Shown: positions 1 to 64,000 of the stretch, piece by piece | Layout of the letters: each line of letters starts with the position of its first letter | Position numbering within the stretch: position 1 is the stretch's first letter | Source: Azolla caroliniana | Lineage: Eukaryota > Plantae > Polypodiophyta | Reading direction: 5' to 3' | DNA: 64,000 nt | NCBI GenBank assembly: GCA_043228905.1 | Contig: JBHGNT010000013.1 | Span: forward strand, 9,734,001 to 9,798,000 | Notes under the pieces: model-generated | What the model was told of the DNA's origin: nothing | What the model saw: the letters and a program-made list of their open reading frames with translations, nothing else | The model's database searches: none | Translations under genes and position numbers: made by a program

Positions 1-2440
1 TGTTTATTATGCAACACCAGGTGAATACCATGACAACACGCACTTACCAACCTGATGATGACTGGTTCGTGGACTCAAGAGCCTCAAATCACATCAGAAG
101 CCATCAAGAATGGTTCATGAATTTGAGGGAACATGAGAGACCCAGCATGGTGGAGACTGGTGATGACTCCACACACGATTGAGCACATTGGAGATGTGGC
201 CTTTAGCAATCAAGAAAACAAGGGCTACAGCAAGGACATACTACATGTCCAAATGATCACAAAGAATCTGGTCTCAATTGGCCAAATTGTCGGGCAAGGA
301 ATGCAAGTACGATTCAAGTAGGAAGGTTGCGTCATCAAGGATAAGAGCCAGCTTATCGCTCATGCAAGAATAGAAGGTCACATATTTACCCTTGATGCGA
401 CCAAGGTGAACTCATGGATGTATGCAAAGGAACTCAAGGCTCAGTCTCGAGTTGTGGCACAAAAGGGTTGGCCATGTGAACCTTGGTAAACTCCGATAGA
501 TGTAAAACAAAAGGAGTTGTGCAGGGATTGCCATGATTTACTTTGAAAAAACTTGATAATGTATTTGAGACAGAGGTGTGCCAGCAAGGCAAACAAAATA
601 GGCATCCATTTCCCGAGCGAAAGGAATGTGAGTAAAGGCCTGATGGACATCATCCACTCGAACGTATGGAGCCAGGCTCTAAACGAGACAATCGGTGGGT
701 GTAGATACTTCGTTACCTTCATTGATGATTATTTGTGGCATACCAAGATATGCCCGATGAAGTCAAAATTGAGGACTTTCTCAAGTTAAAGAATCGCATG
801 GAAAATGAGATAAATCGCAAGATTCAATGCTTACGGTCCGATGGTGGCCAAAAATACTTCTTAACCGAGTTCACAGCCTTTCTGGAAGAGAAGGGGATTC
901 GTCGGGAGTTCTCTTGCCGATACCACAAAAAAACGGCATTGTTGAGTAGAAGAATCACACAATTCTTGAGATGGCCTGTTCCATATTGTAGGAGAAGAAC
1001 ATGGCAAAGATCTATTGGGAAAGGCATCGACAAAGTAAGGCCGGCATCAAATCCAACTTGACCTAGCAAGTTTGAGGAAGATTTTTCAAAGGCCCGGAAT
1101 TTTGATGTTAGACATAAGCCCAGTCGTGAATCGGTACCCTTAACAAGATAAAAGGACATGAGAGATGGGGTAAGACCAACACAAACTTGACACCTCTGCA
1201 TTTTTGTCAACATTTTTTGGATTGGCAAGACCAACCTTGCCTAATCGAGATCAAGTACATAGGAGCAATGTGAAAACCACAATCCAGTAATTCGAACAAC
1301 TTCGACCAAGTCTTCATCTACACCAAGACAAACAAGCTTAAGAGGACACAATTGACCTTGAGGGAGCATGTTGAGGATCAAACTCAACTCATGTGAACAT
1401 GTGCTTATGGAGAAAAGCACAATGTGTGCAAAAGTGTGTGAGCACACTTTATTGTAATCTATGTGAACTATCTAGTTTCTCAAAGAACTAGATTGTGATA
1501 TTTAGCTAGTTGTTGAGTGTAATATGGTCAAAGGATATTAGATATTCTTATGACAGAATCGTACTCGAGTGGATGTCTATGAATAGACTCCAACAACTAC
1601 ACTTAATGTGGTAGTCCCTTGAGGACTTGTATATAAAAGAATTATTTAGTTACTCAAAGAACTAGATTGTGATATTTAGCTAGTTGTTAAGTGTAATGTG
1701 GTCAAAGAATATTAGATATTCTTATGACAGAATCGTACTCGAGTGGATGTCTATGAGTAGACTCCACCAATTGCACTTAATGTCAACTAACTTGTCAACT
1801 AACTTGTCATTTAATAATACCAACTACCTAGGTACAGGCTAGTGCTAGATAGTACTTATCTTGAAGTCAATGACGCGTACTTCAAGACTAAGTACATCGT
1901 AACTTGCCCACAAAATATTCTAGTTGACTTGATTAGCCAATCCTATTACCTATTTCTCTCTTTCCTAAATAAATTGTGTCCTACGCATCTACAGTTTCCT
2001 AGATTAACACCTTATCGACCCATATGGTCGAGTTGCACACTAGCCGTGAGGACTTGTATATAAAAGAACTAGATTGTGATATTTAGCTAGTTGTTAAGCA
2101 TAATGTGGTCAAAGACTATTAGATATTGTTATGACAAAATCGTATTAGAGTGGATGTCTATGAGTAGACTCCACCAACTGCACTTAATGCAGTAGTCCCT
2201 TGAGGACTTGTATATAAAACCCCCTTGGCCCATTGTGTTCATATGAGTAGACTCCACCAACTGCACTTAATGTGGTAGTCCCTTGAGGACTTGTATATAA
2301 AACCCCCTTGGCCCATTGTGTTCAGTCGATAATTTTTAGTTGACTAATATAGTTTTCTCTTTAGTGCATAAGATGTCATATTGTTCGGATTAAAGGCTCT
2401 TTAGGTTTCTCTAACTAAACTAGAAAACGAATTTATATTA
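1..2440 (+). mobile_element. Decayed Ty1/copia LTR retrotransposon (protease and integrase remnants, RT/RNaseH deleted, 3' LTR from 1369), inside intron 1 of the PUX gene
   Basis: Copia protease motif WFVDSRASNH at ~63-92. Integrase motifs DIIHSNVW..GGCRYFVTFIDDY (ORF 553-789) and IQCLRSDGG (ORF 735-1061), broken by stops and frameshifts. PPT-like ttgagggagca is followed by TGTTGAG at 1369, the same start as the copia LTRs at 41538, 59816 and 60647. The right end of the LTR is approximate. Confidence 0.8.
1472..2324. repeat. Internal tandem duplications within the copia LTR
   Basis: aagaactagattgtgatatttagctagttg... recurs at ~1483, ~1658 and ~2064. atgagtagactccaccaactgcacttaatg...ggcccattgtgttca is tandemly repeated at ~2160-2241 and ~2243-2324. 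Confidence 0.85.
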
Positions 2441-2652
2441 TTTAATATTTTCTAATTCTTGTTAAAGTTGTACAGTCTCATTTTCAGAGTTGTACTACAA
2501 CTTCTACAGAATATTTTTTGTAGTTTGAATGGGATCCTTGTACAAGATTCCAATCAACATTAAATAGGTATTTATGAGGCCATAACTTATCTACCACATC
2601 AATATTTAAAGCTCTTCTTCTAAGAGGATATTCTATGTATCTTGGATAGAAG

Positions 2653-2653
<1 letters not shown>

Positions 2654-2695
<42 letters not shown>
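2654..2695. repeat. (TG)n microsatellite
   Basis: Uninterrupted TG run. Confidence 0.95.
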
Positions 2696-2696
<1 letters not shown>

Positions 2697-3407
2697 ATTC
2701 TTACCTTGTATATTCTTCTTAAGCAATAGGCTTTTGTTTTGCAAAATTGCTTCTACTTCTTTAATCCCTCCTACGTATTAAACCCCATAATTGTTTTTAG
2801 TTTCTATATCTCTGCCTTAAGATATTTCAGAAAACTGTCATTGTATCTTCTACTTCCTTACACATCCCCCTACTATGTATTTTATAATTTCTTGTTATTT
2901 TCTCTGATTCCTTCTCTTGATTACACACCCACTCCCACACACGCAATATGCTTCTGCACACCCTAACTCTACAAGAGTTAGCATTCTTTACAAAGTCCTA
3001 CTTCACTCCTCCGATTCTTCATCGTCAAATCCTCCCAATCAGATCCACTCATCCATCTGCTCACCCCATCATCCTAACCTCATCCTAAGAATCACCTTCA
3101 TCCCTCTTGTCATCTTACTCGAATCCTCCCCACCTCATGCTCACCCTCATTAAAATCCTCTTTCATCTTCATGTCACCCTCATTTGCACACCTACGCCTC
3201 CCCTATAGAATCTTGCTTCATTTAACCCAATCCCATTGCATAAAGAGAAGAATGTGATTGAACACACACTCCTATCTACTCAAAAAGTCGTTAGAATGCC
3301 TCTTGGAGAGAAGGTAACTGGAACTAGAGAGAGACAGGAAGTGATGCAAGGGCTAAGGCCAAAGTTATATATAACACCATGATGGTCAACATATCTTTTG
3401 AATTTTA

Positions 3408-3965
3408 AAAAATAATAAAGGCATCCTACAAGGTTTTAATCTCCATTGAACTCAATTGAGCTTCATATAAAAATAATAAAGGCATCCTACAAGGTTTTAA
3501 TCTCCATTGAACTCAATTGAGCTTCATATAGAGAAGAATATGATTATACAAATCATGGAATATTTCTATTTGCATTGCATCTTCAATTATGATAAAAAAC
3601 ACCCTTCAATCATGAAATTAATCATTGTAATTAATTAATGTAGATATATTTGCATGCTCTAGTGTGGCACGATATCATTTGAATGTATGTGCATGCATCA
3701 CGATGATGTATTCTAAATCATATAAAATCAACCCTATAAACAATAAAAGCATTGATGGTTGAATCCTCTATTTGTACTTCAATTATGATAGAAAACACCC
3801 TTCAATCATGAAATTAATCATTGCAATTAATTAAAGAAACATATTTGCATGCTCTAGTGTGGCACGATATCATGTGAATGTATGTGCATGCATCATGATG
3901 TTGTCTTCTAGATCGCATGAAATCGACCCTATAAGCAATAAAAGCGATGATGGCTGAATCCTCTA
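3408..3965. repeat. Two adjacent tandem duplications (~61 bp x2 and ~195 bp x2)
   Basis: aaaataataaaggcatcctacaagg...gcttcatata occurs twice (3408-3529). cttcaattatgata...cacccttcaatcatgaaattaatcattg...gaatcctcta occurs twice, diverged (~3580-3770 and ~3777-3965). Confidence 0.85.
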
Positions 3966-5171
3966 AAAGGAGTCACCGTACTCATCCAATGATAGTTCAA
4001 ACTTCTCTTTATAGCATTGCTCTAATTCCTAATGATAGTCAACAATGGTGATCACACAAATTCAATAAAATAGAGGGTCAGATGTAGCAATTCTCAGCAT
4101 ATGGTAAGCATATAATGTGTCAACTTTTTAACCTGTTCAAGAATGTGCTCAAGGTGTACGTCTGCCAAAAAAGGAGGCCAATATCAGAAATCTATACAGT
4201 TGATGGATATATGCATAACCAAGGATATGTAATAGTCTCCTAAGTTTCTATTAGCACAGAATTCCAAGATATGAATAACAGATCAATAGAAATTTCAGAA
4301 GATCAGTAATGGAAAAAAAATCAGCATAAATGATAAGTTCAAAAGGAAATCAACATAAGGGAAGGGGAAAGGTAAGAGGGAATGGGCACTGTATACACTC
4401 TAGAAGGAGTTTTATAAAACTACGGTTGAAAAAACAAATCATGGCAAGAAGATAAGGGGAACTTGCACATTAAATGTCTGTGAAAGGACCATTTCTCTGC
4501 AATATGATTTACACTGTAAAGGTTGAATCTCCTCACAATATTCAAGAGCATTTTCTTCTTTGTAAATATATTTCTTTCTGATGTGAAAGTCAAGGTGATC
4601 ATCTCTTAATGCAAGAATCAGTTCCTATTCAATGCACAAAGAATGAGTTTGTACTCACAATGGAGAATTAATCATTATTAGCTTACTTAAAACACAGATA
4701 ATACAGCAGTTTTGAGCACAAATATGGTTCATATCCTCAAATTTCTGCCCTCACAACAGATGTATATATGCAATATAACACATAGAAAACAACGATTTCA
4801 AATATAAAATATTTGCAAAGAATCTAAACATCGTAGTTCTTTAGCTATCATTTCTGCAGGAAATTATATTAAATATAAAAATCTAAAAAGACAAAATTTG
4901 GTATCAAGTACGAAAAGTGCTTCAATAGATATCTTATTAAATTACCTGGTTATATTATCGTATGCATACACTAAAAATTGAGTAAGAACGATTATAAACT
5001 GCAACAGCCTCTCACACTCCAATCGGTGCATTTTTTGGTTGAACGAGCTATTCTTCCAATGCCTTTTAGGAGGCAACATACGAGGGTGCGAATAACATTC
5101 ATACAGATCCAACCCTATATGGGATTGATCCCATACTTAGAGATCATGAACTAAGGGAAACAGCAGCATAC

Positions 5172-5593
5172 CTCTTTTCACCGCCAGTGTAGTACTCCTG
5201 GGTGTCCTCGTCACTATCGGAATCAGATCTCCTATTGAAATCGGACAAGGTTCTAATACCACTGCGGCCGCTGGAACCTCCGGCAGGTTTCTTGTCTTTT
5301 GAAGAGGATTTGGGAACGGGTTCGAATCTCCCCACGCCCTGTACAGGGGCCCGGGCGGGAGGGGCTGGAGAAGGAACAGATGTAGGGTTATTGATAGTGT
5401 ATGCATCCCTCTGACCTCCTCCTCCTCCTCCCTCTTCTTCTTCTTCCCCTTCAAGACCTCCATCTGCTTCGTAGAAGTTCTGCACAGCTGATAATACCTG
5501 CCATCCACAGCTCTCTAGGAAGAAGCGAGCTCGCTCTGGCGTGGATGCTGTGATGCTGCAGAACTCTTGGATCGCATGATCTTGGGAGTCCAT
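5172..5593 (-). CDS. PUX4: Plant UBX-domain protein of the p47/Shp1/NSFL1C type (PUX3/4/5 subfamily), coding exon 1 only
   Basis: ATG at 5593. The N-terminal UBA-like segment [42 protein letters not shown] and the p47 signature IRTLSDFNR...QEYYTGGEK end at a phase-2 donor AG|GTATGC (intron starts at 5171). The SEP and UBX exons were not found in the window. The exact paralog cannot be resolved. Confidence 0.9.
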
Positions 5594-5677
5594 TGCCGCC
5601 ACTTCTGCAGTTCTCTCTCAATCGTGAAAAGGAAGCAAAAAGGAACGAACACTGAGGGGCAGGGCAGTGAACACATA

Positions 5678-5718
5678 ACATACTACATACATACATACAT
5701 ACATACATACATACATAC
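5678..5718. repeat. (CATA)n microsatellite at the 5' end of the PUX gene
   Basis: Run of catacatacata immediately upstream of the PUX start on the minus strand. Confidence 0.9.
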
Positions 5719-8700
5719 TAGTATGTAGGTAGGGTACATATCACCGTATACATACATACATAATACTAGATGTACATATGTATGTATTTATGTAATGTAT
5801 CGTATCGTATCGACGTGTCTATTTGCTACAAAATTATGCATAAAGAGCCGTGGCAAGGGAATCGCGGCCACAGTCAGTCCAAGGCGCATTTCTGAGGCAT
5901 ATGCGATCTGCACCGTCATTTCTTTATCGAAAAAAAGCGCACCGTCCAAAAATCTGATATTTGGAGCCCGAGTAGCCCAATCATTCGAATCTCAGTCGCA
6001 TGACTCAAAGGCAAAAGCCCAACTGATTCATAAAGGGAGTCTGAATCATGGGAGAGCCGGACTTATAATAATTGAGGTTGACTAAAACCCTGGTGTTTGT
6101 AATTTTTCTCACATTTTTGAAACAATGACCAACGTTTTAGGAGGGAAGAAGCCATCAGTTAGTGCAATTGCCAACCACATGCATCTACATTGCCACCTGT
6201 GTTTTGTTGGTTTCTACTTTTTTTTGCTACTTAAAAATGGTTTTGTGAAAGTTTTTAAGTGTTTGGAAATGAATAGTATTAGGGGTTAGATTTTTGTTGG
6301 ATGCATGCATTGGATGATTTCTTAATATGCTTGCATGTTGCATTTTGAAATCTTCATGATTTCGGAATATGTCGGCATGTTGAGTGAAATCCAAATGTTT
6401 CTAAATATACCTACATGTTTTTTAATCTATGCCTTGGTTGCATAGATGGCTACTAGATCCAAAGAGTTCCTAAAGTTTGATGTTGATTGGGGTGAAAGAA
6501 GACCTAGCAAAGGTAGGTATGGCGAAATGGGCACGTCGGGTTTTGGGGTTTTCAATATCTTAAATTGTTGGGCCATCTATCCCATATTATGTATTCCCAT
6601 TCTGTATATGGACAATTATATGTAATATCATTTTTGTATCGATAAATCTTGGCTTCCAGCCATCACTTTGTAAAAACATTTTGTACATTACCCTTCTATA
6701 CATAGTATATTCAACATTCGTTGTATAAACGATTTATATGAATAAGGACACAATTTTGAAACATTTTATATATGGTGTCAAAGTGTATACGTAGTCATCA
6801 GTGTCAAAGTGTATATATATGGTGACCTCTTGGTGTATTTTGAAATCATGACATGAATATGGTGATCATTGAGGTATATAGAAATCATAACAGAAATATG
6901 GTGCAAAATGTATATGCTTTTTGGGCCATAATTTCACTACCGCATATTGGCCAGTAGCCCGACTCAGTGTCACTATCGGGCAAGAGACCAACTCGGTTCA
7001 AGGAGCCCGACTCATCAATGCGTAGCCCGATCTTAGGCAAGAGCCTGACTCAACAATGAGTTGCGCGACCAAAATGACCACAGTCCGCCAACTACTTGTA
7101 ATGATCGCTTTTCAATTATCAAACAATCATTTTGTCCTCAATTTTGAGACAAAATAATCACTATCAAACAAAATAATTGTTATCAAACATCCTAATTGGA
7201 ATCACACAGAATAATAACGCTCAAACATCCTACTTTCTATCACAGAAAATAATTTCACCCAAACATCCTACATACTGAGGTATTGCGATCATGTTGGGAG
7301 ATGTTGATTTCATCTTTGCAATGCCGGAAGACGAATTGGAAGAAACATCATCGTATTCCATGAAATCATTACATTCGAGAAAGACAATGAGTCCTCTACA
7401 ATTGAACTCGAGGATCACGTGGTGGATCCCTTCATGTATTGTTCCCCCAAATATTTTGCGTTCAATCGAGGTACATATGAACTGATGGTTAAATATTTAT
7501 CCAGACTAGTTAAGGTCATGATTGAAACATTAAAAGATATCACGAGGGGTGCACCTCTCAATCTTAACACATGGAGGCGCATGAAGAGTTGACGCATGCT
7601 AGAAAATGAGTGTGCAATGTACCTTAAGGCATCACCTAATCTTATGTATAGAAATGGAGGAATATAATATTGGTGTCACATGGGAGAGCATGCCATCACC
7701 CTTTTTCATAGCTCTTAAAGAGTTAAAAAACATTGGGCTAGTGATCTTCGTGATCATGGCATTGCTAGTGCATACGTAAAAGCACTGACCAACTGATGTT
7801 GTTGTCACTCAATATAAAAGGCAACACAAATGACATGGGGGGAACGAGTGTCGTAAAATATAACAAGACTAAGTCCCTAGAAGTGATTGAGGTGGAATCC
7901 CCTAAGTTACATGATACACTCACGAATGTTCAAATCAAGTATCAAACACGCGACAAAATTAAATCTATGTGAGCATATGGTGGCTCAAATATTCTTTTTC
8001 CTTAAGTCTATGTTTGAGAGACAACCATTGACATAAATCATTGATTTATTAAGAAAGAAGGTATCAAGCAGAGAAAGGCAATATATTGCAACCCCCTGGT
8101 GACATGTGGTAAATAGTGGGATAAGCAAGTAAAATGTATAAGGTAATTGATAACTCAACATTATTGGGCTTCTAGTAGAATGTCGGATATTTAGAGTGGC
8201 ATCCATCATGAAAGGGAAAATATGAATTATTTGGAATTGGAGGTCTTGGCAACATCTCCATCTTTTGGGATGGGTGGATAAGCACTCCCGTCTACCCCAA
8301 TTTAACTATACGACATGCTTGGGGTTGGTTAACACACAAGATGCCATGTTGGAAACCCAAAGAAAAATAATGGTTATTTGGAGAAAAATAACGATTATTT
8401 AGACAACTAGTACAAGGTGTCGTATTCCTAGAAATTACCATGCTATGTGGTCTTAGTTGCCTACCTCAGTAATATCCAATTCCAAATTTGACTAGTGTAA
8501 TGTTTGAGGTAAATTGGAGATTTGCATGTCACAAGAAGCCTCGCTAAAGTCAAAACAAATTATGTATATCATAAACTAATTGATAAGAATACGTGGATTG
8601 TAAAGTGGGTTGATAAATAATGGTGAATAACAAGATCTATTAATAGGCCGTGACAATATGTGACACAAATGGGGTGAAAATCATATTCATTTCAAAGCTA

Positions 8701-9056
8701 ATGTGTTTATTTGAAGGAACATTGTGGGTAGAGTACCTTGAGGCGTTTGTTTGCGAATGTTACCCTTAGGAGAAGAAGCTGACAAGGAGTGAAGCTGAAA
8801 TAGCTAGCAACTGACCAAAGTATGGAAGCCAGAGCCGAATGCCGATTCAGACGGAGTAGTGCGAAGACGATGTATTGCTTCTAGATTGTGTTTGTTTTGT
8901 ACAATTTCAATGGAATTTTTGAATTTCTACTAACAAGGGCTATATAGAAATGTTATATATGTGGTGTGGCCTTTATAAGTAGAGTGTCAATTGGTGTTTG
9001 GTAATGTGTAGTTGAGAATGTCGTTTCCACATTTTGAGATAGCCTTAGTATTTATA

Positions 9057-9626
9057 TGTTAGAATCTCAATTAACATTAAGCAAAACTAAGAAAGGAAAT
9101 CAAGAAGAAATTACGTCAATCCACCCGACCGCCCCCTCATGAAGGTGAGAGACGGACTTGGTCCCCCATAAGTGTTACAAGCATGACCATATATTATCCC
9201 GTGGTGAGAATTTACCGTAGTATTCTATACATGTGGATAAGTGTGAGGGTTAAACGAGAGTGTAAAGAAGGGGAGGATTACTTTTAATCCTTGGGATTGA
9301 GACAACCCATTAGGCCAAGTGTGAACTTGCTTGGGGGCCTTGGATCTCGCTATAAATATGAGGCCTAGCTACCCTCATTTGATCATCTCTTGACTACGTC
9401 GAGACTTTGTTTCGTGGTGGGTCAACTCTTGTAGCGAGCGCGCTAGCACCAAGCATGAATTGACGCCACGACGGTGGTATGGGACGCCGATCAAGGCTCG
9501 AGTCCATCTTGATCCCTTCGCTCGGGGATGGTTGGGTGGATTGGCACCTTTCTTTCTCTCTCTCCTTTCTTATTTCATATATATTATATCCTTATCATAT
9601 GCTTACATTAGATCATCACTCTAACA
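9057..9626 (+). repeat. 5' LTR (570 bp) of the chromovirus-like element
   Basis: TGTTAGA start, TCTAACA end, TATA-like ctataaata at ~9350, PBS 2 nt downstream. Confidence 0.8.
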
Positions 9627-9628
9627 AT

Positions 9629-9640
9629 TGGTATCAGAGC
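9629..9640 (+). promoter_or_regulatory. Primer-binding site, tRNA-iMet
   Basis: TGGTATCAGAGC directly after the LTR end, the standard plant initiator-Met PBS. Confidence 0.9.
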
Positions 9641-10193
9641 TTATGTTTATAATGTTTCTGTTGTCTTCTTGATGGATGGTGATCGATCGACGTGCGGTCG
9701 ACCTTGATCCAAATATCGATCAACAAAGGAACTTCGGTAACTCTTTCTTGTTTTTTTTCTATTCTTTCTTCTCCCAATCTAATCATGTATAGTCAATATG
9801 TTTTTTTTATTGATTCAATGATGTTGTAGTGGTAATGGATTGGTTGTATAAAACGTATTCATATGTGCATGAGGTCAATACCTCATTTGACATATATTTG
9901 ATATGTGATTTGTGATGTATGTGTACGAGGTTAATACCTCAATTGTGTATTACGTTCACGTACAAATGTTACGTATGCGTATGAGGTCAATACCTCGTTT
10001 TCTATGTAAATGATATGTGTTTGGTGTTGTATGCATAAGAGGTCAATACCTCAATTGCGTATTACGATTAACCCTTATTTTTGGATGTTTCGTGTACGTA
10101 GAGGCTATATGCCTCAATTACGTATCTTGATTACATCATTATTGGCTATTTGATGTTACGATTTTTTTTTAATATAAGGATATGTGGTCACGT

Positions 10194-12960
10194 TGTCGCG
10201 TTGTTACGCGCGTGCGTGGAGAAAGGCGGGACCACGGGGGTCTTGGACTAGGGAGTGACGGAGCGTAGGAAGTCGTACTTCACCGTTTCCGGGGCACCCT
10301 AGAAGCACACCGGAAGCAACCGAAGGGAGAGAGAGAAAGAGAGGGAGCGCGCGCTTGACACCGACTCACGCACACGCACGCACACGCACACGCACACACA
10401 CACACACAGGCCGACCCGACTCACGCCCTTATGTACAAGAAACGTAGGAAAGGGGAAGCACCCGACACCAATAGAGACGCGAATATACATAGACCGACAC
10501 AATTGTATATATATATATAAGGAAGAATACATTCCCGGCTTCGAGCCGTTCCAAGGTAGGTTACAGTAGTCGTCAGCTGCCAAGCCGCCGGTCGGGGAGC
10601 TCACGGGCTTGTCGTGCCGAGCGGGGTCTTGCGCAAGAGACGAGCTCAAGCAAACCCTAAGCGAACACGAAGGGGGAGAAGAAGAAGAAGAAATGTAACT
10701 AACCCTAAATCTAACGGTATGCCCTCTAACGCAAAATGGGCAACCCTTTCACAAAGGACGCTCCCTTCCTTTTATAGAACAAGGAGAGGGATGCGTTACA
10801 ATGTGGGATAAATCCCGACTTACATGGGATCGTCTGTCCTGACTTGACTACTCTTCGGCGCCATAAAGGCGCCCTCGTTATTCACACTAAATGTACAAGG
10901 GTGAGCACACACGTTGCACCTTGCCGATGTAGCCAATGTTTCCCGGTTTCTGCCTCTGGCCGAAATTCTTCACGACATCCGCCCCCACCTAACCGCACGT
11001 CCACCGGTACGTGCCAAATCCGGTGAAGGGTGAGAGATTTCGGCCGTGAGAAACCGGTCTTCCGTGATCCGCATCCCGGCTCGCTGCCGGTTTGATCCGT
11101 TGGCTTCGATTCTTCCTTCGCGCTTACCTCCCCGTAGGCTCGTTTGACCCGTCGATGGGTCCTTTGCCGCGATCTCCGTAGTACGCGTACTTCCGTTGGC
11201 CCTTGTTCGCCCGTATGAACGCCCGCTCCCCGCCGTATGCCCGATGTCCTCCGCTTGAGGAAAGCCCGTAGTGGCCCACTTGGCCTCCATTGATCATTCG
11301 TGTTGTCCTGATTGCCGTCCCATGCTGCTTCGTATTGCCTTCGTCCTCTCGTTGCCACCTTCCTTCTCCATGCTCTTTACATCGCCGCGTCGGCTCGAAC
11401 CGCCATGGTCTCTGGAACGGTGTGGAGGATGCTTTCTGGCCTTCTACGCGCTACCTCCGAACCGCGCAACCTATCTCCGCGCTCGCCTTTCCGCTCCGGC
11501 ACCTCTGTGTGCCACATACCCTCGTCCGTTGTTTGGCACTGCCTGTGCCGTACTCCAGTTCATTGCACGCCTTGTCGGCCCCTTTCCCGGCCAGATCGTG
11601 CATCGCCGCTCACCCGCATACCGGTGTCCTCCGCATTCGAGGAACACCCCGTAGTAGCCCGCTTGGCCCTTCCCGTCTTCGTGTTGTTGCAATAGGTCCC
11701 GAGTCTTCCGCTTGCCGTCGTCCCCTCGCCCCACCAGCTTGTCACCCCGGCTTGCCGTGTTAGTCTTCGCTACTTCGACGGAGCTACCGAGATCTACGAA
11801 GCGAGTGTGGAGGATCCTCCTCTGGCCTCTCTTGCCATCCCCTGACTTCGACCCTGTGTACTCCACTAGGCACTTGTCACCTCGTTCCCGGCACCTCCCT
11901 TGTGCCGTCTTCCGCTTCCTTTGTTCGGCACCGCCCGTGCCGAACACTGTCCCGTAGTCACGCTTCGATCCGGCCCGCGATGGCCACTTGCGAGACTCTT
12001 GTTCCGTCCCAGGTGTGCCTTTCCGGCACGACACACCTCCTCGTGTTTGCCCCTACCGGCTCCTTCCGAAACCTCGTGTCGTTGGGCCCCGTTCCCTGCC
12101 GCCACCGTCCTTCTCCCTAGGTCTCACGTTGCCACGTTGGCCGAACTACCAGAGTCTCCGGATCGGTGTGAGGGTCCCATAGGACCGGACTCCGTTTCTA
12201 TGCTTGCCGAGATCCGGGTGTCTTTTGTTTGAGTCCCTCCCGGACTCTCCTCGTGTCTTCCGCGTAGTCGGGTCCCGTTTCCCGTTGCCACCAACCTTCT
12301 CTCTCGGTCTTATGTTGCCACGTTGGCCGATCTGCCGGAGTCTCTGGTTAAGTGTGGGGATCCCGTAGGACCGGACTTCCTTTCGCCCACAGACCTTGTC
12401 GGAAGGTCCGGTTCGGTTAGTAGCTGCCCCGCTGGCCTGATACCTTCTTTCTCTGTTTCTGTTGTCCGGTCACGTTCACTTACCGCCATCGTCCTCTCCT
12501 ATAGGACTCACGCCGGCACTCGGGCCGACAGCCGGATCGGTGTGAGGATCTTCGTGGGACCTCCCCTTCTGGCTTCGGTTGCCCGCCTTGCCGCCGCCAC
12601 CGTCCCTTACTCTAGGCCTCACGCCTCCCCTTGTCATTGGCTACCGGAGTCTCTAGAATCGGTGCGTGTAAGGTCACAGCTGCTCCGCTCCCTTCGCCAT
12701 TCTCTTCTGTTGGTCACGTTCACCTGCCGCCACTGTCCCTTCCTATAGGACTCATGCCGGCTCTCGGGCCGACCGCCGGATCGGTGTGAGGATCTTCGTA
12801 GACCGCCCATCCGTAGCCCTTTTTCTTCGTCACCTCGCCGCCACCGTCAGTATCTTGGTCTTACGTCGACCGCGTTGCCGACTGCCGAAGTCTCTAGAAC
12901 CGGTGTGAAGGATCCTCCTTGGGCGTCTGATTTGTCTTCCTGACCCTGTCCCGGGTCGAA
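10194..12960 (-). mobile_element. Element A: 5'-truncated non-autonomous member of the Trp-primed gypsy group (3' LTR 10194-10977)
   Basis: LTR ends tgtcgcg...cacgaca on the plus strand. The conserved PPT-region element lies at 10978-11017. The decayed GC-rich interior carries the TPVLETSAVG..DVRPR repeat also found in B. No pol motifs. The 5' LTR and PBS are lost at about 12960. Confidence 0.8.
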
Positions 12961-13273
12961 TATATGTTTAGACTTTAGGTCTAAGTGCACTTCGGGGTCC
13001 TCGTAATAGGACTTAAAGAGCCGAACCACATATGTGGGCATAGAAACATAGTTTATTGTTAACATTTTTTTCGTGTATAAACTATTCATGATGCGAACAT
13101 ACATGATTGAGCCCCCGGGAGCCACCATGAAAAAATCGATATAAGAGATCAGGGAAAGACATTCATTAGTCACCCCCATGGTTTTTAAAACACCTTTGTG
13201 TTACCATAGTAACCTGATCTTGAACCTCATCTTATACGTCTAGAGGGGTATTGACGTTGTCGCGGTAATCCAA

Positions 13274-16200
13274 TGTCATGATGTTCTGTGTCCAATGGGA
13301 GAAATTGTGAAATAGTGTGGCTCCACACACATTATACACATGATTATAAATATGAAAATTAGCCTAGGGTCTGATGACATTCAAGTGCATATAGAAGGGT
13401 GCAAGCAAGATTTGAACCTTGCACTTCTAAGATAGGAAGCAATTATCTTACCACTAAAGCTACTACTAAGTGCTTTAGATTTTATATATTTCCTTCTCAT
13501 ATTTCGTATTCCATAGGAAACAAACATACAAAACCGTGTACACAAAACCATGGTTTTAGCCTATGGTTTTGTGCAAGGAAAACCGTGTGCCTGAAAACCA
13601 TGGGTTCAAGCCCATGGTTTTGTGCATGTTAGAAGGATAGATAAACCTATAAAAACCCTCGTAAGGCTTGTGTAATGGGGGGGGATCAATCAATGGATGA
13701 ATCAAACAATATATGAATCAATCTATGTATCAAATCGAAAATTAATAATAAGAAAACTTAGTTATCTTATTGGTGACGTGTATCTATCTATCTATCTTAA
13801 AAACTTCCTCAATTTTTGTCTCTCTCTCTCTCTCTCTCTCTCTAACGACATTAGTGCATCACTTCAGCTGCCCATCATCAATCCTCCATAACCACTAGCG
13901 GATAGAGGCTCGGCGCTTGTCTGTGCTTGTGACATGCACATCTCGACGTTTGGCACGTGTGTCATGCGCCACACGACATCTATTTGGTGAACCCGACGTG
14001 AACAACACAAGGTGGTTATGTGGGCATTACGAAGGGATGATGTGATCTTGGCAACGTACGACTTAGAGGAGTCGATAAGATTACAAGGTGGTCCGAGGCT
14101 CGTGATGCTTCCATTGGTAAGGAAGGCCATCGACATGATGTTGCATGATGAAAAGGGTAGAGCGTTGGAGTATCTCAAGTTGGCAAATCAAGTTGAAAGA
14201 CTATATGAAGAAGTTCCGGATTTGTACGAAGCGGTTCTGACATCAAGTTTTGGGCCTCAACCTTTTCATGGTTTGCTCGATGGTGACGACGATGAAGATG
14301 ATCAAGATCAGCATAGTTGCAGTCGTGAAGAGACATGTGATGAAGAACATGGGCTCAAGAGGGAAGTTCGAGAAGGATACAATCATAAAGAGACAAGCAA
14401 TGAAGAACATCAATTCGAGGGGAATGACCAAGATACTCAAGGATGCGGTCATGAAGAGACTTTCAGCGAAGAAAGTGGGCTCGTAAGGAAAGATGAAGAT
14501 ACTCAAGGATGCAATGGTGAAGAGACATCTGACAAAGAACGTGGGCTCGAGGAGACCAATCAAGATCTACATGGTCATGAGAAAGACAAAGATCATTACA
14601 AACTCACAAAGAGTTCTCGAGAGCTACAAGGTTATGATCGTGACAAAGATTACTGTGAACACAAGAGGAGGAATCAAGCTCTTCATGGTTGTGCTAATGA
14701 AAAAGCACTCAACGAAAGTCGTGACGGTGAGAGTAGTTGGGATCAAGACTTTCATGGTTTAAAATCTTATGACAAGTATGATAGGTTTAATGACAACCAC
14801 GAACAAGAGGAGAAGTTAGGAAGGGATAAAAACTTTACATTTAAATGTAATGATGATGATGATTTAGGGCTTGACAATAGTAAGGGAGAGTGTATTATTG
14901 ATGGTAAGAGTGAGTGCCATAAGAAGAATGAGGGTTATGATGGTAAAACGTTATGCACTTTTTGTGGATATGGTTATGACAAGGGTAATGATGAGGGTGA
15001 GAGTGACGAAGAGGAATTGTGTGTTTTAGGTTGCCTTGGTTTTCTTCGGGATAGATTTTATAAGAGTTTCACTAGATCAAATGGTGACATTCATGAGGAC
15101 ATCCATTATGAAAATAGAATAGGGATTTGTGATGATGAGGACATTCTACAAAAATATGTCCATGATGACGTGGGGTTACATAATGATTACAAGGGTATAA
15201 GTATGGAAAATCTAGAAAATATTATTTGGGATGAGTATCATGATGATGTTGATGTTGTGAGTATGTGTGGGAAGGACAGGATTAAAGTTGATAGTATTGA
15301 GGATAATCTACAAAATGTTAGGATGGTTTGGGATGTGTCTAATGATAATGTTGATGTTGTGAGCATGAGGAAAAGCAAGCATAAGATGAGAAAAGACGAT
15401 TCGAGGAAGTTTGAGGACCAAGGAGATGGTCGAGATGAAGGCGGCACATGTACGATACATGACGAGTTACGCTTAGGAGGAGCAAAAGGGGCTACGACAA
15501 GTGGTCATGGAAATGCGAAAGGCGATCGAATGATATGGTTGATTGGGTGGAAGGAATGCATGTACTCAAAATGGAGGACAAAGGACGACACGTAAGGAAG
15601 GAGGAAACCAAAGACAACCCACCTTTTGACTCCGCCACATCACTCTTTTCTTCTTGGCACATGCCGGAGGATGTGCGGTTTGGTGGGGGTGGATGTCGTG
15701 ATGTTCTGTGTCCAATGGGAGAAATTGTGAAATAGTGTGGCTCCACACACATTATACACATGATTATAAATATTAAAATTAGCCTAGGGTTTGATGACAT
15801 TCAAGTGCATATAGAAAGGTGCAAGCAAAATGTGAACCTTGCACTTCTAAGATAGGAAGCAATTATCTTACCACTAAAGCTACTACTAAGTGCTTTAGAT
15901 TTTATATATTTCCTTCTCATATTTAGTATTCCATAGGAAACAAACATACAAAACCATGGTTTTAGCCTATAGTTTTGTGCATGCCACAAGGAAAACCGTG
16001 TGCCCGAAAACCATGCGTTCAAGCCCATGGTTTTGTGCATGTTAGAAGGATAGATAAACCTATAAAAACCCTCGTAAGGCTTGTGTAATGGGGGGGATCA
16101 ATCAATGGATGAATCAAACAATCTATGAATCAATCTATGTATCAAATCAAAAATTAATAATAAGAAAACTTAGTTATCTTATTGGTGATGTGTATCTATC

Positions 16201-16398
16201 TATCGATCGATCTATCTTAAAAACTTCCTCAATTTTTGTCTCTCTCTCTCTCTCTCTCACTCTAACGACATTAGTGCATCACTTCAACCACCCATCATCA
16301 ATCCTTCATAACCACTAGCAGATAGAGGCTCGGCACTTGTCCGCGCTTGTGACGCGCACATCCCGACGTTTGGCACGTGTGTCACGCACCATGCGACA
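13274..16398 (+). mobile_element. Element D: 3.1-kb non-autonomous Trp-primed LTR element with a single ORF
   Basis: 705-bp LTRs at 13274-13978 and 15694-16398. PBS TGGTGAACCCGACGTGA at 13985-14001. PPT region ggtttggtgggggtgga precedes 15694. Flanks are ccaa and ccac, where the intact LTR of C reads ccgc. Confidence 0.9.
14012..15595 (+). CDS. 527-aa acidic, His/Cys-rich protein of element D with ~20-aa internal repeats; function unknown
   Basis: Uninterrupted ORF (GTG 14012, first ATG 14018) filling the interval between PBS and PPT. Repeats such as QGCGHEETFSEESGL and QGCNGEETSDKERGL. The C-terminal DQGDGRDEGGTC...GHGNAK segment is shared with element F (ORF 47976-48281). Confidence 0.65.
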   Translation: MVMWALRRDDVILATYDLEESIRLQGGPRLVMLPLVRKAIDMMLHDEKGRALEYLKLANQVERLYEEVPDLYEAVLTSSFGPQPFHGLLDGDDDEDDQDQHSCSREETCDEEHGLKREVREGYNHKETSNEEHQFEGNDQDTQGCGHEETFSEESGLVRKDEDTQGCNGEETSDKERGLEETNQDLHGHEKDKDHYKLTKSSRELQGYDRDKDYCEHKRRNQALHGCANEKALNESRDGESSWDQDFHGLKSYDKYDRFNDNHEQEEKLGRDKNFTFKCNDDDDLGLDNSKGECIIDGKSECHKKNEGYDGKTLCTFCGYGYDKGNDEGESDEEELCVLGCLGFLRDRFYKSFTRSNGDIHEDIHYENRIGICDDEDILQKYVHDDVGLHNDYKGISMENLENIIWDEYHDDVDVVSMCGKDRIKVDSIEDNLQNVRMVWDVSNDNVDVVSMRKSKHKMRKDDSRKFEDQGDGRDEGGTCTIHDELRLGGAKGATTSGHGNAKGDRMIWLIGWKECMYSKWRTKDDT

Positions 16399-16547
16399 CC
16401 ACGAGTACGTGTCAAAAGGGGCGGGACCACGGGGGTCTCGGACGAGGAAGAGAGGGATGTTGGGAAGCCGACTCTCTCTCTGGTCCCGGCTGCACCGGTT
16501 GTGGCGCAAACTAGAGCGATTCCGGACACGTACCAGAGGCTGCCGAA

Positions 16548-16550
<3 letters not shown>

Positions 16551-16619
<69 letters not shown>
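16551..16619. repeat. (GA)n microsatellite within the LTR of element C
   Basis: Long GA run. A shorter run plus a local duplication sits in the other LTR at 26400-26550. Confidence 0.95.
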
Positions 16620-16620
<1 letters not shown>

Positions 16621-18947
16621 ACGCGCAACACCGACTCAACACACGCCTCTTATGTACAGGAAACAAAAGGAAAGAAACAATCCGACACCAATAGAGACAC
16701 GAATATGCACAACCTTATATATATATAATCACAGGAGCAAGATACAACTCCGGCTCTGAGCCAGACTAAGGTAGGTTAGGTTACAACATCAATTTGTTGC
16801 CAAGCCACCGATCAGGGAGCTCTCGGGCTCATCGCGCCGAGCGGGGTCTTGCACGGGAGACTGAGAAGTAGCAAACCCCACAGGACATACAAGGTCTTCA
16901 CTAGACTAAACCCTAAACAGACACGAAGAAGAAGACCTCAAAGAAACTCTAAGTAAGAAAAAGAAGAACTAACACACCTTCTACCTAAGTGGTATACCCT
17001 CCTAACTCAAAATGGGCAACCCCTCTATAAGGGACCCTCCCTTCCTTTTATAGCATAAGGAGGGAGGTGCCTAACAATGTGGGATAAATCCCGTATTACA
17101 TCGGATTCTCTGTCCCAACTTAACTCCTATTCGGCACCATAAAGTCGCCCCTATTATTTGCATGTATACACAAGGGTGGGTGCCCACGCCGCACCCCGTC
17201 GATGTTCCCATTATTCCCGGTTTTCTCGCTAAGGTCGGGAATCTTCACAACATCCGCCCCCACCAAACTACACGTCCATCGGTACGTACCAAATCCGATG
17301 AAGGGTGAGAGATTCCGGCCGTAGCGAGCAACCGGTCCTTCGTAATCCACATCCCAGCTGTCGTGTTGGCCTCCGCGTGCGGGGAACACCTCCTGTCGGC
17401 CCGCTTGGCCCCTTCTATTCCGCACTGCTGCAATTGGTTTGACGCCATACACTTGTCGTCGCCCCTTCGCCCCCCCCACCAGCTTGTTACCTCGGGCTTG
17501 GCCTGCCACGCGAGTCGTTGCCCCTTTGACTGAGCCGTTGAGATCTCCGAAGCGGGTGTGGAGGATCCTCCTTCGCTCACTGATATCGTTTCCGGTTAAT
17601 GACCCGTGCAGCCTATCCCGCGCCCGGTTCCCGACCCGACACCATTGTGTGCCAACTTCCATCTTCCTTGCTCGGCACCGCTTGTGCCGAACACTGTCCC
17701 GTACCCATGCTTTACTTTTGCCCTCAATGGCCACACACACGTCTTCTGATCCGCTTTCGGGTGTGCCCTTTTCAGCTCGACACACCTCTCCCCACTTGGG
17801 TGTCCTTGGTAGCTTTTTGTGCTGCTACCCATGAAGGATCACCCTTGCCGATTTTGGCCCACCTAGCCTTCGTTGTTCTCGCAACGCCTTGGTTGCTCGG
17901 TGCCTCTATTGCTACGGCCTTCGTCCCCTCGCTGCCACCGTCAATATCTTGGTCTTACGTCGGCTCCCGGTGCCGACCGCCGAAGTCTCTAGATCCAGTG
18001 TGGAGGATCCTTCTCGGGCCTCCAATCTGTTAGGCAACCGACTCGTGTACAAAGCGTGTCCCATCTTCGTCCTTCTGACCCTGCCGACTGGGTCTGTATC
18101 CGGTTCATGGCCGCATCGCCGGCCTGATACCTCCTTCCGCTCCTTTTCAGCCCTTCTGCTAGATCCCGTTGTCACGCTGTTACGCGCGTGCGTGCAGAAA
18201 GAGGTGGGACCACAGGGGCCTTGAACCGAGGAGCGAGAGAGTGAGAAGAGAAGAGAAGAGAAGAGAGAGAGAAGAGAAGATAAGATAAGATAAGATAAGA
18301 GAAGTCCTGCAGATACGCAACAGGGAGAAGGAAAGAGAAACAAACGACACGCTTAATTACAATAACAGTAGATTACAATATTCAGAGAAGGCGGCGATGG
18401 ACCCGACACGGGGACCCTACTCACGCACACGGACAGAACACACTCGACTCAAAGAAACAAAAGGGGGAGAGCCTCTGCTGGAAGCACATGGGCTGTCCAC
18501 GAAGCAGAGGCAGCGAACTCCCGACACCCACAGAGACCGACGATCGGAGGAGAAGAGAGAGCTCGTCACCCAGTTCTGCAGCAGCACTTCGTCCTCGCCA
18601 ACGTGCGATACCTCTATCTCCCTTCTCTCCCTCAAATAGTTCGCAACCAGGGGGGGTGCGCCCTTTCTCCCTAGTAAAATCGCTTTATTCTCTGTCCTTT
18701 TTGACAGAGATACGCACAATCCCCCAATAAATGAATACTAATTGGTATTTACATCAGCCGATCCATATATGAATCATGTACAAAATATCAAAATGTCAAT
18801 TCACGCATCCATCCGTGTAAGAGCCGGTCCATGCGCCCTTTTCTCCGGTTCCGCCTATGGCCGGTTTTCTTCACGACATCCACCCCCACCAAACCGCGCA
18901 TCCACCGGCATGCGCCAGAGACGGGTAGATACCGAAGCAAACCAGCT

Positions 18948-21900
18948 TCACTCGTCGCTCTCTGATTCTCCGCCGGGTCCGAACCGATTGTCGTTGTCGC
19001 TCCCGCTCGCAGGCTCTGGCTCGTCTTCGAACCACTTCTTGAACGCTTTGATCCGCTTCCCGGAAACCGGCACTGCTAGCCGTGTCCCGTCGAGTTCCGC
19101 GAGGTGGTACGTGCCGTTGCCATTCGCACTCATCACCGTGTAGGGCCCGAACCACCTCATAGCAAACTTCTGCACCGCCTTGTGCTGATTGTCGAGGCTG
19201 CTGTCGTACACCAAGACCTAGTCGCCTTCCTCGATCTTCTTCGGTCGCAACCGGTGTGTCCGGTTGAACCGGGTCTTGTTCCGCTCCCTTGCGGCCCGCA
19301 ACTTTTCCTTCGCCCTTTTCACGTCCTCCGGCCTCCGCTTGAGTTGCCGAATCCGCGCCGCTAGCAACTCCTCCCGGCTCATCTCGTCCTTCCAATCCAC
19401 CACTGCCCATGAAGAAATCGTTCGTTCCACCGGCATGATCGGCTTCTATCCGTACATCAACTCTGTCGGCATAAACCCTGTCACCGAGCTGTGCGTAGTT
19501 CGGTCCGCCCATAGTGCGTAAGGAAGGAGCCGCGGCCAATTCCCGACCTGCCCTCCGCATGCACGCACCAACACCTTTACAATCGGCCCGTGCCCACGTT
19601 CTACCTTCCCGTTCGCCTCCGGATTGTACGCCGTAGTGAGGGAGAGTTTTACCCCTAGCCGGTCGAACAGCTCCTCAGCTTCCTGCGCATCCAGTTCTCC
19701 CCGGTCCGCCACGATCCTCCCGACGCATCCGTACCGACACACTACCTCTTCGATCAGGAACCGACATACCTCAGTGGTTGTCTTGTTCTACAGTGCACGG
19801 CCTTCCACCTGGTTCGTTAAGTCTTCTCGCGCAAGCACCAGTATCACATCTATCCTACTCCCATCGGCATCGTCACCAAGTCCACCATCCACTTGAAATG
19901 GACCGCAGGCGGGTAAGTCGGGTGTAGCTCATCCCGATGTAAGACTACAGAGTGTATCTGATAGCTCTCGCAAGTCGTTACGTACCGATGCACGTCCTGG
20001 TACATCCCCGGCCACCAGTACTTCTCCTTCAGCTTTTCGAACGTGGCCCATGTTCAGCGGTGCCCGGCCCAGGGACTCTCGTGAAATGCCGCCAGTAGTT
20101 CCTCCTGTTCTTCTTTCTTTGCCACTACTCGGAGCGGGATGCCGTTTCTCTTCTTCAGGTGCCTCCATATGCACTCGTCCCGCAGGAAGAGTGTATCTGA
20201 CAGCTCTCGCAAGTCGTTACGTACCGATGCACGTCCTGGTACAGCCTCGGCCACCAGTACTTCTCCTTCAACTTTTCGAACGTGGCCCATGTTCCGCGGT
20301 GCCCGGCCTAGGGACTCTCGTGAAATGCCGCCAGTAGTTCCTCCTGTTCTTCTTTCTTTGCCACTACTCGGAGCGGGATGCCGTTTCTCTTCTTTAGGTG
20401 CCTCCATATGCACTCGTCCCGCAGGAAGAATCGGTATGCCTTCTTCCGTACCCGGCTCGCCTCTTCTCTCGTCCATGCTCCGTCCGGCGTCATCATCCGT
20501 AGGAACCTCTCGATTTGGAGCCACTCCCCGTCGTACCTGCTTTCGTCAAATTCGTTAAGCGCCGGAGTGTCCCTTTCCCTCGTCGCTACGTTAGCCGACC
20601 TGAAGAAGTTCTCGCAGACTTGTTCGTCATCCGAAACCATGCCGTCTTCGTCGTTGAAAACCTCGCTCTCGAAAGCATGTCGGCCATGGCGTTATCCTTT
20701 CCGGAGATGTGTTGTACCTCTCGGTTTAGGGACTTAATGTACGCTATCCACCGGAGCATTGCTAGGTCCGGCATCGCGCATCCGGAAACCATGTCGAGTA
20801 TCGGTAGGCAATCCGTCTCGATGATCACCTCCGTCCCGATTAGATAGTCCTTGTCGGCCTTGACTGCCGAAACGATACCCCAAAGCTCGCGCTTAACTTG
20901 GGCGTATCCTCGTTGCCGCTCGCTCAATACCTTCGCCCCGAACCGGATCGGGAATCGAACGCCGCCCTTGTCCTCCTGACTGATTACCCACCCGATCCCG
21001 GTCGGGCTCGTATCCACCGTCACGCAAATGGGGACATCCTTGCCGTAAACTGCTTTACGGAGAGCCGGTGCTACCGTAAGCGCCTCCTTTAGTCTCTGTA
21101 CCGACTCTGTGTGCTCCGTCCTCCACTCAAAGCTACGCCCCTTTTTCAATAGTCCGTAGAGGGGTTCCGCGACATGTGCGTAGTGCAGGATCTAGATGTG
21201 GTAGAACGCGCACGCCCCTAAGAATCTGCGGACCTCCGTGACCGACCCGCAATCGTTCCTCATCGCGGAGATGGCCTCTACCTTTGCCGGAGACGGTTTC
21301 CTACCGTAAGGCCCGCACAGGTGTCCGACCACCAAGATCTCCGACTGCCCGAATGCCGATTTTTCTCCGGAGAAGGTCAGTCGTGCACCCTCGAGCTTTC
21401 GCAGCACCTTCTCGCAGTCGTTGATGTGGGTCACGACGAACCTCCGGCATCCGTCTGGCCCGACAGTCTCATCCGCATCTTCCACCGGACACCCCTTTAT
21501 CGGGATATCGTCCAAGAATGGCATGGTGATGTCCGGGATGCAGTCCCTTAGCACCTTGTTCATTGCGTTCACCATATGCGCCACCGAATTCGTCCCGCCT
21601 TGTGGTAGGGTACACATCCGTACTAGGCCGAGGGGGGTTCGCATCGTCGTGATATCCCTGCTCTCCACGGCTAGCTGGAACTGGTCGTACCCTGAGTATA
21701 AGTCACCGACCGAATAGATCGACCTTCCAGCGAAGGCCTCCGCGAACTCGTCTATGGTTGGTCTGATTCCTGCATTACGGATGGTCACCTTGTTGACCGG
21801 TTGCAGGTCCTGAATGAAGCGCAGCGTGCCGTTCTTCTTCGGCACCATAAACCACCGATTCGAATACGGGGCGCTCGACGGTTCGAGGATGCCCATCTCC

Positions 21901-24765
21901 ACATTTTGCTTTAGAAGCTCCATCAACTTCGGGATGTGAGCTCTCCGCACCAGAATCGGTTTGAGATTCCACGGTACATGCGGTACCGTGAAGATCACCA
22001 TCGGTTCGACGATCGTCGGGTCCACGCACCTGATTTCCTCTGGCGAGAACACGAAGGCTTTCCCATGCCCTCCGAGCATTCTCTGAAACCTGTCCTCCTC
22101 CACCGGCAGTAGGAAGCCACCCCCACCAACCTTGAGCTAATGTAGCGTTATGTTGGTGAACCGATGCCCTATGCCAGCCGGATTCCGTAAACTTGGGTCC
22201 GACGCGACCCCTTTTATCCGCTCCTCGCTGCCCTCCGGCAAGGGTGTCGCGATTGGCCTCACCTTATGGTCCATAGTCTTGTACTTTGTATCCATGCGGG
22301 CCGTCCGATCCGACCCGATCCTTTCCCCGAAGTCCGCGATGACTTCGTACATTCCCATTGAACTAAACAGAATGGTCCGGTTTTCTCTAAGGTCTTCACC
22401 GATCACCTTTCGCAATTCGCCCAAGGTGTCGTCAAAAGAGACCGCCTCTACGGCACCACTGATGTCTTCGTCAGGGGAGAGGACACTGCATCCCCTGAGC
22501 CGCTCCTCCGCTTGCTTCCTCTCCCGGTCGCTGACGCCGGTTATAGTATAACCTCCGTTTTCGGAGAACCAAAACTTTCTACCTACTGTACATGTGTGGG
22601 GTTCTTTCCGTACGTCCGGACTACCGCGGCCCCACGCCTTGATAACCCTCTCTAAAAATCCCCTCTGCCACCGCCGAGGGTCTCGCGATTCCTCTCATGG
22701 TTCGGACGTACGGTCATGAATTGGACGGAATGTCGACCATCCTGGCTGTTGACGCGCGCATACGCCAAACCGTTGTCCAGCATTTTCGTCTCCATGCGTG
22801 CTGCTGTAATGTATGGTTCGCCAAGAATCACCGGGTGCGAGGATGTTTCCTGCACGAAGAAATGTTGATCTATCTCGACGTCACCGACCTTTATGCGTAT
22901 ATTCGGGCACGCACCATGCAGCTCCTCCGTAGCATGCATCGTCGCGCATATTTTCCACCCGTGCTTAGTGTTGATCGGCCATTTACCCTTCTTGTAGAAA
23001 TCCATGGACATCAGGTTGATTTCGGATCCATGGTCTACCAAAGCCACCACCAGTTCCGGAACGTCGCCGATCCGCACAGGGGTTTCCGTAGTTGCCCTGG
23101 CCCAATGCGGCTTCGTGTAGTGGCTTTCCGCCAACTCGTCTTCTAGGGCCGCGTCTTCTAAGTGCGTAGTCCGCACCTCCACCGGCTTCTCTAGTTCTGG
23201 CTCCGTGGAGAGCCTCTTCCACTTCACCAAGTCTACGATGGAGTCGTGGAACTCCCTCTTGGCGATTCCCAGCACCTCCCGCAACGACAGCTCCACTTTA
23301 CTGTCGAGGATCCGCTCTTCAAGGACCTTCCGTAGGTCCGTTGCTCTCTCGATTTCGGTGCTCAACCGAAACCCCACCTGCTTCTTTCCGTCCGGCGCGC
23401 CTGGGTTGCCGGCACTGGTCGGTTTCGGTCTGAACCGGGTCTCATACCTCTGCGGGGAACCCACCCCGCCGGCCTTTCCTATCCGTTTGTCTTCCACCAG
23501 AACCTCGTAGTTCTGGCAAGCGGCTTATACGAAGCCCGTTTTCTCTTCGACCGGATCGTCCCATCCGGTGACCTCCTGGACCCGCTTTTCCGCGCGGTCC
23601 ACCTCTTCCTTCTTCAGCCGAACTCCGGAGAAGCCTTCTAGCACTAGCGGCCAGAATCCGGAGTCCTTCACCTTCCGGGACTCGTCACCCCCGACCCGAA
23701 TTCCCGCCGATACTGAGTAGTTAATGGCTTCAATGTGCCGTGCCGCGGCCTCTTCCATCAACCTCTTCATTCCGTCGCGCCCCGTATTTAGGTCTAGGGC
23801 TCTTCGGGTCTCACTCGCGTGCACCCGCCCGTTCTAGAGGTACACCACGTTGATCCAGAGTGCGTCGGCGAAATCTGCGCAATCCTTCCGAATGTGACCA
23901 ATCGCGTCATACCACATGCACTGTTGCCCAGCTGGCGGCCTCCGGTCGCGAGGTTGTTCACCGCTGTCTCTCCGGGCCTGTGCGATCTACAGGTCGCGCA
24001 CCATTTGTGTCAGCTCCTCCAGAGCCGCTCCTCCGGATGGGCCTCTAACTACTCCATTCGATGCAGACCCCGACTCCAGCCAAATTCGGGTCTCTTCTTT
24101 CCTACCGGCTGGCACTGATACCGGCTCCTCGATCCTCCCCGTCGGGACCGGCCCTGACTCCAATCACGTCGTTTGTCAAAACGGCTGCAGACCCGTTTTA
24201 CCACGACCCAGTCTGCCGTGAACCCTTCGTCCGTTTCCAATAGGGGACCCACCTTTTCCCAGTCGAGCGCGTCCACCGACTTGACAAACAACAGTACTCG
24301 ACTCGTTTCGAGCATCGTCCGGTCCAACATCAACAACCGCGCGAACCTTTTTTCGAACTCCTGGAGGAGCACCGACGTGTTCCTCCCTTTTCCGGGGCTT
24401 TCCACCCACGCCATGAAGTCCCGCCTCGACAGCCGAAGCGAGTCGTCAAACCCGTACTTCTCGAGGAGCTGCAACTCGAACTCCTCCCAAGTCCGGCATC
24501 CGGCCAACACCTCGAGCACCTCCGCATGGATGTTCAGCGTCACCACCCGAGGGAATCCGGACAGCCGCTTGTCCACCGGGATATCCCTCATGATCATTTC
24601 GGCCCGGTAAGCCTCCAAATAACTTGTGGCGTCTTTCCCTCTGAACCGGCCTATAGTGCCGACGATCGATTCAATGGCTCTGTCGAGGGTACCCGTCCCC
24701 TCACGAGCGCTTACCAGCCGGTTGACAACTACCACCATTGCCTCTACTAGCTTTGATCCCCTCAT
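18948..24765 (-). pseudogene. gag-pro-pol polyprotein of element E, with stops and frameshifts
   Basis: Capsid (ORF 24049-24792). Degenerate zinc knuckle CMWYDAIGHIRKDC at ~23880-23920. Protease LVDHGSEINLM. RT YSVGDLYSGYDQF and PFLDDIPIKG. RNaseH VTVDTSPTGIG...ELWGIV...IETDC. Integrase HESPWAGH, IVADRGE, AYNPEANGKVERGH and WFGPY. Confidence 0.92.
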
Positions 24766-24788
24766 TTTTCGACTCCTTTGCCGCCCTT

Positions 24789-24805
24789 TCACGTCGGGTT
24801 CACCA
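24789..24805 (-). promoter_or_regulatory. Primer-binding site, tRNA-Trp (also at 13985-14001 +, 26215-26231 -, 35594-35610 -, 49956-49972 -)
   Basis: TGGTGAACCCGACGTGA is complementary to the 3' 17 nt of plant cytosolic tRNA-Trp(CCA), as recalled (...TTCACGTCGGGTTCA-CCA). It lies 4-6 nt from the LTR end. Confidence 0.85.
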
Positions 24806-26396
24806 AATATGTCGCGTTGTTACGCGTGTGCGTGCAGAAAGAGGCGGGACCACAGGCTCCATGAACCGAGGAGCGAGAGAGTGAGAAGAGAAGAGAAGAG
24901 AAGTCCTGCAGATACACAACAGGGAGAAGGAAAGAGAAACAAATGGCACGCTTAATTACAGTAACAATAGATTACAATATTCAAAGATTGCCAACTCCGA
25001 CGATTACAATCGGCAAGGCGGCGATGGACCCGACACGGGGACCCTACTCACACACACAGACAGAACACACTCGACTCAAAGAAACAAAAGGGGGAGAGCC
25101 TCTGCTGGAAGCACACGGGTTGTCCACGAAGCAGAGGCAGCGAACTCCTGACACCCACAGAGACCGACGATCGGAGGAGAAGAGAGAGCTCGTCACCCAG
25201 TTTTGCAGCAACACTTTGTCCTCGCCAATGCGCGATACCTCTATCTCCCTTCTCTCCCTCCTTAAATAGTTCGCAACCAGGGGGGGTGCCCCCTTTCTCC
25301 CTAGTAAAATCGCTTTATTCTCTGTCCTTTTTGACAGAGATACGCATAATCCCCCAATAAATGAATACTACTTAGTATTTACATCAGCCGATCCATTTAT
25401 GAATCATGTACAAAATATCAAAATGTCAATTCACGTGTCCATCCGTGTAAGAGCCGGTCCATGCGCCCTTTTCTCCGGTTCCGCCTATGGCCGGTTTTCT
25501 TCACGACACCGTTCACCTGCCGCCACCGTCCATCTCTCTAGGTCTGACACCGACTCTCGGGCCGACTGCCGGAGTCTCCGGATCGATGTGAGGATCGTCA
25601 TAGGACCGCCCCATCACTGCCTTTGCCCTCGTCCCCTCACCGCCACCGTCAATCTCTTGGTCTTACATCGGCTATGCTGCTGACTGCCGAAGTCTCTAGA
25701 TCCAGTGTGAAGGATCCTCCTGGGGCCTCTCGTCTTTCCGACCCTATCCCAGGTCTTCCTTCTCCGCATGTCGAGAGTGTGGCTTGCTCCGCACCCTCTC
25801 TCGTGGTACCAATGTACCGTGTTCCAGCCTCTCTGTAGGTCTGCCCCCCTCCCCTTTCTAGATAGGTTATCCGGAAGTCCGCTCTCCCGGTTCTCATCCG
25901 AGCTTGTCCGATCTCTCTCTGCATTACCTGGCGCCGTTCTCTTGCCGCCACCGTCAGTATCTTGGTCTTACGTCGAATCCGATGCTGACCGTCGAAGTCT
26001 CTAGCCCGGTGTGAGGTGACCCATAGGACCAGTCTTCGTTCCTCCTCTTTCCGGATCGGTTATTCGGAAATCCACTCCACCCGGTTCTCGGCCGGGTCCG
26101 CCCGTCACTCTGTATTGTCGGGTCCCGTTCTCCTGCCGCCACCATTAGTATCTTGGTCTTACGTCGGATCCAATGCCGACCGTTGAAGTCTCTAGCCCGT
26201 TCCCTTGCCGCCCTTCACGTCGAGTTCACCAAAGATGTCGCGGTAATCCGCGAGTACGTGTCGAAAGGGGCGGGACGACGGGAGTCTCGGACGAGGAAGA
26301 GAGGGATGCCAGGAAGCCGACTCTCTCTCGGGTCCTGGTTGCACCGGTTGTGGCGCAAACCGGAGCGATTCCAGACATGTACCAAAGGCTGCCGAA

Positions 26397-26437
<41 letters not shown>

Positions 26438-27241
26438 ACATGCGCAACATCGACTCAACACACGCCTCTTATGTACAGGAAATAGAGAGAGAGAGAGAGA
26501 GAGCTCGCGCGCAACACCGACTCAACACACGCCTCTTATGTACAGGAAACAAAAGAAAAGAAACGCATCCGACACCAATAGAGACACGAATATGCACAAC
26601 CTTATATATATATATAATCACAGGAGCAAGATACAACTCTGGCTCCGAGCCGGACAAAGGTAGGTTAAGTTACAACAACAGTTTGTTGCCAAGCCGCCGA
26701 TCGGGGAGCTCTCGGGCTCGTCGCGCCGAGCGGGGTCTTGCATAGGAGACCGAGCAGAAGCAAACCCCACAGGACATACAAGCCCTTCACTAGACTAAAC
26801 CCTAAACAAACACGAAGAAGAAGACCTCAAAGAAACTCTAAGTAAGAAAAAGAAGAACTAACACACCTTCGACCTAAGTGGTATACCCTCCTAACTCAAA
26901 ATGGGCAACCCCTTTACAAGGGACCCTCCATTCCTTTTATAGAATAAGGAGGGAGGTGCCTAACAATGTGGGATAAATCTCGCATTACATTGGATTCTTT
27001 GTCCCAACTTAACTCCTATTCGGTGCCATAAAGTCGCCCTTATTATTTGCACGTATACACAAGGGTGGGTGCCCACGTTGCACCCCGCCGATGTTCCCAT
27101 TATTCCCGGTTTTCTCGCTAAGGCCAGGAATCTTCACGACAACGTGAGATCATGATATCGATTAATGTTGGCCCATGATATGTTTACATCACGACTATTT
27201 GTCTGACCTTATCCTATTTCTTTGCCAGAAATTATCATTCA

Positions 27242-30200
27242 ATGGCTCATAATAACGACCCGATGTCATTCGCTCAAGCGGAAGGAACTCAAGGAAATCC
27301 TCCTAGGCCAATCTCCATTGAGTCGTATTTCTTACAAATACAAAATTTCCTTAGTTCAACCGCTCATCAGATGTCCGAACTTCAGCAATCTCATAGTGCT
27401 CTCGAGGCACGTGCGATTAGTTTACAACGTGACACTAATAGACCTTATGAGCATCAGGGTGAACCATCATTTGTCATAAAGTCATTTACGGGAGAAAAAA
27501 AGGAAAGAACCGAAGAAGGAATCTGCACATGGCTGGGCCGATGGGAGTCTCATTTTGAGCTCTATCCCATGCCGGATAGTACGAAGATTGCATATGGTGG
27601 CCGAGAACTAGGGGGTAAGGTCGCCGCCTGGTGGCGTGGGCTCCGAACTTTGGGGAAATTGCCCGATACCTAGACAGATTTCCTCACAATTTTCAAGGGC
27701 CAATTTTTGCAACCTCCCTCTCGAACCGAGGCAGGATAAGCTTTAATGAACCTCTCTAGCAGGAAGTTTTCCTCGCTAGAAGACTATTATCACCATGCTA
27801 GAACCCAAATCCAAAAATCGGGTATATAAGGGGACAATTGGTTGATAGCTTGTTTTGTCAATGGCATCCCCAATTCGAACGATCACTGGATAGTGCACGA
27901 TAAGGATCCAAAATCCTTTGAAGAGGCTGTCGAAAGAGTTCTTCGCTATCAACACACTTCGAAGAAGGACCATAACAAACCCAACGAAGTGCCCAAGACT
28001 AAGTTGTCACAATTCGCTGGGAAACACAAGACACCCAACGAATTCATGGATCGCGATTGTAAGTGACATCATCCTTTTTGCGTATTCTACAGAAAGAAGG
28101 GTCATACAAAAGAGCAATGTCGAAAGCTTCAATGGAAAGAGCACGACAGCAAAACAAAAGGTGTAGACCATAAAGGTCAGATTCCTAGGGTCCTTTAGGC
28201 CTATATACATCATTTAAGTAATTGTTAATGTTCTTTCCCTCACTATGCATTGGGACCCAATGATTTACTACGTGCAAACGGGTATATCAATGGATCTCCC
28301 GTACAATTTTTGTTTGATTCGAGTAGCTCACACAACTTTGTGAATGATCGTTTGGTTCAGATATGGGGAATCCAACCCATCGTAAGTGATCACACATATA
28401 AGGTGCACTTGCCTGATGGAAGAGTACAGTACATCAACGGGGCGATTCACTCATTAGGAATTTCTATTGATACTTATATAGAGGAAGTAGACTTCCATGT
28501 AATGAATCTTTGTACCACTGATGTAATACTGGGTTATCCATGGTTTTATAATAAAAACTCTTCTTTGTCTATTGATTAGGTTCACCATTCCATTTCCTTT
28601 GTACTGAACGATTGTACTCATTTTATTCAATGTGTAAATCAACAATCTCTTTCGATTGTTTCCTCTCCATCAATATCCGAGTTGTCTTGGTCTTCTTTAT
28701 TTTATTGTGTACTTGATCCGAACATTCACGTTTATAATATAGATAATGTCTCAGATCAATTATCATATTTTAAACAACAACTCAATGAAATCTTAAATGA
28801 TTTTCGTGATGTTTTTCCGAGTGAACTACCACATGAGTTACGTCCTAAACGTAATATAGACCATCGTATAGATATTGTACTTAGCATTGCACCAATAAGT
28901 ATACCTCCTTATCGCTTAAGTCGATCTGAAGAGGATGAGGTATCTAAGCAACTCAAGGACTATTTACGAATGGGTTATATACGCTATAGTAAATCTCCGT
29001 GGGGTGCACCTGTTCTCTTGGTAAAAAAGAAAGAGGGCACATGGCGTATGTGTATTAATTACTGACGCTTGAATAAAGTGACGATCAAGGATTCGTATCC
29101 ATTGCCCCAAATTGACAATCTAATTGACATCTCTAGGGAGCTCAGTATTTTACAAAAGTTGATCTCCGTACAGGCTACCATCAAATTCGTATAAGTGAGG
29201 AAGATGTTCCTAAAACGTCATTTCGTACGCGCTATGGCCATTACGAGTTTTTGGTCATGCCTTTCAGTTTGACCAATGCTCCAGCCACATGTCAACAAGA
29301 AATGAATGACATTTTTCGAGAACAACTTGGAAAATTTGTCATTATTTTATTGGATGATATTCTAGTTTATAGTCGTACATGAGAAGAACATGCTAAACAT
29401 GTCTTCTTTGTTTTACAAACATTGCGCAACAAACAATTCTACGCGAAGATCTCAAAATGCGGGTTCTTCAAGAAATCAATTACTTATCTTGGACATCTCA
29501 TAACCGAACGAGGAGTTGAAATTCATCCTTCTCGCATCGAGAAAGTCAAACTTTGGCCCACTCTTCGGAATATTCAAGAAGTTCGATCATTCCTTGGTTT
29601 TGTCGGGTTTTTGCGAAAATCCCTTCGTCATTACTCCCAATTGACGACGTCGTTTACTGATCTTCTAAAAGGTCAAACATGTAAGTCTACAAAACCTATT
29701 ATGTAGAATGCTACATTAGACTATGCCTTTAAGGAACTCAATGACTTGGTGTGCAAGGCTCCTTCACTTCTTTTACCCGATCCTTCAAAACCTTTAGAGG
29801 TTGAAACTGATGCAAGCGATTATGCTATAAGTGTTGTCTTATATCAAGATGGTAAACCAATAACATTCGAGAGTAAGAAACTTGATTCTGCTCAATGTCG
29901 GTATACCGTTCAAGAAAATGGATTATTTGCAGTTATACATGCGCTCAAAACATGGCGCCATTATCTTTATGGAAATCGTTTTGTGGTAACTACGAACCAC
30001 GAGTCCTTGAAATATTTCTGTGACCAACAAGACCTGAAAGGTCGTAAGACACGATGAGCTGATCTCATCCAGGACTTTGATTTTTCCATACGATATCGTA
30101 AAGGTTCATGAACATTGTCGCTGATGCATTAAGTCACATCTGTGAAGTTAACATGCTTAGCTTCACAGAAATAACATCAGATCTTTATGATCACCTTCGA

Positions 30201-30420
30201 GGAAAGTATCTTGATGATAGTTATTTTGCGAAATATTAGGCAAGAGTTGAGTCTGGAACAGACACCACCACATCCCCGACGGAATCCTTCCACATTGCTA
30301 ACGGTCTGCTCTACCATAATGGGAAGGTTTGTGTTCCAAATTTGCTTGAGGTCAAAAAGAGAATTCTTTTTGAATGCCATGATGCACCCTCAGCAGGGCA
30401 CCCCGGAATACATCGTACAC
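27242..30420 (+). pseudogene. gag-pol of the chromovirus-like Ty3/gypsy, decayed and truncated after the first two His of the integrase zinc finger
   Basis: gag FTGE...VAAWWRGL. Protease QFLFDSSSSHNFV. RT FRDVFPSELP, SKSPWGAPVLLVKKKEGTWRMCINY and LDDILVYS. RNaseH EVETDASDYA. Integrase ECHDAPSAGHPGIHRT. Many premature stops. Confidence 0.92.
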
Positions 30421-30637
30421 TCTTTCTCTCCCGCGTACAGTCTTTGTGTGATTAAGCTTTCCATTAAACTTGTGTATATTCTCTGTTGCTATACGATGAA
30501 GCCGGTTTCATCGACAAGCTTCTGCACACTACTTTTTACATGGTATCAGAGCGCGAGGGTTGAGAAACTCTATTGTCAACAAGCGATTTCCATAGACAAA
30601 CCGTAACTTCCGGAAAAGCACAAACCGAAAAGAACGG

Positions 30638-33600
30638 TGTCGCGTTATTACGCGCGTGCGTGGAGAAGGGCGGAACCACGGGGGTCTTGGACTAAGGAGA
30701 AGGGGAGAAGGAATAGGACTTCGGAATGGAGCTTAGCACAAGAAGAGAAAGAATGAACAAGAGGAAGATGGAGGCCAAATGCTCAACAAGATATATTAGA
30801 ACTGAAAACCGATTACAAAATGGCGGCCGCGTAGGCCGCACCGAACGACTATGATAAACCCCGAAACCCTAATCCGACGAAGAAGAAAAGAAACCCTAAC
30901 TAAGGAACCCTAAACGAAACCCTAACCCTAAAACGAAATGGTATACCTCACTCACACTCAAAAATAAGGCAACCCCCACAATGGTGTTCTTCCTCTCCTT
31001 TTATAGCACAAGGAGAGAAGACCGTTTCCAAAAGGGTGCTACAAAATATCCCCTTTTCAATCAATGGGGATATTTCCCTTGATTTTAGGGGAGGTGGGAA
31101 GGATGGGTCTTAACTCCCACCTCTACACGAACTACCACGTACCTATCTCTCTCTCTCACGTGGATGTGCGCGCAAAAGCACATCACCTTTACCCTTTACA
31201 AATCCTAAGGTGCATTTCTAGCACCTTACTTATCACTATCGATAAATAGAAATACAACATGTTGATGTGCAACGTTGCACATCGCGGGTTTGCTTGCTTC
31301 GCTCGGTTTTCCGCCTATGGACGAAAATCTTCACGACATCCGCCCCCACCTAACCGCACATCCACCGGTATGTGCCAAAAGGGGAACAAAATGCGAGATT
31401 TTCGGCCAAGGCGGCCAACCGAGCCCTTGACAACCTCGTGGGCTTGCCCGGCTTCGTCTTCCACCCCGTCCACACGAACCACCGTCGCCTTCCGGCCCAC
31501 CACCTTCGTCGAATGGTCTCGAACCGTCGGCCCCATCCGATCCGCCACACTCGACGACGCTCGCCGAGTCGTTGCCTCCACTTGATCCGCCACGTCCACC
31601 GTGTTTCCTCGAACCACCGACTACACTCGGACCGCCATATCCGATGCCCGCGCTTTCCTCCCCGTTCGGTCCTCCCGAACGCCGTTGCCGACCCTTTGTC
31701 CGCCTCGCATATCCTCCGGATCCGCCTTTTGCGCACCTCGTCGTGCCGACTCTTCTCGCTCCGCGCTCGCCTTCCGTAGGCTTTCCCCGTACGTCGGTGT
31801 CGTCCTCCGAATGTGTGCTCGTGCTTCGGTCCTTCGATGACCCCATCACGCATTTTTCGCCTTCCCTTTGCTTGTCGTGCTCTCTCGCCGTAGAGCATAC
31901 CATCGTTCCCGTGCTCGTTGCTTGGCCCTCATGCGGCCGTAATGCACGTTTCGCATTCCGCTCCTCTTCGCGTACCCTTTCGGAAAGGTACCCCTCTTCC
32001 CCGACCTCCGTTTCGCTCGGAGGAACACCCTCTTGGCCCTCTTGGCCCGCTTGACCGCACACATCCTTCGTGATGTCGTGTTCGTTCTTTTGGGCGCATA
32101 CATCTTCGTTCTCCGCGACCTCCCGTATGCCTCTCTCGGTGCCTTCATCCGTTGTGGCCTTCGTCCCCTCGCCGCCACCGTCCGCCACTCTTGATCTCAC
32201 ATCGGCACTCGCGCCGACCGCCGGAGTCTCTATAGCCGGTGTGGAGGATCCCTCTCGGGCCTTATCTTCGTGGCCGCCGGTCTTAGCCTCTCCGTAGGCC
32301 ACCTCTTCCCACCAATCTTCCCTAGCATCGTGCCAGGTCTCGTCGTCGCCGCCTTCCTCCTCGTATTCGCCTCTCGAAGGCGTGATCCGACCGTCATCTT
32401 CGGTCGCTCGATGTGGCTCCTTCGTAGGCATGCTTGTGTCTTGGCCCTCCATCGGCCGTATTGCATGCATCTCGTCTCGCTCTTCCGCCGTAGACTCGAC
32501 CTCCGTGTCGGTCTTCTCCTCCTTTGTCGCCGTAGCCCGTTCCGACATGGGCTCGCCGTCTTGGACCCACCCGTCCACGATCTCGTACCGGATATCCGTT
32601 CCGGTAACCTCGTACGCTCCGGTCTCCGACTCCTCGCCGCCACTCGCCGTTTCTCCGGTCTTATGTTGATCCGCAACCGCCGTAGTCTCTAGAGTGGGTA
32701 TGGAGGGTCTCGTTTGTTTCCGTTTTTCCCCCGAACCATGGTCGTCGTGCCCGGTTAGCCTCCATCTCGCGCTTACCGGCTCCCATCGTAACCGTAACCG
32801 TAACCGGCCAATCGGTCTCGCCGGCTTCCTTCGGTTTGGGCCCGGTTCGCCGGCCCTTACTCTCTTCTTCTTCCGTGCCGTATTCCGGTCGGGTCGGTTC
32901 CCGACTCTCTCCTCGTTTCCGCTCCGGTCCTCTCCGTCGGACCCACCGTATACGCCCATTCCGGGCCCCGCATACTCGTCTTCGTATGCGCTCTCTCCGG
33001 GCCTCACCTCCTCACGGTCATCGCCCACCTCTTCGGTCTCACGTTGGCATTCGAGCACAACCGCCGAAGTCTCCGGCCCCGGTGTCAAGGGGTCTTGCCT
33101 CCGTCCGCTCCAATCTTCCTTCTCGTTTCCGTTGCCCGCCTTGCCGCCGTCACCTCCCGTCGCACTAAGCCTCATGCCGGCACTCGGGCCGGCCATTGGA
33201 GCCTCTAGGATTGGTGTGGGTAAGGACCCGGCACCGCCGCTTGTTGTCTCCGTAGCCGCTTTTGTTCGGACGTCGTTGTCCGCGGCTCCCCCATCTCCGA
33301 TTCCGTAAGCCTCTAGTATGCTTGCCACCACCTCTTCTTCGCCGTTCTCCGCGTCATTTTGTTTGCCCGCCTTGCCGCCGCCACCGCCCGTCGTTCTAGG
33401 TCTCGTGCCGGCACTCGGGCCGACCGCCGAAGCCTCTAGGATTGGTGTGGGTAAGGACCCGGCACCGCCGCTCGCCTCCTCTCCACTCGATGTTTTGGGC
33501 CGCCGTGCCCCGAATCTTCCGCCCACTTTCGAAGTGGCGCTCTCCGCTTTGTAGTCACCGGCCTCATCCTTGGCCGTCCATTCGCCGCAAGACGAGAGGG

Positions 33601-36315
33601 TTGCTCGCTCCGCACCCTCTCCCATGCCGTCGTCGTTTCGGTTGCCCGCCTTGCCGCCGCCACCGTCCGTCACTCTAGGCCTCTCGCCGGCTCTCGGGCC
33701 GGGTGCCGGAGTCTCTAGGACCGGTGTGTGGAAGGTCGCGACACCACCACTCCTCTCGTCCGTAGCCACCTCCATTCGAACATCGTCGTCCGTGGCTACC
33801 CCGTCTTCGGTTTCGCAAGCATCGAGTATGCTTGCCGCCGCCTCTTCTTCGCCGGACTCGTCCTTATCTCGGTTGTCCGCCTTGCCGCCGCCACCGTCCG
33901 TAGCTCTAGGTCTCGTGCCGGCACTCGGGCCGACCGCCGAAGCCTCTAAGGCCGGTGTGTGGAAGGTCGCGACACCGACACTCGTCTCCTCTTCCTCCTC
34001 CATTTCGCAAGCCTCGAGTATGCTCGCGAAATCCTCGTAGAACGTTTCGGGCAACCGCGTCCCGAAACTTCCGCCCACTCTCGAAGTGGCGTCCATCGCT
34101 CCGTAGATATCGGCCTCGTCCATGGCCGTTCTTTTTCCCCGAGATGAGACGGTCGCTTGCCCCGCACCTTCTCTCGTGTCGACACCGTGGTCGCCCGCCT
34201 TGCCACCGCCACCGCCTTTCACCATAGGTCTTACGCGGGCACTCGGGCCGGCCGCCGTGATCTCTAGGAATGACGCGTGTAAGGTCGCGTGACCGCCGCT
34301 CGTCGATGTAATGTCCGTAGCCACCTCCGCTCGAACGTCGTTGTCCGTGGCTACCCCGCCTCCGTATATGCAAGCATCGGTTATGCTTGCCGCCGCCTCT
34401 TCCGCGGTCTCCTTACCGTTGTCTCGGTTGCCCGCCTTGCCGCCGCCACCGTTCTTTTCCCTCGGTCTCACGCGGGCGCTCGGGCCGGCCGCCGGGGTCT
34501 CTTGAACCGGTGCGTGGAAGGTTGCGGTACCGCCGCTTGTCTCCTCCGTACTCGATGATTCGGGCCGCCATGTCCCGAATCCGCCATGTCCACTCGAATC
34601 GGCGATCGCCGCCTCACCGTCCCCGACCTCGTCCTCGGTCGTTCTTTCCCCCCATGTCGAGAGGGCGGCTCGCTCCGCACCCTCTCCCGTGGTACCGATG
34701 CACCATTCTCTTTCGGCCTCCGCATAGGCCCCGTCCTCCATGTGTGAGGAAGCTCCTTCCTCCGATCCGCTCGGGCCCGACCCCGCAATAAGCCATTCTT
34801 CGGCTTCGATTTTCGCCATTACGAGCCCGCACGCCTCCCGTATTAGCGCTTGTAGGTCGAGCCCCTCCAAACCGGTTCGCGATGAGCTCTCGTCCGGCGG
34901 CATGGCGTAGTCGGTCGTCGCTCTCTCTTCTCCCCCGCTCGCGGGCCGTGTTGTGGCCGACCGCCTCGCCTCGTGTTGCCGACACACCCATTCCACTTCG
35001 GGCCACTCCTCGGTGAGACCATGCGCCCCATAATCGTCTTGAAGCTCGAACATGATGTCCATCCTCTCCTCATGATGGACCGTCTCCAAAAATAGGAGGA
35101 CTTTGTCCGCCCCCACCGATCTTCGTTCCCACTCCGAGAGTTGAGAGAAACGACGCTCGAACTCTCGGAATGCCTCTATTGCGCTCCGATGGCGCCTCGC
35201 CGACGCCATCCACCGATCGAACTCTCGCCGACCTCTTACCTCCGATTCCGCGCACCCGTATGCCTCCATTAGAGCCCTTTCAAAGGACTCCCACGATTCG
35301 TGAGCTTCTTGGAGCTCCTTGACCTCCTCGTACTTTGATGCGGCCGCCGCTCGACGAAAGAACTCTAGCCTCGTCGCTTCGTCCACGCCCATCCCCGTCA
35401 TTTCCGCATCGTAGGCTCTCAAAAATTTTGGGACCTCCTTCCCATCGAACCGGCCGACTAGACGGACCACCCTTTCGACCGCTTGTTGAGCCGCCTCTCG
35501 CCTCGCCCTCTTCCGTCCGGCGTCCATCAAGATCTTTGTCATCATCTCCTCGAAGTCGAAGCCTTCCTCCATCTCTTTCTCCCTTGCCGCCCTTCACGTC
35601 GGGTTCACCAAAGATGTCGCGTTATTACGCGCGTGCGTGGAGAAGGGCGGAACCACGGGGGTCTTGGACTAAGGAGAAGGGGAGAAGGAATAGGACTTCG
35701 GAATGGAGCTTAGCACAAGAAGAGAAAGAATGAACAAGAGGAAGATGGAGGCCAAATGCTCAACAAGATATATTAGAACTGAAAACCGATTACAAAATGG
35801 CGGCCGCGTAGGCCGCACCGAACGACTATGATAAACCCCGAAACCCTAATCCGACGAAGAAGAAAAGAAACCCTAACTAAGGAACCCTAAACGAAACCCT
35901 AACCCTAAAACGAAATGGTATACCTCACTCACACTCAAAAATAAGGCAACCCCCACAATGGTGTTCTTCCTCTCCTTTTATAGCACAAGGAGAGAAGACC
36001 GTTTCCAAAAGGGTGCTACAAAATATCCCCTTTTCAATCAATGGGGATATTTCCCTTGATTTTAGGGGAGGTGGGAAGGATGGGTCTTAACTCCCACCTC
36101 TACACGAACTACCACGTACCTATCTCTCTCTCTCACGTGGATGTGCGCGCAAAAGCACATCACCTTTACACTTTACAAATCCTAAGGTGCATTTCTAGCA
36201 CCTTACTTATCACTATCGATAAATAGAAATACAACATGTTGATGTGCAACGTTGCACATCGCGGGTTTGCTTGCTTCGCTCGGTTTTCCGCCTATGGACG
36301 AAAATCTTCACGACA
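30638..36315 (-). mobile_element. Element B: very young pol-less (gag-only) Trp-primed LTR element
   Basis: 701-bp LTRs at 30638-31338 and 35615-36315 with one difference seen by eye (31193 c versus 36170 a). TSD ACGG (30634-30637 and 36316-36319). Perfect Trp PBS at 35594-35610. Confidence 0.95.
31331..35572 (-). CDS. 1413-aa Gag-capsid-like protein with a long Gly/Ala/Thr/Glu-rich repeat tail; no PR, RT, RH or INT
   Basis: The N-terminal ~200 aa align by eye with the gag of E (VGRFDGKEVPKFLRAYDAEM / IGRFRGKDATSYLEAYRAEM; EFERRFSQL / EFEKRFARL; KVLLFLETV / RVLLFVKSV). At least six copies of GGxATFHTPxLExxAxGPSAxxRPRxTDGGGGKAG follow. The stop is the TGA inside the LTR start TGTCGTGA. Confidence 0.85.
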   Translation of the reverse strand: MEEGFDFEEMMTKILMDAGRKRARREAAQQAVERVVRLVGRFDGKEVPKFLRAYDAEMTGMGVDEATRLEFFRRAAAASKYEEVKELQEAHESWESFERALMEAYGCAESEVRGRREFDRWMASARRHRSAIEAFREFERRFSQLSEWERRSVGADKVLLFLETVHHEERMDIMFELQDDYGAHGLTEEWPEVEWVCRQHEARRSATTRPASGGEERATTDYAMPPDESSSRTGLEGLDLQALIREACGLVMAKIEAEEWLIAGSGPSGSEEGASSHMEDGAYAEAEREWCIGTTGEGAERAALSTWGERTTEDEVGDGEAAIADSSGHGGFGTWRPESSSTEETSGGTATFHAPVQETPAAGPSARVRPREKNGGGGKAGNRDNGKETAEEAAASITDACIYGGGVATDNDVRAEVATDITSTSGGHATLHASFLEITAAGPSARVRPMVKGGGGGKAGDHGVDTREGAGQATVSSRGKRTAMDEADIYGAMDATSRVGGSFGTRLPETFYEDFASILEACEMEEEEETSVGVATFHTPALEASAVGPSAGTRPRATDGGGGKADNRDKDESGEEEAAASILDACETEDGVATDDDVRMEVATDERSGGVATFHTPVLETPAPGPRAGERPRVTDGGGGKAGNRNDDGMGEGAERATLSSCGEWTAKDEAGDYKAESATSKVGGRFGARRPKTSSGEEASGGAGSLPTPILEASAVGPSAGTRPRTTGGGGGKAGKQNDAENGEEEVVASILEAYGIGDGGAADNDVRTKAATETTSGGAGSLPTPILEAPMAGPSAGMRLSATGGDGGKAGNGNEKEDWSGRRQDPLTPGPETSAVVLECQRETEEVGDDREEVRPGESAYEDEYAGPGMGVYGGSDGEDRSGNEERVGNRPDRNTARKKKRVRAGEPGPNRRKPARPIGRLRLRLRWEPVSARWRLTGHDDHGSGEKRKQTRPSIPTLETTAVADQHKTGETASGGEESETGAYEVTGTDIRYEIVDGWVQDGEPMSERATATKEEKTDTEVESTAEERDEMHAIRPMEGQDTSMPTKEPHRATEDDGRITPSRGEYEEEGGDDETWHDAREDWWEEVAYGEAKTGGHEDKAREGSSTPAIETPAVGASADVRSRVADGGGEGTKATTDEGTERGIREVAENEDVCAQKNEHDITKDVCGQAGQEGQEGVPPSETEVGEEGYLSERVREEERNAKRALRPHEGQATSTGTMVCSTAREHDKQREGEKCVMGSSKDRSTSTHSEDDTDVRGKPTEGERGARRVGTTRCAKGGSGGYARRTKGRQRRSGGPNGEESAGIGYGGPSVVGGSRKHGGRGGSSGGNDSASVVECGGSDGADGSRPFDEGGGPEGDGGSCGRGGRRSRASPRGCQGLGWPPWPKISHFVPLLAHTGGCAVRWGRMS

Positions 36316-36329
36316 ACGGGTTGAAGAAA

Positions 36330-39300
36330 ATGGACAGAGGGATGGCAAGCTAATTCCCGATGGAGAAACTCGACAGGAATAACTACACATCTTGGTCTTA
36401 CAAGATGCACCATTGTCTGCCTGGACACAGATATTGGAGCTATGTTGAGGGAGCGAATGAAGTAGTGTTGGATCCGGCACACAAGGACTTCCCGGCATGG
36501 GAACAACGAGCGAGCAGAGTGTTGTACTATCTTGTGTCATGTGTGCACGACCAGATGCTCGACTACATCAAGGAAAATTTGAAGAAGATTTTCGCGGCAA
36601 GCACAACAGCTCGAAAGTTGCAGCTCCGACAAGAGCTCAACACTATCCAACAGCGGGACATGTCGGTTACCAACTACACCACCAAAATAAAGGAGATTTG
36701 TGATGCGTTGGGGTCCATCAACATGATGGTGGATGAAGACGAAATGGTCCAGATCTACCTCGGTGGTCTAACACAATTGTATGGGCCAATCCGGATGACA
36801 ATTTGCACTCGGGAGAAACTGTCGTCCTTCTTTGACTTACAATCGATGCTGATGGTTGAAGAAAACCACGCAAGTGGGTTGAGAACCACTCAATTGGATA
36901 ACCACATGTTGTACATGGAGGCGGATTGGCCCCGTGGGTGTGGTGAACGATGTGGGTCGGCACGCAATAACAGCGGCCGACAAGAGTAGAATCAGAGGCA
37001 CTGAGATAGTGCCAACAGTAGTTTCGGACCTTCCACAAGTAGGGGGAGTTAAAGTGGCGCTGGAAATCAACAATTGAAAGCCGATACATAATGTTGGTAT
37101 TGTGGCAACAAAGGCCACTGAGAAAGCAAGTGTTGGAAGAAGTGCACCGATTCCGATAAATCTGGATCCGGTAAGGCCGGACGGGGTATTGGCAGAGATC
37201 GCACTATGTAGAAGGATCCGGAACTGGAAAGTCCAAAAAATGGCCAACCTTTGTGATGAAACACAAGGCGAACTCATTGAAGAAGACCACTTCCGGATCG
37301 GAGGACGTGTGGTATGTTAATTCCGGAGCATCCAACCATATGACGAGCCACGAAGAGTGGTTCTCATATCTAGAAAACCGAAACAATCAGGAGTTGTCGA
37401 AACCGGAGACGACACTCCTCACCCGATAGTGCATGTCGGACAAGTTCCCTTGAGTCATGTTCAACAAACGAAGCTTATGAACGTGCTTCACATCCCGACA
37501 ATCACAAAGAGCCTGGTGTTGGTCAGATAGATCGTCAACCAGGGGATGCAGGTGTGGTTTATGCACCTCGGGTGCTTCAACGAGGAAGAAGGCCAGATAA
37601 TCATGCAAGGGCGCCAGGACGGGAGGGTGTTCATCCTCAACACTAATGATGTTGGCACCACTTCGAACAAAAGAATAGAAGCTCGAGTCGGATATCGACT
37701 TGTGGCATAAGCGAGTTGACCATGTCAACTACCAGTGACTTCAAGATCTGCAATCGAAATAGGTTGTTTTCAGATTGCCGAAATTTAATGGTCGGAAGGC
37801 ACAATTTTGTGAAGCTTGCTCACTCAGGAAGCAACACCAGCTTCTGTTTCCCACCGAAAGAAACCGGAGCCGTAACAAGCTCGACTTGATACATTCAGAT
37901 GTATGGGGACCGACGCAGAACGTTAGTCTCGGTGGGAGCCGATATTTCGTCTCCTTCATCGACGACTATGTGCATAGCCTATGTGCAGGTATTCGGTAGC
38001 ATAGCCTATGTGCACGTACCAGATGAGAAGCGGAGAAAGTTGGACCCGAAGTCGGAGAAATGCATAGTAGTAGTCGGCTACTCTCACGAGCAGAAGGGGT
38101 ATAAGTGTTACAACCCATGGATAAAGACAGTTCGAGTGAGTTGAGATGTTGAATTTGATGAGTCGGCATCCTGGTACTCTCTACCGACTCCAACCCTATT
38201 CCAGAAGATGAGGATAGTGAGCCCGGATCGATCTGGGCTGAAGATGAAGAAGGATTCGACACTCTAAATGAAAGTCTAATCTCATTTTGGCTGAGAGGGC
38301 CGAAGGAGCGACTCAGTCGGAACGACCAGTCAGATGAAGAGTAGGCGAGTAGTGGACACTCAGTCGTGTTGTCCCCGTGCAAGGAACCGAGGTGACGGTT
38401 CACGCGCAAAGAGAAGGGGAAGAAGAAGATGTCAGAATACGAGACCAGAAGAGATGAGTCGGATTGCAATGAATCCGACTCCGGATAGAACGAAGATGGA
38501 CCTTCAGAGACAAAGTTCGAGTAAGACAAGAGGGCTCTTAAATCGGCTAAGGAGAAGTTACGTTGTTTGACCCGCCAAAAGAACCCCGTAAAACGGTATG
38601 AGTATAATGAGTACATGGTGCATCACTATGCTTACATGACGAAAGTGGTGGAAGTGTGAGCCAGAGAGCTACGCAGAAGCGGCCAAGGACACACATTGGC
38701 GTGCCACTATGGAGGAAGAGATGTGGGTACTCGATGCCAACAACACCAGGGAACGGGTTGACCCTCGTCAACATTGCAACCCGATCAGTTGCAAGTGGGT
38801 GTACAAGGTAGAGTACAATGTCGATGGTTCAGTCAACTAGTACAAGACCCAGTTAGTGGCTAAAGGATATGCATAAACCCACGGAATCGACTACGACCAG
38901 ACCTTAGCTCTGGTAGCGAAGATGACGACAGTTCGTGTGGAACTAGCAGTTGTTGCGACAAGGGGTGCATCTTCACCAGATGGATGTGAAGAATGTGTTT
39001 CTTCAAGGCGATCTTGAAGAACAAGTCTACATGATCCAACCCCCCAGGTTTTAGTTGGAGGTGAACAAGTCGGTAGTATGCCGACTCAAGAAGTCACTTT
39101 ACGGCCTAAAGCAAGCCCCTCGTGCTTGGAATTCGAAGATAACGCACCAGTTGTGTAAGATGGGGTTTACTTCCTCGAAGTCGAACTCTTCATTGTCCAT
39201 CCAGAGAGGTCTGGAAGGTTTGATATGTATCCTGCAATATGTGGACGATCTAGTCATTACCGAACCTTGACTTGTTGAAATTGATTGAGTGAAGTCCCAG

Positions 39301-40180
39301 TTGTCGAACGCATTCGAAATGAAACACTTGGGAGACCTTTATTACTTCCTCGAGATCGAACTGATCCACAACCCCGACGACATATTGCTATCTCAACGAC
39401 ACTATTTGTTGAATATGTTGTAAACATTCAGCATGACAGATTGCCGACCAGTGTGGACACCCCTGGACCAGAACCTTAAACTACATCCTGACTCCGGACC
39501 AACCTACAACGAGAAATAGTTCCGACAAATTGTTGGAAGCCTCATCTATCTCACTATCACTCGACCCGACATCAGCTATCCGGTCGGGATGATAAGTTAG
39601 TTTATGCAGAAGCCAACCGTGGAGCACCTTCAGTGTGCATACCGAATACTGAGGTATGTTAGCGGCACTAACGACCAGGGATTGTTATACCGATACGGTA
39701 TAACCAAAAAGCTAGTCGGATATATAGATGTCGACTAGGCCGGTGATGCGTCGGATCGTCGGTCCACTTCCGGTTACATGTTTTCTCTAGGTAGCGCGGT
39801 TGTTATGTGGAGTAGCAAAAAGCAGCCGAGAGTGACTCTATTGAGCATTGAGGCTGAGTATCGGGGCACTACCTGTGAAGCCATATGGCTTCTGCAGCTG
39901 TTGCAAGACCTCCGGGTCGAAGTACCGACTCCGATCCCGATCTATTGTGACAACATGAGTAGCATGCAGCTCGCCAAAAACCCTATGGTCCATGCTCTGA
40001 CGAAGCACATAGAACTGCATTACCACTTCGTGCGCGAGCTTGTCCTCATCGGTGAAGTCGAACTTCGGTATGTTCGGACGGATCAGTAGGTTGCCGACAT
40101 CTTCACCAAGACACTCAGAACCACATCATTTTTTGGCGATGCTTGGACTACAACATCTCGACATGCCACAGTTGAGGGGG
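36330..40180 (+). pseudogene. Copia gag-pol, decayed, integrase core largely deleted
   Basis: gag MEKLDRNNYTSWSYKM...RKLQLRQEL. Zinc knuckle CWYCGNKGH. Integrase LDLIHSDVWGP..RYFVSFIDDY jumps to VFGSIAYVHVPDEKRRKLDPKS. RT CRLKKSLYGLKQAPRAW and YVDDL. RNaseH WSSKKQ...IYCDNMS...TKHIELHYHFVRE. Confidence 0.92.
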
Positions 40181-40589
40181 TGAACCGGTACTGATACGGG
40201 GAGAACTGGAATTGGGAAAACCGGTAATGGCACCGGACAAGCAACCAGAGAGAAGGAAACAACCGCAACAAGGGGAGACAAGAGGAAAAAGGGAGCCGAT
40301 TCAATTGAGGAAGTCAGCACATTCGAACAAGTCGGAACAAGCGGCGATGACAGTAGAGACAAGAAGAAAGAGCCGATAGAATGAGAAGGCCAAGACTTAG
40401 ACATGGTCTGACGTGGTGAAAGGCCTGAATGTTAAAGACAAATTGGAGACATCCAATTCGGACAAGAGCTAGAACAAATCGGAGGTACACAATTCGGAAG
40501 AGGAGTTCGATTTGGAGGATCTGAATCAATAGAAAGCCAAACGAATGAGGAGGCAATGGAAGTTGACACTGACACGGAGGAACCGACGG

Positions 40590-41332
40590 TGTCGCAGAAA
40601 TATGCGCGTGCGTGTCGAATAGGACGTGACCATAGGGGTCTTGGACTAGGGTGTAAGAGGAGGGAGAGAAGCTTGGGAGTTAAACTGAGAAGGAAGAGAA
40701 AGATTAAGATTCAAGAGAATAAGATCTAAACAAAACAAGATACATTATGGAAAACACCACACCAATTACAACCGTGGTCGTGTAGGCCGAATGTAAACCC
40801 TCTAGATGAAACCCTAACCGAATAGGGGAAAAGAAGAAGAAGAAGAAGAAGAAGACGACAAATGAAACCCCTAAAACGAGATCCTAAAACCCAAAATTCC
40901 AAAACCCTAATGGCAACCCAAAGAAACCCAAAAAGTGGAAGTCCCTCCTCACTCAAAATAGGCAACACCCTCACAAGAGACCCCTCACTCCCTTTTATAG
41001 TAGTAAGGGGTGAGGCACATTACAAAAGGAGAGGTCAAATCCCCTTCTTTCAATGGGGAATATTTGGCCTTGATCTTAAATCGGTGGGCCTTTAACTCTC
41101 TCTCCTCTCACATTCACACTCAATGCCCACTACTCCCTACACCCATTCTTCATGTACTTTCCTCTAGTCTACAAAGTGCATATCACATTTATACCCCACA
41201 CTTTACTTGTCCTTCTTACATTTGTATATTTATTCATATGTTACAATTTTCCTAAGTATATGTGCAATGTTGCACATCTCGCTTTATTCGTTCCGCTCGG
41301 GTTTTCTCACCATGGCCAAAAACCTCACGACA
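40590..41332 (-). mobile_element. Element G: solo LTR (743 bp) of the Trp-primed gypsy group
   Basis: Ends tgtcgca...cacgaca, interior similar to the LTR of B, flanked by ACGG on both sides (40586-40589 and 41333-41336). Confidence 0.9.
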
Positions 41333-41976
41333 ACGGATCGAGAAGCGTTGAAGTTGCAACATCGAAAGAGTTGAGATGGGCATGTTGAGCAGACAAGCTG
41401 ACCAAGAAGGTCGAGAGGTGCGGAACCGGATGGGCGGAGGAGCGCGAGCAAGGTGGGAAGATGCCAGGAGGAGTCGGAGGAAAGGACCGGCCGACACTGA
41501 CACCATGATCTGACCTCAAGTTGAGCTTGAGGGGGCGTGTTGAGCGGACAAGCTCAACCAAATCCGGATCGGATGAATAAGCCAGAGCCGGATCAATATC
41601 CGGAAAGGAGAACCGGGTAGGTATGCGGAATGGAGAACTGGATCGGATTGTAACCGGTAGGCCGTTAGAGGCCTACAGTCCTAGCCTAGTATGTAGGTAT
41701 ATTTCTTGAAGTTAGTGTCAGTCGCTCATATGAGCATTGAAGTACATGTCAGTACTTCTGTCACTCCTTTTAAGTACTTGTATAAAAAAGTGTTTTGTAG
41801 GACATTGTATGCACAAAGGATTATTATTTTGAATAGATTTTTATTGTTCTACTCTCTTTGTCTCTCCCGCATACACTCTTTATGTGACTAAGCTTTCCAT
41901 TAAACCTGTGTATATTCTCTGTTGCTATCCGGTGAAGCAGGTTTCATTTACAAGCTTCCACACACTACTTTTTACA

Positions 41977-42032
41977 AGAAGAAACAGTAGATTGACAGAG
42001 ATGGAAGCTTCAATGGAAGTTCTTTGTTACTA

Positions 42033-42074
<42 letters not shown>

Positions 42075-45000
42075 AGACTCAAGATACAAGAGATATCTTT
42101 ATTATAACTTTAGGTTAGGGCTTATATACTCAAGCCCTAACTACTGGACATGTTCACACTCGTAAGGATACAAGATTGGAGGAGTCAGCCTTTTATGCTA
42201 ACAAACTCCCTCGTAAAAGGACCACTCTTTTTACATACAATGGTGAGAGGTTATCTCCCCCGTAAACCTTGATTACAATTTAATCTAGAGTTATAATAAC
42301 AAGTCAATCGGCATCTAGCCAAGTCAACAAGGATACAATCAATATTCTGCCTAACCTCCTTCTTTGTATTCGGCTTTCTTCGGCCCGATCATATGTCGTA
42401 GTCCCATCTTTGTCCTTAGTGCTCTAAAGCGTTAATCTAGGAGTGGTTTCGTTTGGCAATCAACGATGTTCACCTCCGTGCCAATCTTTTTGACTTCGAG
42501 CTTCTTCTCCATTACTAGCTCCTAGATGTGATGATACCCCAACTCAATATGCTTTGCCTTTGCATGATAGACAAGATTATTGATGAGGTGTATCGCACTC
42601 TGAGAGTCACAGTAGATGGTCATCATTGGTCAGTCGATTTGGTTTGTTGCCGAGAAGTCGGCAGTCAATCGATGTAGCCAGATCATTTCCTTCGTTGCCT
42701 CTGATGCTGCTATGTACTCTGCTTCTGTGGTAGACAGAGTCGTGCACTCCTGGAGCTTTGACCTCCACTATATGGCACCACCATAGGTGAAAATGTAGCC
42801 TGATGTCGACTTCCGATTATGTGAATTCCTAGTTTAGCCTTGGACTTCGGTCGGGTTTTCTCGATCTGAAAGTCTGATGTACATCTTCGGTCCCTCTTAG
42901 GTACCTAAAGATGTGCTTGACGGCCTCCTAATGCTTCCATTCTGGGTTTGACATGTACTGGCTGACGACCCCTACGATATATGCAAGGTCGGGTGGGGTC
43001 GCCACCATCTCGTACATGATGTTTCCTACGGTCGATGCATAGGGTATCTTTCCATTGAGCTCTTGTTCTTGATCCATTGAAGGAAAGTCTCTGTCTGATA
43101 GTCGGATCAACGTCGAAAGTGGTGTTGGTGTTGGCTTCACGTTCTCCATATTGAATCGCCTCAGCACCTTTCGAATGTAGTCGGATTTGGAGAGTCAGAG
43201 AGTTCTTGTCGTCTGATTTCGCTTGATCCTCATGCCCAATATGTTTCGGGCTTGTCTGAGCTCCTTGATCGTGAACTTTTCGTGAAGGCTCCGCTTTAGC
43301 TTTGCGATTTTGGTTTGATTGCTCCCTACAATCAACGTATAGGATCAGATAGATCCAGGACTCGTCGACCAGTTACCGAGTATAGAAACATGGGTCAAAG
43401 TCAGACCGGTTATAGCCAAGTATTGGATGTAGGAGTCAAACTTTTGGTACCACATCCTCGATGCTTGTTTTAAGCCATAAAGCCTTTTTTTCAATTGACA
43501 TACGCGGTGACTTTCCTCCCCTGTCACCGTGAAGCCTGTCGGTTGAGACATGTAAATGTCTTCTTCCAAATCTCCGTCTTTACGTCCATTTGCTCGAGCT
43601 CTAGGTCTTCTGTTGCCAAGACCCCTAGTAGGAGCCGAAGGGTGGTCATCTTGACTATGGGTGAGAATATATTGTCGTAGTCGACCCCATGCTCCTATTT
43701 CAACCCCTTTGCGACGAGGTGGGCTTTGTATTTGGGTTTCTCAGAGTTAGATACATATTTGTACTTGAAGATCCATTTGCAGGGTAGCAGCTTTCTTCTT
43801 ATTGGTAGTTCGACCAACACCCATGTTTTATTATGTTGAATCGAGTCCATCTCCGACTGCATAGCTTGTAGCCATGTATTGGATTTCGGTGCGGCTATAG
43901 CTTCTTCGTATGTGCTTGGTTTGCATGCATCGGTGTAGTTGACGTAGTTGAGGTCCGGTTGATAGAACTTTGTTGGCCTTCGAACTCATCTGGATCTCCT
44001 AGGTGCCGAAGTGATTGGTTTGTATCCTTCGATCGGCTCTATTGGTCGATCTGTATTTGTTGAACTATTGATGTCAGGAGTCCTGTTGGATGAGTCACCC
44101 CCTGTGGAGGGATTTCGGTGATGTCACGTCATCCTCCCCTTCATTGGGATCGATTGACATGGCAGCTTTTGCCTTGGACATATTGTCTTTGTTAGTTCTT
44201 GTGAATCGAGTAGTCGACCCATTTTTTACTAGTGAACCTCTTGTCGATTCGAGGTCGGCAAGGGTGGTGTTGGCTCGGTCAATTTCAATTGTTTGTCGAA
44301 TCGTTGATTCGGCCCGGTGGGTCGGTCTTCCTACAACGTCTCTGTCAATTTCAAAAGAGACCTTTTTGCCCACTATTTTCTGTTGGTTCCACTCAGAGAG
44401 AATAGAGTCTTCATTGAAGACTACATCACTCCTCCGAATCAATTTCTGGTTCTCTAGGTCCCATAGCCTATAGCCGAATTCCCCATCAGTTCCATAACTA
44501 AGAAATATGTGTATTGTTGCATGGGGTGCCAACTTGGTCCTTTTCTCCCTGGGATAAATGCATAGGCTTCACATCCGAATATATGAAGTCTGTCATAGGT
44601 CAATTGTTTGCCTGACCATAGTGCATGTGGCACTTCCAGCCTGATTTCTTTTGATGGCGATAGATTTATTAGGTAAATTGCCATCTACAATGCTTCGGCT
44701 CAAAACTCCACCTTCAGTTCAATTTGTTGGAGCATTGTCATCACCCTCTCTTGGATTGTTCGGTTGATCCGTTCTGCCACTCCATTGTGCATGGGTGTGT
44801 ATGGAACGGTCTTCTGATGTCAAATCCTTTTGTCGGATAGGTACTGTTTGAAGGCTTTAGAGGTGTAGTCACCACCATTGTTGGATCGTGTTGTCTTCAC
44901 TTTGTATCCCGAATGGTTCTCAACTTCAGCTATTCACCGAGTGAAAACCTCGAGCGCTTTGTCTTTCGACCTAATTGAGTAGGCCCAGACCTTCTGTGTA

Positions 45001-45600
45001 CAATCATCTACAAATGTGATGAAGTACGGGGAGCCACCTAATGATCTCTCAAGAATAGACCCACATATATCTGTGTGAACGAGCTCTAGGGGTTGTCGTA
45101 TCATCTCATAGTGGAGAGAGTGCTGACAACGTGTCTGTTTCCCATATTGACAATGCTCACAAAAGTTTGTCTTTGCTTGGAGTTTCGGAATGTAGCCAAC
45201 CACCATCAGCCGATCGAGTCCGGCTTGAGACATGTGGCCGAGTTGGCCATGCCATAGATTTGGGTCGGTCTTTTCATCTATGTTCACGGCCCCTTCTAGA
45301 TTGATCGTCATCATTGGACACAAGTTATTGTACTTGTGTCCATGTCCAATCTTTAGATTTCCTCGGCTGATCATCCATGTCAACTCGCTCAGAGTCGTTC
45401 TATACTCGTATTCGGCTAGCATGCCGATGGAGATCAGACTCCTTTTCAATGTGGGTACATGCCAAACTTGGTGCAAGACTATTGTTTTGCCATTGGACAA
45501 TTGAATTGGTACTTCGCCAATTCCTGCAATTCTACACTCTTGCCTATTGAATCACAATGTGGACTCTCCATTGCAAGGTTGATCAAAACAATGCTTGAAC
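41977..45600 (-). mobile_element. Decayed Ty1/copia (Tnt1/Tork-like) pol with probable partial 3' LTR (41977-42203)
   Basis: Pre-integrase LWHGQLGHMS and CEHCQYGKQ. Integrase LELVHTDICG..YFITFVDDC and GEFGYRLWD..RRSDVVFNE. RT CQLKKRLYGLKQASRMWY and IPYASTVG. RNaseH remnants at 42400-42840. gagggagtt-TGTTAG on the minus strand at 42203 suggests the PPT/LTR junction. gag is missing. Confidence 0.85.
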
Positions 45601-46221
45601 ATCTAGAGTCTCTACTTCAATGTCATATGTAATGTCTCCCTTTTAGGTCCATTGATCATATTCGACCTTCGAGGTTCATAATAAAATCTCTTTCTCAAAT
45701 GAGAACCCTACTTTTTTTATAGGGGAGAAGAACACTAGGAGAAAGAAGAATACAATATAAGGCTAGTTATGAATAGGTAGAAAGAGAAGTAAGAAATAAA
45801 ACTTGTGAATCCCACGTGTTTAGTGTATTTAATCAATATTTAGATTGTAAGAAAGAGAATTTTGATGATAAACTCATGAATCCCACGAATATATTAGATT
45901 GATCAATCCTTGTAAAATAATCAACCAAATCATACATCTTTCTCTCCTCCTTATATAAGGATGGAAGAGGCTAAGGATAGCGTCATGCTTTTTCTAAAGT
46001 GTTCATGCACACTAAATGTGCATGAGTTGCTTTTTACACTATGCTTTTATTTCCTAAATATAGTGCTCATGCTCGTTAGATGTGCACAAGTAATTTTTTA
46101 TTGGTGTACATTTTTCTTATAAATAAAGTATTCACACATTCTAAAAATGTATGACTTACCTTTTAATAAAGGTAGGCGTAAATAAAGGTCTTATATACAT
46201 TAAATCTATATTTAAAACACA

Positions 46222-46295
46222 TAGGATAAGTTAGTACAATGGTAAGGTTGGGGTTTGTTTATGTGGAGGTATAAGGTTCGAACCTTGTACTATGC
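46222..46295 (+). other. Degenerate tRNA-like or SINE-head sequence with Pol III A and B boxes
   Basis: A-box-like tagtacaatgg (46232) and a B box in a T-arm hairpin aagGTTCGAACctt (46273-46286). No credible anticodon arm. Confidence 0.4.
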
Positions 46296-46686
46296 ATGTA
46301 ATAATCTTTTCTTCTATTTATAAATTTGTCTCTTCATCCGGTGAGAGACTCTCACTGACCTTCTTTATCCGGCTCTTGCCAGTTCTGCTTGATCCGGTTC
46401 TTACCGGGTCTCCTTACTGGGTCCTCCTTGTCGGTTCCTCCTTCATCCAGTTCTCATCGGTTCTCCTTACCGGTGTCGCGAAAATACGACGAGGATACGT
46501 GAACTTGAGGCGGGACACCGGGGCCTCCGACTAGAGGATATCACATTCGTGCGTTTATATTTTTTAACAATTAATGGAAAGAAGAAATTTAATAATTTTT
46601 TCATTAGCAAAGGAAAAGAAATTACAATAAGTCCCAAGATTGGGATTCAGAAGTTTAGGTTTTTACTAAGTTTAATAGAAAAGAAA

Positions 46687-46900
46687 AATTAGGGGTTTTT
46701 GAGAGATATGGCTTCCATAGGGAAAATTAGGGTTTTTAGTGTTATGGCTTCCGTAGGGAAAATTAGGGTTTTTGAGTGTTATGGCTTCCGTAGGGAAAAT
46801 TAGGGTTTTTGAGTGATATGGCTTCCGTAGGGAAAATTAGGGCTTTTTAATGTTATGGCTTCCGTAGGGAAAATAGGGTTTATGAGAGTTATGGCTTCCA
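46687..46900. repeat. ~37-bp tandem array in the LTR of F (second copy ~50187-50402)
   Basis: About six copies of ttagggtttttgagtgttatggcttccgtagggaaaa. Confidence 0.9.
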
Positions 46901-47975
46901 TAAGATAAGGGAGCTGAGAAGGACAAGAAAAATAATATGGAGAGAGGATGAGTGTAGGAAAAAAATGGAATTTTATATGGAGTTCTCCGTTGATCATAGC
47001 CTTCAATGTTACTTTGCATGCCCACTTTTAGTTGTATGGCCTCTACTTTTAGTTGCATGCCTTTTTCTTTTAGTTGCATGCGACCGTCCACATGACCTTT
47101 ACTTTAGTTTTCTTTACTTTACTTTAATTTGCCGCATGATCCAATCATTCGTCCGTCTTGATTGTTGCCCATCCAATCCGTCCGGTCCGCCGAATCTTGG
47201 TTTTCGGCTCCATTTGATTGCCGGTTTCACCGGTTCTGGTTTGCTTACCGACCGGTTTTGGTTTGCTTACCAATCGGTTCCAATTTGGTTTCCGGCTTAC
47301 CGGCCGGTTCCGGTTTGCTTTCCGACCGGTTCCGGTTTGCTTACCGGCCAATTCTGGTTGCTTAACGATCGATTCCAATTTGGTTTTCGGCTTACCGACC
47401 AGTTCCGATTTGCTTTCCGACCGGTTTCAATTTGCTTACCGATCGATTCCAATTTGGTTTTCGGCTTACCAGCCGGTTTCAAATTGATTTCCAACCAGTT
47501 CCGGTTTGCTTTCCGACCGGTTCCAATTTCCTTACCGGCCGGTTTCGATTTGCTTACCAACCGGTTCCATTTTATTGTCAGTCGGTTTTTGGGAACTTTG
47601 CCACATTCATCTGTCTAGACAAAGTGGCCAAAGTGCTCTTAGCACAAATGAAAAATAAGGGATCTCAATGTGCTTATATAGCCAGAGCCTTAAGTTTCCT
47701 ATCTATATGGGATAAATCATAGTTCTATTTTCCCTATCTTCTCAAACTTCATGTTCTCATAATTTGATATGTAATTGTCCATTTTGTATCTAGTAAAATG
47801 CGTTTTGAAGCTCTTGAGTACATCCTTCTTCCTATAACAAGCTACTAATCTAATCTAAAATAATTATTTCATTATTTTTTTACATAGTGTGTGAAGATTC
47901 ACACGACATTCGCCCCCACCAAACCTGCACATCCACTTGTATGTGCCAATTTTGGTGAGGCTCCACTTTTGTTTA

Positions 47976-49931
47976 CTATACTTTTCCATCGATGTACCCG
48001 AATTGCCATTGCCATCTGATCCACCATATTCTTCGTCGACTCTTTGCATTTCCATGACCAATTGTCATGGCTCTATTTGCTCCTCTAGAGTATAATGCTT
48101 CACTCCTTATGCATGTGCCACCTTCATCTCGGCCATCTCCTTGGTCATCTAATTTTCTTTTATCATTCTTTCTTGTTCCATGCATGTCTTTCGAAGGCCT
48201 TATCGAAATACTATTCTTGAGTACTCTTAATGATTCATTCTTTACCGACATGCTCTCCTCTAGGTCCTTAAGTGACCACATTGCATGCTTCCCACTTTGT
48301 CCACTTTTGTGGTATATTCTCGTCTTGGAGTTGACTATGACTTCTACACTAGTATTATCCTAGTTAGATTTTGTGATCACATCTTTCATTTCCACTTGGC
48401 CCACTTGGCCCATATCTTTGCTTTTTGAGGTTTGCTTGGTCTCTTTGTCGCACACATTAGCTTTTGTCTTCATGCTTTGCTTGACCTCTTTGTCACATGC
48501 ATGGACTTTCGTCATTTTGCTTTGCTTTACGTCCTTGTTGCACACATTGGCTTTAACCCTTGCTTCCTCGCCGCCATCGTCCTTCGCTTGGGTCTTACAT
48601 CGGTTAATGCCCAAGTCTCTCAAACAAGTGTGCAGGAATTTTGTAGTTTGGCATTGCCTTTGTCGTGCTACCTTTAGCCACTTCCACCTTATGGTTGTTC
48701 GCATTGGCATTGATATTTGTTTCCTCACCGCCATCTTTCGTTTCTTGAGTCTTACATCGATTAATGCCCAAGTCTCAAGAACCTTTGTGGGGAGAGTCTC
48801 TTCATTATCATTGTTTACCCTCTTCGGCTTGACGTCATTCTTTATGGCTCTCTCTTTGAACTCATGGGCCTCATACCCATTAATCCTCTTGATCGAGCAA
48901 GCCTCGATTATTCTTCCCTCTTCTCTGCATGTGTTAGTTTTGGCCTTCACTTCCTCGCCCCCACCTTCCATCTCTTGGGTCTCACGTTGCCTTTTCGACA
49001 CAACTGCCCAAGTCTCTCAAACAAGTGTGGAGAAAGTCTCGACACGGCCATCCGCCATTGGCTCGTCCTCGGCCACCTCTGACTCGATGTCATTTTTCCT
49101 GGCTATCTCCGCAATCACATTGACCTCACACTTTTTATCTCCCTTGATCATGCAAGCTTTGCTCATGCTTACACCTTCATCACTTGATGTTTCAGACACG
49201 ATGTGTTTTTCGAAACATTTACCTTCGCTTGAAGTGGCATTCGCCACCCTCGATTCATTCGTTTCATTCTTCATCGTTGTTTCTTTGCAAGACGAGAAGG
49301 CGTCTTGTTCCACACCTTCTCCCGTGGTGTTGTCGTACCGAACTTGGGCCTTTGTATTGGCGGTATCATTACTCCACCTTTGTTGGGAAGTTTCTTCTTC
49401 CTTGATAACCATTTTAATCGGTTTTGGTTCCATTATAAGATTCTCTTTGGCCTCGACTTGCACCTTTAAATTCTCATATGCCTCGTTTATGAAGGCCTCT
49501 ATGTCAAGTACCATAGAACCTTCCCTCTTCAAGCTCTCTTCTTTAGGTGGTAGTTTGTAGTTGATTCTTGTCCTCCTTTCACCATCCGTCGTGGATTGTG
49601 TTGTTGCTGATAAGAATCTTGTCTTCCTCTTATCGTGTAATCGACCTTCTCTTTCCACTTTCATCCAATCCTCGGTGAGGCCATTTGCACCATCATCATC
49701 CTCAAGTCGAATTCCAATGGCCTTCCTTTCCTTCCGATCGATTAACTTCACAAACATTAGGACTTTTTCCACCCCTACCAATCTTTGATCCTGCTCCGGG
49801 AGTTGTGTGAAGCGACACTCGAACTCAACAAAAGCATGTATGACACTTTGGTGTGTCTTTAATGATGATACCCATTCGTCGAACTCGTATAAGCTGCATC
49901 TCTTCGGCTCTTTGTATCTATATGCCTCCAT
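47976..49931 (-). pseudogene. Decayed, N-truncated capsid plus repeat-tail ORF of element F, homologous to the B protein
   Basis: EFDEWVSS..EFECRFTQL..EKVLMFVK..LEDDDGANGLTEDW matches EFDRWMAS..EFERRFSQL..DKVLLFLE..LQDDYGAHGLTEEW in B. Split over ORFs 49017-49931, 48360-49001 and 47976-48281. Confidence 0.8.
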
Positions 49932-51154
49932 GAGATATCCTCCAACCGCCTCGTTTCACGTCGGGTTCAACAAAGATGTCGTGAAAATACGACGAGGATA
50001 CGTGAACTTGAGGCAGGACCCCGGGGCCTCCAACTAGAGGATATCACATTCGTGCATTTATATTTTTTAACAATTAATGGAAAGAAGAAATTTAATAATT
50101 TTTCATTAGCAAAGGAAAAGAAATTACAATATGTCCCAAGATTGGGATTCAGAAGTTTAGGTTTACTAAGTTTAATAGAAAAGAAAAATTAGGGGTTTTT
50201 GAGAGATATGGCTTTCGTAGGGAAAATTAGGGTTTTTTAGTGTTATGGCTTCCGTAGGGAAAATTAGGGTTTTTGAGTGTTATGGCTTCCGTAGGGAAAA
50301 TTAGGGTTTTTGAGTGATATGGCTTCCGTAGGGAAAATTAGGGCTTTTTAGTGTTATGGCTTCCGTAGGGAAAATAGGGTTTATGAGAGTTATGGCTTCC
50401 ATAAGATAAGGGAGCTGAGAAGGACAAGAAAAATAATATGGAGAGAGGATGAGTGTAGGAAAAAAATGGAATTTTATATGGAGTTCTCCGTTGATCATAA
50501 CCTTCAATGTTACTTTGCATGCCCACTTTTAGTTGCATGGCCTCTACTTTTAGTTGCATGCCTTTTTCTTTTAGTTGCATGCGACCGTCCACATGACCTT
50601 TACTTTAGTTTTCTTTACTTTACTTTAATTTGCCGCATGATCCAATCATCCGTCCGTCTTGATTGTTGCCCATCCAATCCGTCTGGTCCGCCAAATCCCG
50701 GTTTCCGGCTCCATCCAATTGTCGGTTCCGTTTTAATTACCGGCCAGTTCCAGTTAGCTTTCTGGTAGGTTCCAGTTTGTTTACCAATCAATTCCAATTT
50801 GGTTTCCGGCTTACCAGCCAGTTTCAGTTTGCTTACCGGCCAGTTTTGGTTGCTTAACGATCGGTTCCAATTTGGTTTTCGGCTTACAGGCTAGTTCCGG
50901 TTTGCTTACCAATCGATTCCAATTTGGTTTCCGGCTTACCAACCGGTTTCAAATTGATTTCCAGCCAGTTCCGGTTTGCTTTCTGGCCGGTTCCGGTTTG
51001 CTTACCAACCGGTTCCATTTTATTGTCAATCGGTTTTTGGGAACTTGGCCACATTCATCTGTCTAGACAAAATGGCCAAAGTGCTCTTAGCACAAATGAA
51101 AAATAAGGGATCTCAATATGCTTATATAGCCAGAGCCTTAAATTTCCTATCTAT

Positions 51155-51630
51155 GTCATAAGGCACGATGGGCTGATCTCATCCAGGACTTTGATTTTTC
51201 CATACGATATCGTAAAGGTTCCATGAACACTGTCACTGATGCATTGAGTCGCATCCGTGAAGTTAGCATGCTTAGCTTCACTGAAATAACATTAGATCTT
51301 TTATGATCACCTTTGAGGAAAGTATCCTTATGACAGTTATTTTGCAAAATATTGGGCAAGAGTTGACCCACCACAATGAGGAGTCTCGACATAGTCGATC
51401 ATCTATCAAATGAGGGTAGCTAGGCCTCATATCTATAGCTAGACCTAAGGCCCCCATGCAAGTTCATGCTTGGCCTAATGGGTTGTCCCTATCCCAAGGA
51501 TTAAAAGTAATCATTTCCTTCTTTACACTTTCGTTTAACCCTCACACTTTATCCACGTGTATAGAATACTACGATAATACTTACCATGGGATATGGTCAT
51601 GGCTGTAACACAATTTTTACATGGGGGACT
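51155..51630. mobile_element. Rearranged chromovirus fragment: pol piece (+) fused to an inverted LTR piece (-)
   Basis: 51155-51366 is a diverged copy of 30041-30250. 51357 to ~51630 is the reverse complement of ~9160-9431. Confidence 0.85.
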
Positions 51631-52189
51631 GTTTTCTGAGGGTCTTTGGATGAGCATGTATCTTTGTACGAGGTGGAGCAATGCACGAAAGCATTAATGT
51701 ATTGGAGAATACAACTGAAGCAGTTCTTCCTAACATTCTTGGTGGTAAAGTTTTTAGAAATTCTTTTGTTTGGAATATTGTTTTAGTTAATGCTTATGGG
51801 TGTGGTGGAAGTGTCGTTGTAGCAAGAAATATGAAGGCATCGAGTACAATGTGGTGGATATAAGATGTTGTGGGACAACTTGGTGCACACAATTAAGGGA
51901 GAGTATAATAGTATTAAAGGAACATCGGAAAAGGTGCATAAGAAAATGCGAAAAAAAAATCTGTAAAATATGGTGGCCAATACCTCTCTGGTTGGATGAG
52001 TCACATGAAGATCGTTGGATTTATGTTCCACCACATTGGCTATTCTCACCCCCTAGTCCTTTCTTATTTCAAACATAATTGTGAGGTATATAGTTTCTTC
52101 TTTTCTCTTTATCTTACAGGTTGACATGAAGCACATAAAAGAGGCAGATGGGATTGGGGTAGTTCTATGGACTGACAAGGGCGAGATGG

Positions 52190-52855
52190 TGGATGTAGAA
52201 AATGAAGCTTTTTTGGATTTTGGATAAGGATTAGTGATGATGGTGTTGAGGGTTGTAACATAATTTAATAAGACGAGGAGAGTAGTGTCCTTTTGGTTTT
52301 TTAGGTACACAATTTTAGTGGTAACTCAACAAGAGTGAGATGGTTGATGTGGATTATTGAAGCACAATTCATGTTTTTGATAAGGATGAGTGATGGTGGT
52401 GTGGGGGCTGAAGCATAGTTTCTTCAGAAAACTAAGTTGTTTGTATGTACATGATTGTGGCGGTAATCAACGAGAAGTTTGATGTGGACTTGAGGAAGCA
52501 AAATGCATGTTTTTGATAAGGATGAGTGTTGGTGGTGTGGGGGTTGAAGCATAATCTATACAGAAGACTAGACTCATTTACTTGTTTGTATGTATAGGTT
52601 TTGGCAGTAATCCGCGAGAAGTTGATGTGGACTTGATGAAGCAAAATGTATGTTTTTGGATAAGGATGAGTGATGAGGGTGTGGGGGGTGAAGCATAATC
52701 TCATGAGAGGATGAGGAAAAAAGACTCATGTATTGTTGTATGTGCAGGATTTTGGTGGTATTTGGCGAGATGGATGATGTGGACTTAATGACGTAGAATT
52801 TATGTTTTGGATAATGATGAGTGATGATGGTGTGGAGGTCGAAGCACATTCTCAT
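52190..52855. repeat. Degenerate tandem repeat, about five units of 135-150 bp
   Basis: The core gatgtggacttga..aagcaaaatg.atgttttt.gataaggatgagtg.tggtggtgtgggg..tgaagcata recurs at ~52192, 52346, 52481, 52624 and 52776. Confidence 0.75.
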
Positions 52856-53589
52856 GAGGAGATGAGGAATATAGACACATTTTATTGTTTATGTGCGGGG
52901 GAATAGATTGTAATTTCTAGACTGTTTTCTCTATGTTGGAGTACATAGATTTGTTTCCTCAACCGTTGTCTACACAAGACGGGGTTGGGAAAAAATACTT
53001 TGTATGATGTAACCGTTATGACCTTTCTTTATAACTAGTGGAAGGATAATTTGTTTTAGAAAAAAAAAGGTATCGAGAATGATGATATAATTGGTGTATG
53101 TGAAATGCCTTAGTTTTTTTATGCTCAATATGGGGTTCAAAGATACATTCAACACTTGAAAGGCATATTGGTAATGGCAAATTTCCTTATTTGAAACTTT
53201 TGGGCGGTTATCAGATGCAGAATTAGGGATATGTAGACTGCTAAGACATCGTGTCTATTGTTTGTATTAGTGTTTATCCCATGGGTCCATAACGATACAC
53301 ATCTAGAGATGAGGGATGCCATGGAAACTCTAATCGAGTTTGTGGTGAGGCAATAGGATATATCATATTCCATCTACTGGGATTTGACTTTCTTAATTAA
53401 TACCTTACTATTTAATGGAGAGATAGATATATTTTTACCATCCACAGGGGATCGACCCAATCGAGGCCTAGTCTAGTCCATGAATAATGCAAAACTCATA
53501 TACGAGGATGTATTCCATGAATTTCAGCAGAGCGCCGGTTGGATGATATCCTTGTATCACAAACCTAGCGTATTAAAAGTAGTAGTGAT

Positions 53590-55526
53590 GAATCAAGAGA
53601 TGAACCGCTCCATCGCACCTACCTCTGCGTCAGCGCCCATGACCAAGGTTGTTGTCGCTCTTGCGGCTGCCTCTGCATGTGTACACACAGGTCTGCCACA
53701 TGCCTCACCTCTTCAAGCTACCTCTCATGATGCTTCCTTACCTTCCTCTTCTCAAGCTCCATTTCCTCACGCTCCCTTACTTTCCTCTCCCCAAAAATCC
53801 TTACCTTCATCTGTTGTGGCTACTAGAACAACCACCACATGTATGGTTGATCTGACAACATGCGGACAGGGGAATAAGACAATGGTGTTGCCTGCATATT
53901 CGCCTGTTACTCTAGCCACTAAGGTTGTTGCGTCAAGGTCGTTGGAGGGATCATCTGTTGAAGGAAAGTTTAGGATTGAAAGAGACAACAAGCAATCAGA
54001 AGTGGCAAGAACTTTGCTTAATGGGGTTGTAGGTGTTGGTTCGATGAACATTGATGCAGGTTCAAGACAAGAACAATCACCACAAGGTCGTGATCAACTT
54101 TATCGAGACTCCAATATAACTAACCCAGATGTAACTCCTATTTCAGACAATGTGGTTGAACTCCTGTTATCAGAACAAGATAGGATTCATATCTTGCAAG
54201 AGATTCAAGTGATGGAAAGGCGGACGATCATTGCACGTGTTGGGGATTCATTTGTCGCGTGCTTATCTATGTTTATTGTTGCAAGCTGCTTTAAAACAAG
54301 ATGTTGACAATATTGTGGATGTGCAGATGTTAGGAAGGAACTACTATCAACTTGAGTTCGAATCAAATCGAATGGTGCCATTTATGTTAGAATGGAAAGT
54401 TATTGCAGTCAAGGGATGATGGGTTTCTTTTCACAAATGGATCCACAATTTCTCGGCAAACTATGTATACTGTGAACTTGACTCTCTTTATACATGTATG
54501 GTGGTTCTCCCGAACTTGCGTAAAGAATGGATAAATTCTATCGCTTTAATTGTTGCTACGATTGGTACAGTATTAGAGGTATATGATAAGCCACGAAAAG
54601 AAGGAGACAAAATGTTAGGTGCGATGTCGGCTAAGATTCTAGTTTCTAAGGCTAAGGTATTGTCGTCTCACATTCTGTTGCCCAATTTGTTGGACTCAAT
54701 GCAGTCTCCGTATTCTCAGAAAATCATGTACCGAGGTCTGCCCAATCAAAGTTTTCGGTGTTTCGGGTTTGGCCATTTGACCAAACATTGTCCTAAGTTT
54801 CATAATGCCTCTCATATAGTGGAGTCATCTACGACCATTATTCCATACAAGGCCTCATCTAACGGATGGAGTATAATAGGGAATAAGAAAACATCTTGAC
54901 CAAGTAAAACTCAACAAGTACATCCTAATAACCTTCAGGAATTTCCTCCCATTCAAAATAAATATACAACACTTTAGGTAGATGACGAGGATCCTCAAGT
55001 GCCACTTGCTACAGGTTCATTGATCTTGTTGAAGACTGATACATGTCCCCCAATGACAACAATGCCTTCTAAGTCATCTTCTCGGTTGATAGAGGGTCAA
55101 CCACCTATCAAAAGTATACAGGGATCTCAGTTGAGTTTTCCTATTAAAACAATCTCGCCAGATAAATTGAAACAGAAGGAAGATAACATAGAGATTGAAG
55201 TAGCTCAACAAGGAAAGCTAGAGCTACAAGGGCAGGAGAAGATGGCGGCTATCACTATCCAACGATTGGAGGAAGTTGCACATGTACCTACAACTGATAA
55301 TAACAAAGGAAAAACTCTTCATGAGAAAAAGGAAACAATGGAAGTAGAATTGTTATTGACAGAGAAAGAGGCCAATGGTTTCAAGTTTGGATCCTTGAAG
55401 CATATGGCAATAGGCCAGGTGTTGGATAAGGCTATCAAAGAGCATAGGGTTCATAAGTATGCAGGGAAGGTGTTGCTAACAAAGCGAAAAATCCGCGCTC
55501 AAGAGGGTGCTAAGAAGAGTCGTTAG
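53590..55526 (+). pseudogene. LINE ORF1 remnant (RRM/DUF4283-like region and zinc knuckle)
   Basis: VQMLGRNYYQLEF, VLPNLRKEW and the knuckle YRGLPNQSFRCFGFGHLTKHCP (CX2CX4HX4C with the first Cys mutated). Frameshifted. Confidence 0.75.
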
Positions 55527-55569
55527 GATGTTCTCCTTGAGAAACAGACATCTTTAAATCATATGTAGT

Positions 55570-58500
55570 ATGGACAAGTTAAAGATCCTTTCTTGGAACG
55601 TGCAAGACCTGGGAGGTCAGGCCTTTCCTAGATTTAAAGGAATTATACGAGCAGATCTAGATACACCTAATGTTGGTGCTATTGATATTCTCTTTTTGCA
55701 AGAGCATCAGTTGTCTGTTGATAGGCTACGAAGTTATGGTTCCATCCTACTAGGGAGATGGATACATTTCTAGGTCCCAACGATAGGTCCAAATAGTAGA
55801 CAAGTTGGTTGATGTATGGCTATTAAAGAACAATGGGCATCCATCATAGTCTCGACAGGTACTATTTTGTATAAAAGGGCGCAATTTCTTATTCTTCAAA
55901 TAGGACCTCAAAAGATTGGTATTATAAATCTATATGCTTCTAACTCTGCCTCAAAAAGAGCTTCCTTTTGGATTTCTCTTTCTGAATACGCCGGATTATC
56001 ATATTCTTAGCTTGTGGGTGGTGACTTTAACATGATTGAAGAAGCATATGATAGAGGGGGAGGCTCAATCAGTACAATTACAGGCCGAGAAGCTAGAGCT
56101 TGGGATTCCTTCTGTTTCTCTTTTGGTTTATTGGACCTATGGAAGCCATTCCTCGAATGCAAGGCTCTCTTCATTTCTCCCGATCAAATGGTAGTGTGAT
56201 TGCAACTAAATTGGCACGATTGGATAGGTTCTATGCTAGTAGCTTCTTTTGGGAAGCTTCTAGATCTATGGGGATTATTGTTGGGACGATAACTTCTGAT
56301 CATTATCCATTGAAGTTAAACATTGTATTCACCAGAAGATCCTATCTTAAGGAATTCCGCATCCCCATATCATTGCTTGGCGATGAAACTCATAGAGTTT
56401 CTATAGCTCAAATATGGTCTAAATATAGCTTCTCTAATGCCTTTCTGCTCAGATATGTCACTTATGCCATCCTTGACATCAAGAGTTTCTTCATAAATAT
56501 AGTTGCCTCTTCAGTTGATCCATGCAGTGCACTGATTACTAATTTGCGTCGAGCATTGGCTGCAACACAAAGGTTATTGGAAAAATACCCAAACTCACAT
56601 ATGCTACTCTCGGATTTACAAGTAAAAAGAAATTTAAAAGAAAAGCAACATGCGAGAGGCTTGTATTTCTACCAGTGTAATACAACTTCTTGGTCACAGA
56701 AGCAGGATAGGGTTAGTAGAGAGTTCTTTAGTAAATTTAAACAGAAGTATAAAACATTGTCTATTAAAACCCTAAAACGACTTGATGGTTCTTTTACAAT
56801 GGATGATTCTGAGATGTGGGACATAGCTACAACATATTACCATCAATTGTTATATATGCTAAATCCTTCTCGAAGGAAGATCTTAATAAGATACAACTTG
56901 TACTAGAAACAATAAAACAGAAGGTTACTCATGTAATGGCTTCCCAGTTGCTTCAACCATTTACAGACACTGAAGTCTGGACAATGGCTAAATCCTTGGG
57001 TAAATATGTGTGTCCTGGAAAGGATGTCATAGGAGTAGTATTCTATTTGCATTACTGGGACTTGTTGGGGCCTATTCTTACTAGAGCAATTAATTTAATT
57101 TTCTCAACAATGAATATGCTCGATGAATGGACGGAAAGAATCATATACATGATTCCGAAATCAGATGCTCAATGTAATGAAATCTCAAAATGGTGTCCAA
57201 TAACTTTGCTTAACGACATCTATAAAATAGTAGCAAAGACTATAGCCAATAGAATGTGATCGCTGTTTCTGTCGATTATACATGATACACAATTAGGATT
57301 CCTTCAAGACAGAAGCATCTTTGACAATATCTTCCTTTGTTGGGAGATGATTGCATTGGCTCAACATCACAAACAGTCCCTTGCTATACTATTATTAGAT
57401 TTTGAGAAAGCATATGATAAAGTAGATTGGGACTTTCTGGAGGCAGTTCTATTAAGATTAGGGTTTCCAAGTGCATGGATAAAAGGTGTGTCTGCATTAT
57501 ATAGACATACTTCTAGCTCGATTCTATTTTCTGGAGGCAATGGTACATTATTTCCAATTTCCAAATATGTCTGACAAGGTTGTCCGTTAGCACTGTTTCT
57601 TTTCATTCTATTTGGGGAAGCTCTACCATCTTTTCTTAGATCCTCGACAACGACCATCCAAGCAATAACCTTACCTATTGCAAACTTGACAGTTCTTGAT
57701 GCTGAGTTTGCGGATGACATTACTCTTTATATTCGTGGAGATGTTATTAATCTTGATCGGGTACAGAATGCTTTACATATATTTTCAGATGCTACTGGAG
57801 CCTCTCTCAAATGGAATAAATCTGTAGGCCTTTGGGCCATTGATGAACCGCGTCTAGAGTGGTATCCAGGCCTTGCATTCCGTTGGCTTAATCATGGTAG
57901 CCCATTCATTACTTAGGTTGTCTTGTTGGTATAGATTTACCATATGAAGTGATAGTATCACCATTGCTATTATCAATCAAGCGTAAGTTGGTATATTGGG
58001 ACTCGCAACAGTTATCCTTTGCAGGTCGGGTGGTCATTGCAAATTCAGTGTTGTTGGCCTCAATGTAGTTTATCGCATCTGCTTGGTTGTTCTCTAGGTC
58101 GGCAATCATGAAAGTTCAAAGCCTCATACGTAACTTCCTCTGGGGTGGAAAAAATTGGTCTCGTGCGGTGGCCAAGGTGGCATGGGATGTTTTGATTAGG
58201 CCAAAAAGCCAAGGAGGGTTGGCTTTAATAGATCCCTTGATACAATCTCGAGCTCTCTTGACAAAGTTTGTAGTAAGAGGACTGTTGCTAGGGACAGGGA
58301 CATGGAAGGGTATGCTGCTTAATCAACTAATGCAATTATCTCCCAAGACGGGAGGAAACTGGTTGCCTTCTTTGAAATGGATGTTCTTGACAGATGTACA
58401 AACATAGAGACAAAATCTGAGATCCAATAGATTTCTCGTGGGAATTGTCAGAGCATGGATGTAATCAAGTTTTTTTTACACAAGCAAATGCCTAACATGT

Positions 58501-59815
58501 GGGATGGTTGGATGAATCAGCCGCTTTTGGCTAATTCTCTCGTCCGGGATTCTATTGGAAATGTATTGGGCCTTAGACCTCGTCTTGCATGGGGAAAACT
58601 TGACAATGGGCCAACAACATCAATAGGATCCTGGATTCATTTTCAACTGATGGCAGAAGTGGATTGGCTTAAGCAATTACACTCGATATATGGGGTGAAG
58701 ACAATGACAATGGATATTTCAGCGGCCTTCTCACATGCCTCAACGTGACTTCAGCCAATGCAGGAGCATATGTGGTTTGGTTGCCTTACGAATGGCATGA
58801 TGCTCTTTGTTAAAGGAATTTCTACAGACAAGTGTATTTTTTATTTCCATATTCAACAGGATAATAAATTGCAGCCTTATAAACCCTCAAATAATTTACT
58901 AAAAAACCTAATAGTTGTTCCAGTTAGGATGATTGCCAAAACTGATAAGAAATGACTCTTGGATCCACAACCGTCAATAGCCCATTTGTGGGATATGCTT
59001 TGGTTATATGCACGACAACTAGTTAATAGGCTGAAGTAGGACCCAGGGGGATGGTTCTAGACTAGTCCCATGATGGATCCAATGCAGAAAGTTTCGTTCT
59101 TTCAGCATACTGTAAAATTTGGTAGAACCTTACTCATGTCTAAGAATATTCCAACTCCTGTGGCTCAAAAGCACTAGAGTAAGTGGGGTGTTTCAAGCAA
59201 TCATTTGAAGGCTTATTGGAAATGGATTTGGTCCTTTAGGGGACCAACAAAATACATTATCTTCAGATGGCTTTTACTACAGGCAACACTACTAGTAGAT
59301 CAATAGTCATTGAAAGGAAATGTGGCAACCGTTCTTACACAATGTAGTTATTGCAATGACTTGCAGGAAACTACCAAGCATGCTCTCTGGTATTGTTCAC
59401 TAGCCCAACAGGTATGGAATAAAGTTCTTTCTTTATTCTTGACAATTAATGCAGGTTGCCTCTCATCCTAGGGATCAACGGTATGGGGGGTTCTCCATTC
59501 CAGTCTCTTATTGTATGAGGCAAATGATGCTCTAGAGGCTAAGACAATCATCAACATGCATCTAATATCTGTCTCCCCTTTTTAGCAACCTCTAAAGCAA
59601 ATGCGTGCAACCCATGTATGGAAAACAATATCTACAGTTACATTATGGACCTTATGGAAGTATCGATGTAAAAGACGATATGATTCCATAATTCCCCTTC
59701 TCTCAGATATATTGCCGGAATTATGGGAAAGCTTATTGGATGTATTACATGGGCAATATGACAATATGTCGGGATCTTCGGAGGTTGTTCTTAAGAAAAG
59801 GAAAAAATTAATGCA
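55570..59815 (+). pseudogene. LINE ORF2 remnant (APE endonuclease, reverse transcriptase, zf-RVT)
   Basis: Endonuclease ILSWNV, ILFLQEH, INLYAS, GGDFN, RLDRFY and SDHYP. RT PITLLNDIYKIVAK, LLLDFEKAYDKVDW, QGCPLA and FADDITL. Then RNFLWGG..KVAW and C..C...ETTKHALWYC. Confidence 0.92.
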
Positions 59816-60132
59816 TGTTGAGCGGCAAGCTCAACCGGATCCGGATCGGCATCCGAAAGCATGAGCCGAATCGGTGAGCCGATTAGCCGGATCAAGCAGT
59901 AACCGGAAGCCTAGTAGCAACCTAGACTACTAGGTAGTTAATGTCTCGTAGTTAGTGTCAGACGCTTGTGTGAGCATTGAAGTACACCGCACTTCTGTCA
60001 GTTCTCTTAGGACTTGTATAAATAGTGTTGTTGAGCACGTTGTATGTACAGAGAATTTTATAGAGTTGTTGATAATAGATTTGAGTTGTTATGCTCTTTC
60101 TCTGTCTCTCCTGCTTACCTTCTGTGTGTTAA

Positions 60133-60184
<52 letters not shown>

Positions 60185-60991
60185 GCTATCCGGTTTTCTA
60201 CATGGAAGGAGAAGGCCAAGACCCGAACATGGTCCGATGTGGTGAAAGGCTTGGAACCGGAAGAAGAATTGGGAGTGACCAATTCGGACAAGAGCTGGAA
60301 CGAATCAGAGATAGCCGATTCGGTTCAACAGACGGATTCGGAAGAACCGGATCAATTCAAGGCCAAGAGGACGAGAAGACAACGAAAGTCGACGCCAACA
60401 CGAAGGAATCGACGAATCGGCAAGCGCCGAAGTCACAACAACGAGGGAGCTGAATTGGGCCTGTTAAGCAGACAAGCCGACCGAGGAGATCGAGGTGCGC
60501 AAAATCAGAAGGGTCACGGCAAACGTGACCAGACCGGACGAGGAGTGCGAGCGTGGCGGAGTGACGCTAGAAGGAGCCAGGTGGAAGGACCGGCTGCCAT
60601 GGAGACTGACACTACGATCCGAGCTCAAGTTGAGCTTGAGGGGGAGTGTTGAGCGGCAAGCTCAACCGGATCCGGATTAGCTGAATAAGCCTGAGCCGGA
60701 TCGGTGAGCCGGTGAGCAAGCGAGCCGGTGAGCTAGGGAGCTAGTTAGCCGGATCAAGCAGTAACCGGAAGCCCAGTAGTAGCCTAGACTACTAGGTAGT
60801 TAATGTCTCGTAGTTAGTGTCAAACGCTCGTGTGAGCATTGAAGTACATCACACTTTTGTCAGTTCTCTTAGGACTTGTATAAATAGTGTTGTTGAGCAC
60901 GTTGTATGTACAGAGAATTTTATAGAGTTGTTGATAATAGATTTGAGTTGTTCTGCTCTTTCTCTGTCTCTCCTGCGTACCTTATGTGTGT

Positions 60992-61032
<41 letters not shown>

Positions 61033-61082
61033 GCTATCCGGCTAAGCCGGTTGTCTAACGCTTTCGCACCTTCGTTTTTACA
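59816..61082 (+). mobile_element. Element H: copia-derived TRIM-like element (LTRs 59816-60202 and 60647-61082)
   Basis: Both LTRs start TGTTGAGCGGCAAGCTCAACC and end TACA. PPT ttgagggggag. TSD atgca/ctgca (4 of 5 match). The 444-bp interior is homologous to the copia 3' region at 40378-41537. Only TGG of the PBS remains. Confidence 0.88.
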
Positions 61083-61365
61083 CTGCAATTATGGAGGAAG
61101 TTGCCTCTATTCACGGTCTCCTCTGAAGGACCAATATGGAAATATTATCACTCATGGTCCTTGCCCTGATCATCATTTTTGTATATAACACTCACTAATT
61201 GTACATTTTATAGCCTTCCGGCGTTTTTTCCTAATACTAATGGAGGAAATCTTTTTGGAAAAAGAAGTAGTAGTGATAAAATAACATGTTTTCGCCTCTA
61301 GTCTCAATGTTGTGGCTAACTAGGCTACCGCCTCTTTCCCAATCAAACTATCAAACTTCACCACC

Positions 61366-61366
<1 letters not shown>

Positions 61367-61409
<43 letters not shown>
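61367..61409. repeat. (CA)n microsatellite near the NOT4 5' end
   Basis: CA run, followed by a (CT)n run at ~61482-61504. Confidence 0.9.
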
Positions 61410-61413
<4 letters not shown>

Positions 61414-62194
61414 GTGTGCGCACACAGAAGAAAAAAAGGAAGGAAGGGGAAATAGGGCAGACAGAAAGAGAGAGAATAACATCTCTCTCTCTCTCTCTCT
61501 CTCTGGTTTTTACGGAGCACACATTCGCAGATTTCCGCCATAGCCTGGCAGCACCTCCACATCCCCCACAACTTTTCTCCAAATTCTTATCCGTTCTCTG
61601 CATTTCCTGATTCTTACTTGCTGTCATCTGTTTGTCTGCCCATTGATCCTTCGTTTCGGATATCATCAACAAAAGCAGCAGAAATTTGACGACGTTTCTT
61701 CATAATTGCTACGTCGTCAGCAAATAAGAATTTTTGCATCTTTCTTACTCGCGCTCCTTTGCAAGGTAAGGTAAGATTTATGTGCTCTCCTGTCCTTTCG
61801 TCTTGTATGCACGATCGTGTTCTTTTACGTCTTCTTTCCGTCTTATTTTTCATCCTTTGATCGATCTTGTCACGGCGTTTCTGAAATGATAATACATCTA
61901 TCTTTGACGCCTGATCTGTGGACTCTGGTCGTTTTCTATTGCCGCTCAAACTAGCTGCGAAAAAGTTTCTGTTTTAGAAACAAAACTTCGTATTGGATTG
62001 ATGAAAACAGATGTCTGGTTATGACGCATTTGAAACTTGCAGATCTTTAAGGTGTGATATATATAATTTGACGTAAAACTACTGTATGCACTTGGCGGCT
62101 GGAGTATTGGTTTTGTTGTCAGTTTTCCTTTCAGAGGAGAGAGAGGGAGGCCATTCTAACACAGGTGGTTTGGTTTTCATGGATTTAGGTCTTA

Positions 62195-64000
62195 ATGGAA
62201 GACATGGGGGAAGATTGGGATAATTGCTGTCCGTTGTGCATGGAAGAGATGGATTCAACAGACCGGCAACTCAAACCTTGTCGGTGTGGTTATGAGGTAA
62301 AAATTTGGCAGTTTTTCCTTAAACCTTCTTCCTAGTTACTTCCCATTGCTAACGATCTTTCTGTTCTAGTTTCAACTGCTTTGTATTGTGATGTATTGTA
62401 TCAAGAACATACGAAGGAATTCATGTTTTACTATTATATTTTCTCTATCCTTTTATATTCTTATGCATTATGTTTTCATTATGTTTTACAAAACACTTCC
62501 ATTCATTAAAGCCTATAAACTATTTACTACTCTTAGCAAACACAATTCGGAGGATACAAAGTTTAGATGTAATGTTCTTTTCATGTTTCTGTGAATGCAA
62601 TGGTTATAGTCTTGATTCATACTGAAGTATAGGGACCATGAACCCACTATCCACAAGCATCTAAATTACTTCTCCCTAACAGATTTGTGTGTGGTGCTGG
62701 AATCATATAATGGAAATGGCGGAGAAGGACAATACTGAAGGGCGATGTCCTGCATGTAGGAAGGCTTACAATCGAGAAAAAATAGTGGCTACAGCATCCA
62801 AGTATGTCTAATACAAATAAGCACCATTTAAGTGAGGTTTCAGAGGAATTAATAAGTCAATCCTGTACTGATCTATTAAACAGATTATGCTGTTCTGTTC
62901 ATACATTTGAATATATTACATCTCACACATAAGTATCTTTCGCATGAACATCCATCAACTTTTTTTTTTTCCTTTGTGATCATAAATGTGTATAATGCAA
63001 GAGTCATAGACATTGTCTTCATCTTCCATGGCTTCTATTTCTCACTTTTGCCTGCATGAGCGACTTGAAATCTTCCCAGTTTAGGACATGCTCTGGAAAG
63101 ATTTTGAACTTTTAATTTGTTTGGAGTTTTTTTGGCCATTTATACTTCTCCGGGGGAAAAAATACTAGCAATATTTGGCATTCTACATCTTGACCTTGGA
63201 TGCTTTGAATCAGGCCGGTAGACATTAATGAGCGAAAACAAAAGTCTGGCAAATCCAAATTAAAATCAGCAGAAGGAAGGAAGAATTTAAGTAATGTCCG
63301 TGTTATCCAGAGAAAGCTTGTTTATGTTGTTGGGATACCAACACCATTTGCGGATGAGGAGGTTTGAAATGCTTTACATTCTGCTGTTAATGCCGTTACT
63401 TTTGATGATTTTTCTATGGTTGATATTCATGTGCATGTCAGACATTGGAGCGTAAAGAGTATTTTGGCCAATATGGAAAAATCCTTAAAATATCCATAGC
63501 AAAGCTGAGTGGAAGCAGTTCTCAGCACTCTTCGTCATCTACAAGTTCTAGTATTGGCGTGTGAGTTTTTCTGTTATCAATGTTGTAGAATGTTTCATGA
63601 TAATTGCAGTAATAGACTATGGTTATATTAACCTCCAAAATATGTAAATATGTAATGTATGTAGATATGTAACATATATGAAAGAGGAAGATGCTCTCCG
63701 GTGTATCGAAGCTGTGAATGGCTGTATTTTGGAAGGAAAGGTCCTAAAGTAAGTCTTATTTTGGATGGTTAGGAAAAGGGGATTGGAGGATTATGTTCTT
63801 TTTGAATCACTAATCGTACTGATTGTTTCTAGGGCTTGTTTTGGAACCACAAAATACTGCAATAGCTGGCTTAAGCACATGGTTTGCTTCTTTACCTTGT
63901 GAAAGTGCTGTATTACCATATTCTCTGGGTTAGACATTTGGTTTGCTGACTGTTTTTTTCTGCAGCCTTGCAGTAATCCAGAATGCTTATATTTACATGA
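62195..64000 (+). CDS. NOT4: CCR4-NOT transcription complex subunit 4 (RING C4C4 E3 ligase, RRM, CCCH zinc finger), 5' part
   Basis: GT-AG exons with consistent phases: 62195-62296, 62683-62801, 63214-63361, 63442-63560, 63665-63748, 63833-63881 and 63966 to window end. Translation includes CPLCMEEMDSTDRQLKPCRCGYEICVWCWNHI...GRCPACR, LSNVRVIQRKLVYVVG, EYFGQYGKI, VYVTY, KACFGTTKYC and PCSNPECLYLH. A probable 5'UTR intron donor is gcaag|gtaagg at ~61765. Confidence 0.97.

What the first reader, a model, noticed from the sequence alone, without database searches (positions are those of the whole stretch)
10190..46473. Trp-primed gypsy group inserts into CpG-centred 4-bp target sites
Seen: four insertions have exact 4-bp TSDs: C ACGT, E CCGT, B ACGG and G ACGG. 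D has ccaa/ccac where the intact sister LTR reads CCGC, which fits CpG decay. The two truncated copies keep left flanks ACGT (A, 10190-10193) and CCGG (F, 46470-46473). So all seven sites fit (A/C)CGN, including two inside an AT-rich leader. Knowledge: most plant LTR elements make 5-bp TSDs with weak sequence preference. Inference: this integrase targets CpG, possibly methylated CpG, which would steer insertions into existing TEs and help explain the nesting.
Basis: partly seen in the sequence, partly recalled or inferred. Interest (0 to 1): 0.8.

Follow-up and report, generated by a model that had tools for sequence, protein, structure and literature searches.

The report
Phygy-type retrotransposons insert at CpG
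These jumping genes really do insert almost only at 4-base sites with CG in the middle, but that habit was published in 2019 for the moss Phygy lineage, to which they likely belong, and I found no sign that the CG has to be methylated.

Summary
Of 99 insertions with both ends read, 55 have an exact 4-bp duplication, none an exact 3-, 5-, 6- or 7-bp one, and 95 have CG at positions 2-3 in at least one copy; the other 4 read TG/CA. Background CG is 3.7%. A copia family in the same genome makes 5-bp duplications without CG. The primer site matches the host tRNA-Trp gene. This is published: Neumann et al. 2019 list Phygy as 4 bp (100%), NCGN, tRNA-Trp. Only element E encodes integrase; the others lack pol or are solo LTRs. 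What is added here is small: a sharper motif (ACGT about 6-fold over expectation, TCGA never, 0 of 92), and nesting explained by CG density alone (sites in repeats 69%, random CpGs 71%, random positions 48%). Methyl-CpG targeting is neither supported nor excluded; decay of the duplications shows methylation after insertion only. Three look-ups in this scan's notes showed no earlier report of this feature.

The parts
10190..10193 (.). Outer flank of element A (ACGT); half of a presumed target duplication
10194..12955 (-). Element A, truncated: 3' LTR 10194-10977, purine tract next to it, GC-rich internal remnant without pol; end near 12955 is approximate
13254..13257 (.). TSD of C, left copy (ACGT)
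13258..27141 (-). Element C: 3' LTR 13258-17252 split by D, 5' LTR 26236-27141, PBS 26214-26231; carries E; no pol of its own; LTRs 93.2% identical
13274..16398 (+). Element D inside the 3' LTR of C: LTRs 13274-13978 and 15694-16398 (95.8%), PBS from 13985, one 534-aa acidic ORF, no pol; flanks CCAA (13270-13273) / CCAC (16399-16402)
18166..18169 (.). TSD of E, left copy (CCGT)
18170..25508 (-). Element E, 7339 bp, the only one with gag-PR-RT-RH-INT (broken by stops and frameshifts); LTRs 18170-18878 and 24810-25508 (95.5%); PBS 24788-24805
25509..25512 (.). TSD of E, right copy (CCGT)
27142..27145 (.). TSD of C, right copy (ACGT)
30634..30637 (.). TSD of B, left copy (ACGG), in the leader of a copia element
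30638..36315 (-). Element B, 5678 bp, LTRs 30638-31338 and 35615-36315 (99.86%), one open frame of about 1420 aa starting with a gag-like part, no pol
35593..35610 (-). tRNA-Trp primer binding site of B, 4 nt from the LTR end
36316..36319 (.). TSD of B, right copy (ACGG)
40586..41336 (-). Solo LTR G (40590-41332) with ACGG on both sides
46470..46473 (.). Outer flank of element F (CCGG)
46474..51154 (-). Element F: 3' LTR 46474-47908, gag-like internal part without pol, 5' LTR 49977-51154 cut short

Best explanation
These are non-chromovirus Ty3/gypsy LTR retrotransposons, likely of the Phygy lineage, that insert with a 4-bp duplication centred on CG, and their integrase likely picks the site by reading DNA sequence and bendability rather than methylation. 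Shown: 4-bp duplications, CG at positions 2-3, preference ACGT > CCGT/ACGG > GCGT/ACGC with TCGA absent, Trp primer site, pol order PR-RT-RH-INT with no chromodomain or extra RNase H hit, and many copies without pol. Inferred: an integrase from pol-bearing copies such as E acts in trans on the pol-less copies, which share the LTR termini; it cuts with a 4-bp stagger and bends the target at the central pyrimidine-purine step, as shown for foamy-virus integrase, with added base contacts that narrow YR to CG. Because repeats in this genome are CG-rich, the motif alone would produce the nesting. The duplicated sites likely become methylated afterwards and decay to TG/CA.
For:: 55 of 99 exact 4-bp, 0 of 99 exact at 3, 5, 6 or 7 bp; CG in at least one copy in 95 of 99; 20 of 20 elements with LTRs at least 99% identical; 25 of 25 in a position-ordered sample. 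Background CG 3.7% in 400 kb. Copia control: 3 of 3 two-sided sites are 5 bp, 0 of 27 outer flanks have CG at that place. Flanking-base bias in 92 inferred sites: ACGT 27 vs 4.8 expected, TCGA 0 vs 9.8, TCGC/GCGA 0 vs 9.0, which points to sequence readout. Repeat context equal to random CpGs (69% vs 71%), flank CpG o/e not different (p=0.22). Domains. P. patens relatives over gag, PR and the start of pol. Phygy row in Neumann 2019. Central YR step in 4-bp integrases (PMC4422553). CG-centred targets in Drosophila ZAM-subgroup elements (PMC5408687), a host with little CpG methylation (recalled).
Against: No tree with labelled Phygy sequences could be built; named RT relatives are liverwort (Riccia) proteins, and the P. 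patens matches carry no lineage label. The 10 pol-bearing elements measured are 5.7-7.2 kb and E is 7.3 kb, below the published Phygy range of 7.7-10.0 kb. 88 of 95 sites have some repeat match within 292 nt, so most targets may well have been methylated, and a methylation-aided choice is not excluded. The repeat controls come from only 40 stretches and are not independent. No biochemical data.
Confidence: 0.72

Rival explanations
1. The integrase, or a host tether, prefers methylated CpG and so aims at silenced repeats.
For: Most sites are in or near repeats. Duplicated sites decay as methylated C does: TG/CA copies rise from 2 of 40 (LTRs at least 99% identical) to 7 of 34 (under 96%) and 23 of 88 (solo LTRs). 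A 1992 paper on CpG methylation and retroviral integration in vitro appears as a title; I could not read it.
Against: No excess in repeats over random CpGs. Decay accumulates with age, so it reflects methylation after insertion. The strong flanking-base bias is not predicted by methylation. No chromodomain or methyl-binding domain hit in pol. 2 of 20 young insertions have no repeat match on either side.
Confidence: 0.15
2. The elements are a separate, unnamed non-chromovirus clade of non-seed plants (sister to Phygy, or near TatI) that shares the NCGN habit.
For: Only 27-65% protein identity to P. patens proteins; shorter than Phygy; relatives in liverworts and a fern, whereas Phygy was defined from one moss. 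TatI also has 4-bp TSDs and a Trp primer.
Against: All tested Phygy features are met; TatI always has an extra RNase H, not found here; Neumann 2019 calls element size of little value for classification.
Confidence: 0.1
3. The pattern is an artefact of LTR boundary choice or of a CG-rich genome.
For: The LTR termini themselves contain CG, and flanks are CG-rich (4.6%).
Against: Boundaries were set by aligning LTR to LTR and from the purine tract, without using the flanks; the duplications are exact at 4 bp only; the copia control shows no CG; binomial p about 3e-47 for 37 of 39.
Confidence: 0.02

Closest known systems
non-chromovirus|Phygy (Neumann et al. 2019, PMC6317226; seen: passages, section 9, supplementary lineage table)
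   Same: 4-bp TSD, NCGN motif, tRNA-Trp PBS, no extra domain in the polyprotein, no extra ORFs, pol filling the internal region; P. patens proteins match E over gag, PR and the start of pol.
   Different: Only 27-65% identity to the P. patens proteins; pol-bearing copies 5.7-7.3 kb vs 7.7-10.0 kb; 15 of 25 sampled copies lack pol (Neumann filtered such copies out); the motif here is narrower than NCGN.
non-chromovirus|OTA|Tat|TatI (same table)
   Same: 4-bp TSD and tRNA-Trp PBS.
   Different: TatI has an archaeal-type RNase H in all 4 listed elements and no stated motif; no second RNase H was found here.
Drosophila errantiviruses, ZAM subgroup (PMC5408687; passages)
   Same: Gypsy-group elements with a sequence-specific, CG-containing palindromic target.
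   Different: Target given as CGCG (central GC step); animal host, env gene, AGT-type LTR ends.
Prototype foamy virus intasome (PMC4422553; abstract and passages)
   Same: 4-bp stagger, central pyrimidine-purine step, T and A disfavoured at the first and last TSD positions.
   Different: Weak YR bias, not a near-obligate CG; retrovirus. Used as a mechanistic model only.
Jedlicka et al. 2019 nesting survey (PMC6911290; passages)
   Same: Reports 4-bp TSDs with GC-rich centre and AT-rich edges, 4 bp as dominant in Phygy, and Phygy nested in Tcn1 in P. patens.
   Different: Pooled logos; no comparison with random CpG sites in the passages seen.

Membership tests
Phygy | 4-bp TSD | tested here: met
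   55 of 99 exact at 4 bp, 0 at 3, 5, 6, 7 bp
Phygy | NCGN target motif | tested here: met
   95 of 99 with CG in at least one copy, 4 with TG/CA in both
Phygy | tRNA-Trp PBS | tested here: met
   match to host tRNA-Trp(CCA) gene; 1146 exact LTR-PBS junctions genome-wide
Phygy | Gypsy domain order PR-RT-RH-INT, no chromodomain | tested here: met
   pol match ends 97-141 nt before the 3' LTR in the 10 pol-bearing copies, 108 nt in E
Phygy | No extra RNase H, no extra ORFs; polyprotein fills the internal region | tested here: met
   Pfam at E up to 1 on four ORFs of L337 and on P0001 shows one RH
Phygy | Clusters with Phygy in RT-RH-INT phylogeny | not testable with these tools
   no labelled REXdb sequences available; indirect support from 18 P. 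patens proteins
TatI | archaeal-type RNase H (aRH) in the polyprotein | tested here: not met
   no second RNase H hit; Pfam may be insensitive, but no unassigned region of pol gave one
Selgy | tRNA-Ala PBS | tested here: not met
   PBS is Trp (table)
Chromoviruses (Tcn1, Galadriel and others) | chromodomain at the end of integrase; Met or self priming | tested here: not met
   the relative P0001 is 78% identical to E's pol but 23% to the other gypsy RT in the window
Methyl-CpG-directed integration | target cytosine methylated before insertion | not testable with these tools
   no bisulfite data or empty-site alleles; the indirect test showed no excess in repeats over random CpG

The most novel reading that the evidence does not exclude
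The integrase of this lineage reads 5-methyl-CpG directly, without a chromodomain, and so places new copies in already silenced DNA; it would be a plant integrase guided by DNA methylation itself, in a lineage that spans mosses, liverworts and ferns.
Probability: 0.1. Interest if true: 0.75.

Novelty: new member of a known kind. Interest (0 to 1): 0.2.

Why it matters
The feature is already in print, so the finding is mainly a confirmation in another genome. The useful additions are a sharper target motif, evidence that CG density alone accounts for nesting, and a ready test system: a near-obligate CpG target is the strictest sequence preference listed among plant LTR lineages in Neumann 2019, and mosses have CG-methylation-free mutants (bioRxiv 2020.03.04.971267, abstract), so the methylation question is directly testable. 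If methyl-CpG readout were shown, it would be a new way of aiming insertions at silent chromatin.

Tried and rejected
5-bp or other TSD lengths: 0 exact of 99. Boundary artefact: rejected. Extended motif outside the TSD: only weak signals at 64 sites (C at -1, G at +1; symmetrised p=0.003, uncorrected), not claimed. A left/right asymmetry of CpG decay between the TSD copies looked strong in the first set (19 vs 6) but was 2 vs 2 in the position-ordered set and 18 vs 8 in the stricter combined set; 18 of 20 young elements show no CG decay, so damage during gap repair is unlikely. An orientation bias (CCGT 18 vs ACGG 7, p=0.04 uncorrected) is noted but not claimed. Naming the closest RT relatives through cluster members gave no organism names. 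A pattern search for the tRNA-Trp gene found nothing; ARAGORN found it. GingerRoot (PMC6839031, passages) is not comparable: 6-bp TSD, no motif. RLG2/RLG3 of P. patens could not be tied to Phygy from PMC7466625 (passages: no TSD data). No paper on methyl-CpG targeting by Phygy appeared or 71 (listings only; subscription journals are not covered). Only 60 of the 100 listed junctions were read in full.

Full report
Observation in the window. Self-comparison and reading of the sequence give seven elements with TGTCGTG...CGCGACA-type ends; six lie on the minus strand, D on the plus strand. One search confirms exact 4-bp duplications for C (ACGT), E (CCGT), B (ACGG) and the solo LTR G (ACGG), the single flanks of A (ACGT) and F (CCGG), and CCAA/CCAC for D, whose site reads CCGC in the sister LTR. 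D needs one change that is not CpG decay, so it is compatible but not evidence. LTR identities are B 99.86%, D 95.8%, E 95.5%, F 95.3%, C 93.2%. A and C sit in the leader of a Met-primed gypsy element (PBS at 9629), E and D inside C, B and G inside a copia element. CG makes up 3.0-3.8% of that leader, so it is not scarce there.

Primer and anatomy. The PBS is complementary to the 3' 15 nt of a tRNA-Trp(CCA) gene of this genome plus CCA. The exact LTR-PBS junction occurs 1146 times in the 523-Mb genome, the backwards control 0 times. Only E carries pol. A near-intact relative (L337) and a database relative (P0001) show PR, RT, one RH, zinc finger, rve and a weak SH3-like hit, with no chromodomain and no second RNase H at E up to 1.

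Genome-wide test, set 1. Each of the seven LTRs was searched in the genome; 30 loci per query were read, 210 in all, out of the 40 best candidates scored per query. After 5 duplicates were dropped there were 75 two-sided sites and 72 one-sided flanks; the remaining ends were internal or could not be placed. One two-sided site was later dropped because its right flank is a decayed PBS. Four of the window's own sites (B, D, E, G) are in this set. Of the 75, 39 were exact 4-bp duplications and 0 exact at 3, 5, 6 or 7 bp; 37 of the 39 have CG at positions 2-3 (binomial p about 3e-47 against a flank CG frequency of 4.6%). One-sided flanks: 58 CG, 10 TG/CA, 4 other of 72. All seven families behave alike.

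Set 2, not chosen by similarity. The first 60 of the 100 listed junctions (of 1146) were read as 10-kb stretches. Both LTRs were found in 28; 3 were dropped (two had a PBS as right flank, one end was misplaced); of the 25 left, 16 are exact 4-bp, 0 exact at other lengths, and 25 have CG in at least one copy. For the other 35, 23 left flanks could be read: 15 CG, 6 TG/CA, 2 other. The exact-match anchor favours less decayed elements, and elements over about 9 kb or with nested insertions were missed.

Combined and controls. 99 two-sided sites: 55 exact 4-bp, 95 with CG in at least one copy, 4 with TG/CA in both. Background from 40 evenly placed 10-kb stretches: CG 3.7%, o/e 0.80. A copia family of the same genome gave 3 of 3 two-sided sites with 5-bp duplications and 0 of 27 outer flanks with CG at that place (2 of 30 loci skipped). 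In 92 inferred original sites (element orientation) position 1 is A 42, C 26, G 19, T 5 and position 4 is T 58, G 22, C 11, A 1. Against CG-centred background, ACGT is 27 vs 4.8 expected, CCGT/ACGG 25 vs 9.5, GCGT/ACGC 18 vs 8.2, TCGA 0 vs 9.8. Bases outside the TSD carry little signal.

Methylation and nesting. Both flanks match other fetched loci in 66 of 95 insertions, 285 of 400 random CpGs and 193 of 400 random positions; flank CpG o/e does not differ from random CpGs (p=0.22). So the motif alone accounts for the enrichment in repeats. Insertions inside this group's own sequence are fewer than for random CpGs (9 of 95 vs 87 of 400), which age order can explain. These controls come from 40 stretches and a small library, so they are rough. 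With longer flanks 88 of 95 sites have some repeat match, so many targets may have been methylated; this neither shows nor excludes a preference. TG/CA in TSD copies rises with age (2 of 40, 3 of 36, 7 of 34, 23 of 88), and junction-made CAG/CTG sites decay one-sidedly (10:0 and 4:0). Both point to methylation after insertion (inference; strong CHG methylation in a moss is described in bioRxiv 2020.03.04.971267, abstract).

Mechanism. Shown: stagger of 4, CG centre, flanking bias, Trp priming, many pol-less copies (15 of 25) with the same termini and the same target. Inferred: integrase supplied in trans; bending at the central pyrimidine-purine step as in foamy-virus integrase, where local preference is largely independent of chromatin (PMC4422553), with base contacts that narrow it to CG. 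I put this at about 0.7, methyl-CpG readout at 0.10-0.15.

Comparison with what is known. Neumann et al. 2019 state that Phygy elements have an insertion preference for NCGN, the one exception among plant LTR lineages, and tabulate 186 elements, 4 bp (100%), tRNA-Trp 81%, no extra domain, 7656-9968 bp. Jedlicka et al. 2019 report GC-centred 4-bp TSDs and Phygy nested in Tcn1. Every Phygy feature I could test is met. Eighteen P. patens proteins match E's gag, PR and the start of pol at 27-65% identity; named RT relatives are from Riccia at 59-71%, and a fern appears among PR relatives, so the group is probably wider than one moss. Placement in a labelled tree was not possible, and the pol-bearing copies here are shorter than the published range. 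TatI, Selgy and chromoviruses each fail a tested feature. The element-level supplement of Neumann 2019 was not seen and may already contain the flanking bias.

Earlier notes of this scan concerned another gypsy group without a purine tract and a planarian element; none bore on this finding. Only 8 of 35 fitting notes were shown.

Verdict. Real, strong and genome-wide, but a published property of a known lineage. New members, a refined motif, and no evidence for the methylation step. Interest 0.2.

Noticed in passing
window 31331-35593 (-); L322, L327, L345, L347, L353: Young pol-less copies keep one open frame through nearly the whole internal region (758-1428 aa): a gag-like start (33% to E's gag) followed, in B, by acidic repeats. 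15 of 25 sampled elements lack pol. Looks like selection on a gag fusion protein in non-autonomous families.
   Followed up: partly
TSD copies genome-wide: The LTR ends create new CHG sites with the TSD (CA+G, C+TG). Position 1 changes G to A only in the right copy (10 vs 0) and position 4 reads T left / C right only (4 vs 0): likely CHG-methylation decay at the junction, which biases old TSDs towards A at position 1 and T at position 4.
   Followed up: partly
PBS of all families: The PBS starts 4 nt after the LTR end in families A, B, C, E, F and 5-6 nt in D; longer than the 2 nt I recall as usual, which may mean a longer 3'-processing step.
   Followed up: no
window 13991-15595 (+): D's 534-aa acidic ORF shows no blastp match (first 200 aa) to the gag-like regions of B, E or F and no Pfam hit; D is grouped only by LTR termini, PBS and purine tract.
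   Followed up: partly
window 9195-9431 / 51357-51593 and 30041-30250 / 51155-51366: An inverted copy of the host gypsy LTR and a duplicated piece of its pol lie right where F is cut off: a local rearrangement.
   Followed up: no
window 19949-20190 / 20188-20429: Tandem 240-bp duplication (97%) inside E's integrase region.
   Followed up: no
L153, L323, L336: LTRs with a purine tract on one side and a PBS on the other: tandem elements sharing an LTR.
   Followed up: no
L166, L167: Two A-family LTRs 8 kb apart with identical right flanks that resemble the element's own internal sequence; counted once.
   Followed up: no
L273, L274: Clusters of tRNA genes and decayed copies (Thr, Asn, Asp; Trp) in two of the 40 background stretches.
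   Followed up: no

What the first reader, a model, noticed from the sequence alone, without database searches (positions are those of the whole stretch)
30638..36315. Young pol-less element whose entire interior is one 1413-aa capsid plus repeat-tail ORF
Seen: near-identical LTRs and an intact TSD. The ORF starts 22 nt past the PBS and stops at the TGA within the first 8 nt of the 3' LTR. About 200 aa are capsid homologous to the gag of E. No zinc knuckle or pol domain is visible. The other ~1200 aa are acidic and Gly-rich, with a repeated GGxATFHTPxLExxAxGPSAxxRPRxTDGGGGKAG unit. Knowledge: gag-only TR-GAG elements exist in plants, but I do not know one with such a tail. Inference: a recently mobile satellite element that supplies its own modified Gag (co-assembly, dominant-negative restriction or condensate scaffold) and borrows Pol from E-type helpers. 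Caveat: the last ~180 aa may be out of the ancestral frame, because the overlapping ORF 31350-31898 looks more like the D and F C-termini.
Basis: partly seen in the sequence, partly recalled or inferred. Interest (0 to 1): 0.8.

Follow-up and report, generated by a model that had tools for sequence, protein, structure and literature searches.

The report
Retrotransposon keeps a filler reading frame
A young family of plant jumping genes that lacks its copying enzymes keeps a 4-kb reading frame free of stop codons while its amino acids drift freely, so the frame is likely kept to shield the element's own RNA from decay rather than to make a needed protein.

Summary
The anatomy is confirmed: 701-bp LTRs with one mismatch, a 4-bp TSD, a tRNA-Trp PBS, and one 1413-codon ORF with a capsid fold and no zinc knuckle or pol. 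The element is one of at least 64 young pol-less copies. It has Phygy-type ends (NCGN target site) shared with an intact autonomous family, but it is not a deletion of that family. Selection keeps the frame open, not the sequence. Nonsense changes number 5 against 23 expected (none shared, 7 expected), while pN/pS is 1.00 (helper capsid 0.21). Shared frameshifts occur only near the 3' end, each into a frame open to the LTR edge, so the C-terminus comes in three frames. Copies lacking capsid parts still spread. Likely mechanism: translation to the 3' LTR protects the RNA in cis (long-3'-UTR NMD), as open frames favour defective interfering viral RNAs. Against: a sister family spread with a stop 2 kb early, capsids show moderate constraint between families, and no RNA test was possible. 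The scan's earlier notes held nothing like it.

The parts
35615..36315 (-). 5' LTR, 701 bp, TGT...ACA
35593..35610 (-). primer-binding site, complement of tRNA-Trp 3' end, 4 nt from the LTR
31331..35572 (-). single ORF, 1413 codons, stop inside the first 8 nt of the 3' LTR
34949..35572 (-). residues 1-208: long N-terminal helix plus capsid N-lobe (33-108) and C-lobe (111-208)
   Evidence: tblastn to gag of E
33118..34541 (-). six in-frame Gly/Ala/Thr/Pro-rich repeat units (spacing 231, 279, 231, 318, 237 nt)
31733..34948 (-). acidic, Gly-rich low-complexity tail, residues 209-1280; frame kept open, sequence unconstrained within the family
31331..31732 (-). last about 133 codons, read here in a minority frame; the commonest frame (overlapping ORF 31350-31898) gives an Arg/Trp-rich end
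31339..31352 (-). polypurine tract, shared with the autonomous family
30638..31338 (-). 3' LTR, 701 bp, one substitution against the 5' LTR
30634..30637 (.). target-site duplication, left copy (CCGT on the element strand, NCGN type)
36316..36319 (.). target-site duplication, right copy
18170..25508 (-). element E: broken member of the autonomous gag-pol family that is the likely helper

Best explanation
This is a young, pol-less LTR retrotransposon family with Phygy-type ends that likely borrows its enzymes from the autonomous E-type family, and whose PBS-to-LTR reading frame is likely kept because translating the RNA almost to its 3' end protects it from decay, not because the 1200-residue tail is needed. 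Shown: the anatomy, the family, the shared cis-signals, the loss of nonsense and frameshift variants from copies that went on replicating, and the near-neutral amino-acid change. Inferred: that the selection acts in cis on the RNA. A copy whose ribosomes stop early would carry a 3' UTR of 1-4 kb, the trigger of plant nonsense-mediated decay, and would supply less RNA for packaging by helper particles. Untested: transcription, translation, NMD dependence, and packaging by the E-type family. The capsid at the front is a relaxed relic that may keep a minor role.
For: (1) Against the window copy, 63 copies, codons 1-1145: 590 missense, 273 silent, ratio 1.00 (0.87-1.16); nonsense 5 vs 23.0 expected (P 7e-6); shared nonsense 0 vs 7.0 (P 0.0009). 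The five other frames show no significant depletion. In copies picked by DNA only, outside the query: 2 vs 11.5 (P 0.0008). The few stops equal what post-insertion mutation gives (about 4.7, my arithmetic). (2) The same method gives 0.21 for the helper capsid and 0.17 for pol (11 copies against L108). (3) 49 of 64 ORFs end within 30 nt of the 3' LTR edge, in three frames; the 15 early ends lie at 15 different places. (4) Only 9% of positions allow a shift that stays open. All shared net shifts lie in the last 0.8 kb and stay open. In the zone where only one direction stays open, 7 of 7 events take it (my count). The one shared shift further upstream is carried by two copies that lack a stop present in 58 of 64. 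(5) 19 of 55 open C-termini lack the Trp-rich motif, and net charge of the last 130 residues ranges from +1 to +33. (6) In-frame deletions that shorten protein and RNA together spread, while stops giving like lengths do not (codons 816-1145: 2 vs 7.9). (7) L138 and L139 share a 44-codon capsid deletion at separate sites, and a sister family lacking the N-lobe has 64 of 150 rows at 92-99%. [quoted passage not shown] A premature stop in RSV gag lowered packaging (PMC5035971, passage).
Against: A sister pol-less family stops at codon 488 and leaves about 2 kb untranslated, yet it amplified (24 of 150 rows are exactly 488), so an open frame to the LTR is not required across the clan. The helper's own gag stop leaves about 3.5 kb downstream for ribosomes that do not shift frame. 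Capsids are constrained between pol-less families (pairwise 0.24-0.73), in the 488 family (0.41) and in the C-lobe kept by the N-lobe-less family (0.40). The C-lobe of this family is 0.61 (0.36-1.05). Shared changes in the first tail part of the N-lobe-less family give 0.44 (P 0.002 against private changes), so some tail residues mattered there. A Trp-rich C-terminal motif recurs in distant families. The 7-of-7 count is small and includes a recombined segment.
Confidence: 0.55

Rival explanations
1. The protein acts in cis: its capsid (chiefly the C-lobe) docks on helper Gag while a disordered tail with a basic end holds the RNA that encoded it, giving preferential packaging. A disordered tail tolerates missense change but not truncation.
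For: The capsid fold is intact. The C-lobe survives every capsid deletion seen and is constrained in sister families (0.40-0.44). Most copies end in an Arg-rich frame (36 of 55 keep the Trp motif). Cis packaging is described for HIV-2 (PMC5035971, passage). Gag-only Bik-1 has a capsid and a Gly-rich end but no pol (PMC12067270, passages).
Against: Several separate lineages replaced the last 130-270 residues by another frame of far lower charge and still transposed. The capsid is much less constrained than the helper's (82/42 vs 30/61, P 2e-6). One family of the clan has a long acidic ORF with no capsid detected.
Confidence: 0.27
2. The protein works in trans, as a shared capsid, a restriction factor against E-type elements, a condensate scaffold or a host-used protein.
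For: The ORF is long and intact in most copies. A Ty1 capsid C-lobe restriction factor is among the fold matches (9rxy, Z 6.9), and gag-only elements serve the host in zebrafish.
Against: A product shared among more than 60 copies would not purge stops copy by copy, yet stops never spread. Amino-acid change is near neutral. The helper family is itself young and abundant.
Confidence: 0.08
3. No ongoing selection: the family came from a few recently active copies that happened to have an open, GC-rich, stop-poor frame.
For: The copies are very young (29 of 63 LTR pairs without a substitution), pN/pS is about 1, and the tail is rich in GNN codons that rarely mutate to stops.
Against: Expected stop counts already allow for codon make-up and methylation context, and the control frames meet them. 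263 shared substitutions include no stop. 34 of 39 LTR indels are not triplets, while no shared net shift lies in the first 1145 codons.
Confidence: 0.05

Closest known systems
TR-GAG elements (Chaparro et al. 2015, PMC4350172; abstract, methods part and passages read)
   Same: LTRs, PBS, PPT, TSD, one ORF with a Gag domain, no pol, several young copies.
   Different: 5.7 kb rather than under 4 kb; 4-bp rather than 5-bp TSD; 1413 codons against 433 for TR-GAG1, which also has a zinc finger; no Pfam Gag hit; most of the ORF is low-complexity sequence.
Phygy clade of non-chromovirus Ty3/gypsy (Neumann et al. 2019, PMC6317226; passages and one supplementary table row)
   Same: 4-bp NCGN TSD (54 of 54 matching TSDs) and tRNA-Trp PBS, in satellite and helper.
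   Different: Phygy was defined on autonomous Physcomitrella elements by polyprotein trees; this element has no pol, and the helper's RT was not placed.
Defective interfering RNAs that need an open frame (murine coronavirus; clover yellow mosaic virus)
   Same: Helper-dependent RNA in which nonsense and frameshift changes lower fitness although the product need not work. Seen as a passage and reference titles in PMC8255065 and a reference title in PMC9786237; the original papers were not read.
   Different: Those are deletion products of RNA viruses. This is an old, integrated retrotransposon lineage whose frame is filled with non-helper repeats, and its behaviour is read from copies, not from experiments.
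Zebrafish BHIKHARI and chicken ENS-1/ERNI gag-only elements (PMC12067270, passages)
   Same: Young non-autonomous LTR elements with one ORF: N-terminal helix, capsid, Gly-rich or disordered end.
   Different: Their Gag (617 aa for Bik-1) has shown host functions; here the tail is about 1200 residues, unconstrained and frame-variable at its end.
Ty1/copia short GAG RNA (PMC5580714, passage)
   Same: NMD of long 3' UTRs is proposed there as a force shaping plant LTR-element RNAs.
   Different: Copia avoids it by early polyadenylation of a subgenomic RNA; a genomic RNA must reach the 3' LTR, so this element would extend the frame instead.

Membership tests
TR-GAG | two LTRs, PBS, PPT and TSD | tested here: met
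TR-GAG | single ORF with a Gag domain | tested here: met
   capsid by fold and by homology to helper gag; no Pfam hit
TR-GAG | no pol domains | tested here: met
   no tblastn hit of helper pol on 92 of 92 interiors
TR-GAG | two or more copies | tested here: met
   64 copies analysed
TR-GAG | length under about 4 kb | tested here: not met
   5678 bp; the paper's own scan kept 1-6 kb
TR-GAG | 5-bp TSD | tested here: not met
   0 of 64 with 5 bp, 54 of 64 with 4 bp
Phygy | 4-bp TSD of type NCGN | tested here: met
   54 of 54 matching TSDs; definition
Phygy | tRNA-Trp PBS | tested here: met
Phygy | placement of RT/RH/INT in the Phygy clade | not tested
   the element has no pol; no Phygy reference set was fetched to place the helper
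Phygy | polyprotein fills nearly the whole interior (helper) | tested here: met
   gag 708 aa plus pol about 1170 codons in 5.7 kb; total 7.3 kb, slightly under the 7.7-10.0 kb listed
Defective interfering RNA needing an open frame | derived from the helper by deletion | tested here: not met
   DNA matches only at LTR ends, PBS, PPT and 59 nt of gag; capsid about 35% identical; separate clade
Defective interfering RNA needing an open frame | open frame needed in cis, encoded sequence not | tested here: inconclusive
   population signature fits; no experiment; 488-codon family is an exception
Defective interfering RNA needing an open frame | interferes with the helper | not testable with these tools
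   needs experiment
TRIM/LARD (definition recalled) | no coding capacity | tested here: not met
   maintained 1413-codon ORF

The most novel reading that the evidence does not exclude
A retrotransposon satellite that has grown kilobases of stop-poor, in-frame filler so that ribosomes run to its 3' LTR and hide its RNA from nonsense-mediated decay. It would be an LTR-element counterpart of the open-frame rule of defective viral RNAs, used by a clan of Phygy-type satellites with differing fillers.
Probability: 0.45. Interest if true: 0.82.

Novelty: new variant of a known kind. Interest (0 to 1): 0.66.

Why it matters
Long intact ORFs in transposons are usually read as proof of a needed protein. 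Here 64 natural copies separate the two pressures: the frame is kept and the sequence is not. If NMD is the cause, RNA surveillance is a force that makes selfish RNAs build and keep long reading frames with no protein function. That bears on how non-autonomous elements survive and on where long, disordered, translated ORFs (raw material for new genes) come from. The clan offers built-in contrasts: open to the end, stopped at 488, lacking the N-lobe, or lacking a detectable capsid.

Tried and rejected
Pfam found nothing on the ORF. Foldseek gave only weak capsid hits (best E 0.32). The ESM Atlas gave no usable look-alike for the repeats. A charge-hydropathy disorder test also called the capsid disordered, so it was not used.

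Expression: no RNA holder was listed on record. Contigs of three runs guessed to be RNA cover 29, 28 and 27 of 30 bins of the element, but only 10, 23 and 7 of 30 bins of a 9.9-kb helper locus with flanks; a fourth run covers both fully. The runs were found with this element and their type is a guess, so this is not used as evidence.

One-off deletion of the E family was rejected. A hidden pol or second gene was not found in the interiors. Apparent shared frameshifts at codons 510-527 and 1010-1140 are offset pairs or recombined segments whose copies stay open. Stop counts in the 488-codon family were discarded because copies were picked for that length. One of the five counted stops (L123) is not a stop in that copy. 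No complex prediction was run, since capsid pairs tend to pass by likeness to solved structures.

Dropped rows: of 71 family loci fetched, 5 had no LTR pair, 2 were duplicates and 1 was mis-parsed, leaving 63 plus the window copy.

Literature: searches showed no report of an LTR element with this signature in the listings, abstracts and passages seen. Subscription papers and bioRxiv supplements were not searchable, so an annotation of this family in a genome paper's supplement cannot be excluded. Scan notes: none by sequence or words; 8 of 56 genome notes shown concerned other elements.

Full report
Observation. The element lies at 30638-36315 on the minus strand, with 701-bp LTRs differing by one base and a 4-bp duplication CCGT. 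The PBS matches tRNA-Trp genes of this genome. One ORF of 1413 codons runs from 42 nt inside the interior to nt 8 of the 3' LTR; the other two frames hold 37 and 24 stops. Pfam finds nothing, but residues 30-218 match the gag of element E. A model from a 78-sequence alignment (pLDDT 92.8) matches Arc, Copia and PEG10 capsids (dArc1 Z 10.1 over 158 residues; Arc N-lobe Z 9.0, rmsd 1.9). No zinc knuckle is present. The element sits in the leader of a copia element, between its iMet PBS (30541) and gag (36354). The host is a plant; an earlier unchecked note calls it a fern, and named distant capsid relatives come from a fern and a liverwort.

Family. Two searches of the 523-Mb genome (lower bounds) gave 71 further loci. 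After dropping 5 without an LTR pair, 2 duplicates and 1 mis-parsed locus, 63 were analysed with the window copy. 29 of 63 LTR pairs have no substitution. 54 of 64 have a matching 4-bp TSD, all 54 of type NCGN. NCGN with a Trp PBS is the signature of Phygy (PMC6317226, passages and one supplement row). None of 92 pol-less interiors, from this and sister families, matches helper pol or post-capsid gag.

Helper. E belongs to a large family: 133 of 133 scored RT matches are at least 91% identical, many in open frames of about 1170 codons. Of 15 fetched, 12 had paired LTRs, with the same PBS, PPT and, in most, an NCGN site, a 708-residue gag with zinc knuckle and a pol in an overlapping frame. With the satellite it shares DNA only at LTR ends, PBS, PPT and 59 nt of gag, and about 35% capsid identity. 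In a capsid tree the 13 rows of the satellite clan (10 pol-less copies from this genome and 3 database proteins) form one clade (100/100) on a long stem, sister to the helper gag. That the E family supplies Pol is inferred from these shared signals.

Selection on frame, not sequence. With context-specific mutation rates, codons 1-1145 show 590 missense and 273 silent differences (ratio 1.00, 0.87-1.16) but 5 nonsense against 23 expected, and none shared between copies against 7 expected; the five control frames behave as expected. The deficit holds where no search could have favoured open frames (2 vs 11.5 and 2 vs 13.6). LTR divergence predicts about 177 post-insertion changes there, hence about 4.7 stops (my arithmetic), so the stops seen need be no more than decay after insertion. 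The helper, by the same method, gives 0.21 in the capsid and 0.17 in pol. The satellite capsid gives 0.83 (0.56-1.23), N-lobe 1.42 and C-lobe 0.61, both with wide limits.

The end of the frame. 49 of 64 ORFs end within 30 nt of the LTR edge, at -11 (24, one trimmed to -10), -23 (1), +8 (16) or +24 (8); the 15 early ends all differ. In the LTR 34 of 39 indels are not triplets. In the ORF a shift stays open at only 9% of positions, yet all shared net shifts lie in the last 0.8 kb and stay open. Between -529 and -297 only one direction is open, and 7 of 7 events take it (my count; LTR indels split about evenly, 18 and 16, my count; P about 0.01). The one shared shift in the other direction upstream of -297 is in L043 and L123, two of only six copies lacking the blocking stop. 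The resulting C-termini differ wholly: 19 of 55 lack the Trp-rich motif, and charge runs from +1 to +33 (6 copies lacked the anchor). The window copy is such a variant, shared with L046.

The capsid is dispensable in part. L138 and L139 share a 44-codon deletion at separate target sites and L141 lacks 91 codons. An older sister family lacks the N-lobe in 64 of 150 rows at 92-99% identity; among 10 copies it also has no shared stop (0 vs 4.6 expected over three regions). Another family, present in the window at 13258-16398, has an Asp/Glu-rich ORF of 525-606 codons ending about 100-160 nt before the LTR with no capsid detected.

Mechanism. A product shared in trans cannot purge stops copy by copy, so the pressure is in cis (inference). 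Deletions that shorten protein and RNA together spread, while stops giving like lengths do not, and any frame will do at the end. The conserved property is therefore where ribosomes stop. [quoted passage not shown] A premature stop lowered RSV RNA packaging (PMC5035971, passage), and NMD has been proposed to shape copia RNAs (PMC5580714, passage). A potyvirid with one ORF and a short 3' UTR escaped NMD (PMC5031192, passage). An LTR genomic RNA must reach the 3' LTR, so a frame ending at its edge gives the shortest possible UTR. About half of the tail codons are GNN (52% Gly, Glu, Asp, Ala, Val), which reach a stop only by transversion; the acidic, Gly-rich make-up may be a by-product of this (inference). 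Other translation-linked protection, such as from stall-linked silencing, is not excluded.

Against this reading. A sister family stops at codon 488 with about 2 kb left and still amplified. The helper's gag stop is also far from the end. Capsids are constrained between families (0.24-0.73) and in sister families (0.37-0.44). Part of the tail is constrained in the N-lobe-less family (shared 0.44) and between it and the window copy (0.53), though 5 of 6 repeat-to-repeat comparisons give 0.92-1.15. A cis-acting capsid-tail protein thus remains the main rival (0.27). Nothing here shows transcription or translation.

Comparison and verdict. It works like a TR-GAG satellite of a Phygy-type helper but fails the TR-GAG size and TSD marks (PMC4350172). 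[quoted passage not shown] Ten literature searches showed no such case for an LTR element within the open library. Verdict: real, a new variant of a known kind, mechanism 0.55, interest 0.66.

Noticed in passing
window 13258-16398 (+); L177-L179: Pol-less Trp-PBS element with a 525-aa Asp/Glu-rich ORF and no detected capsid; 87 matches in the genome; relatives' ORFs end 97-164 nt before the 3' LTR.
   Followed up: partly
L163-L176 (e.g. G000:C1:19704890-19711890): Sister pol-less family with a constrained capsid and a fixed stop at codon 488 (TGA or TAA), followed by about 2 kb of decayed tail-like sequence.
   Followed up: partly
L143-L162: Older family whose capsid lacks the N-lobe in frame and keeps a constrained C-lobe, reminiscent of truncated Ty1 Gag restriction factors (recalled; 9rxy).
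   Followed up: partly
window 46474-51154 (-): Another pol-less element with 1.2-kb LTRs, a decayed PBS, a capsid C-lobe match (40% over 237 aa) and a Glu/Lys-rich tail broken by a stop.
   Followed up: no
window 16385-27141: Pol-less element of the same clan into which the autonomous-type element E (18170-25508) has inserted; a nest of clan members spans about 10190-27141.
   Followed up: no
window 30541-36989: The element interrupts a copia element between its iMet PBS and its gag.
   Followed up: no
G000:C8:17796786-17823371; C5:10105608-10112201; C16:4989495-5105657: Clusters of a tRNA-Trp 3'-end motif, in C8 at about 1.2-kb spacing; 61 matches in all.
   Followed up: no
L053/L054, L034: Head-to-tail copies that appear to share an LTR: the 3' LTR runs straight into the interior start.
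   Followed up: no
L108:gag-pol junction: Helper pol lies in the -1 frame, overlapping the gag stop at a run of T, a likely ribosomal frameshift site.
   Followed up: no
window 30860-30930 and 35835-35910: Telomere-like CCCTAA repeats inside the LTR, the main site of LTR length variation among copies.
   Followed up: no
family interior, sense strand: G-to-A exceeds C-to-T outside CG sites (50 vs 31 and 29 vs 16 per 10,000 covered sites), a strand bias that may reflect reverse transcription.
   Followed up: no
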